From positions 1 to 37,749 of the forward strand of contig CBDUKN010000024.1 in NCBI GenBank assembly GCA_965367815.1: DNA of 37,749 bases, given 5' to 3'. Positions 1-37,749 of the stretch are shown here, piece by piece (the stretch's first letter is position 1; the number at the start of each line of letters is the position of its first letter). Made by a program: the position numbers and the translations under genes. The notes under the pieces were generated by a model. That model was given only the letters and a program-made list of their open reading frames with translations, made no database searches and had not been told where the DNA came from. Source of the DNA: an uncultured Thermoprotei archaeon (GTDB taxonomy: Archaea > Thermoproteota > Thermoprotei > Thermofilales > B15-G2).

Positions 1-1
1 A

Positions 2-559
2 CTACTCTGGATATATTTTTATTCTGCATGTTGTGTATCCTGTTGCCCAGCAGTGTGTTTCTATTGCGTGGTGTTGTTTTTGGGTAAGTTTAGTGAATAT
101 TCCTGCGAGTATTCCTGCTTCAAAATGGCATACAGGCATCCCTATGTTAGGTAGTCCGCTTCCACTAATACACTCGTATATGTCGACTATTTTCTCGTTC
201 TCGGTATCTTTTACTACTGTAATAAGGCCTAGTCGACTCTCATGAAACTTATTAAATAAGTCGTCTACTGACTTAATGAAACCTAGTTCAACAAACCTTT
301 TACCCAATTCGTAGCCCGAACGATAGTACATTGAAGCAGCCCCCTTTAAACCAAGAACAGTTACCAAAGCATAGCGAGCCATACGAAACGACTCAACATA
401 GTACTTGTCGTCTGGATTAATTGACTCAAAGTAAGGGCGCTGAACACTAAGGCATTTATTTATACAGAATACTTTAGATTTTGGGCGGGGAGGAAGGGCC
501 TTCAAACTCTTTTTCTGATTTCTCACAGTATCTGCTTGAGAATTTTCTTTTAGTTTCAT
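2..559 (-). CDS. V4R (4-vinyl reductase) domain protein
   Basis: V4R motifs: G-Y-E-L-G helix, 'YECISGSGLPNIGMPVCHFEAGILAG', 'ETHCWATGYTTC'. GGTGAT SD at 566-571. TAG stop at 2-4. Confidence 0.85.
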   Translation of the reverse strand: MKLKENSQADTVRNQKKSLKALPPRPKSKVFCINKCLSVQRPYFESINPDDKYYVESFRMARYALVTVLGLKGAASMYYRSGYELGKRFVELGFIKSVDDLFNKFHESRLGLITVVKDTENEKIVDIYECISGSGLPNIGMPVCHFEAGILAGIFTKLTQKQHHAIETHCWATGYTTCRIKIYPE

Positions 560-600
560 CCAATTATCACCCTTTGTACATTCATTTAGAGTAGACCTAG

Positions 601-960
601 CTAGAAATAAAAGCTAAACCGACATTTTTCCCTTGAAAAGCCAAACATCAAACCATAGTGTTCATTAGTGACGATAACTATACCAGCATTCTCGCCACTA
701 ACAATAAGGTAGTTCACTTTATTTATACCGATACTTTTAGTAAATGTTCCTACAGCACCGCTAATAGCACTAGCCTGTACACTAGCATCAAGTGGATCAA
801 CGGTGTCACTAGGATATACAGCAGCATGTAAGCCTTCATGAGTGAAAAGTACTACAAAAATACCATTTATCTCATTGATAAGCTTATGCAGTATTTTCAC
901 TAAATACTCTCTAGATCTTTTCTCTCTTTCTCTAACTTCAGCTCTACTTAATACAGACAT
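601..960 (-). CDS. Roadblock/LC7 (MglB-like) domain protein; C-terminus probably frameshifted
   Basis: Pattern 'LINEINGIFVVLFTHEGL...ASAISGA...IGINKVNYLIVSGENAGIVI'. Likely start is ATG 960 (ORF track extends to 1041). A terminal helix-like sequence (NVGLA..LFLARSTLNE) lies in other frames. Confidence 0.7.
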   Translation of the reverse strand: MSVLSRAEVREREKRSREYLVKILHKLINEINGIFVVLFTHEGLHAAVYPSDTVDPLDASVQASAISGAVGTFTKSIGINKVNYLIVSGENAGIVIVTNEHYGLMFGFSREKCRFSFYF

Positions 961-1116
961 ATTTTCCCCTAGCCTAGATGACCTTTCAGTCGTCCAATTA
1001 AAATGTTTCACCCGTAGTTCACTAGAAGATATTAGTTTCATTTGCTGGATGTAGTAGAGCTAGTTTCTCGCTTTCTGTCAATGCTCTCCTTGGTTTTCGC
1101 TCTATTGAAAACTATC

Positions 1117-2262
1117 TTATTTCATGGACCTGTATACTCCCTTCTTTTTCGCGTATTCTATCATGAAAAAGAAGTTTTCTGCATTAGTGCATATAGATAT
1201 ATTTGCTGAAGCTGATAGAACATATCCTCCTCCGGGTGCACCTTCTCGTAAACACCTATCTACTTCTCTAGCTACATCTTCTTTTGTGCCGAATTCAATT
1301 ACCTTGGGATCGACGTTTCCAACTAAACATATTTTGTCTCCATACATTTCTTTCACTTTCTTTAGACTCATGCCAGCCATAACATCTATCCCTTGGTAGG
1401 CACTAATGCCTGCGTCTACTATATCGGGTAGCAGAGACTCTATATTGCCGTCGCTGTGTAGTACAGCGAAGGCTCCCTTCTTCCTGAATGCATCACACTG
1501 CTTCTTTAGAGCAGGTTTAATGAACTCCCTGAACATCGAGGGACTCATCCAGGGCCTAGTGCCGCACCCGTAGTCAACGCACATCTGTATAGCGTCTGCT
1601 CCTTCATCGATAGCAGCTTTACCGTACTCTATGGCGAGCCTAGTATAGTAGTCTATTATTGCTTTAACAGCGTCGGGCCTCCTCCTCGTCCACACTAAAA
1701 CATGCTTTAGCAAGTTAGGTCTAGAGACTATTGGGCCCCAGGATCCATCTGCGTCAAATGAAATAAAGAACTCTCCTTTAGCTCTCTTAACAACTTCTCT
1801 CAGAATATCGAGTACTCTGTAGTCGACTTCTACTTCTTTTTCCCTAAATTCCCTGACTATTTCGTCTGGATCATAGTGTTTGGGTTCGCTTAAATTCCAC
1901 ATGCTTTCGCCAGACCACTTCAATACTGCTCCGTCTACAAGCCAAGTGTTTTCTCCGAGTTTCTTGACTTCGGGTACCTTAGTATACGCACCACCGACTC
2001 TAATCCAGTCTAGCCCCAGCTTAGTGTATATTTCAACTAGTTCTTCAGCAATTCTCCTGTTTATTTTACTTAAGTCTACTCTCTTCCCTGATGCAATTAA
2101 ATCGAAAAGAGCTGGAGGATTATGTGCTAGTACTTGGCTGGGACTCTTGTTTAAGACTACTGCAGCTATTTTAGTAGGTACATGCATCTCATATATGGGT
2201 ACTCTGTCGGGTACTTTTAGCTCCATTGCTTTAACTACTCTTTCTCGAGAGTTCACTACCAA
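1117..2262 (-). CDS. Uroporphyrinogen decarboxylase/MtaA-like (URO-D superfamily) protein
   Basis: 'SRERVVKAM..KVPDRVP', 'DYG....WMSPSMFREFIKP', 'LHSDGNI', 'LKKVKEMYGDKICLVGNVD', 'PGGGYVLS'. Confidence 0.85.
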   Translation of the reverse strand: MVVNSRERVVKAMELKVPDRVPIYEMHVPTKIAAVVLNKSPSQVLAHNPPALFDLIASGKRVDLSKINRRIAEELVEIYTKLGLDWIRVGGAYTKVPEVKKLGENTWLVDGAVLKWSGESMWNLSEPKHYDPDEIVREFREKEVEVDYRVLDILREVVKRAKGEFFISFDADGSWGPIVSRPNLLKHVLVWTRRRPDAVKAIIDYYTRLAIEYGKAAIDEGADAIQMCVDYGCGTRPWMSPSMFREFIKPALKKQCDAFRKKGAFAVLHSDGNIESLLPDIVDAGISAYQGIDVMAGMSLKKVKEMYGDKICLVGNVDPKVIEFGTKEDVAREVDRCLREGAPGGGYVLSASANISICTNAENFFFMIEYAKKKGVYRSMK

Positions 2263-2334
2263 TATATCGCTACAATCTGCTTTAAGAGTATAGACTAAGC
2301 AAGTTTTTTAACCTAGGTGAACTAATTTACCTAG

Positions 2335-2718
2335 ATGACTCTTGTAGTAAAAAAGATCGACGAAAAGAAGCTTAGAGAATTTAAGGCAGCCGCTATTAAA
2401 AGAGGACTTAAACTTTATGAAGCCATAGATGAAGCTATATCGTTATGGCTTCTTTTCAACGAGAAAATACTCGCCGAGGACGAGGAACTCAATCACTTGG
2501 CTTATGAAAGAGAAGCAAGAAAACTTGAAGAAAAATACAAGGGGTGGTATGCAGTCTTCTTTGAGGGAAAACTTCAAGCCTTGTGTAAAACACTCGAAGA
2601 AGTTCGCGAAGTTCTCTCAAAAACTAAGCCTAAACACGCTGTAGTAGCTCATATAGGTCACGATAAGCCCGAGGTGCTAGAATGGTGGGGAGGAAGTATA
2701 GAGCAATTGAGTGCTTAA
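2335..2718 (+). CDS. RHH-like N-terminus plus DUF5678-like domain (putative antitoxin/regulator)
   Basis: N-terminal 'LVVKKIDEKKLREFKAAAIKRGLKLYEAIDEAI' is RHH-like. 'KYKGWYAVFFEGKL' resembles DUF5678. Confidence 0.6.
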   Translation: MTLVVKKIDEKKLREFKAAAIKRGLKLYEAIDEAISLWLLFNEKILAEDEELNHLAYEREARKLEEKYKGWYAVFFEGKLQALCKTLEEVREVLSKTKPKHAVVAHIGHDKPEVLEWWGGSIEQLSA

Positions 2719-3104
2719 AATACTTTAATGCACGACAACCCTACCCTGTACTAAAATTCAAGTTAGTAAATTTAGCTAGAGAAGAATATCCTGAAGAACT
2801 AATAGCCCCTGTTGATACGGGCTTTGAAGGATGTCTCTTGGTGACTAGAGAGATATATGATTTCGTGAAAGTAGGTGAACTACCTAAGTCTTCGTGGGGA
2901 GTTTACCGAACTTTAGCTGGAACTACTACTATGCGTAGTGCCAGAGCATTTATTGTCGTAGGGGACCAAAAACTTCCAGTTATAGTTGAAACACCCTACT
3001 TCGGTTTAGGAAAACTCCTTATAGGCAGATGCGTACTCAACAGACTAATTCTTATTCTCGACGGAGTTTCTAAAGAAACGTGCTTGGCTGAACCTTTATC
3101 ATAG
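2682..3104 (+). CDS. Clan AA (retropepsin-like) aspartic protease
   Basis: Catalytic 'PVDTGFEG' motif and C-terminal 'LIGRCVLN' motif; 140 aa, single domain. Confidence 0.8.
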   Translation: MVGRKYRAIECLKYFNARQPYPVLKFKLVNLAREEYPEELIAPVDTGFEGCLLVTREIYDFVKVGELPKSSWGVYRTLAGTTTMRSARAFIVVGDQKLPVIVETPYFGLGKLLIGRCVLNRLILILDGVSKETCLAEPLS

Positions 3105-3112
3105 GCTTAAAT

Positions 3113-3832
3113 CTATAAAGACTCTAGTGGCTCTACTTTGCCGTAAATGGATTTTGGTCTCTTGACTGGAGCAGCCCACATGGCTGCGTTTACTAGTACT
3201 TTCTGCACGTTTTTGTCGTAGTATATTGGGTATGTTTCGTGGCCGGGCTTGAAGTAGAATATTTTGCCTCTCCCGCGGTAAAAACAGCAGCCGCTACGAA
3301 ATACTTCTCCTCCTTTAAACCAACTTGTGAAAACTAGCTCGTCTGGCGGCGGTATGTCGAATGGCTCGCCGTACATTTCAGTATGCTCTAGCTCAAAGTA
3401 GTCTCCTATTCCCTCTGCGATAGGGTGCCATGGTGCGACAACCCATATTCTCTCTTTTTCGCCTGCTTCATGCCACTTTACTTTACATGAAGTGCCCACG
3501 AGTTTTCTGAAGATTTTAGAGTTTTTAGCTGAGTGGAGTACTATGAAGCCTACGCCGTCTCTCACTATTTTCTCGTAGACTCTTTCAGCAATTCTATCCT
3601 CTAGCTTCTCGTTAGCGATATGAGACCACATTACGATGACATCTGTTTTATCTAAGATTTCTTTGCTGAAGCCTTGCTCAGGATCACTTAAAGTAGCTGT
3701 AGTTACTTCGAAGCCTGCTTTCTCGAGAGCCTCTGCAATGACTATATGTATTCCCTCAGGATATATTTCGGCTGCTTCAGGATTTTCTTTTTCAACAATA
3801 TACTCGTTCCAGACAAGTACTTTTAGCTTCAC
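3113..3832 (-). CDS. thuA: Trehalose utilisation protein ThuA
   Basis: 'VWNE..E....IYPEGIH', 'GFIVLHS', 'EMYGEPFDIPPPDELVF.SWF.GGEVFRSGC', 'YF.PGHETYPIY'. Confidence 0.9.
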   Translation of the reverse strand: MKLKVLVWNEYIVEKENPEAAEIYPEGIHIVIAEALEKAGFEVTTATLSDPEQGFSKEILDKTDVIVMWSHIANEKLEDRIAERVYEKIVRDGVGFIVLHSAKNSKIFRKLVGTSCKVKWHEAGEKERIWVVAPWHPIAEGIGDYFELEHTEMYGEPFDIPPPDELVFTSWFKGGEVFRSGCCFYRGRGKIFYFKPGHETYPIYYDKNVQKVLVNAAMWAAPVKRPKSIYGKVEPLESL

Positions 3833-3876
3833 GGTAGACTAGCGACTCCGAGAATATTATATTTTAGTTCCTCAGC

Positions 3877-3938
3877 GGAGGCTCACCCTCTGGCGTATAT
3901 GATCATCAGTCATATCGCCCGAGCCGATCATTGCCTCC
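3877..3938 (-). ncRNA. Candidate K-turn small RNA (box C/D-like)
   Basis: Minus strand reads GGAGGC-AAUGAUC...AUGA-CUGAUGA...GUGA-GCCUCC: 6-bp terminal stem with C/D'/C'/D-like boxes. GC-rich island in an AT-rich intergenic region, with TTTTAATA about 25 nt upstream. Confidence 0.5.
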
Positions 3939-3987
3939 AGTACAATTTAACAGGAAGTATTAAAACTCTACTGCACTTAACGTTTCA

Positions 3988-4767
3988 ATGCGACTAGCTG
4001 TAGTAGGTTACGGTAAAATGGGTGAAGCTTTGGCCAAAGCTTTCTGGGAAAGCAGCGCTGTTTCCGAGATTCTGGCCTACGATATTCTTAAAGAGAGACT
4101 GAAAGCCGCTGAGAAAGCTGGTTTCAGGGCAACCCGCAGTCTGAAGGGAGCTGTAGAGAAAGCGGAAGTCGTTCTTCTTTCAGTTAAACCAAATAATGTT
4201 CCCGAAGTTTCTGATGAGTGGAAGGGCGGAGGAAAACTTTTACTGAGTATTGTTGCGGGCTACACCACTTCTCTGCTAGGCAAGTATTTTCCTGAAGCAA
4301 GAATTATTAGAGCAATGCCTAACATAAACGTGGTTTCTAAAGCAGCTTTTGTGGCCTTATGTAGAGGTCCTCGAGCAACAGATGAGGACTTGAATACTGC
4401 AGTTAAGCTGTTTTCGTCAGCAGGAGAAGTAGAGGTAGTTGACGAGAAATTAATGGACGCTATTACAGCAGTCTCGGGCTCAGGTCCAGCTATAGCCGCC
4501 TACTTAATCGATGCTGTTGCTTCAGCTGGAGTATACTTAGGTATACCTAGGCCTCTCGCAGAGAAAATTGCCCGAGTGCTTTTCCTAGGTACAGCTAAGA
4601 CTTTAAGTAAAATGAGGACAGAAAATCTCATTTGGAGCGTAGCTACGCCAGGAGGCACTACTGTTGAGGCCTTAATGGTTTTAGAGAAAGAAGGAGTTAA
4701 AGGAAAAATAATGGAGTCGCTTAAAGCAGCCGCTGAAAAATCCCGCAGACTAGCTACCTCAAAGTAG
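3988..4767 (+). CDS. proC: Pyrroline-5-carboxylate reductase
   Basis: 'GYGKMG' Rossmann motif, 'LSVKP', 'RAMPN', 'TAVSGSGPA', 'VATPGGTT'. Confidence 0.95.
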   Translation: MRLAVVGYGKMGEALAKAFWESSAVSEILAYDILKERLKAAEKAGFRATRSLKGAVEKAEVVLLSVKPNNVPEVSDEWKGGGKLLLSIVAGYTTSLLGKYFPEARIIRAMPNINVVSKAAFVALCRGPRATDEDLNTAVKLFSSAGEVEVVDEKLMDAITAVSGSGPAIAAYLIDAVASAGVYLGIPRPLAEKIARVLFLGTAKTLSKMRTENLIWSVATPGGTTVEALMVLEKEGVKGKIMESLKAAAEKSRRLATSK

Positions 4768-4772
4768 CTCCC

Positions 4773-5494
4773 CTACACCTCTATTAAATCCACTAGCTCT
4801 TCGAGACTGTGTATAACCGCGTCCGGCTCTAAGCCTTTTTCATATGCAGTATTTTCTTGAGACTCACCTCTATTTAGTAGAACTCCTCGAATACCGAGCT
4901 TTTTCACTCCAGCGATATCGGCTTTATAGGAGTCACCCACCATTACAGCTTCCTCAGGCTTAGCTCCTAGAAACCTTAAGGTTTCTAGAAAAATTATGGA
5001 ATGAGGTTTAAGCCTCATGACTTTATATAAAGCCATAAGTACGTCAAAGTACTCGTGAAAGCAGAACTTTTTAACTATATACTCGAAACGCATAGTAGCA
5101 TTAGATACGATAGCAGTCTTCAGGCCTCTCTCCCTAAAATACTTTACAGTAGGAATAGCATCAGGATAGACTTTAACGAGCAAACTTCAATGTCGTAGAA
5201 GACATCAAGTATCTTTTTAACAAGATTAATAGATGGAGTAAAGCCAAGTTCTTTTAAAAGCCTCCAATATAAGTAAACTAAATCTAATTCACTTGAAGTT
5301 CTTTCAAGATTCTTTAATAACCTATCATGTATCTCCACATATTTTCTAGAAAAATCCTCTAAGCCGACTTTGAATCCAAGTGAATTCAAGTACTTTACAG
5401 TGGCTTTTAAAGCTTGTTCCCAGAATTTCTCCCAGTTCTCACCATATACTAGCGTATTATATAAATCAAAGAGCACAGCTCCTGCCTTAATCAT
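4773..5494 (-). pseudogene. HAD-superfamily hydrolase split by one frameshift (or an assembly error)
   Basis: Motif I 'FDLYNTL' lies in ORF 5144-5494. Motifs II-IV ('VSNA', 'KP', 'MVGDSYKADI') lie in ORF 4773-5183. One extra T at 5182-5184 joins them (…IEVLLVKVYPDA…). Confidence 0.8.
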
Positions 5495-5547
5495 CCAGTA
5501 ACTACGACTCCAAAGCCTATTTATTATTTATTTACACTAAACGCCTT

Positions 5548-5670
5548 TTAATGGCAACTCCCGCCACGATAACTGCAATAAAAATAGCAAGGAATCCACG
5601 TAGGTTGAGCTGAAACTACTCCAGCTAAAAGAAAAACTGCCAGTATAAATGAAAATATACTCTTCATCAT
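5548..5670 (-). CDS. Unannotated 40-aa ORF with signal peptide (secreted peptide or deletion remnant)
   Basis: Manual translation: MMKSIFSFILAVFLLAGVVSA-QPTWIPCYFYCSYRGGSCH*. AT-rich TATA-like box upstream. Confidence 0.45.
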   Translation of the reverse strand: MMKSIFSFILAVFLLAGVVSAQPTWIPCYFYCSYRGGSCH

Positions 5671-5843
5671 GAATAACTTACCTAACTAATTAAATAAATA
5701 TAACTATGTTCTATAAATTAGAACAGTTTTTCGAAAAATTAGTGCGCTCGAGTCTTAAGCTAAGTTAAGTAAGCTGACTTATGTTTCTGAAAAGTATGCA
5801 AATCCGCTATAGTTACATGTGTAAATTAATCTCGATTATTTTG

Positions 5844-6929
5844 CTATTTAGAAGAGAAGATTTTCTCGCAGAAACTACTATACAGTATTACCTTTTTAGC
5901 TTCAACATCTTCCAGGAAGCAGCCCCAGCCTCCTACAGTTACTTTTCCTTCATTACTTTTAACTACTATACTGTAGCTGAGCCAGTTTTCGCCTATACTA
6001 TAGTCTATTACTTCGCCTTTAATATAGGCCGGCTCTTTAGACTTAACATATGATCCCTCTATTTCAACATATACTGGGCCGAGATTATTTTTGAACAATA
6101 TGTCTACGTCCTCTACTAAACGCCAGAAGTGAGTATAGGAGAGAGGTTTGCTGAAAAGATTTAGGTTTGGACCTACATCAGTTGATGTTAGCCACAGAGC
6201 TAAGTGGAAAAAGTCGTTTATCATTCTGAGGAGGTTTTCATCCTCTACTATCATGGCGTAGCTTTCATCGAGATAAGGCATTTCGTTGCTGGTTTTTAGG
6301 TAGAAGACTACGCCTACTTCTCTGTCGATGAAGAGAGTAGATACAGCAGGTATACTTCTTACTTTAACTCTAGCGTACTTCGATAGAGTGTTTACGTAAA
6401 ATTTTGTTTTCATAGAGTCCGTCTCATAGATTACTAGCGATAAGTTTACGCCGTTTCTTCCTAGAGCACTTAGCTTCGATGAAAACTTTTTGAGCAAATA
6501 ATCAGGAGTTGCCAGCGCCAAGCTAATGGCACTCTTGTTCATAAGGTCTCTTACTCTTCGAATAATGTTATCTAATCCACTTACCACCCATAATCCTCCT
6601 TTCTCGTACTTTTCTAGAGAAAGTACTTTTCTTAAAAGCTCTTTAATTGTATTTTTTCTCTCCTCATATTTTTTGAGAAGATTTTCTAGGCTGTAGTCAG
6701 GGTCTACTATTCTGTATACTTTAGGTCTTTTGCTTTGAGACTCTATGAGACCCTTTTCTTCGAGACTTCTTAGAACACTGTATATTTTCGATAAAGGTAT
6801 TTTTGCTCTTCTAGCAATATTTGGAGCAGTAGTTTCGCGGTAGAGAGCTAGAGCTATGAATGCTCTTGCCTCGTAGTTGCTTAAACCTAGTCCCATTAGA
6901 TTCTTGATCAGCTCGTCGGCAATAGACAT
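5844..6929 (-). CDS. trmB: TrmB family sugar-sensing transcriptional regulator
   Basis: wHTH 'LGLSNYEARAFIAL...IARRAKIPLSKIYSVLRSLEEKGLI'. C-terminal sugar-binding signature 'VTVGGWGCFLEDVEA'. True start is likely ATG 6929; the extension to 7151 overlaps the upstream gene. Confidence 0.9.
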   Translation of the reverse strand: MSIADELIKNLMGLGLSNYEARAFIALALYRETTAPNIARRAKIPLSKIYSVLRSLEEKGLIESQSKRPKVYRIVDPDYSLENLLKKYEERKNTIKELLRKVLSLEKYEKGGLWVVSGLDNIIRRVRDLMNKSAISLALATPDYLLKKFSSKLSALGRNGVNLSLVIYETDSMKTKFYVNTLSKYARVKVRSIPAVSTLFIDREVGVVFYLKTSNEMPYLDESYAMIVEDENLLRMINDFFHLALWLTSTDVGPNLNLFSKPLSYTHFWRLVEDVDILFKNNLGPVYVEIEGSYVKSKEPAYIKGEVIDYSIGENWLSYSIVVKSNEGKVTVGGWGCFLEDVEAKKVILYSSFCEKIFSSK

Positions 6930-6936
6930 ATTTCTC

Positions 6937-6965
6937 TTTCCAAATATTAGAAAAATCTTAAAAAT
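6937..6965 (-). promoter_or_regulatory. trmB promoter: TATA-like TTTTTAAG followed by imperfect palindrome TTTCTAATATTTGGAAA
   Basis: Palindrome at 6937-6953 lies between the TATA-like box and the ATG. Confidence 0.35.
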
Positions 6966-6997
6966 TTTATGGGTCTTGTAGTTAAAATCGATAGCGC

Positions 6998-8956
6998 TTA
7001 GTAGGGGAACAGGAATCTGTATATTGTTCCTAGTCCTAGCACGAAGACCGCGAAGGCGTAGCCTAGGAAGACCCCTGAAGCTAGGCTTACTCCGTACTTC
7101 TCGTATACTTTTGCTCCACCTAGCTTCACTGTAATGTACTTTAGTAGCCAAGCTATGAACGCTGGGAATGCGTGTCCTTCGACTCCACCTATTGTTCCGA
7201 AGACTAGGCCTATTCCGTTAAGTGGGAACCAGTAGTACCTCATTCTCAGGAAGAAGACTATGCCTGATATAGCTAAGCCTACTAGTGCGTGAGGTATCCA
7301 TGGTGGGTCAGCTGGATACGGAGCTATAAGCGACGGATTAGTCCACCTGTCTGGCCACCACCAGCCGTCGACACTTACCGGTATTTTGCTGTAGCCTACA
7401 GCGTACCATGTGAATACTACTAGAGGACCTGCTACAATGTTTGTTAAAATTAGTGCTGATACTAGACCTTTGAATACTTGTGTTGGAGATAGACCCTTCT
7501 CTTCGCCTATTTTGTAGGCTAATAGCGAGTAGTAGAGAGGCCCGTAGGTGATAGACGATGCTGAGGCACAGATAAGGCTGTGTGCCATTAGCTGGACTTC
7601 GAAGTAGCTTCTATCTACTTCCTCGAGCCTTTTGCCTGGATAGAGTACGTGGTATGTGAGCGCCTGCAGTGTGCCCCACCAGCCGCCGCTGAAAGCGACT
7701 CCTGCTTCAGCATACTGTCTAGCCATAACTACGCTGTGTATTATTACGGCTATGAACAGCCATGCTGCAGCGTAGACTGCTGCTCCGGCTACAGCCATTA
7801 GGCCGACTGCCGCCAAGAACGTGACTGCTAGCAGTGTGTAGGAGAAAGAGTAGCCTATTTTTCCTTCGCGTATTTCTTCTACAGGGTTTCCTTTGAAAGC
7901 TTTCTTGAGTGTGTCTACGTACCACTTCCAGTTGAGGAGGAGAGGCCAGAGGAATACTCCGAGAAACATTCCTACTCCTGCTAAAGCGTGGAGCTTTAGG
8001 GGATCCTGGCGTCCTATGAGGTCGCATCTAGCGTAGCTGTCTGCTAGAGCCGGGATGCCTGAGTAGTAGCCCATAGTGTACGCTATTTGGGGCAATATTA
8101 CTAGGAAGACTAGCCACGAAATCCATGCTGTAAACAGGACGTCGAGAGGCACGATGTAGTAGAGAGCTACTTCGACGGGTGATGTCTGGAAAGTGAATAC
8201 TCCAGCGTAGTTCTGCTTTACTACTGGCGAGAACACAACCAAGTCGAAGAGCGAGGGGATGCCGTAGCGGAATGGAGGCTGGTTCCAGCCATAGATGTTG
8301 GGGAACCATGGTAGAAGCTGGTACAGTATCCACGGCAAGTACACTAGGAAGCCTATTGCTATTCCTAGGTGGAAGAGCCATGACACCTTTTCTTCTCTAC
8401 CTAGAGCGAAGTCTACGACTCTCTCGAAGATCACTGCATGGGGGTATGAGAGCTTCTCTATTTTATTCCATCTTTCTCTGAAAATACCTGCTATAGAGAA
8501 CATCATTAGCGCACAGACTATGACGAAGAAGTACCAGTAGGCGATGCTTATCGCCCAGTCTCCCCAGGGAACAGCTACTCCGCCGGCTAGCGCAGGTCTT
8601 AATACATCAGCTGGAGGAGCCCAGAGCTCCGGTAAGAGCTCGTTGTACATTTTAGGCTGAAGCAGTCTTGCTCCCAGGAACTGATTCATGAAGCACCATG
8701 GATAGAAGTAGCTGCCCATAGCGAAGGCTATTAGCAGGAATACTATCATTAGACTCAAGTGCTGCTCGCTAATGTACTCTCTTATCCAGGGGCCTATTAG
8801 TATGAAGAGGTAGAGCAGGCCTAAGATGAGAGTAGTGCCGCTGATCGCGTCTAAGTGGAAGCCGAAGAGCAGACCTATGAAGGCTACTTCGTATGCAAAC
8901 AGCACTGTTATTGAGAGAGCTAATAAGAGTAGTATTACCCAGACTCTACTCCTCAT
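6998..8956 (-). CDS. OPT-like polytopic membrane protein (DUF6785/DUF6784-like)
   Basis: Many hydrophobic segments. 'FRERWNKIEKLSYP' motif. C-terminal 'RYYWFPLNGIG...FIAWLLKYITVKLGG.KVY' typical of this family as I recall it. Confidence 0.75.
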   Translation of the reverse strand: MRSRVWVILLLLALSITVLFAYEVAFIGLLFGFHLDAISGTTLILGLLYLFILIGPWIREYISEQHLSLMIVFLLIAFAMGSYFYPWCFMNQFLGARLLQPKMYNELLPELWAPPADVLRPALAGGVAVPWGDWAISIAYWYFFVIVCALMMFSIAGIFRERWNKIEKLSYPHAVIFERVVDFALGREEKVSWLFHLGIAIGFLVYLPWILYQLLPWFPNIYGWNQPPFRYGIPSLFDLVVFSPVVKQNYAGVFTFQTSPVEVALYYIVPLDVLFTAWISWLVFLVILPQIAYTMGYYSGIPALADSYARCDLIGRQDPLKLHALAGVGMFLGVFLWPLLLNWKWYVDTLKKAFKGNPVEEIREGKIGYSFSYTLLAVTFLAAVGLMAVAGAAVYAAAWLFIAVIIHSVVMARQYAEAGVAFSGGWWGTLQALTYHVLYPGKRLEEVDRSYFEVQLMAHSLICASASSITYGPLYYSLLAYKIGEEKGLSPTQVFKGLVSALILTNIVAGPLVVFTWYAVGYSKIPVSVDGWWWPDRWTNPSLIAPYPADPPWIPHALVGLAISGIVFFLRMRYYWFPLNGIGLVFGTIGGVEGHAFPAFIAWLLKYITVKLGGAKVYEKYGVSLASGVFLGYAFAVFVLGLGTIYRFLFPY

Positions 8957-10496
8957 GTTTCCTCACCCTCTTCTTACGGTAAGCACGTCCTCTTCCAGCA
9001 ACATATCCTACCACAAAAATCACTGCGAGAAGAACTGCTACAAGTATACGTGTACGATACACTGTCAGCTCTAGTTTCTCTTTTGTAGACCTCAGACTCG
9101 CTATTTGCTTAGACATATTTTCTATTTTCTTTTCGAGCTCTGTTACAGCGCTCTGCAGCTCGAATATTTCCTTCATCTTAGCGAGCTCTCCTGGAAGGCT
9201 TGATATTTTCTCTGCCGGCTTAACAATAATCGTAGGCGATACAGCAAAGTACTCACGGTAGACTTTCTCGGCGTATTCTACTGGATTATTTGTAATGTTT
9301 TCATCGAATACTGCTATTATCGACTTGTACGGGAAACTCATAGCTGTGTAGTAGGTGTGAATACCTTCGTCGTCGAAGCTCCAGAGCACCGAGTCTAGTC
9401 CTAGTGTCGGGAATATGAAGACAAAGCCTTTCTTCATAGACGGGTCTGTTGATATGTACCAGCCTTCTTTAATGAGAGAAACAGGGACTTTGACGTCTTC
9501 TCTGCGAGAAAAGTTTCCAGCACCGCTCACTATGACTAGCTTGTATAGTCCTCCTTTGCCGACTCCTCCCCACTCTCTGTTAGCTAAGTTTACTTCAAGA
9601 AACATTCCGGGCTTAGCGTTCTTCCCTGTTATATCTAAGTAGGCGTAAATCCATGTCTGGTTTACGTAAAGTATGTACGTGAATACAGGGTATACGTCTG
9701 TCAAATTGTAGTAGGAAGCTGTTAAAACTACTTTAATTATTCCTCTCACAGGGCCTTCCTTCATGAAGACTACTTTTCCTCCACCAGTCATGGCGTCGGG
9801 GTTGTGCTCTATCCAGCCGGGGTCAGCTGGACAGAAGAGTCTGCTCCACTTCCATAAGAGGCTCATGTACTCTGAGCTCTGCTTAACTATATCGTATCCC
9901 GTCTTGTTTACCACTATAGAGAATATTGCTCCAGACATCCAGGCCGCTTTAACTGCTACAGTAGCCGTAATTAAGCCATTTGACAGGTCGTAGGCCTCGC
10001 TCATGAACTCGGGAGACTCCTTTTTTATTCTCGATATAAGGCCGTATTCTTTTACTCTGACTTTAATAGGGAAAGATACTTTAGGGAGCTTGCTCACTTT
10101 CTTGGCTACGAATACTTTATACTCGTTGCTTTGACCTGCTGGAATAGGCTTGACTGTGAGGAATACTAGCTCGTCTTCTTCCGAGAAGCCGTTAAGATCT
10201 AAGTCGTCTATCTGGCTTGGAATAACGTGGTCTCCGTGGAGCACGGCTGCAGTATTCCAGTCAATATCGTCTTCCTCAGTTTTAGTCACGCCGAACACGT
10301 CTACTTCTCCTTTAGGCAACGCTGCAGCCAGAGTCTTGAGCTCAACTACTATAGGGTAATTAGCCGGAATGCTGTGAGTGCTAGGTGCTTTAACTACAAT
10401 AGTTATCAAATAATATTCGTTAACAGGCTCAGAGTGCACGAGGACAATAGAGAAGAAGAGTATAGTAAATAAAATAAAAGCGCTTAATTTTTCCAT
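8946..10496 (-). CDS. Surface protein: signal peptide, DUF4861-like beta-rich domain, coiled coil, C-terminal TM anchor (paralog A)
   Basis: Hydrophobic N-terminus; 'IPSQIDDLDLNG..EEDELVF'; 'EGPVR'; heptad stretch; TM followed by a basic tail. Confidence 0.65.
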   Translation of the reverse strand: MEKLSAFILFTILFFSIVLVHSEPVNEYYLITIVVKAPSTHSIPANYPIVVELKTLAAALPKGEVDVFGVTKTEEDDIDWNTAAVLHGDHVIPSQIDDLDLNGFSEEDELVFLTVKPIPAGQSNEYKVFVAKKVSKLPKVSFPIKVRVKEYGLISRIKKESPEFMSEAYDLSNGLITATVAVKAAWMSGAIFSIVVNKTGYDIVKQSSEYMSLLWKWSRLFCPADPGWIEHNPDAMTGGGKVVFMKEGPVRGIIKVVLTASYYNLTDVYPVFTYILYVNQTWIYAYLDITGKNAKPGMFLEVNLANREWGGVGKGGLYKLVIVSGAGNFSRREDVKVPVSLIKEGWYISTDPSMKKGFVFIFPTLGLDSVLWSFDDEGIHTYYTAMSFPYKSIIAVFDENITNNPVEYAEKVYREYFAVSPTIIVKPAEKISSLPGELAKMKEIFELQSAVTELEKKIENMSKQIASLRSTKEKLELTVYRTRILVAVLLAVIFVVGYVAGRGRAYRKKRVRKHEE

Positions 10497-10518
10497 AGTT
10501 TCTTCACCGAGCTTTAGT

Positions 10519-12072
10519 TTACTTAGACTCCTTTTTCTTTCTAGCGCCTACAAAGTATCCTATAGCCAGACCTACTACTAGACCTACTACTAGGAGTACT
10601 CCTTGCATTGACTGAGCTGTACTTAGGCTGGACTTCAGGCTGCTTATCTCAGACTCTAGTTCACTTATCTTGCTCTTGTAGCCGCTTATCTCCTGGTTTA
10701 AGCTCTCTATAGTTGACTGTGCCTGCGCTAGCTGCGACTTGAGGTTCTTTATTTCATTGTTTAGTGAGCTTATTTCGCTCTTTAGAGATTCAATTTCTTT
10801 CTGAGCACCCTCAAGGACTACGACTGGTAGGAGCTTTGCTTCCTCTTCTTTAACAACCTCTACTTTAATGTCGGCAGTAGAGTAGCTGTAGACAGTACGT
10901 ATGTATGCGAACGAGTCGTTTGCCACGCTCTTGTCGAATAGTACTAGTATTCTGTAGAATGGTATAGGTATACCTTCCTCGTAGTGTAGTACTATTTCTG
11001 CTCCGGGGCTGCCCCACTCTAGTTTAATTAAGTTTCCGAGAGGATAGAATATTACAGCGAAGCCTTCTAGCTTTTCTTTATTGTATACAGCAATCCATGT
11101 TTCAGTGAGGTTTTCTTTTCTGAGGCTAGTACCCTGCATTCTAGAAAGCTCTCCTACTCCAGGAACATATACTGTGTCGTGGTTTGTTCCCTGATCAGCT
11201 AAGTCGATGAAGCTGGCTTTTACTGGTACTTTAGTGCCGGGCTTGTATCCAGGACCTGTTACTGTGAGCTCTAACTTCACGTAGCTCCAGCCTTTGTAGA
11301 CAGAGTACTTCTTTACAGCATATACGTCTGCTAGCTGTCCGTGAGGTGTTGTTGACTGTAGGACTACTACTGCTCTCACAGGACCTGTGCTCATGTAGAG
11401 TACTTTGAATCTTGGGTTCTTCTCAGCCCATCCTGGGTCTCCTTCAGCTAGATATCGTGACCATCTCCATCCAGTTGAGCCCTTCTCTCTACCCTGTTTA
11501 ACTACATCGTATCCCGTCTTCTTTATTATAGCTGAGAACACTGTTCCTGCAATCCAGTCAGACTCGTTTAGAATAACTACTTTAATTAAGTCGTTTTCTA
11601 GAACTATGCCGGTGCCTAGCTCGGCCATGTCTTCGTATTTAGGTACTATTGTTACTTTACATACTTCTTCATATGTAGGTGCAGGTAGCTTGTAGCCTTT
11701 CTCTGCTACTAGTATCTTGTATGTAACAGAGCCTCCTGCTGGGATGTCTTCTACTAGTTCAAAAGCTATTTCGTAGTCGTCTTCGCTTGTACCAAGCTTG
11801 TCTACCTGTGAAGGTACTAGAGTATCTCCGTAGAGTACGTAGACAGTGCTCCAGTCATAGGATCGTGTTACTGCTGCTTTCAAGTCTTTAACTTTGATTA
11901 CTACTGGTGTTCCGGCCTTAAGCTCTACTGGAGTAGTTATTTTGACATATATGTAGTAGTAGTGCGCTTTCGGAGAAGCATTAAGCGGAAGAATTAGTGT
12001 CAACGCCAGTAGGACTAGTGGTAATAGAAGCAGTTTCTTTCTTACCACCTTTAGGTGGTTAATTTGTTGCAT
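10519..12072 (-). CDS. Surface protein, paralog B (same architecture, longer coiled coil)
   Basis: 'VPSQVD....DDYEIAF', 'KTGYDVVKQ', 'WRWSR...DPGW..NP' and 'GPVR' are shared with paralog A. About 60-aa heptad stalk, then TM and RKKK. Confidence 0.65.
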   Translation of the reverse strand: MQQINHLKVVRKKLLLLPLVLLALTLILPLNASPKAHYYYIYVKITTPVELKAGTPVVIKVKDLKAAVTRSYDWSTVYVLYGDTLVPSQVDKLGTSEDDYEIAFELVEDIPAGGSVTYKILVAEKGYKLPAPTYEEVCKVTIVPKYEDMAELGTGIVLENDLIKVVILNESDWIAGTVFSAIIKKTGYDVVKQGREKGSTGWRWSRYLAEGDPGWAEKNPRFKVLYMSTGPVRAVVVLQSTTPHGQLADVYAVKKYSVYKGWSYVKLELTVTGPGYKPGTKVPVKASFIDLADQGTNHDTVYVPGVGELSRMQGTSLRKENLTETWIAVYNKEKLEGFAVIFYPLGNLIKLEWGSPGAEIVLHYEEGIPIPFYRILVLFDKSVANDSFAYIRTVYSYSTADIKVEVVKEEEAKLLPVVVLEGAQKEIESLKSEISSLNNEIKNLKSQLAQAQSTIESLNQEISGYKSKISELESEISSLKSSLSTAQSMQGVLLVVGLVVGLAIGYFVGARKKKESK

Positions 12073-12143
12073 GTTTTAACTACCGCGGAAACTAATATAA
12101 GACTTTCCATAAACTTTTTATTGTCCTCTGAGATAAATTCACC

Positions 12144-12458
12144 ATGAACAGACTTTACTTAAAAAGAAATCTTATTCTAAGCACACTACTTGTAGCTCTT
12201 CTTCTCTCGGGCATAGCTGTAGCAGGGCCTCTTGAAGAGAAGCTCAAAGAGCTTAAAAAAATATACAACGACAAACTTGCAGAGTACGCTAAGCTAGAGA
12301 AAGCGTATAATGAGCTTTCAGCTGAAGTACAAAGCCTGTTCAATGAGCTGTTTACATTGAGATTAAGCATTATTGCCTTAGGAATAGTAGTATTTGTAAT
12401 AGGATTTATCATAGGCTATAAGCACGAAATGAAAATAACTTATTCTAAAGAAAAATAG
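12144..12458 (+). CDS. Small protein: signal peptide + coiled coil + TM anchor
   Basis: 'LLLSGIAVA' signal, heptads 'LEEKLKELKK...LEKAYNELSAEVQSL', TM 'IIALGIVVFVIGFIIG'. Confidence 0.7.
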   Translation: MNRLYLKRNLILSTLLVALLLSGIAVAGPLEEKLKELKKIYNDKLAEYAKLEKAYNELSAEVQSLFNELFTLRLSIIALGIVVFVIGFIIGYKHEMKITYSKEK

Positions 12459-12462
12459 CTGT

Positions 12463-14307
12463 TTAGTAGGGTAGAAGCCATATAGATTTACTTACTAGTT
12501 TTACTACAGTCAGTAGGAGTCTTAGTGAAGTGTCTCCCACTAGGAAGCCCATTACCATGTAGGCTGAGACTTTAGACCAGTTTTCTCTGAAGTGTTTAGC
12601 TATAAAGTAGTTGCCTACAAGAGAGCCTATGAACTGCGCTATAATGAAGCTTGGAGGCTGAATAATTCCTGTGACGAGAACTACTGGTATCCATGCTTTA
12701 TGCAGAATGAAGTCGCTTACTAAGTATATTGCTGTTCCTGCAACTAGTCCCGCCAGAATATTTTGTTCTCTAAATAAGTACCCTGTCCAAAGCCATTTCT
12801 GGAATCTCCAGAACTCTATTGCTTCTACAGGCCATCCTGTAACAGTATAGGGGTAGGCGCTTGAAGGTATTGGAGCAACGCTCCAGAGCAGAGAGACGTA
12901 GAAGAAGCTCATAATGAAGCCTAGGGTTATTACCAGGAAGTATGCTTTAATGTAGTCTGATAGCCTGCACTTGAGTATCTCGGCCATTTTAAGATGCTGT
13001 GCTACAGTGGAGCCTCCTGTGTAGACTTGAATTGGAGCGAAGAAAGCTTTAGGGTCTCTGTATCCACTGAAGTAGATTACTATTTCCTTGAGGTAGGGGA
13101 CATCGAACCCTATAGTTACACCCGCCGCGTATGTCTGGAGCATTGTTACTATAAAGGACCACGCTACTACTAGGAGGAGTAAAATCCATAGAGGAAAGCC
13201 TGGCACGAATATGTACACCATGATTACTGAGGCTGTAGACGCTATTAGGTACATGAGAAGATAAAACGACCCTTTTGCTCCACCTGATACTCCTTTCATT
13301 AACTTGAATGCTTTAAGTAGATTCTTGTACCTGAAAATCATTGGTGCTACAGCTGACGCTATGCCTAAGCCTATAGCTACGCTGAGCCAGAAGTATATCT
13401 GAGACTTCTGGTAAATCCACAGCCACGAAAAGCCCGGCCTCCACTTAGCTTCGAGAGGCCACAGGTCCTTCAGCGTGATAATATGGTTTCCTACAATATA
13501 TGCGGCGGCCATACCTACGAGCTGGGCTAAAGTTACTTCGACGGGGAGTATTAGTCCTAAGACGTATTGGCTTAAGTCAGTTGGTATTAGTAGAAGTGCT
13601 CCGGGGAAAACACTGTCTGCTATTGGAGTCAAGTCTACTGGCTGGCGTGTTGGCAGAATTACGCCCAGCATGTAGGGTATAATGTCGACTAGGAAGCAGT
13701 ATAGGAGGCCTGCTACTATTGCTAGCAGAAATATTCTGAGTTCAGCTGATCTTTTCTCAGCTATAACATCTATTACTGTGGCTTGGCTTGAAGCCCAGGG
13801 GAATTCGAGCTTATATGTTACTCCGTACAGGTTGTATGCAAAAAGTCCTAGTGAGAGGTTCGCTACAGCGCTAAGTATTACTGAAAAAGCTAGCACTAGA
13901 AGTGGGGTAGCCCAAGCTGGATCGAGGAAAGTTCTAAGCTGCATTACTCTAAGCGCATCGCTTCCCACGGGAGCGTAGAACGGCGGCACTAGCTTAGAAA
14001 CGCCGAGCATTATTGCTATTTCGCTGTTAGCGAAGTAGAGTCTCTTAATTAAATCTACTGCAAACCACGTCGATGTCCAGAGGCCTATCCACTCAAACGT
14101 CATGATGATGAATATCTCTTGTTTCCTAAGTCTGAGGCCGAAAATTCCCGATAGCTCGACCCAGAGCAGAAGTATTATCCACACTGAGAGAGGCATTATT
14201 TCTCCCATAACGAGGTAGTAGTAGATTATAGCTGGCTCTAGAAGCAGTACTGCGAAGAATAGGGCTATAATAGATCTCCAGGTTAAACCTTTCTCGTACT
14301 CATTCAT
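12463..14307 (-). CDS. OPT/YSL-like polytopic membrane protein
   Basis: 'KGLTWRSIIAL' N-terminal motif, 'KLEFPWA', many TM segments. ATG overlaps the stop of the upstream 1464-aa gene (ATGA). Confidence 0.75.
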   Translation of the reverse strand: MNEYEKGLTWRSIIALFFAVLLLEPAIIYYYLVMGEIMPLSVWIILLLWVELSGIFGLRLRKQEIFIIMTFEWIGLWTSTWFAVDLIKRLYFANSEIAIMLGVSKLVPPFYAPVGSDALRVMQLRTFLDPAWATPLLVLAFSVILSAVANLSLGLFAYNLYGVTYKLEFPWASSQATVIDVIAEKRSAELRIFLLAIVAGLLYCFLVDIIPYMLGVILPTRQPVDLTPIADSVFPGALLLIPTDLSQYVLGLILPVEVTLAQLVGMAAAYIVGNHIITLKDLWPLEAKWRPGFSWLWIYQKSQIYFWLSVAIGLGIASAVAPMIFRYKNLLKAFKLMKGVSGGAKGSFYLLMYLIASTASVIMVYIFVPGFPLWILLLLVVAWSFIVTMLQTYAAGVTIGFDVPYLKEIVIYFSGYRDPKAFFAPIQVYTGGSTVAQHLKMAEILKCRLSDYIKAYFLVITLGFIMSFFYVSLLWSVAPIPSSAYPYTVTGWPVEAIEFWRFQKWLWTGYLFREQNILAGLVAGTAIYLVSDFILHKAWIPVVLVTGIIQPPSFIIAQFIGSLVGNYFIAKHFRENWSKVSAYMVMGFLVGDTSLRLLLTVVKLVSKSIWLLPY

Positions 14308-17300
14308 AATTCACCACCTTTAAAGCGGGATAAACCTCTCTCAATATACTCTCTCTTAGACTTATCCGACAGGAATCTCCAGGCCAGAAACTGCTTTCTC
14401 AGCTCCCTGAAGAAGGCTGTATTCGAGGAAATCCAGGGTATTTCGGGTCCAGTCTCCTTCACGGCTACCACTTCGAATCCATATGTAGCGCCTACTTTTG
14501 TAGCCACTATAATTGTTTTCTGCACTATTCCCTGGTCAAAAGGCGCTAGCCTTACTTTAGTCTCGAGTACTTTGACTGGTCTTCCTCCTTCTTCGCGCTC
14601 ATAGTACTTGAAGTCTCCCTCTACGAAGAAGAGGCCCATGCGTTCAACTGAGTGTGCCTCTAAGTACTCTCTTACGAACTCGAGTACACCGTATACTTCT
14701 TTCTCGTTTGCTCTGAACGGCAGAGGTAAAGACCATACGTTGTCTCTTGGCTTAGTTTCTATTTTCCACTTTCTCTCAAAAGACGGTGTAATCAGTGTTG
14801 ATGCCTTGTACGCGGGATATGCTGCTGAAAGTAGAGTAAAGAATACTGTAACTACTACAACTAGTATAACTGCTGCTGAAGCATAGTTAGGGTAGAAGTT
14901 AGGTGGATAAGCTTTTATCGACCAGAGGAACGATACTCCCGCCATTCCTACAACATAGCCTATTACACTTCCCACTATAGAGAATATTAGTGCCTCTGCG
15001 AGAAACATGCCCATGACGTGTACTGGCGCTAGTCCCACTGCGCTATATACTTTGACTTCTCTTACTCTCTCGTATATCGAGTTAAGCATTGTTAAGAGCA
15101 CCGTGAAACCTACGATTAGTAGAGGAACTATAACAGTGCTCAAGCCTCCGACTACTACTTGGACTCTCGGAGCTATTCTCAGAGCTGTTTTCTCTTCCGG
15201 TAGGCCTACGTAGATGTCTACGAGAAATCTCTTAGCCATGGCTTGAGCCAGCTTGTTCAACTCGGCGTCAGATAATTTTTCCTTGGGAATAATGCTTACT
15301 GCGAGTGGCTGGGCGTTAAATGCCTTTAAAGCTAAGCTGACCGGAATAATTACTACGTCGCTTCCCGAGAGCCTTCGCGATACTTCGCTTAAGCCCTGCT
15401 CTATGTCTATCGGCGTTATTGGCTGCTGGTCTAAGTCTACTACTCCGCTGCTTCCTGACCAGAAGTACTTTCCTTCAATAATTCCCTTTACTGTTAGATC
15501 AAGTCCCCATAGGTTAATTCTGCTTCCTAAGCCTACTTTTCTGCCGAGGCTTTCTGAAAGAGCTTCAGCTGTTTTCGCGCTAATAACACAGCAGTACTCT
15601 TCGTCTTCCTGGAAGGCGACGACTTGAGGTGGCAGATTTTCTAGTTCGAGGACTTTGAATAATGCGGGGCTTATAGCTACGGCTCCCTTTATGCTAGCAT
15701 GAGGAGATGCGTTCCACTCGCATATGAACTGGTAGCCTGGAGGATAGATCCAGGAGCGGGGAGCTACAGTAAAGTTGTCGCCTAGCAGAAGCTCCATTTC
15801 TACAATGAATTCTTCTGGTATAGGCTGATTGATCATCCAGGGCGCTCTCTCTATCAGTATTCCCTCGTAGGGTGCTTTCCCGACTTTAATTACATTAATT
15901 AAAATACCTGAAGTAACAGAGGTGAACGCTGTTAAAGCGAGAACAGAGCATATTATTGAAATTAGAGTAAGGACTGTTCTCAGCTTTCTTTTCCTCAAGT
16001 TGCGGGCTCCAGTAGAAAACGCTGTCACTAATAGGCTTAGTCGCTCTACTTCAATAAAGTGTTTTCCTATAGTGTACTCCCTGAACTTCTTCATCTGAGA
16101 GTATGTTTCGCCCAGCAGCATAGCTACAAGCACTAGTACGAGAATACCTATGCTCGCAGAGATAGCCAGTACATACACGTTAATGGTCACATGGAAGCCT
16201 GGGTGGAAAATAGACAGTACTCCAATTGTCACTAAGTATGTTGTGACAGTCAAGAGGACTCTTTTTACTCCTTCTGACATAAATACTAGGCGCTCAAAGC
16301 TTATTGCGAAGAGAGCTGAAAAGAACATGAAGAAGAGTGTTGTGAGGACTATATCGTTCATCTGGCTCATAGCTGCAGTATAGACTCCTCTCGAGTAAGC
16401 CCACAGGGAGAAAGAGCAAGCGTACTGCTGTGTAGGATTCTCCGCAAAGGACTTTTTCGCGGTTTCCTCCATTAAGGAGTAGTACTCGCAGAGTCTAGCT
16501 GATACAGCGCTTTTTTCAACAAGTATTTTTGCTCTACTAACAGCCAAAAAGTACATGTCTCGGGCGTAGTCTAGCGGCGAAGCTATGTACTCCTCGCCTT
16601 CGCGGAGAATAAATCCGTTTCCTGCAAGGTTTTCGGGAGACGCATTATTTAGTACTATTAGAGGATAGGGGTCGTCTGTCCGCACTACTATTTCTACAGG
16701 TACGTTTGGCTCCACAAAAGCAGCTATGTCTTGGAGCGCTGTCGGCGTGTAGGTCTTGGTCATCAGCGTAGAAGGCGGAGGAGCTATATTGTCTCTATGT
16801 ATTAGCGGTGTGTGAGAAAGAAAGTTTAGGACATCTACTGCCTTGAAGTTTATTTGCAGAGTCTGGGGGTCTAGAGGCTGCAGCAGAATTATTGTAGCTG
16901 TCTTAAAGACTGGTACAAGCTTGTAGGCCCGAGAAACCGTTAAGACAAGTGTTCTAGGCAAACCGTAGACACCGGTATCTGTCGCGTAGAGAACTTTGCC
17001 GTGGTTGTCGAGCACGTAGCCTTGAACATCTACTGTCGAGAACGGCTTTAGTCCCTTAACTACAGCTAAGCCTCTGCTGTCAGGCTTTACTACTAGCAGA
17101 AATCCTTTGGCAGCCCACTTAGCGTTTGAAGGAGTATTCGTAGCACTAATACATATTACTGCTCTAGGGTCACTGAAGTTATTGTACCAGGCTGTCTCTA
17201 CGTTGTACTCTGCTAGCTGAACAGATAGTGTGACGTAGCCCCAGTCTCCGTAAAGCCTAGTTGGAGTCAGTGCGTAGGGAATTTCCATGTTCACATACCT

Positions 17301-18698
17301 ATATAGGACTGTCCACAGGTACTTTGCTTGCTTGAAGAAGTTCCTGAGATTTAGTCTATCGAAAGTATCTAGTGGTGTCTGCTGGTAGAGCCTTAGAGTA
17401 TTTGTTGTGACAAAAGCTATTCCTCCACCGAAGGTAGCTGCTGTAAAAGGCTCGCTATCTAAGTAGAGGTAAGGCGGGTCTACTGGTTTAGCTAGCTTAA
17501 TCCACGGCGGGTACGAGAAAGTAATCAAGTCCGCTACGCGAAAATCTTCTTTCCAGAGACTTTTAGCTTCACTAAGCCACTCTCCGAAAAACCTTGTTGA
17601 AACCCATGAGTACTTCTGATTGACTAGAGACTCGGGGTTAATGTATCCGTAGCCTAAGCCCAGCGCATAAAGCCCTAGAATATCGCTGTCCGATGAAAGA
17701 TCTATGCTCGCGAAGCCTTTAATGTATACCCCTATCTCATCGAAATGCCTTTCAACAAACTCTCTAGCACCCCATAAGTACTGGTAGTGTCCTGCTAAAG
17801 CGACAATCCAGACTGTTCTCCTGGGCTTAACTATAGTGAGGGCTCTAGCATACTCCAAGAGAAATGCTATGCCTAGAGAATCTGTAGCGCCTGGAGCTTT
17901 CCCTAGAACAGGTGACCACGAGTCATAATGTGATGCAAGAACCATTACTTCTCCTCGATAGAGAGGATCCGTGCCTTCTATTACTCCCACTATGTTGTAT
18001 GCTTCAACATTTTTCCACTCTACTTTACAGTAAACCCATATTTTGGCGTAGCCATCTCTCTTGATAATCTTCATTAATTGGAGTCCGTCGCTGTAGCTTA
18101 CGTAGAGTCGGGGGAAGTAGAGGGGAACGTTGAGTGATTTAAGCATCCCTTCAGAGTAGCTTGTGCCAATAGGCTCTATGAAAACAACTCCTTTAGCACC
18201 TAAAATACAGAGTATTTTCCATAGGAAGCGAGTATTATAGTCTAGTAGGACAAACTTCCCTCTGATGTCTACTTTCTTTAAGTCGCTGAGGCTACTTATT
18301 CTAACTAAAGTGTCTCCATCCGCAGAACTGTCATAGGAACATGTACAAACATGATTAGGCCAGAGAGGATATGCTTTAATTTTAACAAGAGACTTATTTT
18401 CCCGAACAAGTATATACGAGTACTCTACAACGGGAACTGTTACATTAAATTTCTCTACACGAACCTCAAGCCCATAGCTCCTAAGAGTCCGCTCAATATA
18501 CTTAGCTGCCTCATAGAAACCTTCGTACCCTGTCATTTTGGATTCAAGCGATGAAAGAAACATTATGTGCTTAACAAAAGCTTCCTCACTAAGCAAATTC
18601 TTCAGTTCTGTTAAGTCGTTCTGAGGAGTTGCTGAAATGAGCATAGAGGAGGCTATGAGAGTAAGTAAAAGCGCCGCGAGTAGACGTCCTGTCTTCAT
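14304..18698 (-). CDS. 1464-aa fusion: signal peptide, PA/M28 peptidase-like ectodomain, TM block, MacB/FtsX-type permease, C-terminal soluble domain
   Basis: 'AYNIVGVIEG', 'LASHYDS', 'PGATDSLGIA'; 'RNLRKRKLRTVLTLISI' (MacB-type TM1); 'NSIYERVREVKVYSAVG....VMGMFLAEA' and 'LSAAYPAYKAS' (FtsX). Confidence 0.85.
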   Translation of the reverse strand: MKTGRLLAALLLTLIASSMLISATPQNDLTELKNLLSEEAFVKHIMFLSSLESKMTGYEGFYEAAKYIERTLRSYGLEVRVEKFNVTVPVVEYSYILVRENKSLVKIKAYPLWPNHVCTCSYDSSADGDTLVRISSLSDLKKVDIRGKFVLLDYNTRFLWKILCILGAKGVVFIEPIGTSYSEGMLKSLNVPLYFPRLYVSYSDGLQLMKIIKRDGYAKIWVYCKVEWKNVEAYNIVGVIEGTDPLYRGEVMVLASHYDSWSPVLGKAPGATDSLGIAFLLEYARALTIVKPRRTVWIVALAGHYQYLWGAREFVERHFDEIGVYIKGFASIDLSSDSDILGLYALGLGYGYINPESLVNQKYSWVSTRFFGEWLSEAKSLWKEDFRVADLITFSYPPWIKLAKPVDPPYLYLDSEPFTAATFGGGIAFVTTNTLRLYQQTPLDTFDRLNLRNFFKQAKYLWTVLYRYVNMEIPYALTPTRLYGDWGYVTLSVQLAEYNVETAWYNNFSDPRAVICISATNTPSNAKWAAKGFLLVVKPDSRGLAVVKGLKPFSTVDVQGYVLDNHGKVLYATDTGVYGLPRTLVLTVSRAYKLVPVFKTATIILLQPLDPQTLQINFKAVDVLNFLSHTPLIHRDNIAPPPSTLMTKTYTPTALQDIAAFVEPNVPVEIVVRTDDPYPLIVLNNASPENLAGNGFILREGEEYIASPLDYARDMYFLAVSRAKILVEKSAVSARLCEYYSLMEETAKKSFAENPTQQYACSFSLWAYSRGVYTAAMSQMNDIVLTTLFFMFFSALFAISFERLVFMSEGVKRVLLTVTTYLVTIGVLSIFHPGFHVTINVYVLAISASIGILVLVLVAMLLGETYSQMKKFREYTIGKHFIEVERLSLLVTAFSTGARNLRKRKLRTVLTLISIICSVLALTAFTSVTSGILINVIKVGKAPYEGILIERAPWMINQPIPEEFIVEMELLLGDNFTVAPRSWIYPPGYQFICEWNASPHASIKGAVAISPALFKVLELENLPPQVVAFQEDEEYCCVISAKTAEALSESLGRKVGLGSRINLWGLDLTVKGIIEGKYFWSGSSGVVDLDQQPITPIDIEQGLSEVSRRLSGSDVVIIPVSLALKAFNAQPLAVSIIPKEKLSDAELNKLAQAMAKRFLVDIYVGLPEEKTALRIAPRVQVVVGGLSTVIVPLLIVGFTVLLTMLNSIYERVREVKVYSAVGLAPVHVMGMFLAEALIFSIVGSVIGYVVGMAGVSFLWSIKAYPPNFYPNYASAAVILVVVVTVFFTLLSAAYPAYKASTLITPSFERKWKIETKPRDNVWSLPLPFRANEKEVYGVLEFVREYLEAHSVERMGLFFVEGDFKYYEREEGGRPVKVLETKVRLAPFDQGIVQKTIIVATKVGATYGFEVVAVKETGPEIPWISSNTAFFRELRKQFLAWRFLSDKSKREYIERGLSRFKGGEL

Positions 18699-18843
18699 TT
18701 TACCCCCTCTCGCTGGTTAAATAATTATACAGTATTTAAATTTAGCTTTCAGGCTTTTAAGCCACTTTTTACATACAGTCAGTTTGCCGCTAGATAAATT
18801 ACTTTGAGACAATAGTTTTAAATAAACTAATCGGAGAGATACT
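18699..18843. promoter_or_regulatory. Divergent promoter region between transport and enzyme arms
   Basis: TTTAAAT-type boxes upstream of both genes (about 18733-18743 and 18815-18824). GAGGGGG SD before ATG 18698. Confidence 0.5.
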
Positions 18844-19917
18844 GTGATGTCTTTGTCTGGCCTCGTTTACATAGATTCATGCGCCAAGAAAATAAACGAG
18901 TATAGACGTCCGCAGACAAACGACATATTTAAAAGAAGGTGTATGATCCCGCCCCATAAAATACTTCTCACTAATTTGGCTGAAATAAAGCCTATTTCCG
19001 CATTTAACCCCGGTATGCTTCTAGAAAACGGTGTGCTTGAAGTATATGCCAGAGTAATAGTAGGATACTTCGAGTACGCAAGTATGATAGCGAAGATAGA
19101 GTTACCTCTAAACTCGCTGGAGGAAGGTGTTTTCTCTAGAGAAATAGACGCAAAAGTAGTAGTAGGCCCTGATACATGGCTTGATATATGGGGTGCTGAA
19201 GACCCTAGAGTATTCTACTTAGAGAAAAACAAAGTAATGGTATATACTGGCAAAACGGAGAAGTTTTATGAAAGCAGCTACAATAAAACAGTTCCAGTAA
19301 TCGCAGTCTACGACAAGTCTGCCAATAGGTGGACTAAGGTATCTTATGTAGCTGTGCCGCATCCTCTCGATAAACTGGTTACATTTAATAAAGACACATT
19401 CCTCGTCAAAATGCTCGGCGACGAAAAAATACATGTTTTCCACAGACCTGTAATAGCAAACTTCCCTACTTCTCTCTGGTATGGAACATCCAGCAAAGAA
19501 ATTTCCGCCGAGTCTAAGAGCATAGACCCCCTAGTCGTAGAAGACAATAGGATCGTTATGCTTCCATCTGAATTCGAGTACAATATAGGGTGGAGTGCTC
19601 CTCTCCTCGAAGTAGACGGCAAGTATATTGAAATAGCGCATGCTCAGTGCAGCGACTGCTACTACAGGCTCTACGCCCTCGAGCTAGAGTACAGTGAAGA
19701 CAAGGGCTTCGAGATCACAGGTGTTTCTGAGACATATATCATGGAGCCTAAAGAACTATACGAAAAATATGGAGACCGCCCCTGCGTAGTTTTTGCATGT
19801 GGAGCCTGTATTGTAAAAGACAAAGTTATAGTATCATATGGCGCGGGAGACTACTTTATAGGGCTAGCTGAAACAGATCTCTCGACTCTACTCAGCTCAA
19901 TAAAGAGAATCAAGTAG
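18844..19917 (+). CDS. GH130 family beta-mannoside phosphorylase/glycosidase (5-bladed propeller)
   Basis: 'AFNPG', 'Y.R', 'GAEDPRV', 'NKD', 'FHRP', 'YEKYGDRPCVVFACG', 'SYGAGD'. No signal peptide. Confidence 0.85.
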   Translation: MMSLSGLVYIDSCAKKINEYRRPQTNDIFKRRCMIPPHKILLTNLAEIKPISAFNPGMLLENGVLEVYARVIVGYFEYASMIAKIELPLNSLEEGVFSREIDAKVVVGPDTWLDIWGAEDPRVFYLEKNKVMVYTGKTEKFYESSYNKTVPVIAVYDKSANRWTKVSYVAVPHPLDKLVTFNKDTFLVKMLGDEKIHVFHRPVIANFPTSLWYGTSSKEISAESKSIDPLVVEDNRIVMLPSEFEYNIGWSAPLLEVDGKYIEIAHAQCSDCYYRLYALELEYSEDKGFEITGVSETYIMEPKELYEKYGDRPCVVFACGACIVKDKVIVSYGAGDYFIGLAETDLSTLLSSIKRIK

Positions 19918-19929
19918 ACGAGTGAGACC

Positions 19930-21948
19930 GTGGCCGAAGGAAAGCGAGGTTTAAACCTTATCTTAATAGGCGCCGTAGTAGTAATAATGGCTTTAGTCGC
20001 TTTATCTTTACTCAACGTCTGGAAGCCGCCCAGTCCAGAACACGTAGAAAAGCCTACAGAAACTGGCGAAGTACTAGCCAAAGTTTCTGCAAACAATATT
20101 GTTTTAGAAGTACGCAAATATTCTTCCGACAAAGACTTCACTAAAGTATCTCTAGTAGCCTACTACAGTGAGAAACAAGACTACTGTCTTGAAGTAAAAG
20201 GTCTCGGTGGAGAAGACTACGAGTTCTTCTCCTACGCTAAAAGCGTTTCAGTCGAAGAAAAAGACGACAAAATAGTAGTATTGATTTCAGGTGAAAAAGA
20301 GAACTACTGGAACTATACTGCAGAAATAACGCTTTACAAAAACTACCCTGGCTTCGCTGAAGTAGAAATAAAAGTCACTCTCAAGGGATCGAGTCTGCGT
20401 GGAGGAAGAGGAGCATTCTACGCGACTAACGGCAAAGGCCAGCTAGCGTCAACAGTATATGGCGGAGAAGCTGGATGGCACTACCCCTTGGTTTCAGTCA
20501 CTTACATCAAGTACCCAATAGTAGTCTTAATGAAAGATTCCACTGGAAAATACTTGTTCTCAGTAAGCTACTGTGATTTAACTGGAAAAGGCAGTATCTA
20601 TGACAGAAAGCTAGCTGAGTACAGCTTCGAGATGTCACGCGACGCTTTTGGACTTAAGTCGCCTTACCTCAACGGACTTAAAGGAACATACATAGCCGCA
20701 AAATACTATCTCTACGTATGGAGAAATGAAAAAGATCCCTTAAGAGGAGTACTCAGTTTCCTAGACATTATAGCTAGTAAAATTAAAGAAAAGAACTATG
20801 ATTTAAGCAAAAACAAAGTCTATATAACAAACATGATTTCAACGCTACAAAATCCACCAGACTTAAAAGATATTTATATGATTCAAGGAGACCTATATCT
20901 ACTTAAAGCGTATGTAGGAGATAAGAGAAAATATGTCTCTGAAAGCGAGTTTATTACTCAGGCAAATGTTTTACTCGGATTGACGTACCTGTACAATAAG
21001 ACTCAGGCTCCCGAGTACAAAAACCTCATATTAAATATTCTTAGGAATACAAGTTACTTTGACGTATACTATGATAAGCTACGAGGAATCTACAGCAATA
21101 ACTGGATGAGCGCTGGAAGAATGGATTCATGGTACCAGATAACGAACCCAAGTATGCTCCTTGCAGCACACTCCCTTGCTCCCGATTTAGTTAAAATAGA
21201 TTTAGTTAAAATGAAGAAAAACGCAAACTGGCTGATTAACTTCGCTAGGAAAGTAAAGTACTCGTTCCCAGTATTCGTTTACCCTGACTACACTATACAG
21301 GAGCCCGGTAAAGAAGCGGACGCCGCCTTAGGGTACTCCTACCTAATGGTTAAACTATACTTGCTTACAGGAAACAAGACTTACCTCGAGGAAGCTTCGG
21401 CGAGCCTAGAGCACTACTTGACAGTAGACTACAGTAAGCTCTATGAAGCACACTTAGCTCCCATGGGAGTGGCTGCAGCAGCTCACTTATACGCGATTAC
21501 AGGTGACAGCAAGTACCTCGACTACCTCTATAAGCTAGAGTACCTGTGCTTAAAGTGGATTAACCTATACCGAGGCAACGTAATAGAAGAAGAAGTACCC
21601 TTTACCCTCGTCTCAGCTATGCCTAACATATACTCAGCAGCCTTTGAGTACGGGCTCTTTAAGTATTTCCTCGAAGAAGCATATCTAGTTCTAAAGAAAC
21701 ACGAAAAGAACCCTGTAGCACCGCTGTACAGATTCTACTCAATTTCAGTCGCTATTACATCAAAATACGCTTTCCCAAAGCTACTTGGAATAAGCTACAG
21801 GAACTTAGGCTACGGCAAAATAGATGAAAAATGCTGGGTTCCAGTAGAAGACATCTACCCGCTACAAAAAGCCTTCCCTGGGCAAATACCTCAAGAAATA
21901 TATGGCTTTGGCTCGCAGATAATAGCGCTGTACTGCGAAGACCCCTAG
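19930..21948 (+). CDS. Membrane-anchored protein, N-terminal beta domain + C-terminal (alpha/alpha)-barrel; putative glycoside-active enzyme
   Basis: N-terminal TM. Repeated 'LYxxTGxxxYL' helix-turn motifs (LYNKTQAPEYK, LYLLTGNKTYL, LYAITGDSKYL). Acidic motifs DSWY, EAD, YEA, FEY, VED, QEIYG. Confidence 0.6.
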   Translation: MAEGKRGLNLILIGAVVVIMALVALSLLNVWKPPSPEHVEKPTETGEVLAKVSANNIVLEVRKYSSDKDFTKVSLVAYYSEKQDYCLEVKGLGGEDYEFFSYAKSVSVEEKDDKIVVLISGEKENYWNYTAEITLYKNYPGFAEVEIKVTLKGSSLRGGRGAFYATNGKGQLASTVYGGEAGWHYPLVSVTYIKYPIVVLMKDSTGKYLFSVSYCDLTGKGSIYDRKLAEYSFEMSRDAFGLKSPYLNGLKGTYIAAKYYLYVWRNEKDPLRGVLSFLDIIASKIKEKNYDLSKNKVYITNMISTLQNPPDLKDIYMIQGDLYLLKAYVGDKRKYVSESEFITQANVLLGLTYLYNKTQAPEYKNLILNILRNTSYFDVYYDKLRGIYSNNWMSAGRMDSWYQITNPSMLLAAHSLAPDLVKIDLVKMKKNANWLINFARKVKYSFPVFVYPDYTIQEPGKEADAALGYSYLMVKLYLLTGNKTYLEEASASLEHYLTVDYSKLYEAHLAPMGVAAAAHLYAITGDSKYLDYLYKLEYLCLKWINLYRGNVIEEEVPFTLVSAMPNIYSAAFEYGLFKYFLEEAYLVLKKHEKNPVAPLYRFYSISVAITSKYAFPKLLGISYRNLGYGKIDEKCWVPVEDIYPLQKAFPGQIPQEIYGFGSQIIALYCEDP

Positions 21949-23307
21949 GTGAAGACCATGTCTAGCAGACTTAGTTCGCCTTTTAGAGCATACGATATAA
22001 GAGGCATATACGGCGAAAACCTGACAGATGAATTTGCCTGCAAACTAGGCTACGCTTTAGGAAAATTCATTAAAGAAGAAAAAATAGCTGTAGGAAGAGA
22101 CTCACGGTACTCTTCACCTGCACTCGCAGAAAACTTAATTAAAGGACTTACTGCTTCCGGCAAAAAAGTAGACTATGTGGGCGAAGTACCGAACCCTATC
22201 ACATACTTCTACTGCTGGAGAGAAAAGATTTCCGGAGCCTATGTTACAGCAAGCCACAATCCTCCACAATACAATGGATTTAAGCTGATTAGAGGAAACG
22301 GCACAAGCTTTACACACGAGTACAGTGAACTCAAAAAACTCGTCTCCGAAGTCAAGACAGTGCCCTCTCTCGAAAAAAATGAAGCAAGTACTGTTGACGC
22401 CGCCAAAAGCTACACGGAATTCGTCTTAAGCCAAGTCAATATTTCACGAAGAATCAAAGTGGTCGTAGAGACTTTTGGAGGAGTAGTCAACAAAGTAATA
22501 CCCGTTCTCTTAGAAAAACTCGGCATAGAGTACAAAATACTTCACGGCGAAATTAGAGGAGACTTCTATGGCTTAAGGCCCGAGCCCAAGGGAGACAACT
22601 TAGATTTACTGAGAAAAGAAGTAGTGGGCTTCGGCGCAGACTTCGGAGTAGCTTTCGACGGAGACTCCGATCGATCAGTCTTTGTAGACGATAAAGGAAG
22701 AGTACTTAACGGTAGTCAAGCAGGAGTAGTCTTCGTAAAACACTTAGTTAAAAAGGGCTCTACAGTAGTACTTACACCCGATACTTCACGAGTACTAGAG
22801 AAAGTCATTAAGGATCTTGGAGGAAAAGTAGTATACTCTCGTATAGGACACGGCTTTATCGAAGAAAAAGTAAGAGACACTAAGGCCTTAATAGGAATAG
22901 AGCAGAGCTCACACTTCTACTTCGGGTACCTCTACCCGTTCTCTGACGGAATACTATCGGCGCTGATCATGGCTCAAATAGCTTCCCATGAAAAAATCTC
23001 TAAGATAGTAGACGAGTATCCAGTGTACTCTATGGAAAAAATCTACATTGACGCCTACAGCGACGAAATTAAACACAAAGTAGTATCAATTCTAAAGAAA
23101 GAACACCCCGACGCAATAGACATACACGACGGATTCAAAGTATTTCTCGAAGACTCATGGATACTAATAAGAGTTTCACAAACAATGCCTGAAGTAAACC
23201 TAGTCATAGAGGCTCCCACCGAAGATAAACTGAAAGAACTGAAGGGAAAGTATATTGAAAAAATAAAGAGTCTAGTCGCTAAATTTTCAAAAGAATATTC
23301 TAAGTAA
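21949..23307 (+). CDS. Phosphomannomutase/phosphoglucomutase
   Basis: 'FRAYDIRG', 'TASHNP' phosphoserine loop, 'FDGDSDR' metal loop, 'GIEQSSH'. Confidence 0.93.
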   Translation: MKTMSSRLSSPFRAYDIRGIYGENLTDEFACKLGYALGKFIKEEKIAVGRDSRYSSPALAENLIKGLTASGKKVDYVGEVPNPITYFYCWREKISGAYVTASHNPPQYNGFKLIRGNGTSFTHEYSELKKLVSEVKTVPSLEKNEASTVDAAKSYTEFVLSQVNISRRIKVVVETFGGVVNKVIPVLLEKLGIEYKILHGEIRGDFYGLRPEPKGDNLDLLRKEVVGFGADFGVAFDGDSDRSVFVDDKGRVLNGSQAGVVFVKHLVKKGSTVVLTPDTSRVLEKVIKDLGGKVVYSRIGHGFIEEKVRDTKALIGIEQSSHFYFGYLYPFSDGILSALIMAQIASHEKISKIVDEYPVYSMEKIYIDAYSDEIKHKVVSILKKEHPDAIDIHDGFKVFLEDSWILIRVSQTMPEVNLVIEAPTEDKLKELKGKYIEKIKSLVAKFSKEYSK

Positions 23308-23360
23308 AAATAGTCTGTTTTAAATAATATCGAGTAAAGTTAAATAGTTCTCGCGAAATT

Positions 23361-24374
23361 TTGTTTAATGGTGATTTAGTGATAAATAAGCCTCTATTTT
23401 ATACAGTAATAATTCTCCTCTTATTGTTATCTGGAATAATTTACTTCTCTTTAATTCAGCAGACTAAACGCAAGCCAAATTATGTCACACTTTACGGCAA
23501 AATAGTTGACTGCGAAAATAAGCCTGTAAAAGCATATGTTTATTTTTCGAGGGCAGAAACTCCGACCCTAGTTACATGTCCAATAGCATTTACTGCTACT
23601 GACAGTAATGGCTCATTTAGTATAACACTGCCTTCCGGGCTCTATCTCGTTGAAGTATATGCAATTGGATATGAAGTCCGCGAAATAATTATCGACGCTA
23701 GCAGTAACTCTAAAGTAACAATTAGGCTATTTAAATTAAGTATACAGATACCTGATTACTTAAAAAACTATTATAGTAAAATTCTTATTTTATACGACTT
23801 TAACATGACCGAGAGTATTCCTGCTAAAGAATCATTAATTTACTTATACAATTTATCAAAATCATGTAACCAAGTAAGTGTAATAGTTTTCACATATGAT
23901 ACTAAGTCGATTAAATCACTTAATTTGCCACTAAATCAGAGTGATAAGTGGATTGTTTTGAGAAAGCCCTTTCCTTTGAAAATAGGCGCTACACCTTCAG
24001 TTGCCGTCTTCTATAATAATAAAGCCGTACTTCTTAAAAAAGGCTGTATTTACAATTATTTATTTAAGTTAGTAAACATTTTGCTGAATGAAAATATTAC
24101 TTTATTTAATAGAATCGAAATTAATGGTACATTACTTAAAGTTACTTTAAATAAGAGTCCTCTTAGAAAAATGTATCTTTTGCTTAGCAATATTATATAC
24201 AATTTTAGTAGCAGTACTTTTACGAAAACTACATGTGCGAGGCTAAAAATAACTAAAATCACGTGCTCTCTAGTTCTTCCTAAAAATCTTTCTGCTGAAG
24301 CATATGTAATTTTAGTTGATAAAAAAGGTAGAATATTTGACTGCGAGAGAATGACTCTAAGCTTCAAGCACTAA
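23361..24374 (+). CDS. AT-rich membrane-anchored protein with carboxypeptidase-regulatory-like (transthyretin-fold) domain
   Basis: N-terminal TM, then 'LYGKIVD.ENKPV.A.V...TATDSNGSFSITLPSGLYLVEVYAIGYE'. Confidence 0.6.
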   Translation: MFNGDLVINKPLFYTVIILLLLLSGIIYFSLIQQTKRKPNYVTLYGKIVDCENKPVKAYVYFSRAETPTLVTCPIAFTATDSNGSFSITLPSGLYLVEVYAIGYEVREIIIDASSNSKVTIRLFKLSIQIPDYLKNYYSKILILYDFNMTESIPAKESLIYLYNLSKSCNQVSVIVFTYDTKSIKSLNLPLNQSDKWIVLRKPFPLKIGATPSVAVFYNNKAVLLKKGCIYNYLFKLVNILLNENITLFNRIEINGTLLKVTLNKSPLRKMYLLLSNIIYNFSSSTFTKTTCARLKITKITCSLVLPKNLSAEAYVILVDKKGRIFDCERMTLSFKH

Positions 24375-24447
24375 CGTTTTCTTTAAAAGTATTCAAGTGT
24401 AGTAGATGATTAAATATCAGCGTTTTACTTAACTCTACGGGAGAAAC

Positions 24448-25449
24448 GTGCTAGACCTACTGTCTTGCGGTTTTCTTGTAGCAGATATTGTTGTAGCAGA
24501 CTTAGATAAAATAGCTGAGCCCGGAGAACTAGTATTTGCTCCTAAGGGAATAACGATTAGTGTTGGCGGGCACCCAGCTAATATTGCTATAGACTTGGTT
24601 AAGCTCGGAGTACCAGGTGACAGAATAGGTGTTGCTGGCGCAGTAGGCAGCGATATTTTCGGAGAATTTATTGAAAGAGTTTTAGCGAGCTACGGCCTCA
24701 AGCTTTTTCTCCAGAAAGTCGATAGAAGTACTAACAAAAACGTTATCTTAGTTGTTAAAGGCGAGGACAGACGTTTTCATGTAGAGCTCGGAGCTAGCCG
24801 AGTCTTCTCGCCCTCGATGGTACTTAAACTAATTGACGAAACTAGACCTAAAGTATTCTACTTGGCGTCCGGCATACTAGATTTGATAGACGAGAGAATT
24901 GTAGAAATCTTTAAGAAAGCTAGAGAGAAAGGAGCACTTACTTTCGCGGACATAGTTAAGCCTTATGGAAAAGACTGGAGCTACATTGTTCCAGCGATGA
25001 AATATATTGACGTGTTTCACTGCAATGAAAGCGAGCTTAAAGAACTAACTGGAACAGAAAGCCTTAAGGAGGCTGTAAATAGGGTTTTTTACTATGGAGT
25101 AAGACTGCTGCTTATTACAATGGGCGAGAAAGGAGCCTTGGGAGCTACTAGACGCATGAATATTCTTCAGAAAGCATTTAAAGTAAATGTAGTGGATCCT
25201 ACTGGCGCTGGCGATGCTTTCTGTGCAGGCGTAATATACAAGTTACTGGAATACGGCATTACAGGCGATAAAGTAAGCGAAATCGACGTAGATAAGCTTA
25301 AGCAAATACTGCTTTACGCGCAGGCAGTAGGTGCTTCCGCCTGTACTGCTCCGGGTACCACAGCTGGAGTCTCTAGAATGAAAGTCGAGGAGCTGGTAAA
25401 AGCCCAGGGAGAAGAAATACTCGCGAATACTGCTATTAATACGGTTTAG
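24448..25449 (+). CDS. PfkB/ribokinase family carbohydrate kinase
   Basis: 'GGHPANIA', 'GAVGSDIFG', 'NESE', 'TMGEKG', 'DPTGAGDAF'. Confidence 0.92.
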   Translation: MLDLLSCGFLVADIVVADLDKIAEPGELVFAPKGITISVGGHPANIAIDLVKLGVPGDRIGVAGAVGSDIFGEFIERVLASYGLKLFLQKVDRSTNKNVILVVKGEDRRFHVELGASRVFSPSMVLKLIDETRPKVFYLASGILDLIDERIVEIFKKAREKGALTFADIVKPYGKDWSYIVPAMKYIDVFHCNESELKELTGTESLKEAVNRVFYYGVRLLLITMGEKGALGATRRMNILQKAFKVNVVDPTGAGDAFCAGVIYKLLEYGITGDKVSEIDVDKLKQILLYAQAVGASACTAPGTTAGVSRMKVEELVKAQGEEILANTAINTV

Positions 25450-25469
25450 TAGAATAGACTGGTGAATAG

Positions 25470-26864
25470 ATGTATACCCCTAGAGTAGGCGTAATTACTT
25501 TAGGAGATCCTCGAGAAGAAGTTCCCTGGAGAGAAAAAGAGGACCGCAAGCATAGAGAGCTTCTCGAGAAGTTAAAGGAAATAGGTGAGCTCGAGGTCTA
25601 TGGCACAGAGAAAGTTGTTAGGAGCCTTAAGGAAGCTGAAAGCGGAGTAGAAAAACTTCTAGTAAAGAAACCCGATTTAGCTGTACTGCATATTCCTGTG
25701 TGGACTTATCCGTCGATAACAGTTAGAGCAGCTGAAGTAGCTTCTAAAGAAGTAGCACTCCTCGTGGTCTACGGAGACGGCGTGCTCAGCGGAATACTTG
25801 CTTCAGGCGGAGCTTTAAGCCAGGTAGGTATACGTAGAGAGCTTCTCTGGGGCCCGATGAATGAAGAAAACTTAGGTAGACTAGTTAAGTGGGCTAGAGC
25901 CGCCATGACAGTAAAAAGGCTTAGAGGAATGACTTACGGTGTATTTGGAGGAAGAGCACTAGGCATGTACACAGTAGTCGCCGATCCCTCCCAAATAAAA
26001 ATGGTCTTCGGAGTCGACGTAGAGCACGTAGACCAGCTAGAAATACTTAGAAAAGCAGAGAAAATACCCGACGAAGAAGTAGAGAAGCACTACAAGTGGC
26101 TAGTAGAGAGAGTAGGAAAAATAGAGTTTAACGGCAAAATACTGACTGAAGAAAAACTGAAAAAGCAGATTAGAGCCTACCTCGCCTTAAAAGAGCTAAT
26201 AAAAGAACATGGCTTCGATTTCTGCGGCGTAAAATGTCAGCCAGAGCTGAGTGACAAGTACGTAAACCTCTGTGTAGCCGTAGCGCTACTAAACGATCCT
26301 TATGATGCTGAAGGACCCAAAGAGCCCATAGTATGCGCCTGTGAAGTAGACCACGACGGAGCACTAACAATGCAAATACTCAAAATAGTTTCAGGAGGAA
26401 AACCAGCGACACTAATGGACTTCCTAGTCTACGACACCGAAGAAGAACTACTTTACTTAGGAAACTGCGGAGGCATGGCGACATGGTTCGCTGAAACCTC
26501 CGATAAACCGGAGGAAAACCTCAAAAACGTGCATCTTCTGCCACAGGTTCAAGGAAAAGCTGGAGGCGCTGCAACACAGTATGTAGCTCCCGAGAAAACA
26601 TTCACCTTGGCGAGGCTATATAGAATAAAAGGAGAATACCACATGGTAATACTTAAGGCAAAAAGTGTCAGGGTAGATAGAAGTAAGCTGAAGAAAAGCA
26701 TATGGCCTTGGCCCCACATAGTAATCAAAATAAATAGAGAGAAATTCAACAAGCTTATAGAAACAATTAGAGCAAACCACCTGCACGCCGTAGAAGGAGA
26801 CTACACAGAAGAACTGTCGAAAATATGCGAATTACTCAACATAAAGCTACATAAAATACAGTAA
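25470..26864 (+). CDS. L-fucose/D-arabinose isomerase family protein
   Basis: 'GGRALGMYT', 'KCQPELS', 'ACEVD.DGALTMQIL', 'NCG', 'WPH', 'ANHLHAV.GD'. GGTGA SD. Confidence 0.85.
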   Translation: MYTPRVGVITLGDPREEVPWREKEDRKHRELLEKLKEIGELEVYGTEKVVRSLKEAESGVEKLLVKKPDLAVLHIPVWTYPSITVRAAEVASKEVALLVVYGDGVLSGILASGGALSQVGIRRELLWGPMNEENLGRLVKWARAAMTVKRLRGMTYGVFGGRALGMYTVVADPSQIKMVFGVDVEHVDQLEILRKAEKIPDEEVEKHYKWLVERVGKIEFNGKILTEEKLKKQIRAYLALKELIKEHGFDFCGVKCQPELSDKYVNLCVAVALLNDPYDAEGPKEPIVCACEVDHDGALTMQILKIVSGGKPATLMDFLVYDTEEELLYLGNCGGMATWFAETSDKPEENLKNVHLLPQVQGKAGGAATQYVAPEKTFTLARLYRIKGEYHMVILKAKSVRVDRSKLKKSIWPWPHIVIKINREKFNKLIETIRANHLHAVEGDYTEELSKICELLNIKLHKIQ

Positions 26865-27029
26865 AGGTTTAGGTTCATGAACAAGTACTTGTAGTGCACT
26901 CTCTTTATTTTGTTAAGAAAAGCAAAGTTAATATTCGGGTATTTAACGAAACTAATGACCGATGAGCAGGGCTTAGTTCACTCGTAACTCTGAAAATCAG
27001 TACGCTGTCTCGTGAGAGCCAGGTTCTCT

Positions 27030-27341
27030 TGTGAGGGATGACGCTTCCTCTGCGAGAAAAACCAGCAAGTCCACCTTATGCGCTTCCTCCACCTAAATTC
27101 CAGTAAAATAACATCATATCTTTTCATACTCAATTTTACTCGCCAGCTCACAATCAGTAATAACAAAGAGTACTCTGTATCTGCAAGAAATTCTGCTCAA
27201 AAATCTCACTACAACAAAATCTTTCCAGCGCCCTGGTATGCACACAATCCTCCAGGAATAAATCTTCCCTATTCTGCTCTTAATGTAATTTTTAAGAAAT
27301 GCAAGTGAAGCGTCTAGAACGACAATATCCCATGCAACCAC
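27030..27341 (-). pseudogene. Possible degraded PIN-like (DUF5615/Mut7-C-like) gene
   Basis: 'VVLDASL...GRWKD..V...LFVITDCEL' followed by 'YDVILLE' in a second frame. The downstream end coordinate is approximate. Confidence 0.3.
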
Positions 27342-27431
27342 ACTTAAGGAGACATAGACTCGGTAATATCAATTGCTTGAGTCTAGTAAACTAGACTAAT
27401 GGAGTCTAGAAGCCTAGAATTATAGCTTAGC

Positions 27432-27881
27432 GTGGGATTTTCCCTCTCGATGAATGGAGAGAAGTGTGAGAAAATGTTTGAGGGAGTAGCACATCCACTT
27501 AGAATAGAGATACTAAGAGCTCTCGCAGAAAAGCCTATGACGTTCTCAGAACTTAAAAAAGAGCTAGGAATAAAGAGTAGTGGACACCTAGACTTCCACT
27601 TAAAGAAACTAGAAGGATTAATTGAAGTAAAGAAAGACGGAAAATACCACTTAACTAAGGAGGGATATGCTGCACTTGAAGCACTAAAAGTGGCGAGCAA
27701 GTATGGTTGGCAGAAAAGAGCTCTCCTCATAAACATCATAGCGTACACAGTATTCAATATAGTCGGCGCCTACTCAAACTTCGATTTATGGCTTAAAACA
27801 GTATTTCCTTTGACAACCCTCTGGCTAGTATACTACCTTTACTGGGTGTTCAAGAAAAGAAAACTACATAAATGGTGGTAA
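27432..27881 (+). CDS. ArsR-family wHTH regulator with two C-terminal TM helices
   Basis: 'AHPLRIEILRAL.EKPMTFSELKKELGIKSSGHLDFHLKKL...Y.LT.EG', then two hydrophobic segments. Confidence 0.85.
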   Translation: MGFSLSMNGEKCEKMFEGVAHPLRIEILRALAEKPMTFSELKKELGIKSSGHLDFHLKKLEGLIEVKKDGKYHLTKEGYAALEALKVASKYGWQKRALLINIIAYTVFNIVGAYSNFDLWLKTVFPLTTLWLVYYLYWVFKKRKLHKWW

Positions 27882-28525
27882 ATATGAAGACAGCTAGAAC
27901 TGCTCTACTCTTAATATTAATTAATATGATTATAAGTGAAGCAACATCACTTTACTCACTGCTCTCATCAAACTTCAAACTGTCCTCAGCTGTGAACTAC
28001 GCACCACCAGCAATTATTCAGACAGTAGCCCTACTCCTTGAAGCAGCCGGAGTACTAATACTAGTCGCCTCTAAGCGAAATAAAGCGACTATAACAGCAC
28101 TCATTTTCCTAGCACTATGGGCTGTACTAAACTTCCTAGTATTCCTCCCATTAACACTCATAGGCGTAAAATCAGGCTCACTTGAAGCCATTAAAGCAGC
28201 ACTACTAGTGAAAGCAGTAGCCGCTACACTACAATACGCAGTACCCTTCCTGGCAATTTACAGCGAGACAAAAGACTTCTCAAAGAAAATACTGTGGCTA
28301 GCATTAATAGCAGTCACTATAGGAGGCTTCATGGTAACATCTACGCCCATATCAAGTATTAAACTAAAGACCGTGAATACTTCTAAAGGAACACTCTACA
28401 TACCAGTATACAGAATAAACTACACTCAGTGGCCTTACCCACTATACTTAGCGCTATGCCACATAGGAGGCATACTCTACTTAATTACATATACTTCAGT
28501 TATCATTAAGCGTACAGAAAAATAA
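27872..28525 (+). CDS. Hypothetical multi-TM membrane protein
   Basis: About 6 hydrophobic segments; overlaps the ArsR stop. Confidence 0.65.
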   Translation: MVVNMKTARTALLLILINMIISEATSLYSLLSSNFKLSSAVNYAPPAIIQTVALLLEAAGVLILVASKRNKATITALIFLALWAVLNFLVFLPLTLIGVKSGSLEAIKAALLVKAVAATLQYAVPFLAIYSETKDFSKKILWLALIAVTIGGFMVTSTPISSIKLKTVNTSKGTLYIPVYRINYTQWPYPLYLALCHIGGILYLITYTSVIIKRTEK

Positions 28526-28650
28526 GTAAAACTCACTTAAACAATTTCATATTTTAATTATCTTATTTTAATCAATTTAAATTATACTATATACAACTCT
28601 GATTCTCGTTTTATCAAAAATATATATCTGTTTAGAGAATACTATGCTAC

Positions 28651-28984
28651 ATGAAAATAATTGCAGAAGTTAAAATCGATAGAAAATGGTAGAGTAGTTC
28701 TTCCAGCAAAACTGCGGAAAGCTGCAGGCATTAAAGAAGGAAAAGCTATAGCTATAGCATATCTCGGAAAAATAGTTATTCAGCAGCCTCGAGTAGATGA
28801 AAAAGAAATAGAAGAATGGTATAATAAAATGAAGCAAATAGTTTTAGAAGTAAAGAAAGTAGGAAAAGAAGTAAAATGGATGGAAGAAGAATATGTATGG
28901 AGAAAACTAGGATTGCGAAGCATTAGTGGATGTAAGAATTATAGTCGTAGCTCGTTTCAAACTCTCTCGAAGAAGACACACTGA
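28651..28984 (+). pseudogene. AbrB/MazE/SpoVT-type antitoxin (VapB-like), frameshifted
   Basis: ATG 28651 gives MKIIAEVKIDR. Removing one A at 28683-28686 continues as NGRVVLPAKLRKAAGIKEG, the AbrB signature. Confidence 0.75.
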
Positions 28985-29172
28985 AACTACTTAAGAAAAT
29001 TCCCACATCTAAATTAAAAGCATTAATGCCTCCTTAGTCATTCTTAGAAGCATCTCTAATAATGGCGAAGTATTTAAAGTTACCACTCAAAGACATAAAT
29101 GATAAATCAAAAAATAAAATAAAAGAATATAATAATCTAATAAATAGAATAAGAGGAAAACATAGAACATAG
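28913..29172 (+). pseudogene. Remnant of a PIN-domain (VapC-like) toxin
   Basis: 'EALVDVRIIVVARF', frameshift, then 'LKLLKKI...KALMPP*SFLEASLIMAKYLK' with an in-frame TAG at 29035-29037. C-terminal half is missing. Confidence 0.5.
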
Positions 29173-29334
29173 CCTCTAGAACATTTTACTTCTCTTATAT
29201 ATCTTCTATACATGACTATAGCGACAAAACATTAAAATGTAAAATACTCTCCATATCGGCTTTATTCTTCATCTAGGCTATTTTCTGATGTCCTTTTAGG
29301 TACTAATAATGCAATGAATTTATGTATTTTGTAT

Positions 29335-31293
29335 TTAGCTTTTTACTTTAAAGGACTCTGTGTCCTCATATTCTTTCTTAAAGAACTTTCTTTGTATCTT
29401 GAACACTTTCTCTTCTTCTACTTCTTCATCCGGAAAGCCTTCTAAAGCCTGGTAAATTACGGCTCCCTCGGCGTTCTTAGGAGCTCTTAAGCCTACAAGA
29501 TAACAGATAGTTGGGGCTATGTCTACTGCGTGCACAGTTCTCTTTAAGGTATAGCCTTTCTTTACTCCAGGCCCCTTCATTATTAGTAGGCCTTTAAGTG
29601 AGCCTATTCCGACTTCAGTTGTAGGCAGTTGGCCGTGATGTGAGCCGTACTCCGGCCTTAATGCGTAAACTACATCTCCTATACGTGGACCGTATAGTCC
29701 GAGAATTCGTGCATCTTCTTTTCTTAAGGCAAAGAGGAAAGGTCTTAGCCCTGTTTTAGGATCTATGTATCCGAGGAGAGCATTTATTATAGCTTCTCTG
29801 ACTTCTTCGTATTCCTCTAGACTAACAATACCGTGGCTAAACTTTTCCTTTAGATTAACGTATATCCAGGGGCCCTCCCACCCTGGAATAGCTTTAGACT
29901 TCGAGTAATCTATACTGCCGTCGTCTTTAAGAACTAGAAGACCTGCCTCGGCAAGTACTTGAGCAACATTAACTTCATAAATTCTAGGCTTTACTCCATG
30001 ATCTGAGACCACTACGATAAGGGCTTCTGGGCCCGCTGCTTCAAGTATTCTGCCTATTGCCTTATCTATAGCTTTATAGAACTCTATTTCGAGATTAACG
30101 AGCTTTCTAGCCTTTTTGTCTCCAACATACTTGGGATTCGACGGATCAATTATTTCGGGCTGAACTGCATAGTGGTAAAACCAGTCTGGTGCATGCATAT
30201 GTACTGCTACCAGCTTCCAGTCTCTAGTCTTCATTAAGTATGTCAGCACGTCTGAAAACCACTTGTGCTCCATTTCAACGAGCTCCAAGAAAGTTTTCTC
30301 ATCAAACCATCCCCAGCCAAGCCCGTCGTAGACTATATGTGATGGAAAAGCCAGCGGATTAACTTTTACAATTTCCTCTACAAGGTCCTCGGGATAAGTT
30401 GGAAAAGAAAGATTGCAGATAGGTGTAACGAAGAGTCTTACTCTTGAAGCATCTCTGCTAAGCTCGACGAGTTTGCATCTGAAAGCTCCCTTAACTTTCC
30501 CGTCGACTGTCTCGAATTCTTTTATAATAACTGGACTCCACTCGCCTTCTCTAAGTCTACACAAAGCTTTTTCGTAGTCCTTTTTCCATGAAACAGCGAG
30601 CTCAGTAAATCCTTCACCATAGTCTAGCACCAAAAAATACCAGGGACTCGGGCCTTTAACTTTAGCTAACTCTACTCCTCTTTTCCCGGCTCTTACACAG
30701 ACACTATACACCGGCTCAACTTCAGCCTCCAAGGCATCAGTGCAGCTCGGAAGATTTTCCCATCCACTAGCCTTCCTAAAAACTATTTTAGTAGAGTAAG
30801 GTAGGTCGAGGGTAGTGAAAAGCTGCCCGTCACATAAATCGGCTTCATAGAGTATTCCGCCTCTCCTCCACTCATTCATAGATAAACCATAGCCACCTAT
30901 CTGCCAACCTTGCTTAAAAGTTGGAGGCCAGCTACATGGCCAGTTAACGACAATAGAGCTACCCCCAGCTTCCTCGACAACATTCCAAAGGAATTCTGCT
31001 CTACAGAGCGAAGAGTCGAAAGCAGACCTTAAGTTTGTTAAATCTTCGCCTGGTAAATGTATACCAAATCCTGTTACGCCATGAGTACCTATATTAGCTC
31101 CAGTAATAATGCTAGTCCAGTTTTGCGGAGTGACCGTCGGATAAGAAGTTAGGAAATTCACTGCGTGTACTCCCTCCTTCATAAGCTTACTTAAATTCGG
31201 GAGAAAGCCCTTCCTAGAGTACTCGTAAACCCTGTAAGCGATCGGCGCGTCTAAACCAATAATAACAATTCTTTTAGGCTTCAAGCAAACCAC
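29335..31293 (-). CDS. Alkaline phosphatase superfamily protein (type I phosphodiesterase/nucleotide pyrophosphatase-like)
   Basis: 'IIGLDA', 'PTVTPQNWTSIITG' (Thr nucleophile), 'PDWFYH', 'VVSDHG', 'HG', 'VDIAPTI'. Confidence 0.88.
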   Translation of the reverse strand: MVCLKPKRIVIIGLDAPIAYRVYEYSRKGFLPNLSKLMKEGVHAVNFLTSYPTVTPQNWTSIITGANIGTHGVTGFGIHLPGEDLTNLRSAFDSSLCRAEFLWNVVEEAGGSSIVVNWPCSWPPTFKQGWQIGGYGLSMNEWRRGGILYEADLCDGQLFTTLDLPYSTKIVFRKASGWENLPSCTDALEAEVEPVYSVCVRAGKRGVELAKVKGPSPWYFLVLDYGEGFTELAVSWKKDYEKALCRLREGEWSPVIIKEFETVDGKVKGAFRCKLVELSRDASRVRLFVTPICNLSFPTYPEDLVEEIVKVNPLAFPSHIVYDGLGWGWFDEKTFLELVEMEHKWFSDVLTYLMKTRDWKLVAVHMHAPDWFYHYAVQPEIIDPSNPKYVGDKKARKLVNLEIEFYKAIDKAIGRILEAAGPEALIVVVSDHGVKPRIYEVNVAQVLAEAGLLVLKDDGSIDYSKSKAIPGWEGPWIYVNLKEKFSHGIVSLEEYEEVREAIINALLGYIDPKTGLRPFLFALRKEDARILGLYGPRIGDVVYALRPEYGSHHGQLPTTEVGIGSLKGLLIMKGPGVKKGYTLKRTVHAVDIAPTICYLVGLRAPKNAEGAVIYQALEGFPDEEVEEEKVFKIQRKFFKKEYEDTESFKVKS

Positions 31294-31423
31294 TAAATAT
31301 TATCTAATAAATACTAAATAAATACCTAAGTCACTCTCCGAAATAAACTCCATTAAATATATCTGCATCTAGGCTCATAGCAACAAGGTCAGCGTATATT
31401 ACTCTCCGATCGATATTCTATAC

Positions 31424-32335
31424 GTGAAATTAAGTAGTGAAAACATAGGGTATATAGTGACACTGACACTAGTACCAGATAGAGACTTTGCTATTACTGC
31501 TTGGAGCGGGAGTTTCGCAGTCAAAATAATATATGATATTTTTCACAGGAGAGGAGTAGACTTCGAGAAAAAAGCCCGTAAACCCTTCATAGCGTACCCA
31601 TTAATAGATTATGGCGGAAACTATATTATAACAGGAGTAGTCAAAAAGAAAGAAAACCTAATAGTACATGATAAAAAATACGGTACAAGAGTAATAAAGC
31701 AAGGCGAGCCATTTAAAGTAAAAATACTTCTATTAAGTGAAGAACTATTTCAAGAATTCACAAAAGCAGTAATAGAGGAAACAACACTAAAAGAGCCAGC
31801 AGCCCAATTAAATATAATATCAGTTAGTATAAATGAAGCATGGCTGCCGGACACGTCAAGTCTAGCAGATGACTACATATTTTCGCATTTAATTAAGTTA
31901 AAAGTACGGTTTCAGACACCAACATGCTTTATGTACCGTGGAAACGATATCTGCTATCCATCGCCAGTAAGATTCATTCTATCTGCATTAAAAACACTAT
32001 CTGAGTTAACAGGCATAGATACACAGCAAATAGTAGCGAAACTACATGCTTTAATAGAACTCATGGCACCTAGAATAAGAATAACTAGAAATGAAAGTAA
32101 AGTAAAAGTTCTGTCAGATTACAGGCGCATACTTGTAGATATAGGCGAAGGAAGACTACAGCCAGCTTTTACAGGAACATCAATATATCTTTTAAACCCT
32201 CGCCCACTTACACGTGAGCAGCTGAAAACAGTATTAACGGCAATAAAACTAGCTGAAATAACAGGAGTAGGAATTTCGAGAACAATAGGATTCGGTAAAA
32301 TAAGAATAGAGTCTATGATCCCAGTAAAATGCTAG
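31424..32335 (+). CDS. cas6: CRISPR-associated endoribonuclease Cas6 (RAMP)
   Basis: C-terminal G-rich loop 'GVGISRTIGFG', 'RFQTPT' strand, 'KPF', 'FTG'; 303 aa. Confidence 0.8.
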   Translation: MKLSSENIGYIVTLTLVPDRDFAITAWSGSFAVKIIYDIFHRRGVDFEKKARKPFIAYPLIDYGGNYIITGVVKKKENLIVHDKKYGTRVIKQGEPFKVKILLLSEELFQEFTKAVIEETTLKEPAAQLNIISVSINEAWLPDTSSLADDYIFSHLIKLKVRFQTPTCFMYRGNDICYPSPVRFILSALKTLSELTGIDTQQIVAKLHALIELMAPRIRITRNESKVKVLSDYRRILVDIGEGRLQPAFTGTSIYLLNPRPLTREQLKTVLTAIKLAEITGVGISRTIGFGKIRIESMIPVKC

Positions 32336-33096
32336 TCAAGTATATTTCCTGCAATAACTTCAATACCCAGCTCTAGAGCTCTCTCATAGGCTTCTCTATC
32401 AACATTAACTGCCACTATAAACACTTTCTCTACATGCTTACCCAGAATCTTTTCAACAACTTTAGCTTTCTCAATTAACTGCTCAGCATGATCTATTTCA
32501 GCCCTAGACTTAACTTCAATAACATAAACTTTATCATCGTGAACAAGTATATCTACATCAATTACTCTGCCCTTAATTCCCGTTACACTGCCATCTTTAT
32601 CCTTAAACTTAAATTTCTTGACTTTTCCTGGCTCAATACCCTTTCTCTCTAAAACCTCCCTAAATATTTCTAAAACAGTACGCTCAAGATCAAAGCCCCA
32701 GCGCCTACCCATGCTTCCAAGTGTAACTTCAATTTTCCTATTTAGTTTGAGAAAATCTTCACGCAAAGCATGAATCTCTGACATAATTTCATTGAACTTC
32801 TCGTCATGCTCATTGAGCTTTCTGCCATATTCCTTCAGAATACTTGTATGCTCTTCTAAAATTCTTACGCTCTCATATAGGATTTTTGTATGCTCTTCTA
32901 AAATTTTCGTATGTTTCTCTAATATTTCTCTATGTTCTTTTAACTCTTTTAGAATCTCGTAGAATTTCTTATCATATTCTTTAAATCTATTTAAAATACT
33001 TTTATAGCCTAGTAGCCCAGCTACAATAAGCCTAAACTCTTCATCTTCTTCAAGTAGCCTAAGTATCTCTTCTCTGAGAGATATCATTTCAAACAA
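32332..33096 (-). CDS. Coiled-coil heptad repeat + PD-(D/E)xK nuclease domain (DUF3782-like)
   Basis: 'ILRLLEEDEEFR', EHTKIL-type repeats, 'GRRWG', 'DVDILV...VIEVKS'. Confidence 0.85.
   Translation of the reverse strand: MFEMISLREEILRLLEEDEEFRLIVAGLLGYKSILNRFKEYDKKFYEILKELKEHREILEKHTKILEEHTKILYESVRILEEHTSILKEYGRKLNEHDEKFNEIMSEIHALREDFLKLNRKIEVTLGSMGRRWGFDLERTVLEIFREVLERKGIEPGKVKKFKFKDKDGSVTGIKGRVIDVDILVHDDKVYVIEVKSRAEIDHAEQLIEKAKVVEKILGKHVEKVFIVAVNVDREAYERALELGIEVIAGNILD
32835..32945 (-). repeat. Degenerate 21-nt tandem repeats encoding heptads (EHREILE/KHTKILE/EHTKILY/…/EHTSILK)
   Basis: Recurring 'tatgctcttctaaaatt'-like units in the DNA. Confidence 0.7.
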
Positions 33097-33305
33097 AATT
33101 AGTTACAGTATAATTTAAACTTATGGTGAGACTACGCTGAAATTACGTAAGTTAATAAAGTATATCACGAGAGAGGATATACGCTTTAAAGACACAAAAG
33201 AGCATGAAAACTACTTTAAGTTTAGTCGATATGACGATAATACTATGGTATATACCGTATGTTAGACGATTAATACTATATACCCCGGATAAAGGATAAA
33301 ACTAT

Positions 33306-34122
33306 ATGAGACTCAGAATTTCTACATACTCTTTCTGGCACTTCAGAGGTCAAAAAAGCCTCTAAAAGAATACTTGAAAGAAGCCTATACTTCGGATTCA
33401 AGGGAGTAGAGATACTAGTAGACCACGTAGAATCGACTACTCGAAGCTACCTCGGCGAAGTAAAGAAACTCGCTTTCCTGCTGGGACTTGACATATACGC
33501 TGTAGCAATACATTATGATTTCGTTCACCCAGATCCTTTCGAAAGAGAAAAATAGGTAAGGTATACGGAGAGATAGATCGAAATAGCTGCTCTACTAGGC
33601 TGCAAAGCAATAAGATTAAACTTTGGTAGATGGCGAACAATTCCTAGCTTCGACGACTTCATGAAAGCTAAGGGACTAGAACCGCCTCTATCAGGCTACA
33701 CTACAGAAGATGCATTCAAGTGGGTAGTAGAGTGCATTAACAAAGTGCTTCCAACTGCAGAAGACTGCGGCGTAGTACTTGCGCTAGAAAACCACTGGGG
33801 ATTGACAAGAGATGCTGAAGGAGTCTTGAGAATACTTAAAGAAGTAGACTCTCCTTGGCTAAAGGCGCTAATGGATACAGAAAACTTTATTGAAAACACT
33901 TATGAGCAATTAGAGAAAATAACACCTTACACTATACTAGTCCACGCGAAGACATATTTCGGCGGAGGCGAATGGTATACACTTGAAATAGATTACGATA
34001 AAGTATTCCAAGTACTAAGAAAACACGACTACAAAGGATGGATAACACTAGAATATGAAGGAAAAGAACTGTACGAAACAGGTATAAAGAAAAGCATGAA
34101 CCTTTTAACAAAATACCTCTAA
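33306..34122 (+). pseudogene. Sugar phosphate isomerase/epimerase (xylose isomerase-like TIM barrel) pseudogene
   Basis: ATG 33306 MRLRISTYSFWHF. Frameshifts near 33352-33357 and about 33390. In-frame TAGs at 33553 and 33574. Intact 3' half has 'LALENHWG', 'HAK', 'TLEYEG'. Confidence 0.85.
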
Positions 34123-34537
34123 GGATCTAATCCCCGTTTTCTCAGCCTACTATATATTTTCTCGGCTAAAAGAAGCACTCTCCTATAACTACGGCTACGC
34201 AAAATGTCTTCAACAATACGTATATCAACAGACAAATACTCGTGAACAACGATATTTCGAAACCCGACAACCGAACGATAAAAACTAAAGTCTTTTTCAT
34301 CAATAATACCTTCTCTCAACAAAATTTCACCAGCATTAACATAAGTAGACGGAACATAGCCTAGAAGAGAAGAAGCTCTTTGAAAAAGATCAATAGTAGC
34401 TGAGCCTGAATCTGAAGACCATGAAGATACTTCATTAAGTCTCCCCACTCATTTAAATTAAAGCCTCTTTCGACTTCACGATCAATATTTCGCGTATACT
34501 CCACTATAGCTCCCACAATCTTAGAAACTACTCCCAC
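34119..34537 (-). pseudogene. HEPN (DUF86/HepT) ribonuclease toxin, frameshifted near 34400
   Basis: 'GFRNIVVHEY' RxxxxH motif. The N-terminus (GTG 34537: MGVVSKIV...LHGLQIQAQ) is in a different frame from 'IDLFQRAS'. Confidence 0.8.
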
Positions 34538-34938
34538 GACTTCTTCACCTCCTTGACTGCAGCCTCGATGACTCCAAGCTTTTCTAAATCTCTTACAAAA
34601 TCAGAACTAATATTAATTAGTCTCAAAGAATCCTCAACAAACCACTCCCAGTCACGATAGTATATTACAACTCCTTTCTCAAAAATCTCTAAAACAAGCT
34701 GAGCAGGAGTCCTTTCATCTAAAACAACTAAATCAATATGATCCTCTCTAACACCTATAAAAGCAGCTAAACTACACAGCAAATTGACATACTTTTCAAA
34801 ACAATAGTCCTTAAACCTCACAGCTAAATCAATATCGTGAAAAACTCCGCCCTTAACAGCAGAACCAAACAATACTACATACTCAACACCGTACTTCTCC
34901 CACCTAAACTCCTTAAGCTTCTCCACAACCTTGACCAT
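34528..34938 (-). CDS. Minimal nucleotidyltransferase (MNT) antitoxin
   Basis: 'VLFGSAVKG...DIDLAV', 'IDLVVL'; overlaps the HEPN start. Confidence 0.85.
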   Translation of the reverse strand: MVKVVEKLKEFRWEKYGVEYVVLFGSAVKGGVFHDIDLAVRFKDYCFEKYVNLLCSLAAFIGVREDHIDLVVLDERTPAQLVLEIFEKGVVIYYRDWEWFVEDSLRLINISSDFVRDLEKLGVIEAAVKEVKKSWE

Positions 34939-35124
34939 ATTCTGTAAAAATTAAACACAAACATCTATAATCTTAACTATAACAAAAGCACCGCTTTTTC
35001 AATTAACGTTCAATTCTCAAGTATACCTAATAAAATAAATCAAAATAATCTTCAAAATATTAGATAAATTTCAAACCATATAGTAACAATCTACTACCCT
35101 ACAGCCATTAACTAATAGAATCCT

Positions 35125-35526
35125 TCATTTTCCACTAACTCCTCTTTTATCAAGCTCATCAATCATACTCTTCAAGCAGTCATATATAGTAACATAGCTG
35201 AATTCAGTTTTATGAGGATAAACATCTACGGCAACACCGCCCTCGTAAATCAACAATGCAGGAATTTCTCTACCAAAAAAGTATCCATCCTCATCTTCAC
35301 TCATAAATATCTCTCTAATTTCACACTTACTCATAAAAGATGCTCCAACAGCATCAAAATACAGACTCCTCACAGAGTTCTCATCTAGTCCAGAAGCATC
35401 AATAATTCGGCAAGAAACCCCTCTTTTATGTAGCTCACCTAAAAGCTCTAGCACCTTTTCAATATCCCTGTTTACTAAAATACTAACTGGTTTTATATCA
35501 CTATGGTATATGTAAACTAATTCCAT
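35125..35526 (-). CDS. Hypothetical protein
   Basis: 133-aa ORF with protein-like composition ('FFGREIPALLIY....DVYPH'); GAGGGAG upstream. Confidence 0.6.
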   Translation of the reverse strand: MELVYIYHSDIKPVSILVNRDIEKVLELLGELHKRGVSCRIIDASGLDENSVRSLYFDAVGASFMSKCEIREIFMSEDEDGYFFGREIPALLIYEGGVAVDVYPHKTEFSYVTIYDCLKSMIDELDKRGVSGK

Positions 35527-35751
35527 TACACTATAACTGCTCCCTCATATATATCTCTATTGTTCACGCATAGAAATAGAACTAATTTTATTGCAATTCT
35601 TTAAATAAACATAAATAGCATTTATTCATTATAAATATATTGAAAATACATCAATTATCAGCTAACACTTTTTAATCAAAGGTACTTTAGCATCTAATCA
35701 TAGAGTATAGAATATTATTTAGTGGACTTAGCTTAGCTATCTAGGAGACAC

Positions 35752-36498
35752 TTGACTACTAAAGTTAAGAAAACGGGTAAAGCACGAGTATATTTAATTC
35801 ATTACTTTCCAGTAGAAAACAGTATTGTAAGTGAAGTAGAAAACACTGTTGACAGAGTTTTAGGCGAAGAAAGCGAAGAATACGTCATCTACATATACTT
35901 GTATCCGAGTGAAGAACAGCTCTTCAGCCAACTCTACTTAAAAGCGCTAGAACACAATGTAAACGTTTTAGCGAAAAACATGCTAGCGTACCACGAAGCA
36001 TGGTCAGGTATACCCTGCATCCACTTACCCGTAAAAGAGCTACTTGAGTTAAATAAGTCTACGAGACTAGGTGTTATTGAACACGAAGTAGCCCACGCTA
36101 AGCTCCACGGAAACATAAAGTACTATTTAGCGCCGCCCGGCTACTTCAGCGACATAAACCTGCTTTACGCAGTATACTGTTCAGTAAAAGACTACGAAGT
36201 AGGAGAATACCTTAAGTCAAGAAACATTGTAGAGACTCAAGTAAACTTCATTGACTACATTTTAGCTACGTTAGAGCCCGAAGACTATTATAGTGCAGTA
36301 AAACTATGTGGGCTGCTACTGCCTTACCGCGAAAAAGTTTCTAGAACTAGAATTAGTATAATCGAAAATATACTTCAGCAAAATATACTCGTGCTAGAGA
36401 AAAAGTACATTGAAGCTTCCCAGAAAGATTTCTATGAGAAAGTAATCGAACTATATAGTTTCTTTGAGAAACTAAAGAAACTGAATAAGTCTCTTTAG
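35752..36498 (+). CDS. Zincin-like HExxH protein
   Basis: 'IEHEVAHAKLHG' with a downstream 'KDYEV'. TTG start preceded by AGGAG. Confidence 0.6.
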   Translation: MTTKVKKTGKARVYLIHYFPVENSIVSEVENTVDRVLGEESEEYVIYIYLYPSEEQLFSQLYLKALEHNVNVLAKNMLAYHEAWSGIPCIHLPVKELLELNKSTRLGVIEHEVAHAKLHGNIKYYLAPPGYFSDINLLYAVYCSVKDYEVGEYLKSRNIVETQVNFIDYILATLEPEDYYSAVKLCGLLLPYREKVSRTRISIIENILQQNILVLEKKYIEASQKDFYEKVIELYSFFEKLKKLNKSL

Positions 36499-37688
36499 CT
36501 ACTCACAGCAATTAGAAGACAGCGTGACTGTAGTGTAAAACACTTTAAGTCTTTTTCGCTTAAATCTATTTCTATTAAAGTTTTTTCTTTTGCTTTTACT
36601 TTAACGATAACTGTCTTAAACATATTCCCGTAAGATATTTTCAGTATATAGGTGCCCTCGGCAGCAGTAAAAGAGAATGAGCCACTACAGTTTGTTTTAA
36701 GCTCGAAGAGAGGTATGCGGTCGTTTCCAGGATAATATATTCGTATTTCTGCTCCGCAGACAAGAGCATTTTTCAGCAAAATTTTTCCTTCAACAATACC
36801 GTAGTCAGGCACATATCTAGGAGTAATATCTATCCAGCCCTTCACGGGATTAAATGCTTTCACTAAGTGGAAAGAATACCCCCACTTCTCCAGATATAGC
36901 TGAGAATAATTGAAGTAGCCTGCAGACGGGTCAGCGTGAATCCAGCCGTATCCCTCTATGTAGACTTCAGACCAAGCATGTGTCGCCGAAGTAATACTAT
37001 TGTCTCTAACAAGCCTCGCAGGTATACCCATTGACCTACACATAGCCACGTAGAGTATAGAGAAATTAGTACAAGTCCCTCTCTTAAGCTTAATGAGAAC
37101 TCTAGGAGAACGCCTGTGCCAGTAGTTCCAGTCATATGTCATGTACTTATGCACATAGAAGCAGAGATACTTCGCTGCCTCAAGAGCACTACTCTTATTG
37201 CAGACAAGTCTATACGTGAAAATATAGATTATATACTTCCAGTCCTCGACAGGCTCCTCACCAGAAATAGCCAGCGGCTCAACATACTCCTTCTTCAAAG
37301 AAAGTGAAGGAGGCCTATAAGGCATATAACCCTTCTTATAAAGAACAATGGCCTCCTCAACATACTTCCATTCACTCACATCAACCAGCAGCAATACAGC
37401 TACAGTGTCTGCATAATACTTAGGTGGAGCCTCACTAAGTATTTCAGCCGCAGTACGCCAATACTTTTCTTGAACATGAGTAAGAAGAATACTCAAAGGC
37501 ACTCTAGCTTCCCTATCAACACTACTTAAAACAGAGTATATTTCACTCCACTTAAATGGCCCTTTCTCTAAGAAAAGAGTGTAGACTTCCAGAGAATATG
37601 CGTTTAAAAACACTATGTAAACTAAAGGCGCCAAGAAATAAACTACAAGGATCCCTAAACTCACTAAAACAATATACTTGCGCTCCAC
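36495..37688 (-). CDS. Membrane-anchored transglutaminase-like cysteine protease with C-terminal carboxypeptidase-regulatory-like domain
   Basis: N-terminal TM. Catalytic triad motifs 'GTCTNFS', 'HAWSEVY', 'GWIHADPS'. Confidence 0.88.
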   Translation of the reverse strand: MERKYIVLVSLGILVVYFLAPLVYIVFLNAYSLEVYTLFLEKGPFKWSEIYSVLSSVDREARVPLSILLTHVQEKYWRTAAEILSEAPPKYYADTVAVLLLVDVSEWKYVEEAIVLYKKGYMPYRPPSLSLKKEYVEPLAISGEEPVEDWKYIIYIFTYRLVCNKSSALEAAKYLCFYVHKYMTYDWNYWHRRSPRVLIKLKRGTCTNFSILYVAMCRSMGIPARLVRDNSITSATHAWSEVYIEGYGWIHADPSAGYFNYSQLYLEKWGYSFHLVKAFNPVKGWIDITPRYVPDYGIVEGKILLKNALVCGAEIRIYYPGNDRIPLFELKTNCSGSFSFTAAEGTYILKISYGNMFKTVIVKVKAKEKTLIEIDLSEKDLKCFTLQSRCLLIAVSS

Positions 37689-37749
37689 AGATACTTTAAC
37701 TCAAATACAGCAGAAAAAACTATTCACAAAACACTAAACTCTGAACATG

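What the first reader, a model, noticed from the sequence alone, without database searches (positions are those of the whole stretch)
5844..26864. Candidate archaeal glycan-utilisation locus built on a non-canonical multi-component transporter
Seen: TrmB, two OPT-like membrane proteins, three coiled-coil-anchored surface proteins and an M28-FtsX giant sit on one side of a divergent promoter. GH130, an extracellular alpha/alpha-barrel protein and PMM sit on the other, followed by PfkB and a fucose-isomerase-family gene. There is no MalEFGK-type ABC or MFS transporter. Established: TrmB regulators normally control sugar uptake and metabolism genes, and GH130 phosphorylases act on beta-mannosides. 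Inference: proteins that would be auto-annotated as 'peptide transporter/peptidase/permease' form a glycan capture-and-import machine, analogous to a Bacteroidetes PUL. I know of no experimental characterisation of this assembly.
Basis: partly seen in the sequence, partly recalled or inferred. Interest (0 to 1): 0.9.

Follow-up and report, generated by a model that had tools for sequence, protein, structure and literature searches.

The report
Archaeal OPT-like/FtsX membrane module beside mannoside genes
A hot-vent archaeon carries a sugar-regulated set of mannoside-digesting genes next to an uncharacterised, widely repeated three-protein membrane module that is the best candidate for importing the sugar, though nobody has tested this.

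Summary
The described genes are there. Pfam confirms TrmB, a DUF6785/DUF6784 membrane protein, two paralogous coiled-coil-anchored surface proteins, a second membrane protein and a 1464-aa M28/MacB_PCD/FtsX giant. Divergent from them lie GH130, a membrane-anchored 672-aa protein, PMM, PfkB and a FucI-like gene. The contig has no ABC ATPase.

New here:
- The two membrane proteins are full-length paralogs (hhalign 99.7%). One folds like the barley YS1 (OPT/YSL) proton symporter (TM 0.66-0.69).
- The giant's C-half folds like MacB-type permeases, but no ATPase is encoded in cis. Its M28 domain lacks the catalytic Glu-Glu in 77 of 77 relatives.
- Giant, OPT-like and DUF6785-like genes form a conserved triad: six complete copies in this genome and 104 relatives in archaeal MAGs.
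- In the closest relative, GH130, the 865-aa homologue, the triad and TrmB lie on one strand.
- TrmB recurs beside triads, and GH families occur among their neighbours.
- Most triads sit next to other genes (URO-D, GFO/IDH/MocA, amidases).

Verdict: the locus is probably a TrmB-controlled beta-mannoside utilisation locus whose importer is this module. The module itself looks like a general nutrient-uptake system, not a glycan-specific one. Transport and complex formation are untested.

The parts
5844..6929 (-). TrmB-family sugar-sensing regulator (HTH plus C-terminal effector domain). The ORF as listed runs to 7151 from a TTG; the likely start is the ATG near 6929.
   Evidence: PF01978 74.3 bits and PF11495 147.6 bits. 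Translation.
6998..8956 (-). DUF6785/DUF6784 polytopic membrane protein, a paralog of the OPT-like protein (triad component 3).
   Evidence: Pfam. hhalign A3 against A4: probability 99.7%, E 3.8e-27, 594 columns.
8946..10496 (-). Surface protein CC1: signal or anchor, weak DUF4861-like beta-rich ectodomain, coiled coil, C-terminal TM anchor.
   Evidence: An ortholog is present in L022.
10519..12072 (-). Surface protein CC2, a paralog of CC1 (31% identity).
   Evidence: DUF4861 26 bits against a cut-off of 22.3. Coiled coil resembling the SlaB stalk.
12144..12458 (+). Small (104 aa) signal / coiled-coil / TM protein on the opposite strand.
   Evidence: Translation. Conserved in L022 in the same relative orientation.
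12463..14307 (-). OPT/YSL-fold polytopic membrane protein (triad component 2). Its start overlaps the giant's stop by 4 nt.
   Evidence: AF2 pLDDT 90.7. Foldseek hits 7wst/7wsr, TM 0.66-0.69, E 5.7e-11.
14304..18698 (-). Giant (triad component 1): signal, PA/M28 pseudo-peptidase ectodomain, variable ectodomain, 3-TM bundle, MacB-type TM1-PCD-TM2-4, and a conserved cytoplasmic C-terminal domain. It has no NBD.
   Evidence: Pfam. Alignment to 2ek8. 0 of 77 with EE. AF2 of residues 760-1464, pLDDT 87.8. MacB, LolCDE, FtsEX and BceAB matches.
18699..18843 (.). AT-rich divergent intergenic region between the giant and GH130. It is the presumed promoter and operator region.
   Evidence: Sequence. 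No inverted repeat of 10 nt or more was found.
18844..19917 (+). GH130 beta-mannoside phosphorylase-family enzyme. No signal peptide is visible in the translation.
   Evidence: PF04041 234 bits. The nearest solved structures are beta-1,2-oligomannan and beta-1,2-mannobiose phosphorylases.
19930..21948 (+). Membrane-anchored extracellular 672-aa protein, possibly an (alpha/alpha)6 glycanase.
   Evidence: N-terminal TM segment in the translation. Only sub-threshold GH76 hits. An 865-aa homologue lies directly upstream of the giant in L022.
21949..23307 (+). Phosphomanno/phosphoglucomutase.
   Evidence: PGM_PMM domains I-IV.
23361..24374 (+). Membrane-anchored CarboxypepD_reg-like protein.
   Evidence: PF13620 30.6 bits, below the cut-off. 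N-terminal TM segment.
24448..25449 (+). PfkB-family sugar kinase.
   Evidence: PF00294 139 bits.
25470..26864 (+). Fucose/arabinose-isomerase-family sugar isomerase.
   Evidence: Fucose_iso_C, N1 and N2. PDB L-fucose isomerase E 3e-8.

Best explanation
The window holds a TrmB-controlled beta-mannoside (mannan or N-glycan fragment) utilisation locus.

Proposed pathway (inferred):
- Outside the cell, a membrane-anchored enzyme (19930-21948) and two coiled-coil-anchored surface proteins with a weak DUF4861-like (putative carbohydrate-binding) start (CC1, CC2) handle the polymer.
- Oligosaccharides enter through a three-protein membrane module.
- Inside the cell, GH130 phosphorolyses them to mannose-1-phosphate. 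PMM, PfkB and the FucI-like isomerase feed the products into glycolysis.

Proposed working of the module (inferred):
- Two paralogous OPT/YSL-fold proteins do the translocation. By analogy with the homodimeric, proton-driven, elevator-type barley YS1, they would form a heterodimer.
- The giant is not an enzyme or an ATP-driven pump. It would serve as the extracytoplasmic receptor and scaffold. Its PA/M28 domain has lost the catalytic Glu-Glu. Its variable middle ectodomain and MacB-type periplasmic core domain would capture substrate. Its NBD-less MacB-type membrane domain would anchor and couple it to the transporters.

The module is a general, paralog-diversified nutrient-uptake system of Thermoproteota. 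This copy is its glycan-dedicated member.

Shown: gene content, paralogy of the two membrane proteins, the folds, loss of the catalytic residues, conservation of the triad, and synteny with GH130 and TrmB.
Inferred: that the three proteins form a complex, the direction of transport, the substrate and the energy source.
For: 1. Catabolic logic. GH130 with no visible signal peptide, plus PMM, PfkB and an isomerase, needs an oligosaccharide importer. No ABC or MFS importer is on the contig.
2. The OPT-like protein was modelled at pLDDT 90.7. Its only significant PDB matches are barley YS1, 7wst/7wsr, TM 0.66-0.69. YS1 is a homodimeric proton symporter (PMC9691689, passages read).
3. The DUF6785 protein is a full-length paralog of it.
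4. The triad is conserved.
   - This genome has 6 complete copies plus one cut by a contig end.
   - Of 70 full-length giants elsewhere, 54 have an adjacent OPT-like gene and 39 have both partners.
   - The giant's stop and the OPT-like start overlap by 4 nt.
5. L022 (giant 52% identical) carries GH130, the 865-aa homologue, giant, OPT-like, small CC, CC2, CC1, DUF6785, a 640-aa ORF and TrmB. All but the small ORF are on one strand.
6. TrmB is adjacent to triads in 7 of 80 loci, in four different arrangements: L022; L024/L043/L065/L074; L075; L077.
7. Among the 35 long immediate neighbours are GH129 (2), GHL6 (2), GH42 (2), GH106, GH66, GH127, GH57, a sulfatase and an FGGY kinase. These family counts may overlap on the same proteins. 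Among the 150 shorter neighbours are GFO_IDH_MocA (7), TrmB (3), AP_endonuc_2 (2) and SIS (2).
8. The M28 catalytic EE is replaced by G-H-[WY]-Q in 77 of 77 giants.
9. The middle ectodomain and the PCD are the most divergent parts among paralogs (24-25% identity, against 35-38% in four of the other five parts).
10. The DUF4861 family is a putative carbohydrate-binding fold needed for glycosaminoglycan growth in B. thetaiotaomicron (PMC8121099, passages read).
Against: - There is no experimental or transcript evidence.
- In the window the catabolic genes are divergent from the module, not in the same operon.
- Five of the six other copies in this genome have no clear CAZyme neighbour.
- The commonest short neighbours are URO-D (9 of 150) and GFO_IDH_MocA (7 of 150). 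No GH family is among the 25 commonest of the 150.
- Known OPT/YSL substrates are peptides and metal chelates, not sugars (established knowledge of the family).
- Every characterised MacB-type protein works with an ATPase. Whether one encoded elsewhere serves the giants was not examined.
- The neighbour tallies had no matched random-gene control. The only background used was counts in this genome: URO-D 15 matches and GFO 23 matches in 2.45 Mb.
- The DUF4861 and GH76 similarities are weak.
Confidence: 0.5

Rival explanations
1. The module takes up peptides or amides. The OPT-fold proteins import oligopeptides, as classical OPT transporters do. The M28/PA ectodomain binds or trims peptides. Its position next to the sugar genes in this window is incidental.
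For: - OPT family substrates include oligopeptides (established knowledge of the family).
- An M28 fold is present.
- The C3 copy in this genome lies beside a penicillin amidase and a weak C25-like protein.
- Two of the 35 long neighbours are M28 peptidases and one is an amidohydrolase.
Against: - The catalytic Glu-Glu is absent in 77 of 77 giants.
- GH130 and TrmB are syntenic with the module in L022, and TrmB adjacency recurs.
- The similarity to Pfam OPT is sub-threshold for the window protein.
Confidence: 0.12
2. The module is an export or surface-assembly and mechanotransmission machine. Like MacB, LolCDE or FtsEX, it would use an ATPase encoded elsewhere to extrude, anchor or activate surface proteins, such as CC1, CC2 or the extracellular enzyme. 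It would not import nutrients.
For: - The giant's C-half matches only MacB-type exporters, extractors and activators.
- The CC proteins have a SlaB-like coiled-coil stalk.
- This genome has 59 ABC_tran matches, some of which could be shared.
Against: - No ATPase is adjacent to any of the 14 giant FtsX proteins in this genome. In contrast, 4 small FtsX genes each have one.
- ABC_tran occurs in only 3 of 150 short neighbours.
- CC1 and CC2 occur only in the window and L022.
- Partnership with two YS1-fold secondary-transporter proteins is not expected for an exporter of that kind.
Confidence: 0.15
3. The module takes up metal chelates or cofactors, in the manner of YSL transporters.
For: - The only structural match is the Fe(III)-phytosiderophore transporter YS1.
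- In five orthologous Bathyarchaeia loci (L024, L043, L065, L074, L101) the triad lies next to a FecCD/Peripla_BP_2 ABC importer.
Against: - No metal-related gene lies in the window locus.
- Having 6 to 8 paralogs per genome, with varied catabolic neighbours, does not fit a single micronutrient role.
Confidence: 0.05
4. The sugar genes and the membrane module are functionally unrelated neighbours. The module's role would then be something not considered here.
For: - Divergent orientation in the window.
- Most triads lack CAZyme neighbours.
Against: - In L022 the genes are co-directional, with overlapping genes.
- TrmB lies at the end of the module's gene string in both the window and L022, and next to the giant in L075 and L077.
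Confidence: 0.15

Closest known systems
OPT/YSL transporters (Pfam PF03169), represented by barley Yellow Stripe 1 (PDB 7wst/7wsr)
   Same: Same overall fold for the 614-aa protein (TM 0.66-0.69, probability 1.00). The size is similar. One homologue is named 'OPT/YSL family transporter' by NCBI, and 5 of 50 homologues carry PF03169.
   Different: - About 14% identity, and below the Pfam threshold in the window protein.
- It occurs as two diverged paralogs (OPT-like plus DUF6785/6784), encoded with an FtsX giant.
- Known substrates are peptides and metal chelates. The context here points to sugars and other organics.
MacB-type (type VII) ABC transporters: MacB, LolCDE, FtsEX, BceAB, HrtBA, YbbAP
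   Same: FtsX four-helix membrane domain with a periplasmic core domain between TM1 and TM2.
   Different: - No fused or adjacent nucleotide-binding domain.
- About 750 aa of extra ectodomain with a pseudo-M28/PA domain.
- An extra 3-TM bundle.
- A conserved roughly 160-aa cytoplasmic C-terminal domain after a V-T-P-S-L-E-R-K-W-K motif.
ADOP, acidobacterial duplicated orphan permeases (TIGR03434)
   Same: FtsX-type permeases with many paralogs per genome and no cognate ATPase gene. This description of ADOP is recalled, apart from the weak NCBIfam hit.
   Different: The score is 26.8 bits against a cut-off of 622, so it is not a member. The architecture and the partners differ.
Bacteroidota polysaccharide utilisation loci (SusC/SusD type)
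   Same: The same logic: a regulator, surface-anchored candidate binding proteins, an extracellular enzyme, an importer and intracellular enzymes in one locus.
   Different: There is no TonB-dependent transporter or SusD. The only SusC-model hit (E 8e-4) covers a CarboxypepD_reg-like stretch. The organism is an archaeon.
TrmB-regulated sugar ABC operons of Thermococcales (mal/TM system; recalled, not checked in a paper here)
   Same: A sugar-sensing TrmB with its effector domain, encoded beside the uptake genes it would control.
   Different: The candidate importer is not an ABC system. The TrmB scores are far below the NCBIfam equivalog cut-offs.
GH130 beta-mannoside phosphorylase loci of bacteria (recalled)
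   Same: GH130 together with a phosphomutase and downstream sugar enzymes. The nearest solved structures are beta-1,2-mannoside phosphorylases.
   Different: The linkage specificity is unknown. The accompanying transporter is not of the ABC or symporter type.

Membership tests
OPT/YSL transporter superfamily (PF03169) | Sequence match to the Pfam OPT model above the gathering score | tested here: not met
   Window 12463-14307 scores 17.1 bits against 25.8. 5 of 50 homologues carry a precomputed PF03169 hit.
OPT/YSL transporter superfamily (PF03169) | Fold of a solved family member (HvYS1) | tested here: met
   The AF2 model (pLDDT 90.7) matches 7wst/7wsr at TM 0.66-0.69, E 5.7e-11. The next hit has E 0.017.
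OPT/YSL transporter superfamily (PF03169) | Proton-coupled import of peptides or metal chelates | not testable with these tools
   Needs transport assays.
DUF6785/DUF6784 (PF20581/PF20580) | Pfam matches above the gathering scores | tested here: met
   79.3 bits against 25 and 35.6 bits against 26.4 for 6998-8956.
MacB-type (type VII) ABC transporter | FtsX four-TM domain with a periplasmic core domain between TM1 and TM2 | tested here: met
   FtsX 55.7 bits and MacB_PCD 30 bits. Foldseek hits to 5xu1, MacB, LolCDE and others, E 1.9e-10 to 8e-4.
MacB-type (type VII) ABC transporter | Cognate ABC ATPase, fused or encoded next to the permease | tested here: not met
   No ABC_tran match on contig C24 and none next to any of the 14 giants in this genome. 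Four small FtsX genes each have one. An ATPase acting in trans is not excluded.
M28 metallopeptidase | M28 domain by sequence | tested here: met
   PF04389 43.2 bits. PDB 2ek8 E 7e-7.
M28 metallopeptidase | Catalytic and metal-binding Glu-Glu pair | tested here: not met
   EE of 2ek8 aligns to H-Y in the window protein. 0 of 77 giants have EE in that stretch; the consensus is G-H-[WY]-Q. That the pair is catalytic is recalled knowledge of the family.
TrmB sugar-sensing regulators | N-terminal TrmB HTH plus C-terminal effector-binding domain | tested here: met
   PF01978 74.3 bits and PF11495 147.6 bits. Below all NCBIfam equivalog cut-offs.
GH130 | Pfam Glyco_hydro_130 match | tested here: met
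   234.1 bits against 26.
GH130 | Phosphorylase rather than hydrolase (phosphate-binding residues) | not tested
   Only the nearest solved relatives were identified; they are phosphorylases.
Bacteroidota PUL | SusC-like TonB-dependent transporter plus SusD-like pair | tested here: not met
   No such families were found in the window ORFs.
ADOP (TIGR03434) | NCBIfam model above its cut-off | tested here: not met
   26.8 bits against 622.3.

The most novel reading that the evidence does not exclude
The triad is a previously undescribed class of composite transporter. A heterodimer of two OPT/YSL-fold elevator-type secondary transporters would be fed or gated by an ATPase-less MacB-type mechanotransmission protein that carries a pseudo-peptidase receptor ectodomain. 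The system would have diversified into many paralogs per genome, each for a different organic substrate: glycans here, and methoxylated, amide or other compounds elsewhere. It would be the functional counterpart of SusC/D or of substrate-binding-protein-dependent uptake in Bathyarchaeia, Brockarchaeota, Thermofilales and related archaea.
Probability: 0.3. Interest if true: 0.85.

Novelty: new variant of a known kind. Interest (0 to 1): 0.68.

Why it matters
Bathyarchaeia, Brockarchaeota, Thermofilales and Caldarchaeales are abundant heterotrophs of sediments and hot springs. How they take up carbon is inferred almost entirely from ABC-transporter annotations.

The module described here is annotated as 'hypothetical', 'peptidase' or 'permease'. 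It occurs in 53 of 301 sampled Thermoproteota genomes, with up to dozens of first-look candidates per genome.

If it is an importer, three things follow:
- Metabolic reconstructions of these lineages miss a major uptake route.
- The OPT/YSL superfamily gains a new substrate range and a new accessory-protein principle.
- MacB-type domains gain a role that does not depend on a dedicated ATPase.

The window copy is the best entry point for experiments. It has the clearest substrate hypothesis (beta-mannosides) and a cognate regulator.

Tried and rejected
- Literature. No paper holds 'DUF6785' or 'DUF6784'. None holds 'Thermofilum pendens' together with 'FtsX'. A search for Bathyarchaeia / OPT / oligopeptide transporter / FtsX gave 14 irrelevant papers, seen as a listing only. 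The statement that the triad is not in print rests on these four searches only. Supplements were closed and were not consulted.
- Sequence searches of the PDB with profiles of the two membrane families found nothing meaningful.
- Complex prediction (giant membrane helices with the OPT-like protein) returned 'no answer', with a score of 0.01. This is neither support nor evidence against binding.
- The look-up of sequencing runs listed no RNA holder. Only three DNA runs were listed, two of them labelled hydrothermal vent metagenomes.
- No inverted repeat of 10 nt or more was found in the divergent intergenic region. I did not define a TrmB operator.
- No CRISPR array was found near the Cas6 gene.
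- An active M28 aminopeptidase was rejected.
- A cis-encoded ATPase was rejected.
- Not done:
  - a matched random-gene control for the neighbour tallies.
- Limits of the neighbour tally. It used 185 dereplicated proteins (below 50% identity, at least 110 aa, within two genes of a triad block, from 64 loci), taken from 272 neighbours. They were scanned in two batches of 150 and 35. Only the 25 commonest families of each batch are visible, so single-member families in the first batch, including GH130 of L022, are not counted.

Full report
OBSERVATION

The window is a whole 37.7-kb contig (C24) of a 2.45-Mb, 99.4%-complete archaeal genome. The genome encodes a reverse gyrase. DNA matching the window is held by runs labelled hydrothermal vent metagenome.

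On the minus strand lie:
- a full-length sugar-sensing TrmB;
- a DUF6785/DUF6784 membrane protein;
- two paralogous 516/517-aa proteins (31% identity), each with a signal or anchor, a beta-rich ectodomain, a coiled coil and a C-terminal TM anchor;
- a 614-aa polytopic protein with only a sub-threshold OPT hit;
- a 1464-aa protein with Peptidase_M28, MacB_PCD and FtsX domains.

On the plus strand lie GH130, a membrane-anchored 672-aa protein, PMM, a CarboxypepD_reg-like anchored protein, PfkB and a fucose-isomerase-family gene.

Three corrections apply. The third coiled-coil protein is a 104-aa ORF on the opposite strand (12144-12458), and it is conserved in a relative. The alpha/alpha-barrel call is weakly supported. 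The TrmB ORF probably starts near 6929. The contig has no ABC ATPase, and no ABC or MFS family was found in the scanned ORFs.

THE MEMBRANE GENES ARE A CONSERVED TRIAD

tblastn of the window proteins against the organism's own genome, followed by ORF calling and clustering, shows a repeated set: the giant, the OPT-like protein and the DUF6785-like protein.
- Complete triads lie on C1, C5 (two), C7, C3 and C24.
- One more, on C12, is cut by a contig end.
- There is a lone giant on C12 and a DUF6785 fragment at the start of C19.

A scan of one genome per prokaryotic species found 104 relatives of the giant. The 80 loci kept all come from archaeal MAGs. Their titles name Bathyarchaeia, Brockarchaeota, Thermofilales/Thermofilaceae, Caldarchaeales/Calditenuaceae, Thermoproteota, Nitrososphaerota and 'Thaumarchaeota'.

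Of 70 full-length giants in these loci, 54 have an OPT-like gene immediately adjacent. Forty have a DUF6785-like gene within three genes, and 39 have both. Ten loci lack a full-length giant ORF (over 1,200 aa), and many loci are cut by contig ends, so these are lower bounds. In the window the giant's stop overlaps the OPT-like start by 4 nt.

DUF6785 occurs in 53 of 301 sampled genomes of the phylum (23 of 129 genera). It is nearly universal in some families and was not found in others among those searched. A profile of the OPT-like family finds 1,295 cluster representatives at E up to 1e-3 among 1.84 billion. Homologues are almost all named 'hypothetical protein'. One is named 'OPT/YSL family transporter'. 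An ESM-Atlas look-up suggests that bacterial (Armatimonadota) DUF6785 clusters exist too. I could not examine their contexts.

WHAT THE PARTS ARE

The OPT-like and DUF6785 families align over their whole length in a profile-profile comparison (probability 99.7%, E 3.8e-27, 594 columns). Each triad therefore encodes two diverged paralogs of one superfamily.

An AlphaFold2 model of the window's OPT-like protein, built from a 53-sequence alignment, has a mean pLDDT of 90.7. Its only significant PDB matches are the two barley Yellow Stripe 1 structures (TM 0.66-0.69, E 5.7e-11 and 7.9e-10). The next hit has E 0.017. HvYS1 is a homodimeric, proton-driven symporter with a proposed elevator mechanism (PMC9691689, passages read).

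A model of the giant's residues 760-1464, built from 55 sequences, has a pLDDT of 87.8. In order along the chain it shows three long helices, a short helix, a MacB-type TM1, a mixed alpha/beta periplasmic core domain, TM2-4, and an alpha+beta C-terminal domain. Foldseek matches are MacB-type membrane domains only: Spr0694-0695, MacB, LolCDE, HrtBA, BceAB, FtsEX and YbbAP, with E from 1.9e-10 to 8e-4. Weak hits of the C-terminal domain go to START/Bet v1-like proteins.

The M28 domain aligns to the PA-domain aminopeptidase 2ek8 (E 7e-7). The enzyme's Glu-Glu pair aligns to His-Tyr. In an alignment of 77 giants none has EE there, and the consensus is G-H-[WY]-Q. The domain is therefore a conserved pseudo-peptidase.

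No ABC ATPase lies beside any of the 14 giant FtsX proteins of this genome, whereas four ordinary small FtsX genes each have one next to them. In the related loci, ABC ATPases lie mostly with FecCD or ABC-2 permeases, or at a distance from the giant. They make up 3 of 150 short immediate neighbours.

Among the genome's own paralogs, the middle ectodomain and the periplasmic core domain are the most divergent parts (24-25% identity, with more gaps). The 3-TM bundle is similarly divergent (26%) but almost without gaps. The M28/PA region, the linker with TM1, TM2-4 and the C-terminal domain are at 35-38%.

LINK TO SUGAR USE

Four observations support the link.
1. The catabolic genes make sense only with an importer. 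GH130 shows no signal peptide in its translation, and its nearest solved relatives are beta-1,2-mannoside phosphorylases. It would yield mannose-1-phosphate for PMM.
2. L022 is the closest relative (giant 52% identical). There the order is GH130 (E 8e-68), an 865-aa homologue of the 672-aa protein, giant, OPT-like, small CC (opposite strand), CC2, CC1, DUF6785, a 640-aa ORF and TrmB. The 865-aa gene and the giant overlap by 4 nt.
3. TrmB lies beside triads in 7 of 80 loci, in four arrangements: L022; the orthologous L024/L043/L065/L074 group; L075; and L077.
4. Among the 35 long immediate neighbours are GH129, GHL6 and GH42 (2 each; these may overlap on the same proteins), GH106, GH66, GH127, GH57, a sulfatase and an FGGY kinase. 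Among the 150 shorter ones are GFO_IDH_MocA 7, TrmB 3, AP_endonuc_2 2 and SIS 2. Within the 10-kb flanks, FucI-like genes occur in 5 loci and PfkB in 2.

Four observations weaken it.
1. The other copies in this genome lie next to varied genes:
   - C1: a HAD hydrolase, a PHP protein and a BNR protein.
   - C5a: reverse gyrase and a P-type ATPase.
   - C5b: IMPDH/GMP synthase, a CN hydrolase, a sub-threshold GH43-like protein and a GFO oxidoreductase.
   - C7: a weak alpha/alpha-toroid protein and further FtsX giants.
   - C3: penicillin amidase.
   - C12: an ADP-ribosylglycohydrolase and DUF4932.
2. The commonest short neighbour is URO-D (9 of 150). This genome has 15 URO-D matches in 2.45 Mb.
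3. No GH family is among the 25 commonest of the 150 short neighbours.
4. I ran no matched control.

The picture is of a substrate-diversified module. Some copies, including this one, are tied to glycan catabolism.

MECHANISM PROPOSED

Most likely (about 0.5), the two YS1-fold paralogs form a heterodimeric, ion-coupled translocator. The giant would be a non-catalytic receptor and scaffold whose variable ectodomain and PCD capture the substrate. In this locus CC1 and CC2 would help, given their weak DUF4861-like start. DUF4861 is a putative carbohydrate-binding family, and its member BT3233 is needed for growth on glycosaminoglycans in B. thetaiotaomicron (PMC8121099, passages read). The anchored 672-aa protein would also contribute. 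TrmB would repress both divergent units until an oligosaccharide effector appears.

The folds, the paralogy, the loss of the catalytic residues, the synteny and the lack of a cis ATPase are shown. Complex formation, direction of transport, substrate and energy coupling are inferred.

Rivals are peptide or amide uptake, an export or surface-assembly role with an ATPase acting in trans, metal-chelate uptake, and chance adjacency.

COMPARISON AND NOVELTY

The parts belong to known superfamilies: OPT/YSL by fold, DUF6785/6784 by Pfam, the MacB-type FtsX domain, the M28 fold, TrmB and GH130. The assembly fails the defining tests of three systems it resembles.
- A MacB-type ABC transporter: there is no NBD.
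- An M28 peptidase: there is no catalytic pair.
- A PUL: there is no SusC/D.

I found no paper describing the triad. I therefore rate it a new variant of known kinds. There is a real chance (about 0.3) that it is a new class of composite transporter.

VERDICT

Interest is 0.68. A conserved, multi-paralog, unannotated membrane system of major uncultured archaeal lineages now has confident fold assignments and a concrete, testable substrate hypothesis, but no functional evidence yet.

Noticed in passing
window 12144-12458 (+); L022:16268-16591: A 104-aa signal / coiled-coil / TM ORF lies antisense to the surrounding operon, between the OPT-like gene and CC2. It is conserved in the same relative orientation in the closest relative (phmmer E 1.7e-19).
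   Followed up: partly
window 4773-5183 and 5144-5494 (-); G000:C1:214004-214753: A HAD-family hydrolase is split into two overlapping ORFs just downstream of the TrmB gene. This is a frameshift or an assembly error. An intact 249-aa homologue sits divergently upstream of the C1 triad.
   Followed up: partly
window 1117-2262 (-); related loci L022-L101: URO-D family (MtaA/uroporphyrinogen-decarboxylase-like) genes are the commonest short neighbours of triads (9 of 150). One lies in the window, next to a V4R-domain gene (2-559). This genome has 15 URO-D matches. The pattern hints that some triads serve a non-sugar substrate.
   Followed up: partly
G000: C3:116339-119941, C3:130739-133777, C5:48748-51909, C7:57961-61071, C20:33626-37564: A second class of orphan FtsX giants (about 1,000-1,300 aa) has no M28 domain and no adjacent ATPase. 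They often lie within a few kb of the triads.
   Followed up: no
L066, L068, L070, L071, L076, L086, L099: Seven giants, including those from records titled Caldarchaeales and Calditenuaceae, are followed not by an OPT-like gene but by two conserved genes of 339 and 296 aa without any Pfam match. They are preceded by aldo/keto reductase and GFO_IDH_MocA genes.
   Followed up: partly
window 14307-14790 (giant residues about 1304-1464): A conserved cytoplasmic C-terminal alpha+beta domain follows a nearly invariant V-T-P-S-L-E-R-K-W-K motif after TM4. Its only fold hits are weak, to START/Bet v1-like proteins. It could be a ligand-binding or coupling domain that stands in for an NBD.
   Followed up: partly
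L024, L043, L065, L074, L101 (about 3000-9800): In five orthologous Bathyarchaeia loci a FecCD/Peripla_BP_2 ABC importer and an ABC-2 exporter lie just upstream of the triad. In four of them a TrmB gene sits between; in L101 the corresponding 307-aa ORF did not match TrmB.
   Followed up: partly
window 31424-32335 (+): A Cas6-family gene has no CRISPR array within 26800-37749 and no other cas genes detected in the window.
   Followed up: partly
window 33661-34122 (+): An ORF matches only the C-terminal part (positions 95-248 of 249) of the xylose-isomerase-like TIM barrel family. It may be truncated.
   Followed up: no
window 3113-3832 (-): A ThuA (trehalose-utilisation-like) gene lies about 2 kb from the TrmB gene. 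It is another sugar-related gene outside the reported span.
   Followed up: no

Follow-up and report, generated by a model that had tools for sequence, protein, structure and literature searches.

The locus examined here poses the question of what a peptidase-like domain does on top of a membrane permease. The window, meaning the whole stretch analysed (37,749 nucleotides, contig CBDUKN010000024.1 of an uncultured Thermoprotei archaeon), contains a giant gene whose M28-like ectodomain lacks the catalytic EE pair and was therefore taken, in a preliminary description, to be probably a binding domain and not a peptidase. Literature searches returned no description of this family. The gene and its protein are laid out as follows.

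14304..18698, minus strand: whole gene, single ORF of 1464 residues, M28/PA-head and FtsX/MacB-type permease fusion (P0001)
18630..18698, minus strand: signal peptide or signal anchor, residues 1-23 (hydrophobic residues 3-25)
17265..18629, minus strand: M28-fold head, residues 24-478 (AF2 model, Foldseek, VIA)
18024-18383, minus strand: PA-like insert in the head, about residues 106-225
16359..17264, minus strand: beta-rich domains (residues 479-705) and three-helix stalk (residues 706-780) linking head to membrane (DSSP of the model)
16089..16358, minus strand: three-TM bundle, residues 781-870 (hydropathy; helices in the model)
14769..16088, minus strand: type VII ABC permease module, residues 871-1310 (Pfam, PDB profile matches, VIA)
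14307..14768, minus strand: conserved C-terminal cytoplasmic alpha/beta domain, no ATPase, residues 1311-1464 (model strands and helices)

The place given earlier to the ectodomain, 17290-18600, corresponds to residues 33-470 and matches the M28/PA head. Pfam assigned Peptidase_M28 to residues 235-323, MacB_PCD to 908-1096 and FtsX to 1190-1299, and gave no match to residues 1311-1464, for which only marginal fold matches were obtained (Z about 8, helix-grip/AHSA1/KA1/TBP-like). The N-terminal helix of the model spans residues 4-21 (pLDDT about 67). Residues 479-780 were barely covered by the fold searches, which yielded neither family nor fold for them.

The head and its former active site

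The M28 relationship of the head is not a matter of chance, as follows from the Pfam, family-profile and AF2-model structure scores. The Peptidase_M28 match has an E-value of 4.8e-11 (43.2 bits against a cut-off of 21.3) and covers positions 1-87 only of the 193 in the profile, while the family profile matches 2ek8 with an E-value of 5.3e-35. The AF2 model of residues 24-478 (pLDDT 93.1, pTM 0.90) superposes on 1amp with a VIA Z of 28.8 and an rmsd of 2.5 Å over 267 of 291 residues. The corresponding Z scores are 29.1 for BSAP (374 residues aligned), 28.1 for GCPII, 27.9 for 2ek8 and about 27 for TfR1, and the best Foldseek match is 2ek8 (E 2.1e-24).

The nearest relatives of the head are active PA-domain aminopeptidases, rather than nicalin or nicastrin. 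Those compared were from Aneurinibacillus AM-1 (2ek8), Bacillus subtilis (BSAP/YwaD, 6hc6) and Pseudomonas (PaAP, 8ac9), together with the Aeromonas/Vibrio prototype (1amp). The head shares with them the alpha/beta fold (Z 27.9-29.1), the PA-like insert and the order of motifs and, in this copy, sites 1, 2 and 4 and the Asp of HxD. A stand-alone M28 protein encoded in the same genome still carries AEE. The comparison with inactive M28-fold membrane proteins made in the preliminary description is fair: TfR1 reaches the Z of about 27 given above, and both TfR1 and nicalin are matched by the family profile (E 2.1e-12 and 4.5e-9, respectively), with nicastrin absent among the matches listed in the Foldseek and VIA searches of the model. 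Like the head, TfR1, nicalin, nicastrin and GPAA1 have a membrane-attached M28(/PA) fold without canonical peptidase chemistry; their zinc sites are lost or altered, and they serve membrane complexes as subunits or act as receptors. They are, however, eukaryotic and either single-pass or separate subunits, and the head lies nearer to the active bacterial enzymes.

The active-site motifs of this copy, the places of which were confirmed by translating 17445-17933 on the minus strand, are:

17919..17933, minus strand: SHYDS, residues 256-260, with site-1 His257 and Asp259 (phmmer alignment, translation)
17880..17891, minus strand: GATD, residues 270-273, with site-2 (bridging) Asp273 (phmmer alignment, translation)
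17769..17795, minus strand: AGHYQYLWG, residues 302-310, with His304/Tyr305 at the EE pair (phmmer alignment, translation)
17700..17702, minus strand: site-4 Asp333, kept (phmmer alignment, census)
17445..17462, minus strand: LDSEPF, with Ser415 at the site-5 His (profile alignment to 2ek8 'SDHESF', census)

In phmmer searches against PDB chains, 'alaGHYQYLWGareF' was aligned with 'tfgaEENGLIGskkY' of 2ek8, and 'SHYDS', 'KAPGATD' and 'sIDLss' were paired with 'SHHDS', 'KAPGAND' and 'qLDMvg', respectively. The general-base Glu is therefore represented by His304 and the zinc-ligand (site-3) Glu by Tyr305. This bears out the missing EE pair, previously placed at about 17770-17796. The family profile puts 'FdSepF' over 'SDHESF' of 2ek8 in a weak second stretch (5.2 bits), and the last zinc ligand, the site-5 His, is therefore represented by Ser415, a further loss that had gone unreported. 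Thus, unlike the aminopeptidases, this protein has three of the six catalytic positions altered, with sites 1, 2 and 4 (His257, Asp273 and Asp333) kept; it also differs from them in the fusion of the head to a polytopic FtsX-type permease and in a ligand set that is degenerate family-wide.

The census comprised 120 homologues of 1030-2011 residues, about 113 of which carry both M28 and FtsX families. None has the EE pair, a ligand-capable triad at sites 2, 3 and 5 (Zn1) or the full ligand set, and none of these is found in the eight paralogues of the same genome. Site 1 is Tyr in 91/120 (Tyr or Phe in 94), site 2 is Asp in 74, Glu in 24 and another residue in 22, site 3 (the Tyr305 position) is Tyr, Trp or Phe in 102, His in eight and never Asp or Glu, and site 5 is Ser in 60, Ala in 37 and never His. 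The retention of HxD and GATD noted earlier therefore holds for this copy but not as a feature of the family, sites 1, 2 and 4 being kept together in only 14/120 relatives. In M28 proteins, Zn1 is held by sites 2, 3 and 5, of which sites 2 and 3 bind it most strongly (PMC7522609). Judged from the aligned sequences, the head is unable to bind the zinc pair of M28: it has neither the site-3 nor the site-5 ligand, and a His stands where the general-base Glu would be. A binuclear zinc site that is complete but relies on another base, which the preliminary description had set against its own reading, appeared neither in the alignments nor in the census.

Other positions of the cleft are strongly conserved, namely Asp259, His304, the aromatic residue at 305 and Asp333. 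Asp259 is invariant (120/120) and the general-base position is His in 118/120, bacterial members included in both cases; site 4 is Asp in 105/120, and positions 414 and 416 are acidic in 113/120 and 112/120, respectively. Mean pairwise column identity is 0.32-0.37 in the head, 0.37 in FtsX TM2-4 and 0.25 in the MacB core domain, and no region of the protein is better conserved than the PA insert (0.37). Because His304 and Asp259 are near-invariant and the head is conserved like the FtsX core, these comparisons indicate that the pocket has been remodelled and is under constraint, rather than being left over as a relic.

Permease, partner genes and a candidate motor

Beyond the head, the protein is a MacB/FtsX-type (type VII ABC) permease. 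The module matches PDB profiles of YtrF (5.9e-16), MacB (6e-16) and LolC (1.4e-15), and its VIA Z scores are 13.8 for HrtB, 13.5 for FtsX and 13.0 for MacB. It consists, in order, of an amphipathic helix, TM1, a MacB-type extracytoplasmic core domain and TM2-4. The cytoplasmic TM2-TM3 loop keeps ER..E(I/V)...VGL..H, with near-invariant E, R, E, G and P columns. Compared with MacB, LolCDE, FtsEX-EnvC, YtrEF, HrtBA, BceAB and YbbAP, the protein has the same TM2-4, conserved loop and core domain, the last placed between TM1 and TM2, but differs in the extra 780-residue ectodomain, the three-TM bundle in front, the C-terminal non-ATPase domain, the lack of an adjacent ATPase gene and the OPT-like gene as constant partner. 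The bundle has no recognisable FtsX half (hhalign probability 0.4% against FtsX TM2-4). In the type VII class, cytoplasmic ATP hydrolysis moves a domain outside the membrane, the closest case being FtsEX and its hydrolase activator.

The neighbouring genes are:

12463..14307, minus strand: OPT-like polytopic permease, 614 residues (Pfam OPT E 0.0023, weak, below cut-off)
8946..12072, minus strand: two paralogous membrane-anchored surface proteins, 516 and 517 residues (sequences, Pfam)
6998..8956, minus strand: DUF6785/DUF6784 polytopic membrane protein, 652 residues, the module's second permease (Pfam E 3e-22 and 1.1e-8)
5844..7151, minus strand: TrmB-family sugar-type transcription regulator at the block end (Pfam TrmB E 6.8e-21, Regulator_TrmB E 4.5e-43)
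18844-19917, plus strand, divergent: GH130 phosphorylase (Pfam GH130 E 2.5e-69)
19930-21948, plus strand, divergent: membrane-anchored protein, 672 residues
21949-23307, plus strand, divergent: phosphomanno/glucomutase (Pfam PGM_PMM domains)

The OPT-like gene overlaps the giant gene by four bases, and its family adjoins the giant in 23/30 archaeal loci, 4/4 bacterial loci and six of the eight paralogues in the same genome. DUF6785 relatives lie beside paralogues in the same genome and also adjoin 7/30 archaeal and 2/4 bacterial loci. The two surface proteins each have a signal peptide, a DUF4861-like beta domain (weak Pfam matches, 21.4 bits for one protein and 26.0 bits for the other; only the second passes the cut-off of 22.3), a coiled coil and a C-terminal TM. 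The block of six genes (giant, OPT-like, two surface proteins, DUF6785 and TrmB) recurs in G027 and G022, genomes of other families, where both surface proteins and the regulator are retained in the orthologous loci; in G027, relatives of the GH130 gene and of the 672-residue protein also adjoin the giant. No other transporter families were found among the ORFs of the window.

ABC_tran had no match in the window or beside any giant gene, and no adjacent ATPase gene was present in 30 archaeal loci (1.5-kb flanks) or four bacterial loci (10-kb flanks). A single-copy unit of a mini-FtsX and an ATPase is, however, encoded on another contig of the genome. Across 120 genomes, related and hence not independent, mini-FtsX and giant occur together in 26, the giant alone in five, the mini-FtsX alone in one and neither in 88. 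The ATPase gene adjoins mini-FtsX in 10/12 loci, the other two ending at a contig edge, and the unit is found elsewhere in both giant-carrying bacterial genomes. The predicted complex of giant residues 771-1315 with mini-FtsX scored 0.47 (best of three controls 0.00), rated as weak support: the mark is passed by 116/157 solved complexes and 2/215 mismatched pairs, and the passes at 0.60 or under include 18/157 solved complexes and both mismatches. At least 95% of contacts are shared between runs, and the partner's pLDDT is no lower than 71; the pass may stem from likeness to the solved LolC/LolE and MacB dimers. Unlike known type VII systems, one candidate motor would here serve many paralogues.

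Function of the head

The explanation that we prefer, with a probability of about one half, is that a former peptidase head binds a ligand on a type VII permease powered in trans and acting with co-encoded uptake permeases. The remodelled cleft would hold a putative ligand outside the cell, atop the mechanical permease, with ATP-driven motion supplied by the mini-FtsX and ATPase unit. Movement of the stalk and core domain would load or release the head, and the ligand would then be handed to the OPT-like and DUF6785 permeases for import. To our knowledge, MacB/FtsX-type permeases make no use of solute-binding proteins, and type VII systems are exporters, extractors or hydrolase regulators and not importers. 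The earlier suggestion that the head replaces a solute-binding protein fits poorly with such a permease and its constant OPT-like secondary-transporter partner, and is only loosely apt since this class works without solute-binding proteins.

The verdict 'not a peptidase' stands to the extent that the canonical co-catalytic site cannot form; altered chemistry is still in play, given the conserved His. The near-invariant His at the base position and Asp259 could mark catalysis and not binding, in which case the head would trim or process an extracellular substrate before uptake, a reading we consider unlikely. His304 might act as base alongside a single metal ion in the Zn2 position, which this copy could hold through His257, Asp273 and Asp333, or the mechanism might be a metal-free His/Asp one. 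The conservation of His304, Asp259, Asp333 and the acidic 414 and 416, and of the head equally with the membrane core, agrees with this. So does 2anp, an E151H mutant of the Aeromonas proteolytica aminopeptidase that its entry title calls functional; it has His at the general-base position and matches the model (Z 28.7). The five zinc ligands are all intact in 2anp, whereas the head lacks those of sites 3 and 5. For GPAA1, modelling gives an enzyme of the M28 type whose ligands are unusual and include Tyr at site 5, but the single-zinc M28 structures in Table 1 of the same source (glutaminyl cyclases) hold their zinc at sites 2, 3 and 5 (PMC7522609). With sites 1 and 2 variable and 3 and 5 lost, no metal triad is common to the family, and two paralogues in the same genome also lack the His.

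Two further readings appear rather improbable. A head with no specific ligand, serving as a scaffold, spacer or gate much as nicastrin and nicalin do, would hold OPT-like permeases or envelope partners in position or limit access to them; the M28 fold has lost its metal ligands as in TfR1 and nicalin, the gene constantly adjoins polytopic partner genes, and the head is set apart from the membrane by long beta-rich domains and a stalk of helices. This reading and the preferred one, both non-catalytic, fit the evidence alike, except that a spacer should not keep a near-invariant His/Asp pair at the former active site or the PA insert as its most conserved region. We know of no such new His/Asp set replacing the former active-site residues of TfR1, nicalin, nicastrin or GPAA1. 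The system might also face outwards as LolCDE, FtsEX-EnvC and MacB do, extracting, releasing or remodelling surface proteins or envelope components, with the head as a client-holding adaptor and the OPT-like proteins in another role. The permease fold (Z 11-14 for HrtB, FtsX, MacB, YtrF and LolC), the two C-terminally anchored surface proteins conserved within the block and the multi-copy family (a genome of 2.45 Mb encodes 14 large FtsX proteins) are consistent with this. The surface-protein genes are, however, confined to this orthologue group and missing from other paralogous modules, the constant partner is an OPT-like gene of transporter type, and a sugar-type regulator with adjoining catabolic enzymes suits uptake.

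For the preferred reading, this copy would probably take a mannose-containing oligosaccharide or glycopeptide as its ligand, because the block has a TrmB regulator, GH130 and phosphomannomutase neighbours and no other transporter, although the real glycan binders could be the two surface-anchored proteins instead. Around five other paralogous modules of the genome (80 ORFs), the adjoining genes are mostly housekeeping and not sugar genes, and the sugar reading is therefore limited to this orthologue group. Since the head has the shape of a zinc aminopeptidase but not three of the six catalytic residues, its most likely role is that of a conserved module for ligand handling in an unstudied membrane machine, and not that of a peptidase.

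Residues and fold of the M28/PA head

The giant is encoded by a single open reading frame (14304..18698, reverse strand) of 1464 amino acids, and the region 17290-18600 singled out in the preliminary description translates to residues 33-470. Three motifs were checked in the translation, all on the reverse strand:

SHYDS, residues 256-260, nt 17919-17933
GATD, residues 270-273, nt 17880-17891
AGHYQYLWG, residues 302-310, nt 17769-17795

A phmmer search of residues 1-520 against the PDB chains gave the PA-domain aminopeptidase 2ek8 as the top match (E 3.5e-7). In the alignment SHYDS, GATD and 'IDL' are paired with SHHDS, GAND and 'LDM' of 2ek8, and the two glutamates of 'GAEENGLIG' are paired with His304-Tyr305. 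The preliminary description had reported the HxD and GATD motifs of this copy as kept and the EE pair as missing from the M28 motif, and both observations hold. With a profile of 52 family members the match was strengthened to E 5.3e-35, and in a weak second stretch of this alignment (5.2 bits) the family motif 'FdSepF' falls on 'SDHESF' of 2ek8. Based on this weak stretch and on the position of the motif, the last zinc-ligand histidine probably corresponds to Ser415 of the giant, so that the alignment to M28 structures proposed earlier, besides confirming the missing pair, would add the loss of one ligand more than had been noted.

The five zinc-ligand positions of 1amp (sites 1-5) are listed in the table; in M28, Zn1 is held by sites 2, 3 and 5 and Zn2 by sites 1, 2 and 4, according to PMC7522609. 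The head departs from an active M28 enzyme at three of the six catalytic residues, namely the general base, the site 3 ligand and the site 5 ligand (the last placed by the 5.2-bit stretch), and sites 1, 2 and 4 are kept.

Table. M28 positions in 1amp, in the giant and in the family (n = 120 at every position).
Position; 1amp; giant; family residues
Site 1; His97; His257; Y 91, H 25, F 3, R 1
Asp259; (not a site); Asp259; D 120
Site 2; Asp117; Asp273; D 74, E 24, other 22
General base; Glu151; His304; H 118, Y 1, F 1, Glu 0
Site 3; Glu152; Tyr305; Y 65, W 21, F 16, H 8, N 6, other 4, D/E 0
Site 4; Asp179; Asp333; D 105
Site 5; His256; Ser415 (probable); S 60, A 37, other 23, H 0

The head belongs to peptidase family M28 as a fold and homologous family. 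Pfam PF04389 (Peptidase_M28) matches the giant with E 4.8e-11 (43.2 bits, cut-off 21.3), and an AF2 model of residues 1-780, built with 52 aligned relatives, has a mean pLDDT of 93.1 and a pTM of 0.90. The best Foldseek match of the head model in the PDB is again 2ek8 (E 2.1e-24), with further matches to Pseudomonas PaAP, transferrin receptor 1 (TfR1), 3iib, BSAP and GCPII/III. VIA-align gave Z scores of 29.1 for BSAP (374 residues, rmsd 5.8), 28.8 for 1amp (267 of 291 residues, rmsd 2.5 Å), 28.7 for the E151H mutant 2anp, 27.9 for 2ek8, ~27 for TfR1 and 26.8 for the glutaminyl cyclases. In the model strand 251-257 ends in His257, helix 271-289 has Asp273 at its start, His304 and Tyr305 come directly after strand 295-301, and strand 326-333 ends in Asp333, such that the altered residues are predicted to occupy the ligand places expected from the M28 topology. 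The head has an M28/PA fold that is unable to form the canonical zinc pair, and we put the probability that it is not a canonical M28 peptidase at about 0.9.

The preliminary description had likened the head to nicastrin and nicalin and had suggested a Foldseek comparison with them. Nicastrin was not among the Foldseek and VIA matches listed for the head model. The likeness to nicastrin/nicalin-type subunits stands for the M28-like fold without the zinc ligand set (the nicalin profile matches with E 4.5e-9) and fails elsewhere: among the matches listed the closest in sequence and fold are active PA-M28 aminopeptidases, and whereas the gamma-secretase and BOS subunits are separate, single-pass proteins, the head forms one polypeptide with an FtsX permease, and this in an archaeon.

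Conservation of the remodelled cleft in the family

The search with residues 1-520 returned 120 proteins, among which one has exactly the query sequence. Nearly all are 1400-1800 amino acids long and ~113 carry the M28 and FtsX families together. Named archaeal sources are Bathyarchaeia, Thermofilaceae, Desulfurococcaceae, Thermosphaera, Ignisphaera, Baldrarchaeia and Hodarchaeales; named bacterial sources are Latescibacterota and Planctomycetes. The residue census in the table was taken from an alignment of 120 sequences (the query and 119 matches).

The canonical zinc site is lost across the whole family. An EE pair is absent within eight columns of the motif position in 120/120 sequences, and neither the full zinc-ligand set nor a ligand-capable triad at sites 2, 3 and 5 is present in any of the 120; sites 1, 2 and 4 are all ligand-capable in 14 members, the giant included. 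By contrast, an alternative set consisting of Asp259, His304, an aromatic residue at 305 and Asp333 is under strong constraint. The mean pairwise column identity is 0.32-0.35 in the M28 parts, 0.37 in the PA-like insert, 0.37 in FtsX transmembrane helices (TM) 2-4, 0.25 in the MacB core domain and 0.26 in the beta domains. Since the column identity of the head equals that of the membrane core, the head is not drifting, and its cleft is remodelled and conserved. A pseudogene or relic was ruled out by the same measure and by the intact 1464-residue frame.

The genome from which the window derives (2.45 Mb, completeness 99.4%) contains 18 FtsX matches. An M28-type head is matched by eight of its open reading frames, and six more large proteins have the FtsX part only, giving 14 large FtsX proteins in all. 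The six FtsX-only proteins are 601-1312 amino acids long with ectodomains other than the M28 type. Such proteins are found on contigs C1, C3, C5, C7, C12 and C20 (loci L011-L022), and several of the FtsX-only ones form tandems with M28-type modules, for example at C7 57961-73739 and C3 116339-133777. None of the eight M28-type giants has the EE pair and six have histidine at the base position. The genome also encodes a stand-alone M28 protein:

C18 31285-32550, reverse strand, 421-amino-acid M28 protein without a signal peptide

This protein keeps HYDS, the bridging Asp and AEE, apparently with 'SSDG' in place of the expected 'SDH' in one pairwise MAFFT alignment.

Permease class and a candidate motor in trans

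The membrane part to which the head is joined is a type VII ABC-type permease. The regions of the giant are as follows:

Residues 3-25, hydrophobic N-terminus
Residues 24-478, M28/PA head
Residues 479-705, beta-rich domains
Residues 706-780, helical stalk
Residues 781-870, three TM helices
Residues 871-1310, MacB/FtsX module
Residues 1311-1464 (nt 14307-14768, reverse strand), cytoplasmic C-terminal alpha/beta domain of 154 residues, from the model

Pfam PF02687 (FtsX) matches with E 6.3e-15 and PF12704 (MacB_PCD) with E 7.8e-7 (30 bits, cut-off 27). A model of residues 771-1464 (pLDDT 88.1, pTM 0.71) matches the folds of HrtB (Z 13.8), FtsX (13.5), MacB (13.0), YtrF (12.8) and the MacB periplasmic domain (12.6) and, more weakly, those of LolC (11.1), YbbP (9.4) and BceB (9.2). 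Its FtsX domain (TM2-4), together with the MacB-type extracytoplasmic domain that separates TM1 from TM2, places the protein in the type VII ABC permease class. An internal FtsX duplication finds no support, the hhalign probability of the three-TM bundle against FtsX TM2-4 being 0.4%.

In the type VII ABC class the loop between TM2 and TM3 faces the ATPase. This loop is ERVREVKVYSAVGLAPVH in the giant (family consensus ERxREI...VGLSPxH), with E, R, E, G and P nearly invariant across the family, and by analogy it would face an ATPase here. The C-terminal domain (residues 1311-1464), which lies where an ATPase would dock, has near-invariant W, R, Q, W and R columns; it has no Pfam family, and its fold matches (Z ~8; helix-grip, AHSA1, KA1 and TBP-like) are at noise level. 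Its 154 residues, the absence of an ABC_tran match and the likeness at Z ~8 to other folds exclude it as the ATPase itself. Domain content and fold both assign the giant to the MacB/FtsX class, but a cognate ATPase is neither fused nor adjacent: PF00005 (ABC_tran) has no match in the 37.7-kb window or beside any giant gene of the genome, which has 59 ABC_tran matches in total.

An adjacent ATPase is found at four small FtsX genes of the genome. Two loci are of note with respect to a motor in trans:

C9 63012-64375 (L002:749-2112), reverse strand, 212-amino-acid mini-FtsX without an ectodomain, followed by a 240-amino-acid MacB-type ATPase
C4 10332-11063, forward strand, orphan ATPase of the subtype of the C9 ATPase (E 1.2e-116 to it)

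In a survey of 120 genomes of the class, 31 carry the giant family and 27 the mini-FtsX, which never occurs in more than one copy. The two occur together in 26 genomes, whereas five have the giant only (completeness 69-99%), one has the mini-FtsX only and 88 have neither, a co-occurrence that is suggestive only, as related genomes are not independent. The mini-FtsX is followed by an ATPase in ten of 12 loci, and the other two end at contig ends. Both bacterial genomes with several giants each (2/2) have a mini-FtsX and ATPase unit elsewhere in the genome, whose ATPases match the archaeal one with E 2e-111 and 2e-106, the other MacB-type ATPases of the window's own genome being farther (~1e-71). 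The ATPase subtype associated with the mini-FtsX is conserved across archaea and Latescibacterota (E ~1e-111).

Complex prediction for residues 771-1315 of the giant with the mini-FtsX was rated 'weak support' with a score of 0.47 (best of three controls 0.00), a pass that may stem from likeness since similar solved dimers exist. The mark was reached by 116/157 solved complexes and 2/215 mismatches; scores of 0.60 or under comprise only 18/157 solved complexes and both passing mismatches. The runs share at least 95% of contacts and the partner pLDDT is at least 71. The mini-FtsX and its ATPase are a candidate for a motor shared by all giants.

Partner genes, gene neighbourhood and proposed function

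The giant is paired with OPT-like permease genes in two domains of life. In the window its gene overlaps that of a 614-amino-acid OPT-like permease by four bases. An OPT-like gene adjoins six of the eight own-genome M28-type giants, with DUF6785-type genes close by. The class survey covered 30 loci with 1.5-kb flanks, the window's own among them: an OPT-like gene adjoins the giant in 23, one locus has a DUF6785-type gene only and six have neither, five of these six lying on contigs that are short or truncated. In bacteria, three loci from Latescibacterota and one from Gemmatimonadota, found with a single bacterial protein, were inspected with 10-kb flanks: the OPT-like gene is directly downstream of the giant in 4/4 and a DUF6785-type gene upstream in 2/4, and an ATPase or mini-FtsX lies within these flanks in 0/4.

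The giant sits in a conserved block ending with a TrmB regulator, beside GH130. Downstream of the OPT-like gene are two paralogous surface-anchored proteins, a DUF6785/DUF6784 membrane protein and the TrmB-family regulator; divergent from the giant are GH130, a membrane-anchored 672-amino-acid protein, a phosphomanno/glucomutase, a PfkB kinase and a fucose-isomerase-like gene. Two genomes from two other families of the same taxonomic order (G027 and G022) also have the block of giant, OPT-like, 517, 516, DUF6785 and TrmB genes, with very strong matches. In G027 relatives of the 672-amino-acid protein and GH130 adjoin the giant; in G022 the upstream side ends at the contig end. Other features of the contig are:

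4773-5494, reverse strand, HAD-family hydrolase apparently split into overlapping reading frames of 116 and 136 amino acids
5844-7151, reverse strand, TrmB reading frame as listed, with a TTG start and a ~150-base overlap with the DUF6785 gene
8946-12072, reverse strand, two type-I surface proteins of 516 and 517 amino acids between the OPT-like and DUF6785 genes
19930-21948, forward strand, 672-amino-acid protein with an N-terminal TM helix and a sub-threshold match only to GH76
31424-32335, forward strand, Cas6 gene, close to the contig end
32332-33096, reverse strand, DUF3782/PD-(D/E)XK protein, close to the contig end
34119-34938, reverse strand, HepT-like/nucleotidyltransferase pair, close to the contig end

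In both the 516- and the 517-residue protein a signal peptide is followed by a weak DUF4861-like beta domain, a coiled-coil stalk and, at the C-terminus, a TM helix with a basic tail; both are kept in the orthologous loci of the two other genomes (L075 and L077), and glycan binding in the cluster could fall to them. The 672-amino-acid protein, whose G027 relative is an 876-amino-acid open frame between GH130 and the giant, may be an extracellular glycanase of the cluster. The helix-turn-helix match of the TrmB protein starts only at residue 86, and translation therefore probably begins downstream of the listed TTG; the open frames of its orthologues (stop to stop) are 384 and 360 amino acids long (L075 and L077). 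The two HAD frames correspond to the N-terminal and the C-terminal half of the Pfam Hydrolase profile, and a frameshift or an assembly error may account for the split.

A sugar link for the family as a whole was rejected from a neighbour scan of 80 reading frames around five other own-genome modules, a set that excludes the 74 of L017-L022. Housekeeping genes make up most of the 80 (reverse gyrase, CysRS, IMPDH, GMP synthase, spermidine synthases), and a few are possibly related to sugars (BNR, C5-epimerase/pectate-lyase-like, GFO/IDH/MocA). The sugar context thus applies to this orthologue group only.

The preliminary description had the head replace a solute-binding protein (SBP). An SBP-dependent ABC importer consists of type I/II membrane domains, an ATPase and an SBP, whereas the giant is of the FtsX/MacB type, and a family scan of the reading frames in the 37.7-kb window revealed no ABC ATPase, SBP, importer permease or other transporter family. 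What survives of the proposal is a loose analogy, that of a built-in receptor in a cluster without an SBP.

We propose that the cleft of the head binds a ligand, that ATP-driven movement from a motor in trans would load or release it, that the OPT-like proteins would import it and that the ligand of this copy would be a mannose-containing oligomer; taken as a whole, this mechanism has about an even chance of being correct. The preliminary description had allowed for altered chemistry, and a hydrolase of this kind is rather unlikely. Its main favouring point is the almost invariant histidine at the general-base position, and the PDB title of 2anp terms the E151H Aeromonas enzyme functional; such an enzyme would act in a fold that is unable to form the canonical zinc pair. 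Still less probable is a head that serves as a scaffold or gate and has no ligand, a reading to be set beside the conserved, remodelled cleft. We give the same low standing to an outward-working role like that of Lol or FtsEX, for which the class and the fold matches to FtsX and LolC would be in keeping, and which has to be weighed with the pairing to OPT-like permease genes.

A broader form of the ligand-receptor reading is tentative and we hold it improbable as a whole: a new class of nutrient-capture machine in archaea and some bacteria, in which the remodelled M28/PA head, its cleft marked by an invariant His/Asp pair, is mounted on a type VII ABC mechanotransducer, and one shared mini-FtsX/ATPase motor drives many paralogous heads of differing specificity in trans. 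The head would grab or slowly process an extracellular oligomer and pass it to OPT-fold secondary permeases, a primary-active/secondary hybrid in place of SBP-dependent ABC importers, tuned here to mannose-containing glycans or glycopeptides.

No description of the fusion of an M28 head with FtsX, or of DUF6785, was found in the literature searched, which had subscription journals outside its coverage. M28-fold pseudo-enzymes are familiar from eukaryotic receptors and membrane complexes, and the head may be likened to TfR1, nicalin and nicastrin as such. The same principle is seen here in an unstudied family of prokaryotic proteins, both widespread and multi-copy, in which an almost invariant new residue set takes the place of the lost zinc site. 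If the head is an enzyme, it would represent M28 chemistry without the canonical zinc pair. If it instead serves as a receptor for a ligand, mounted on a MacB-type motor that feeds OPT-like permeases, it would represent a new route of oligomer uptake in hyperthermophilic archaea and a new job for the type VII ABC machinery.
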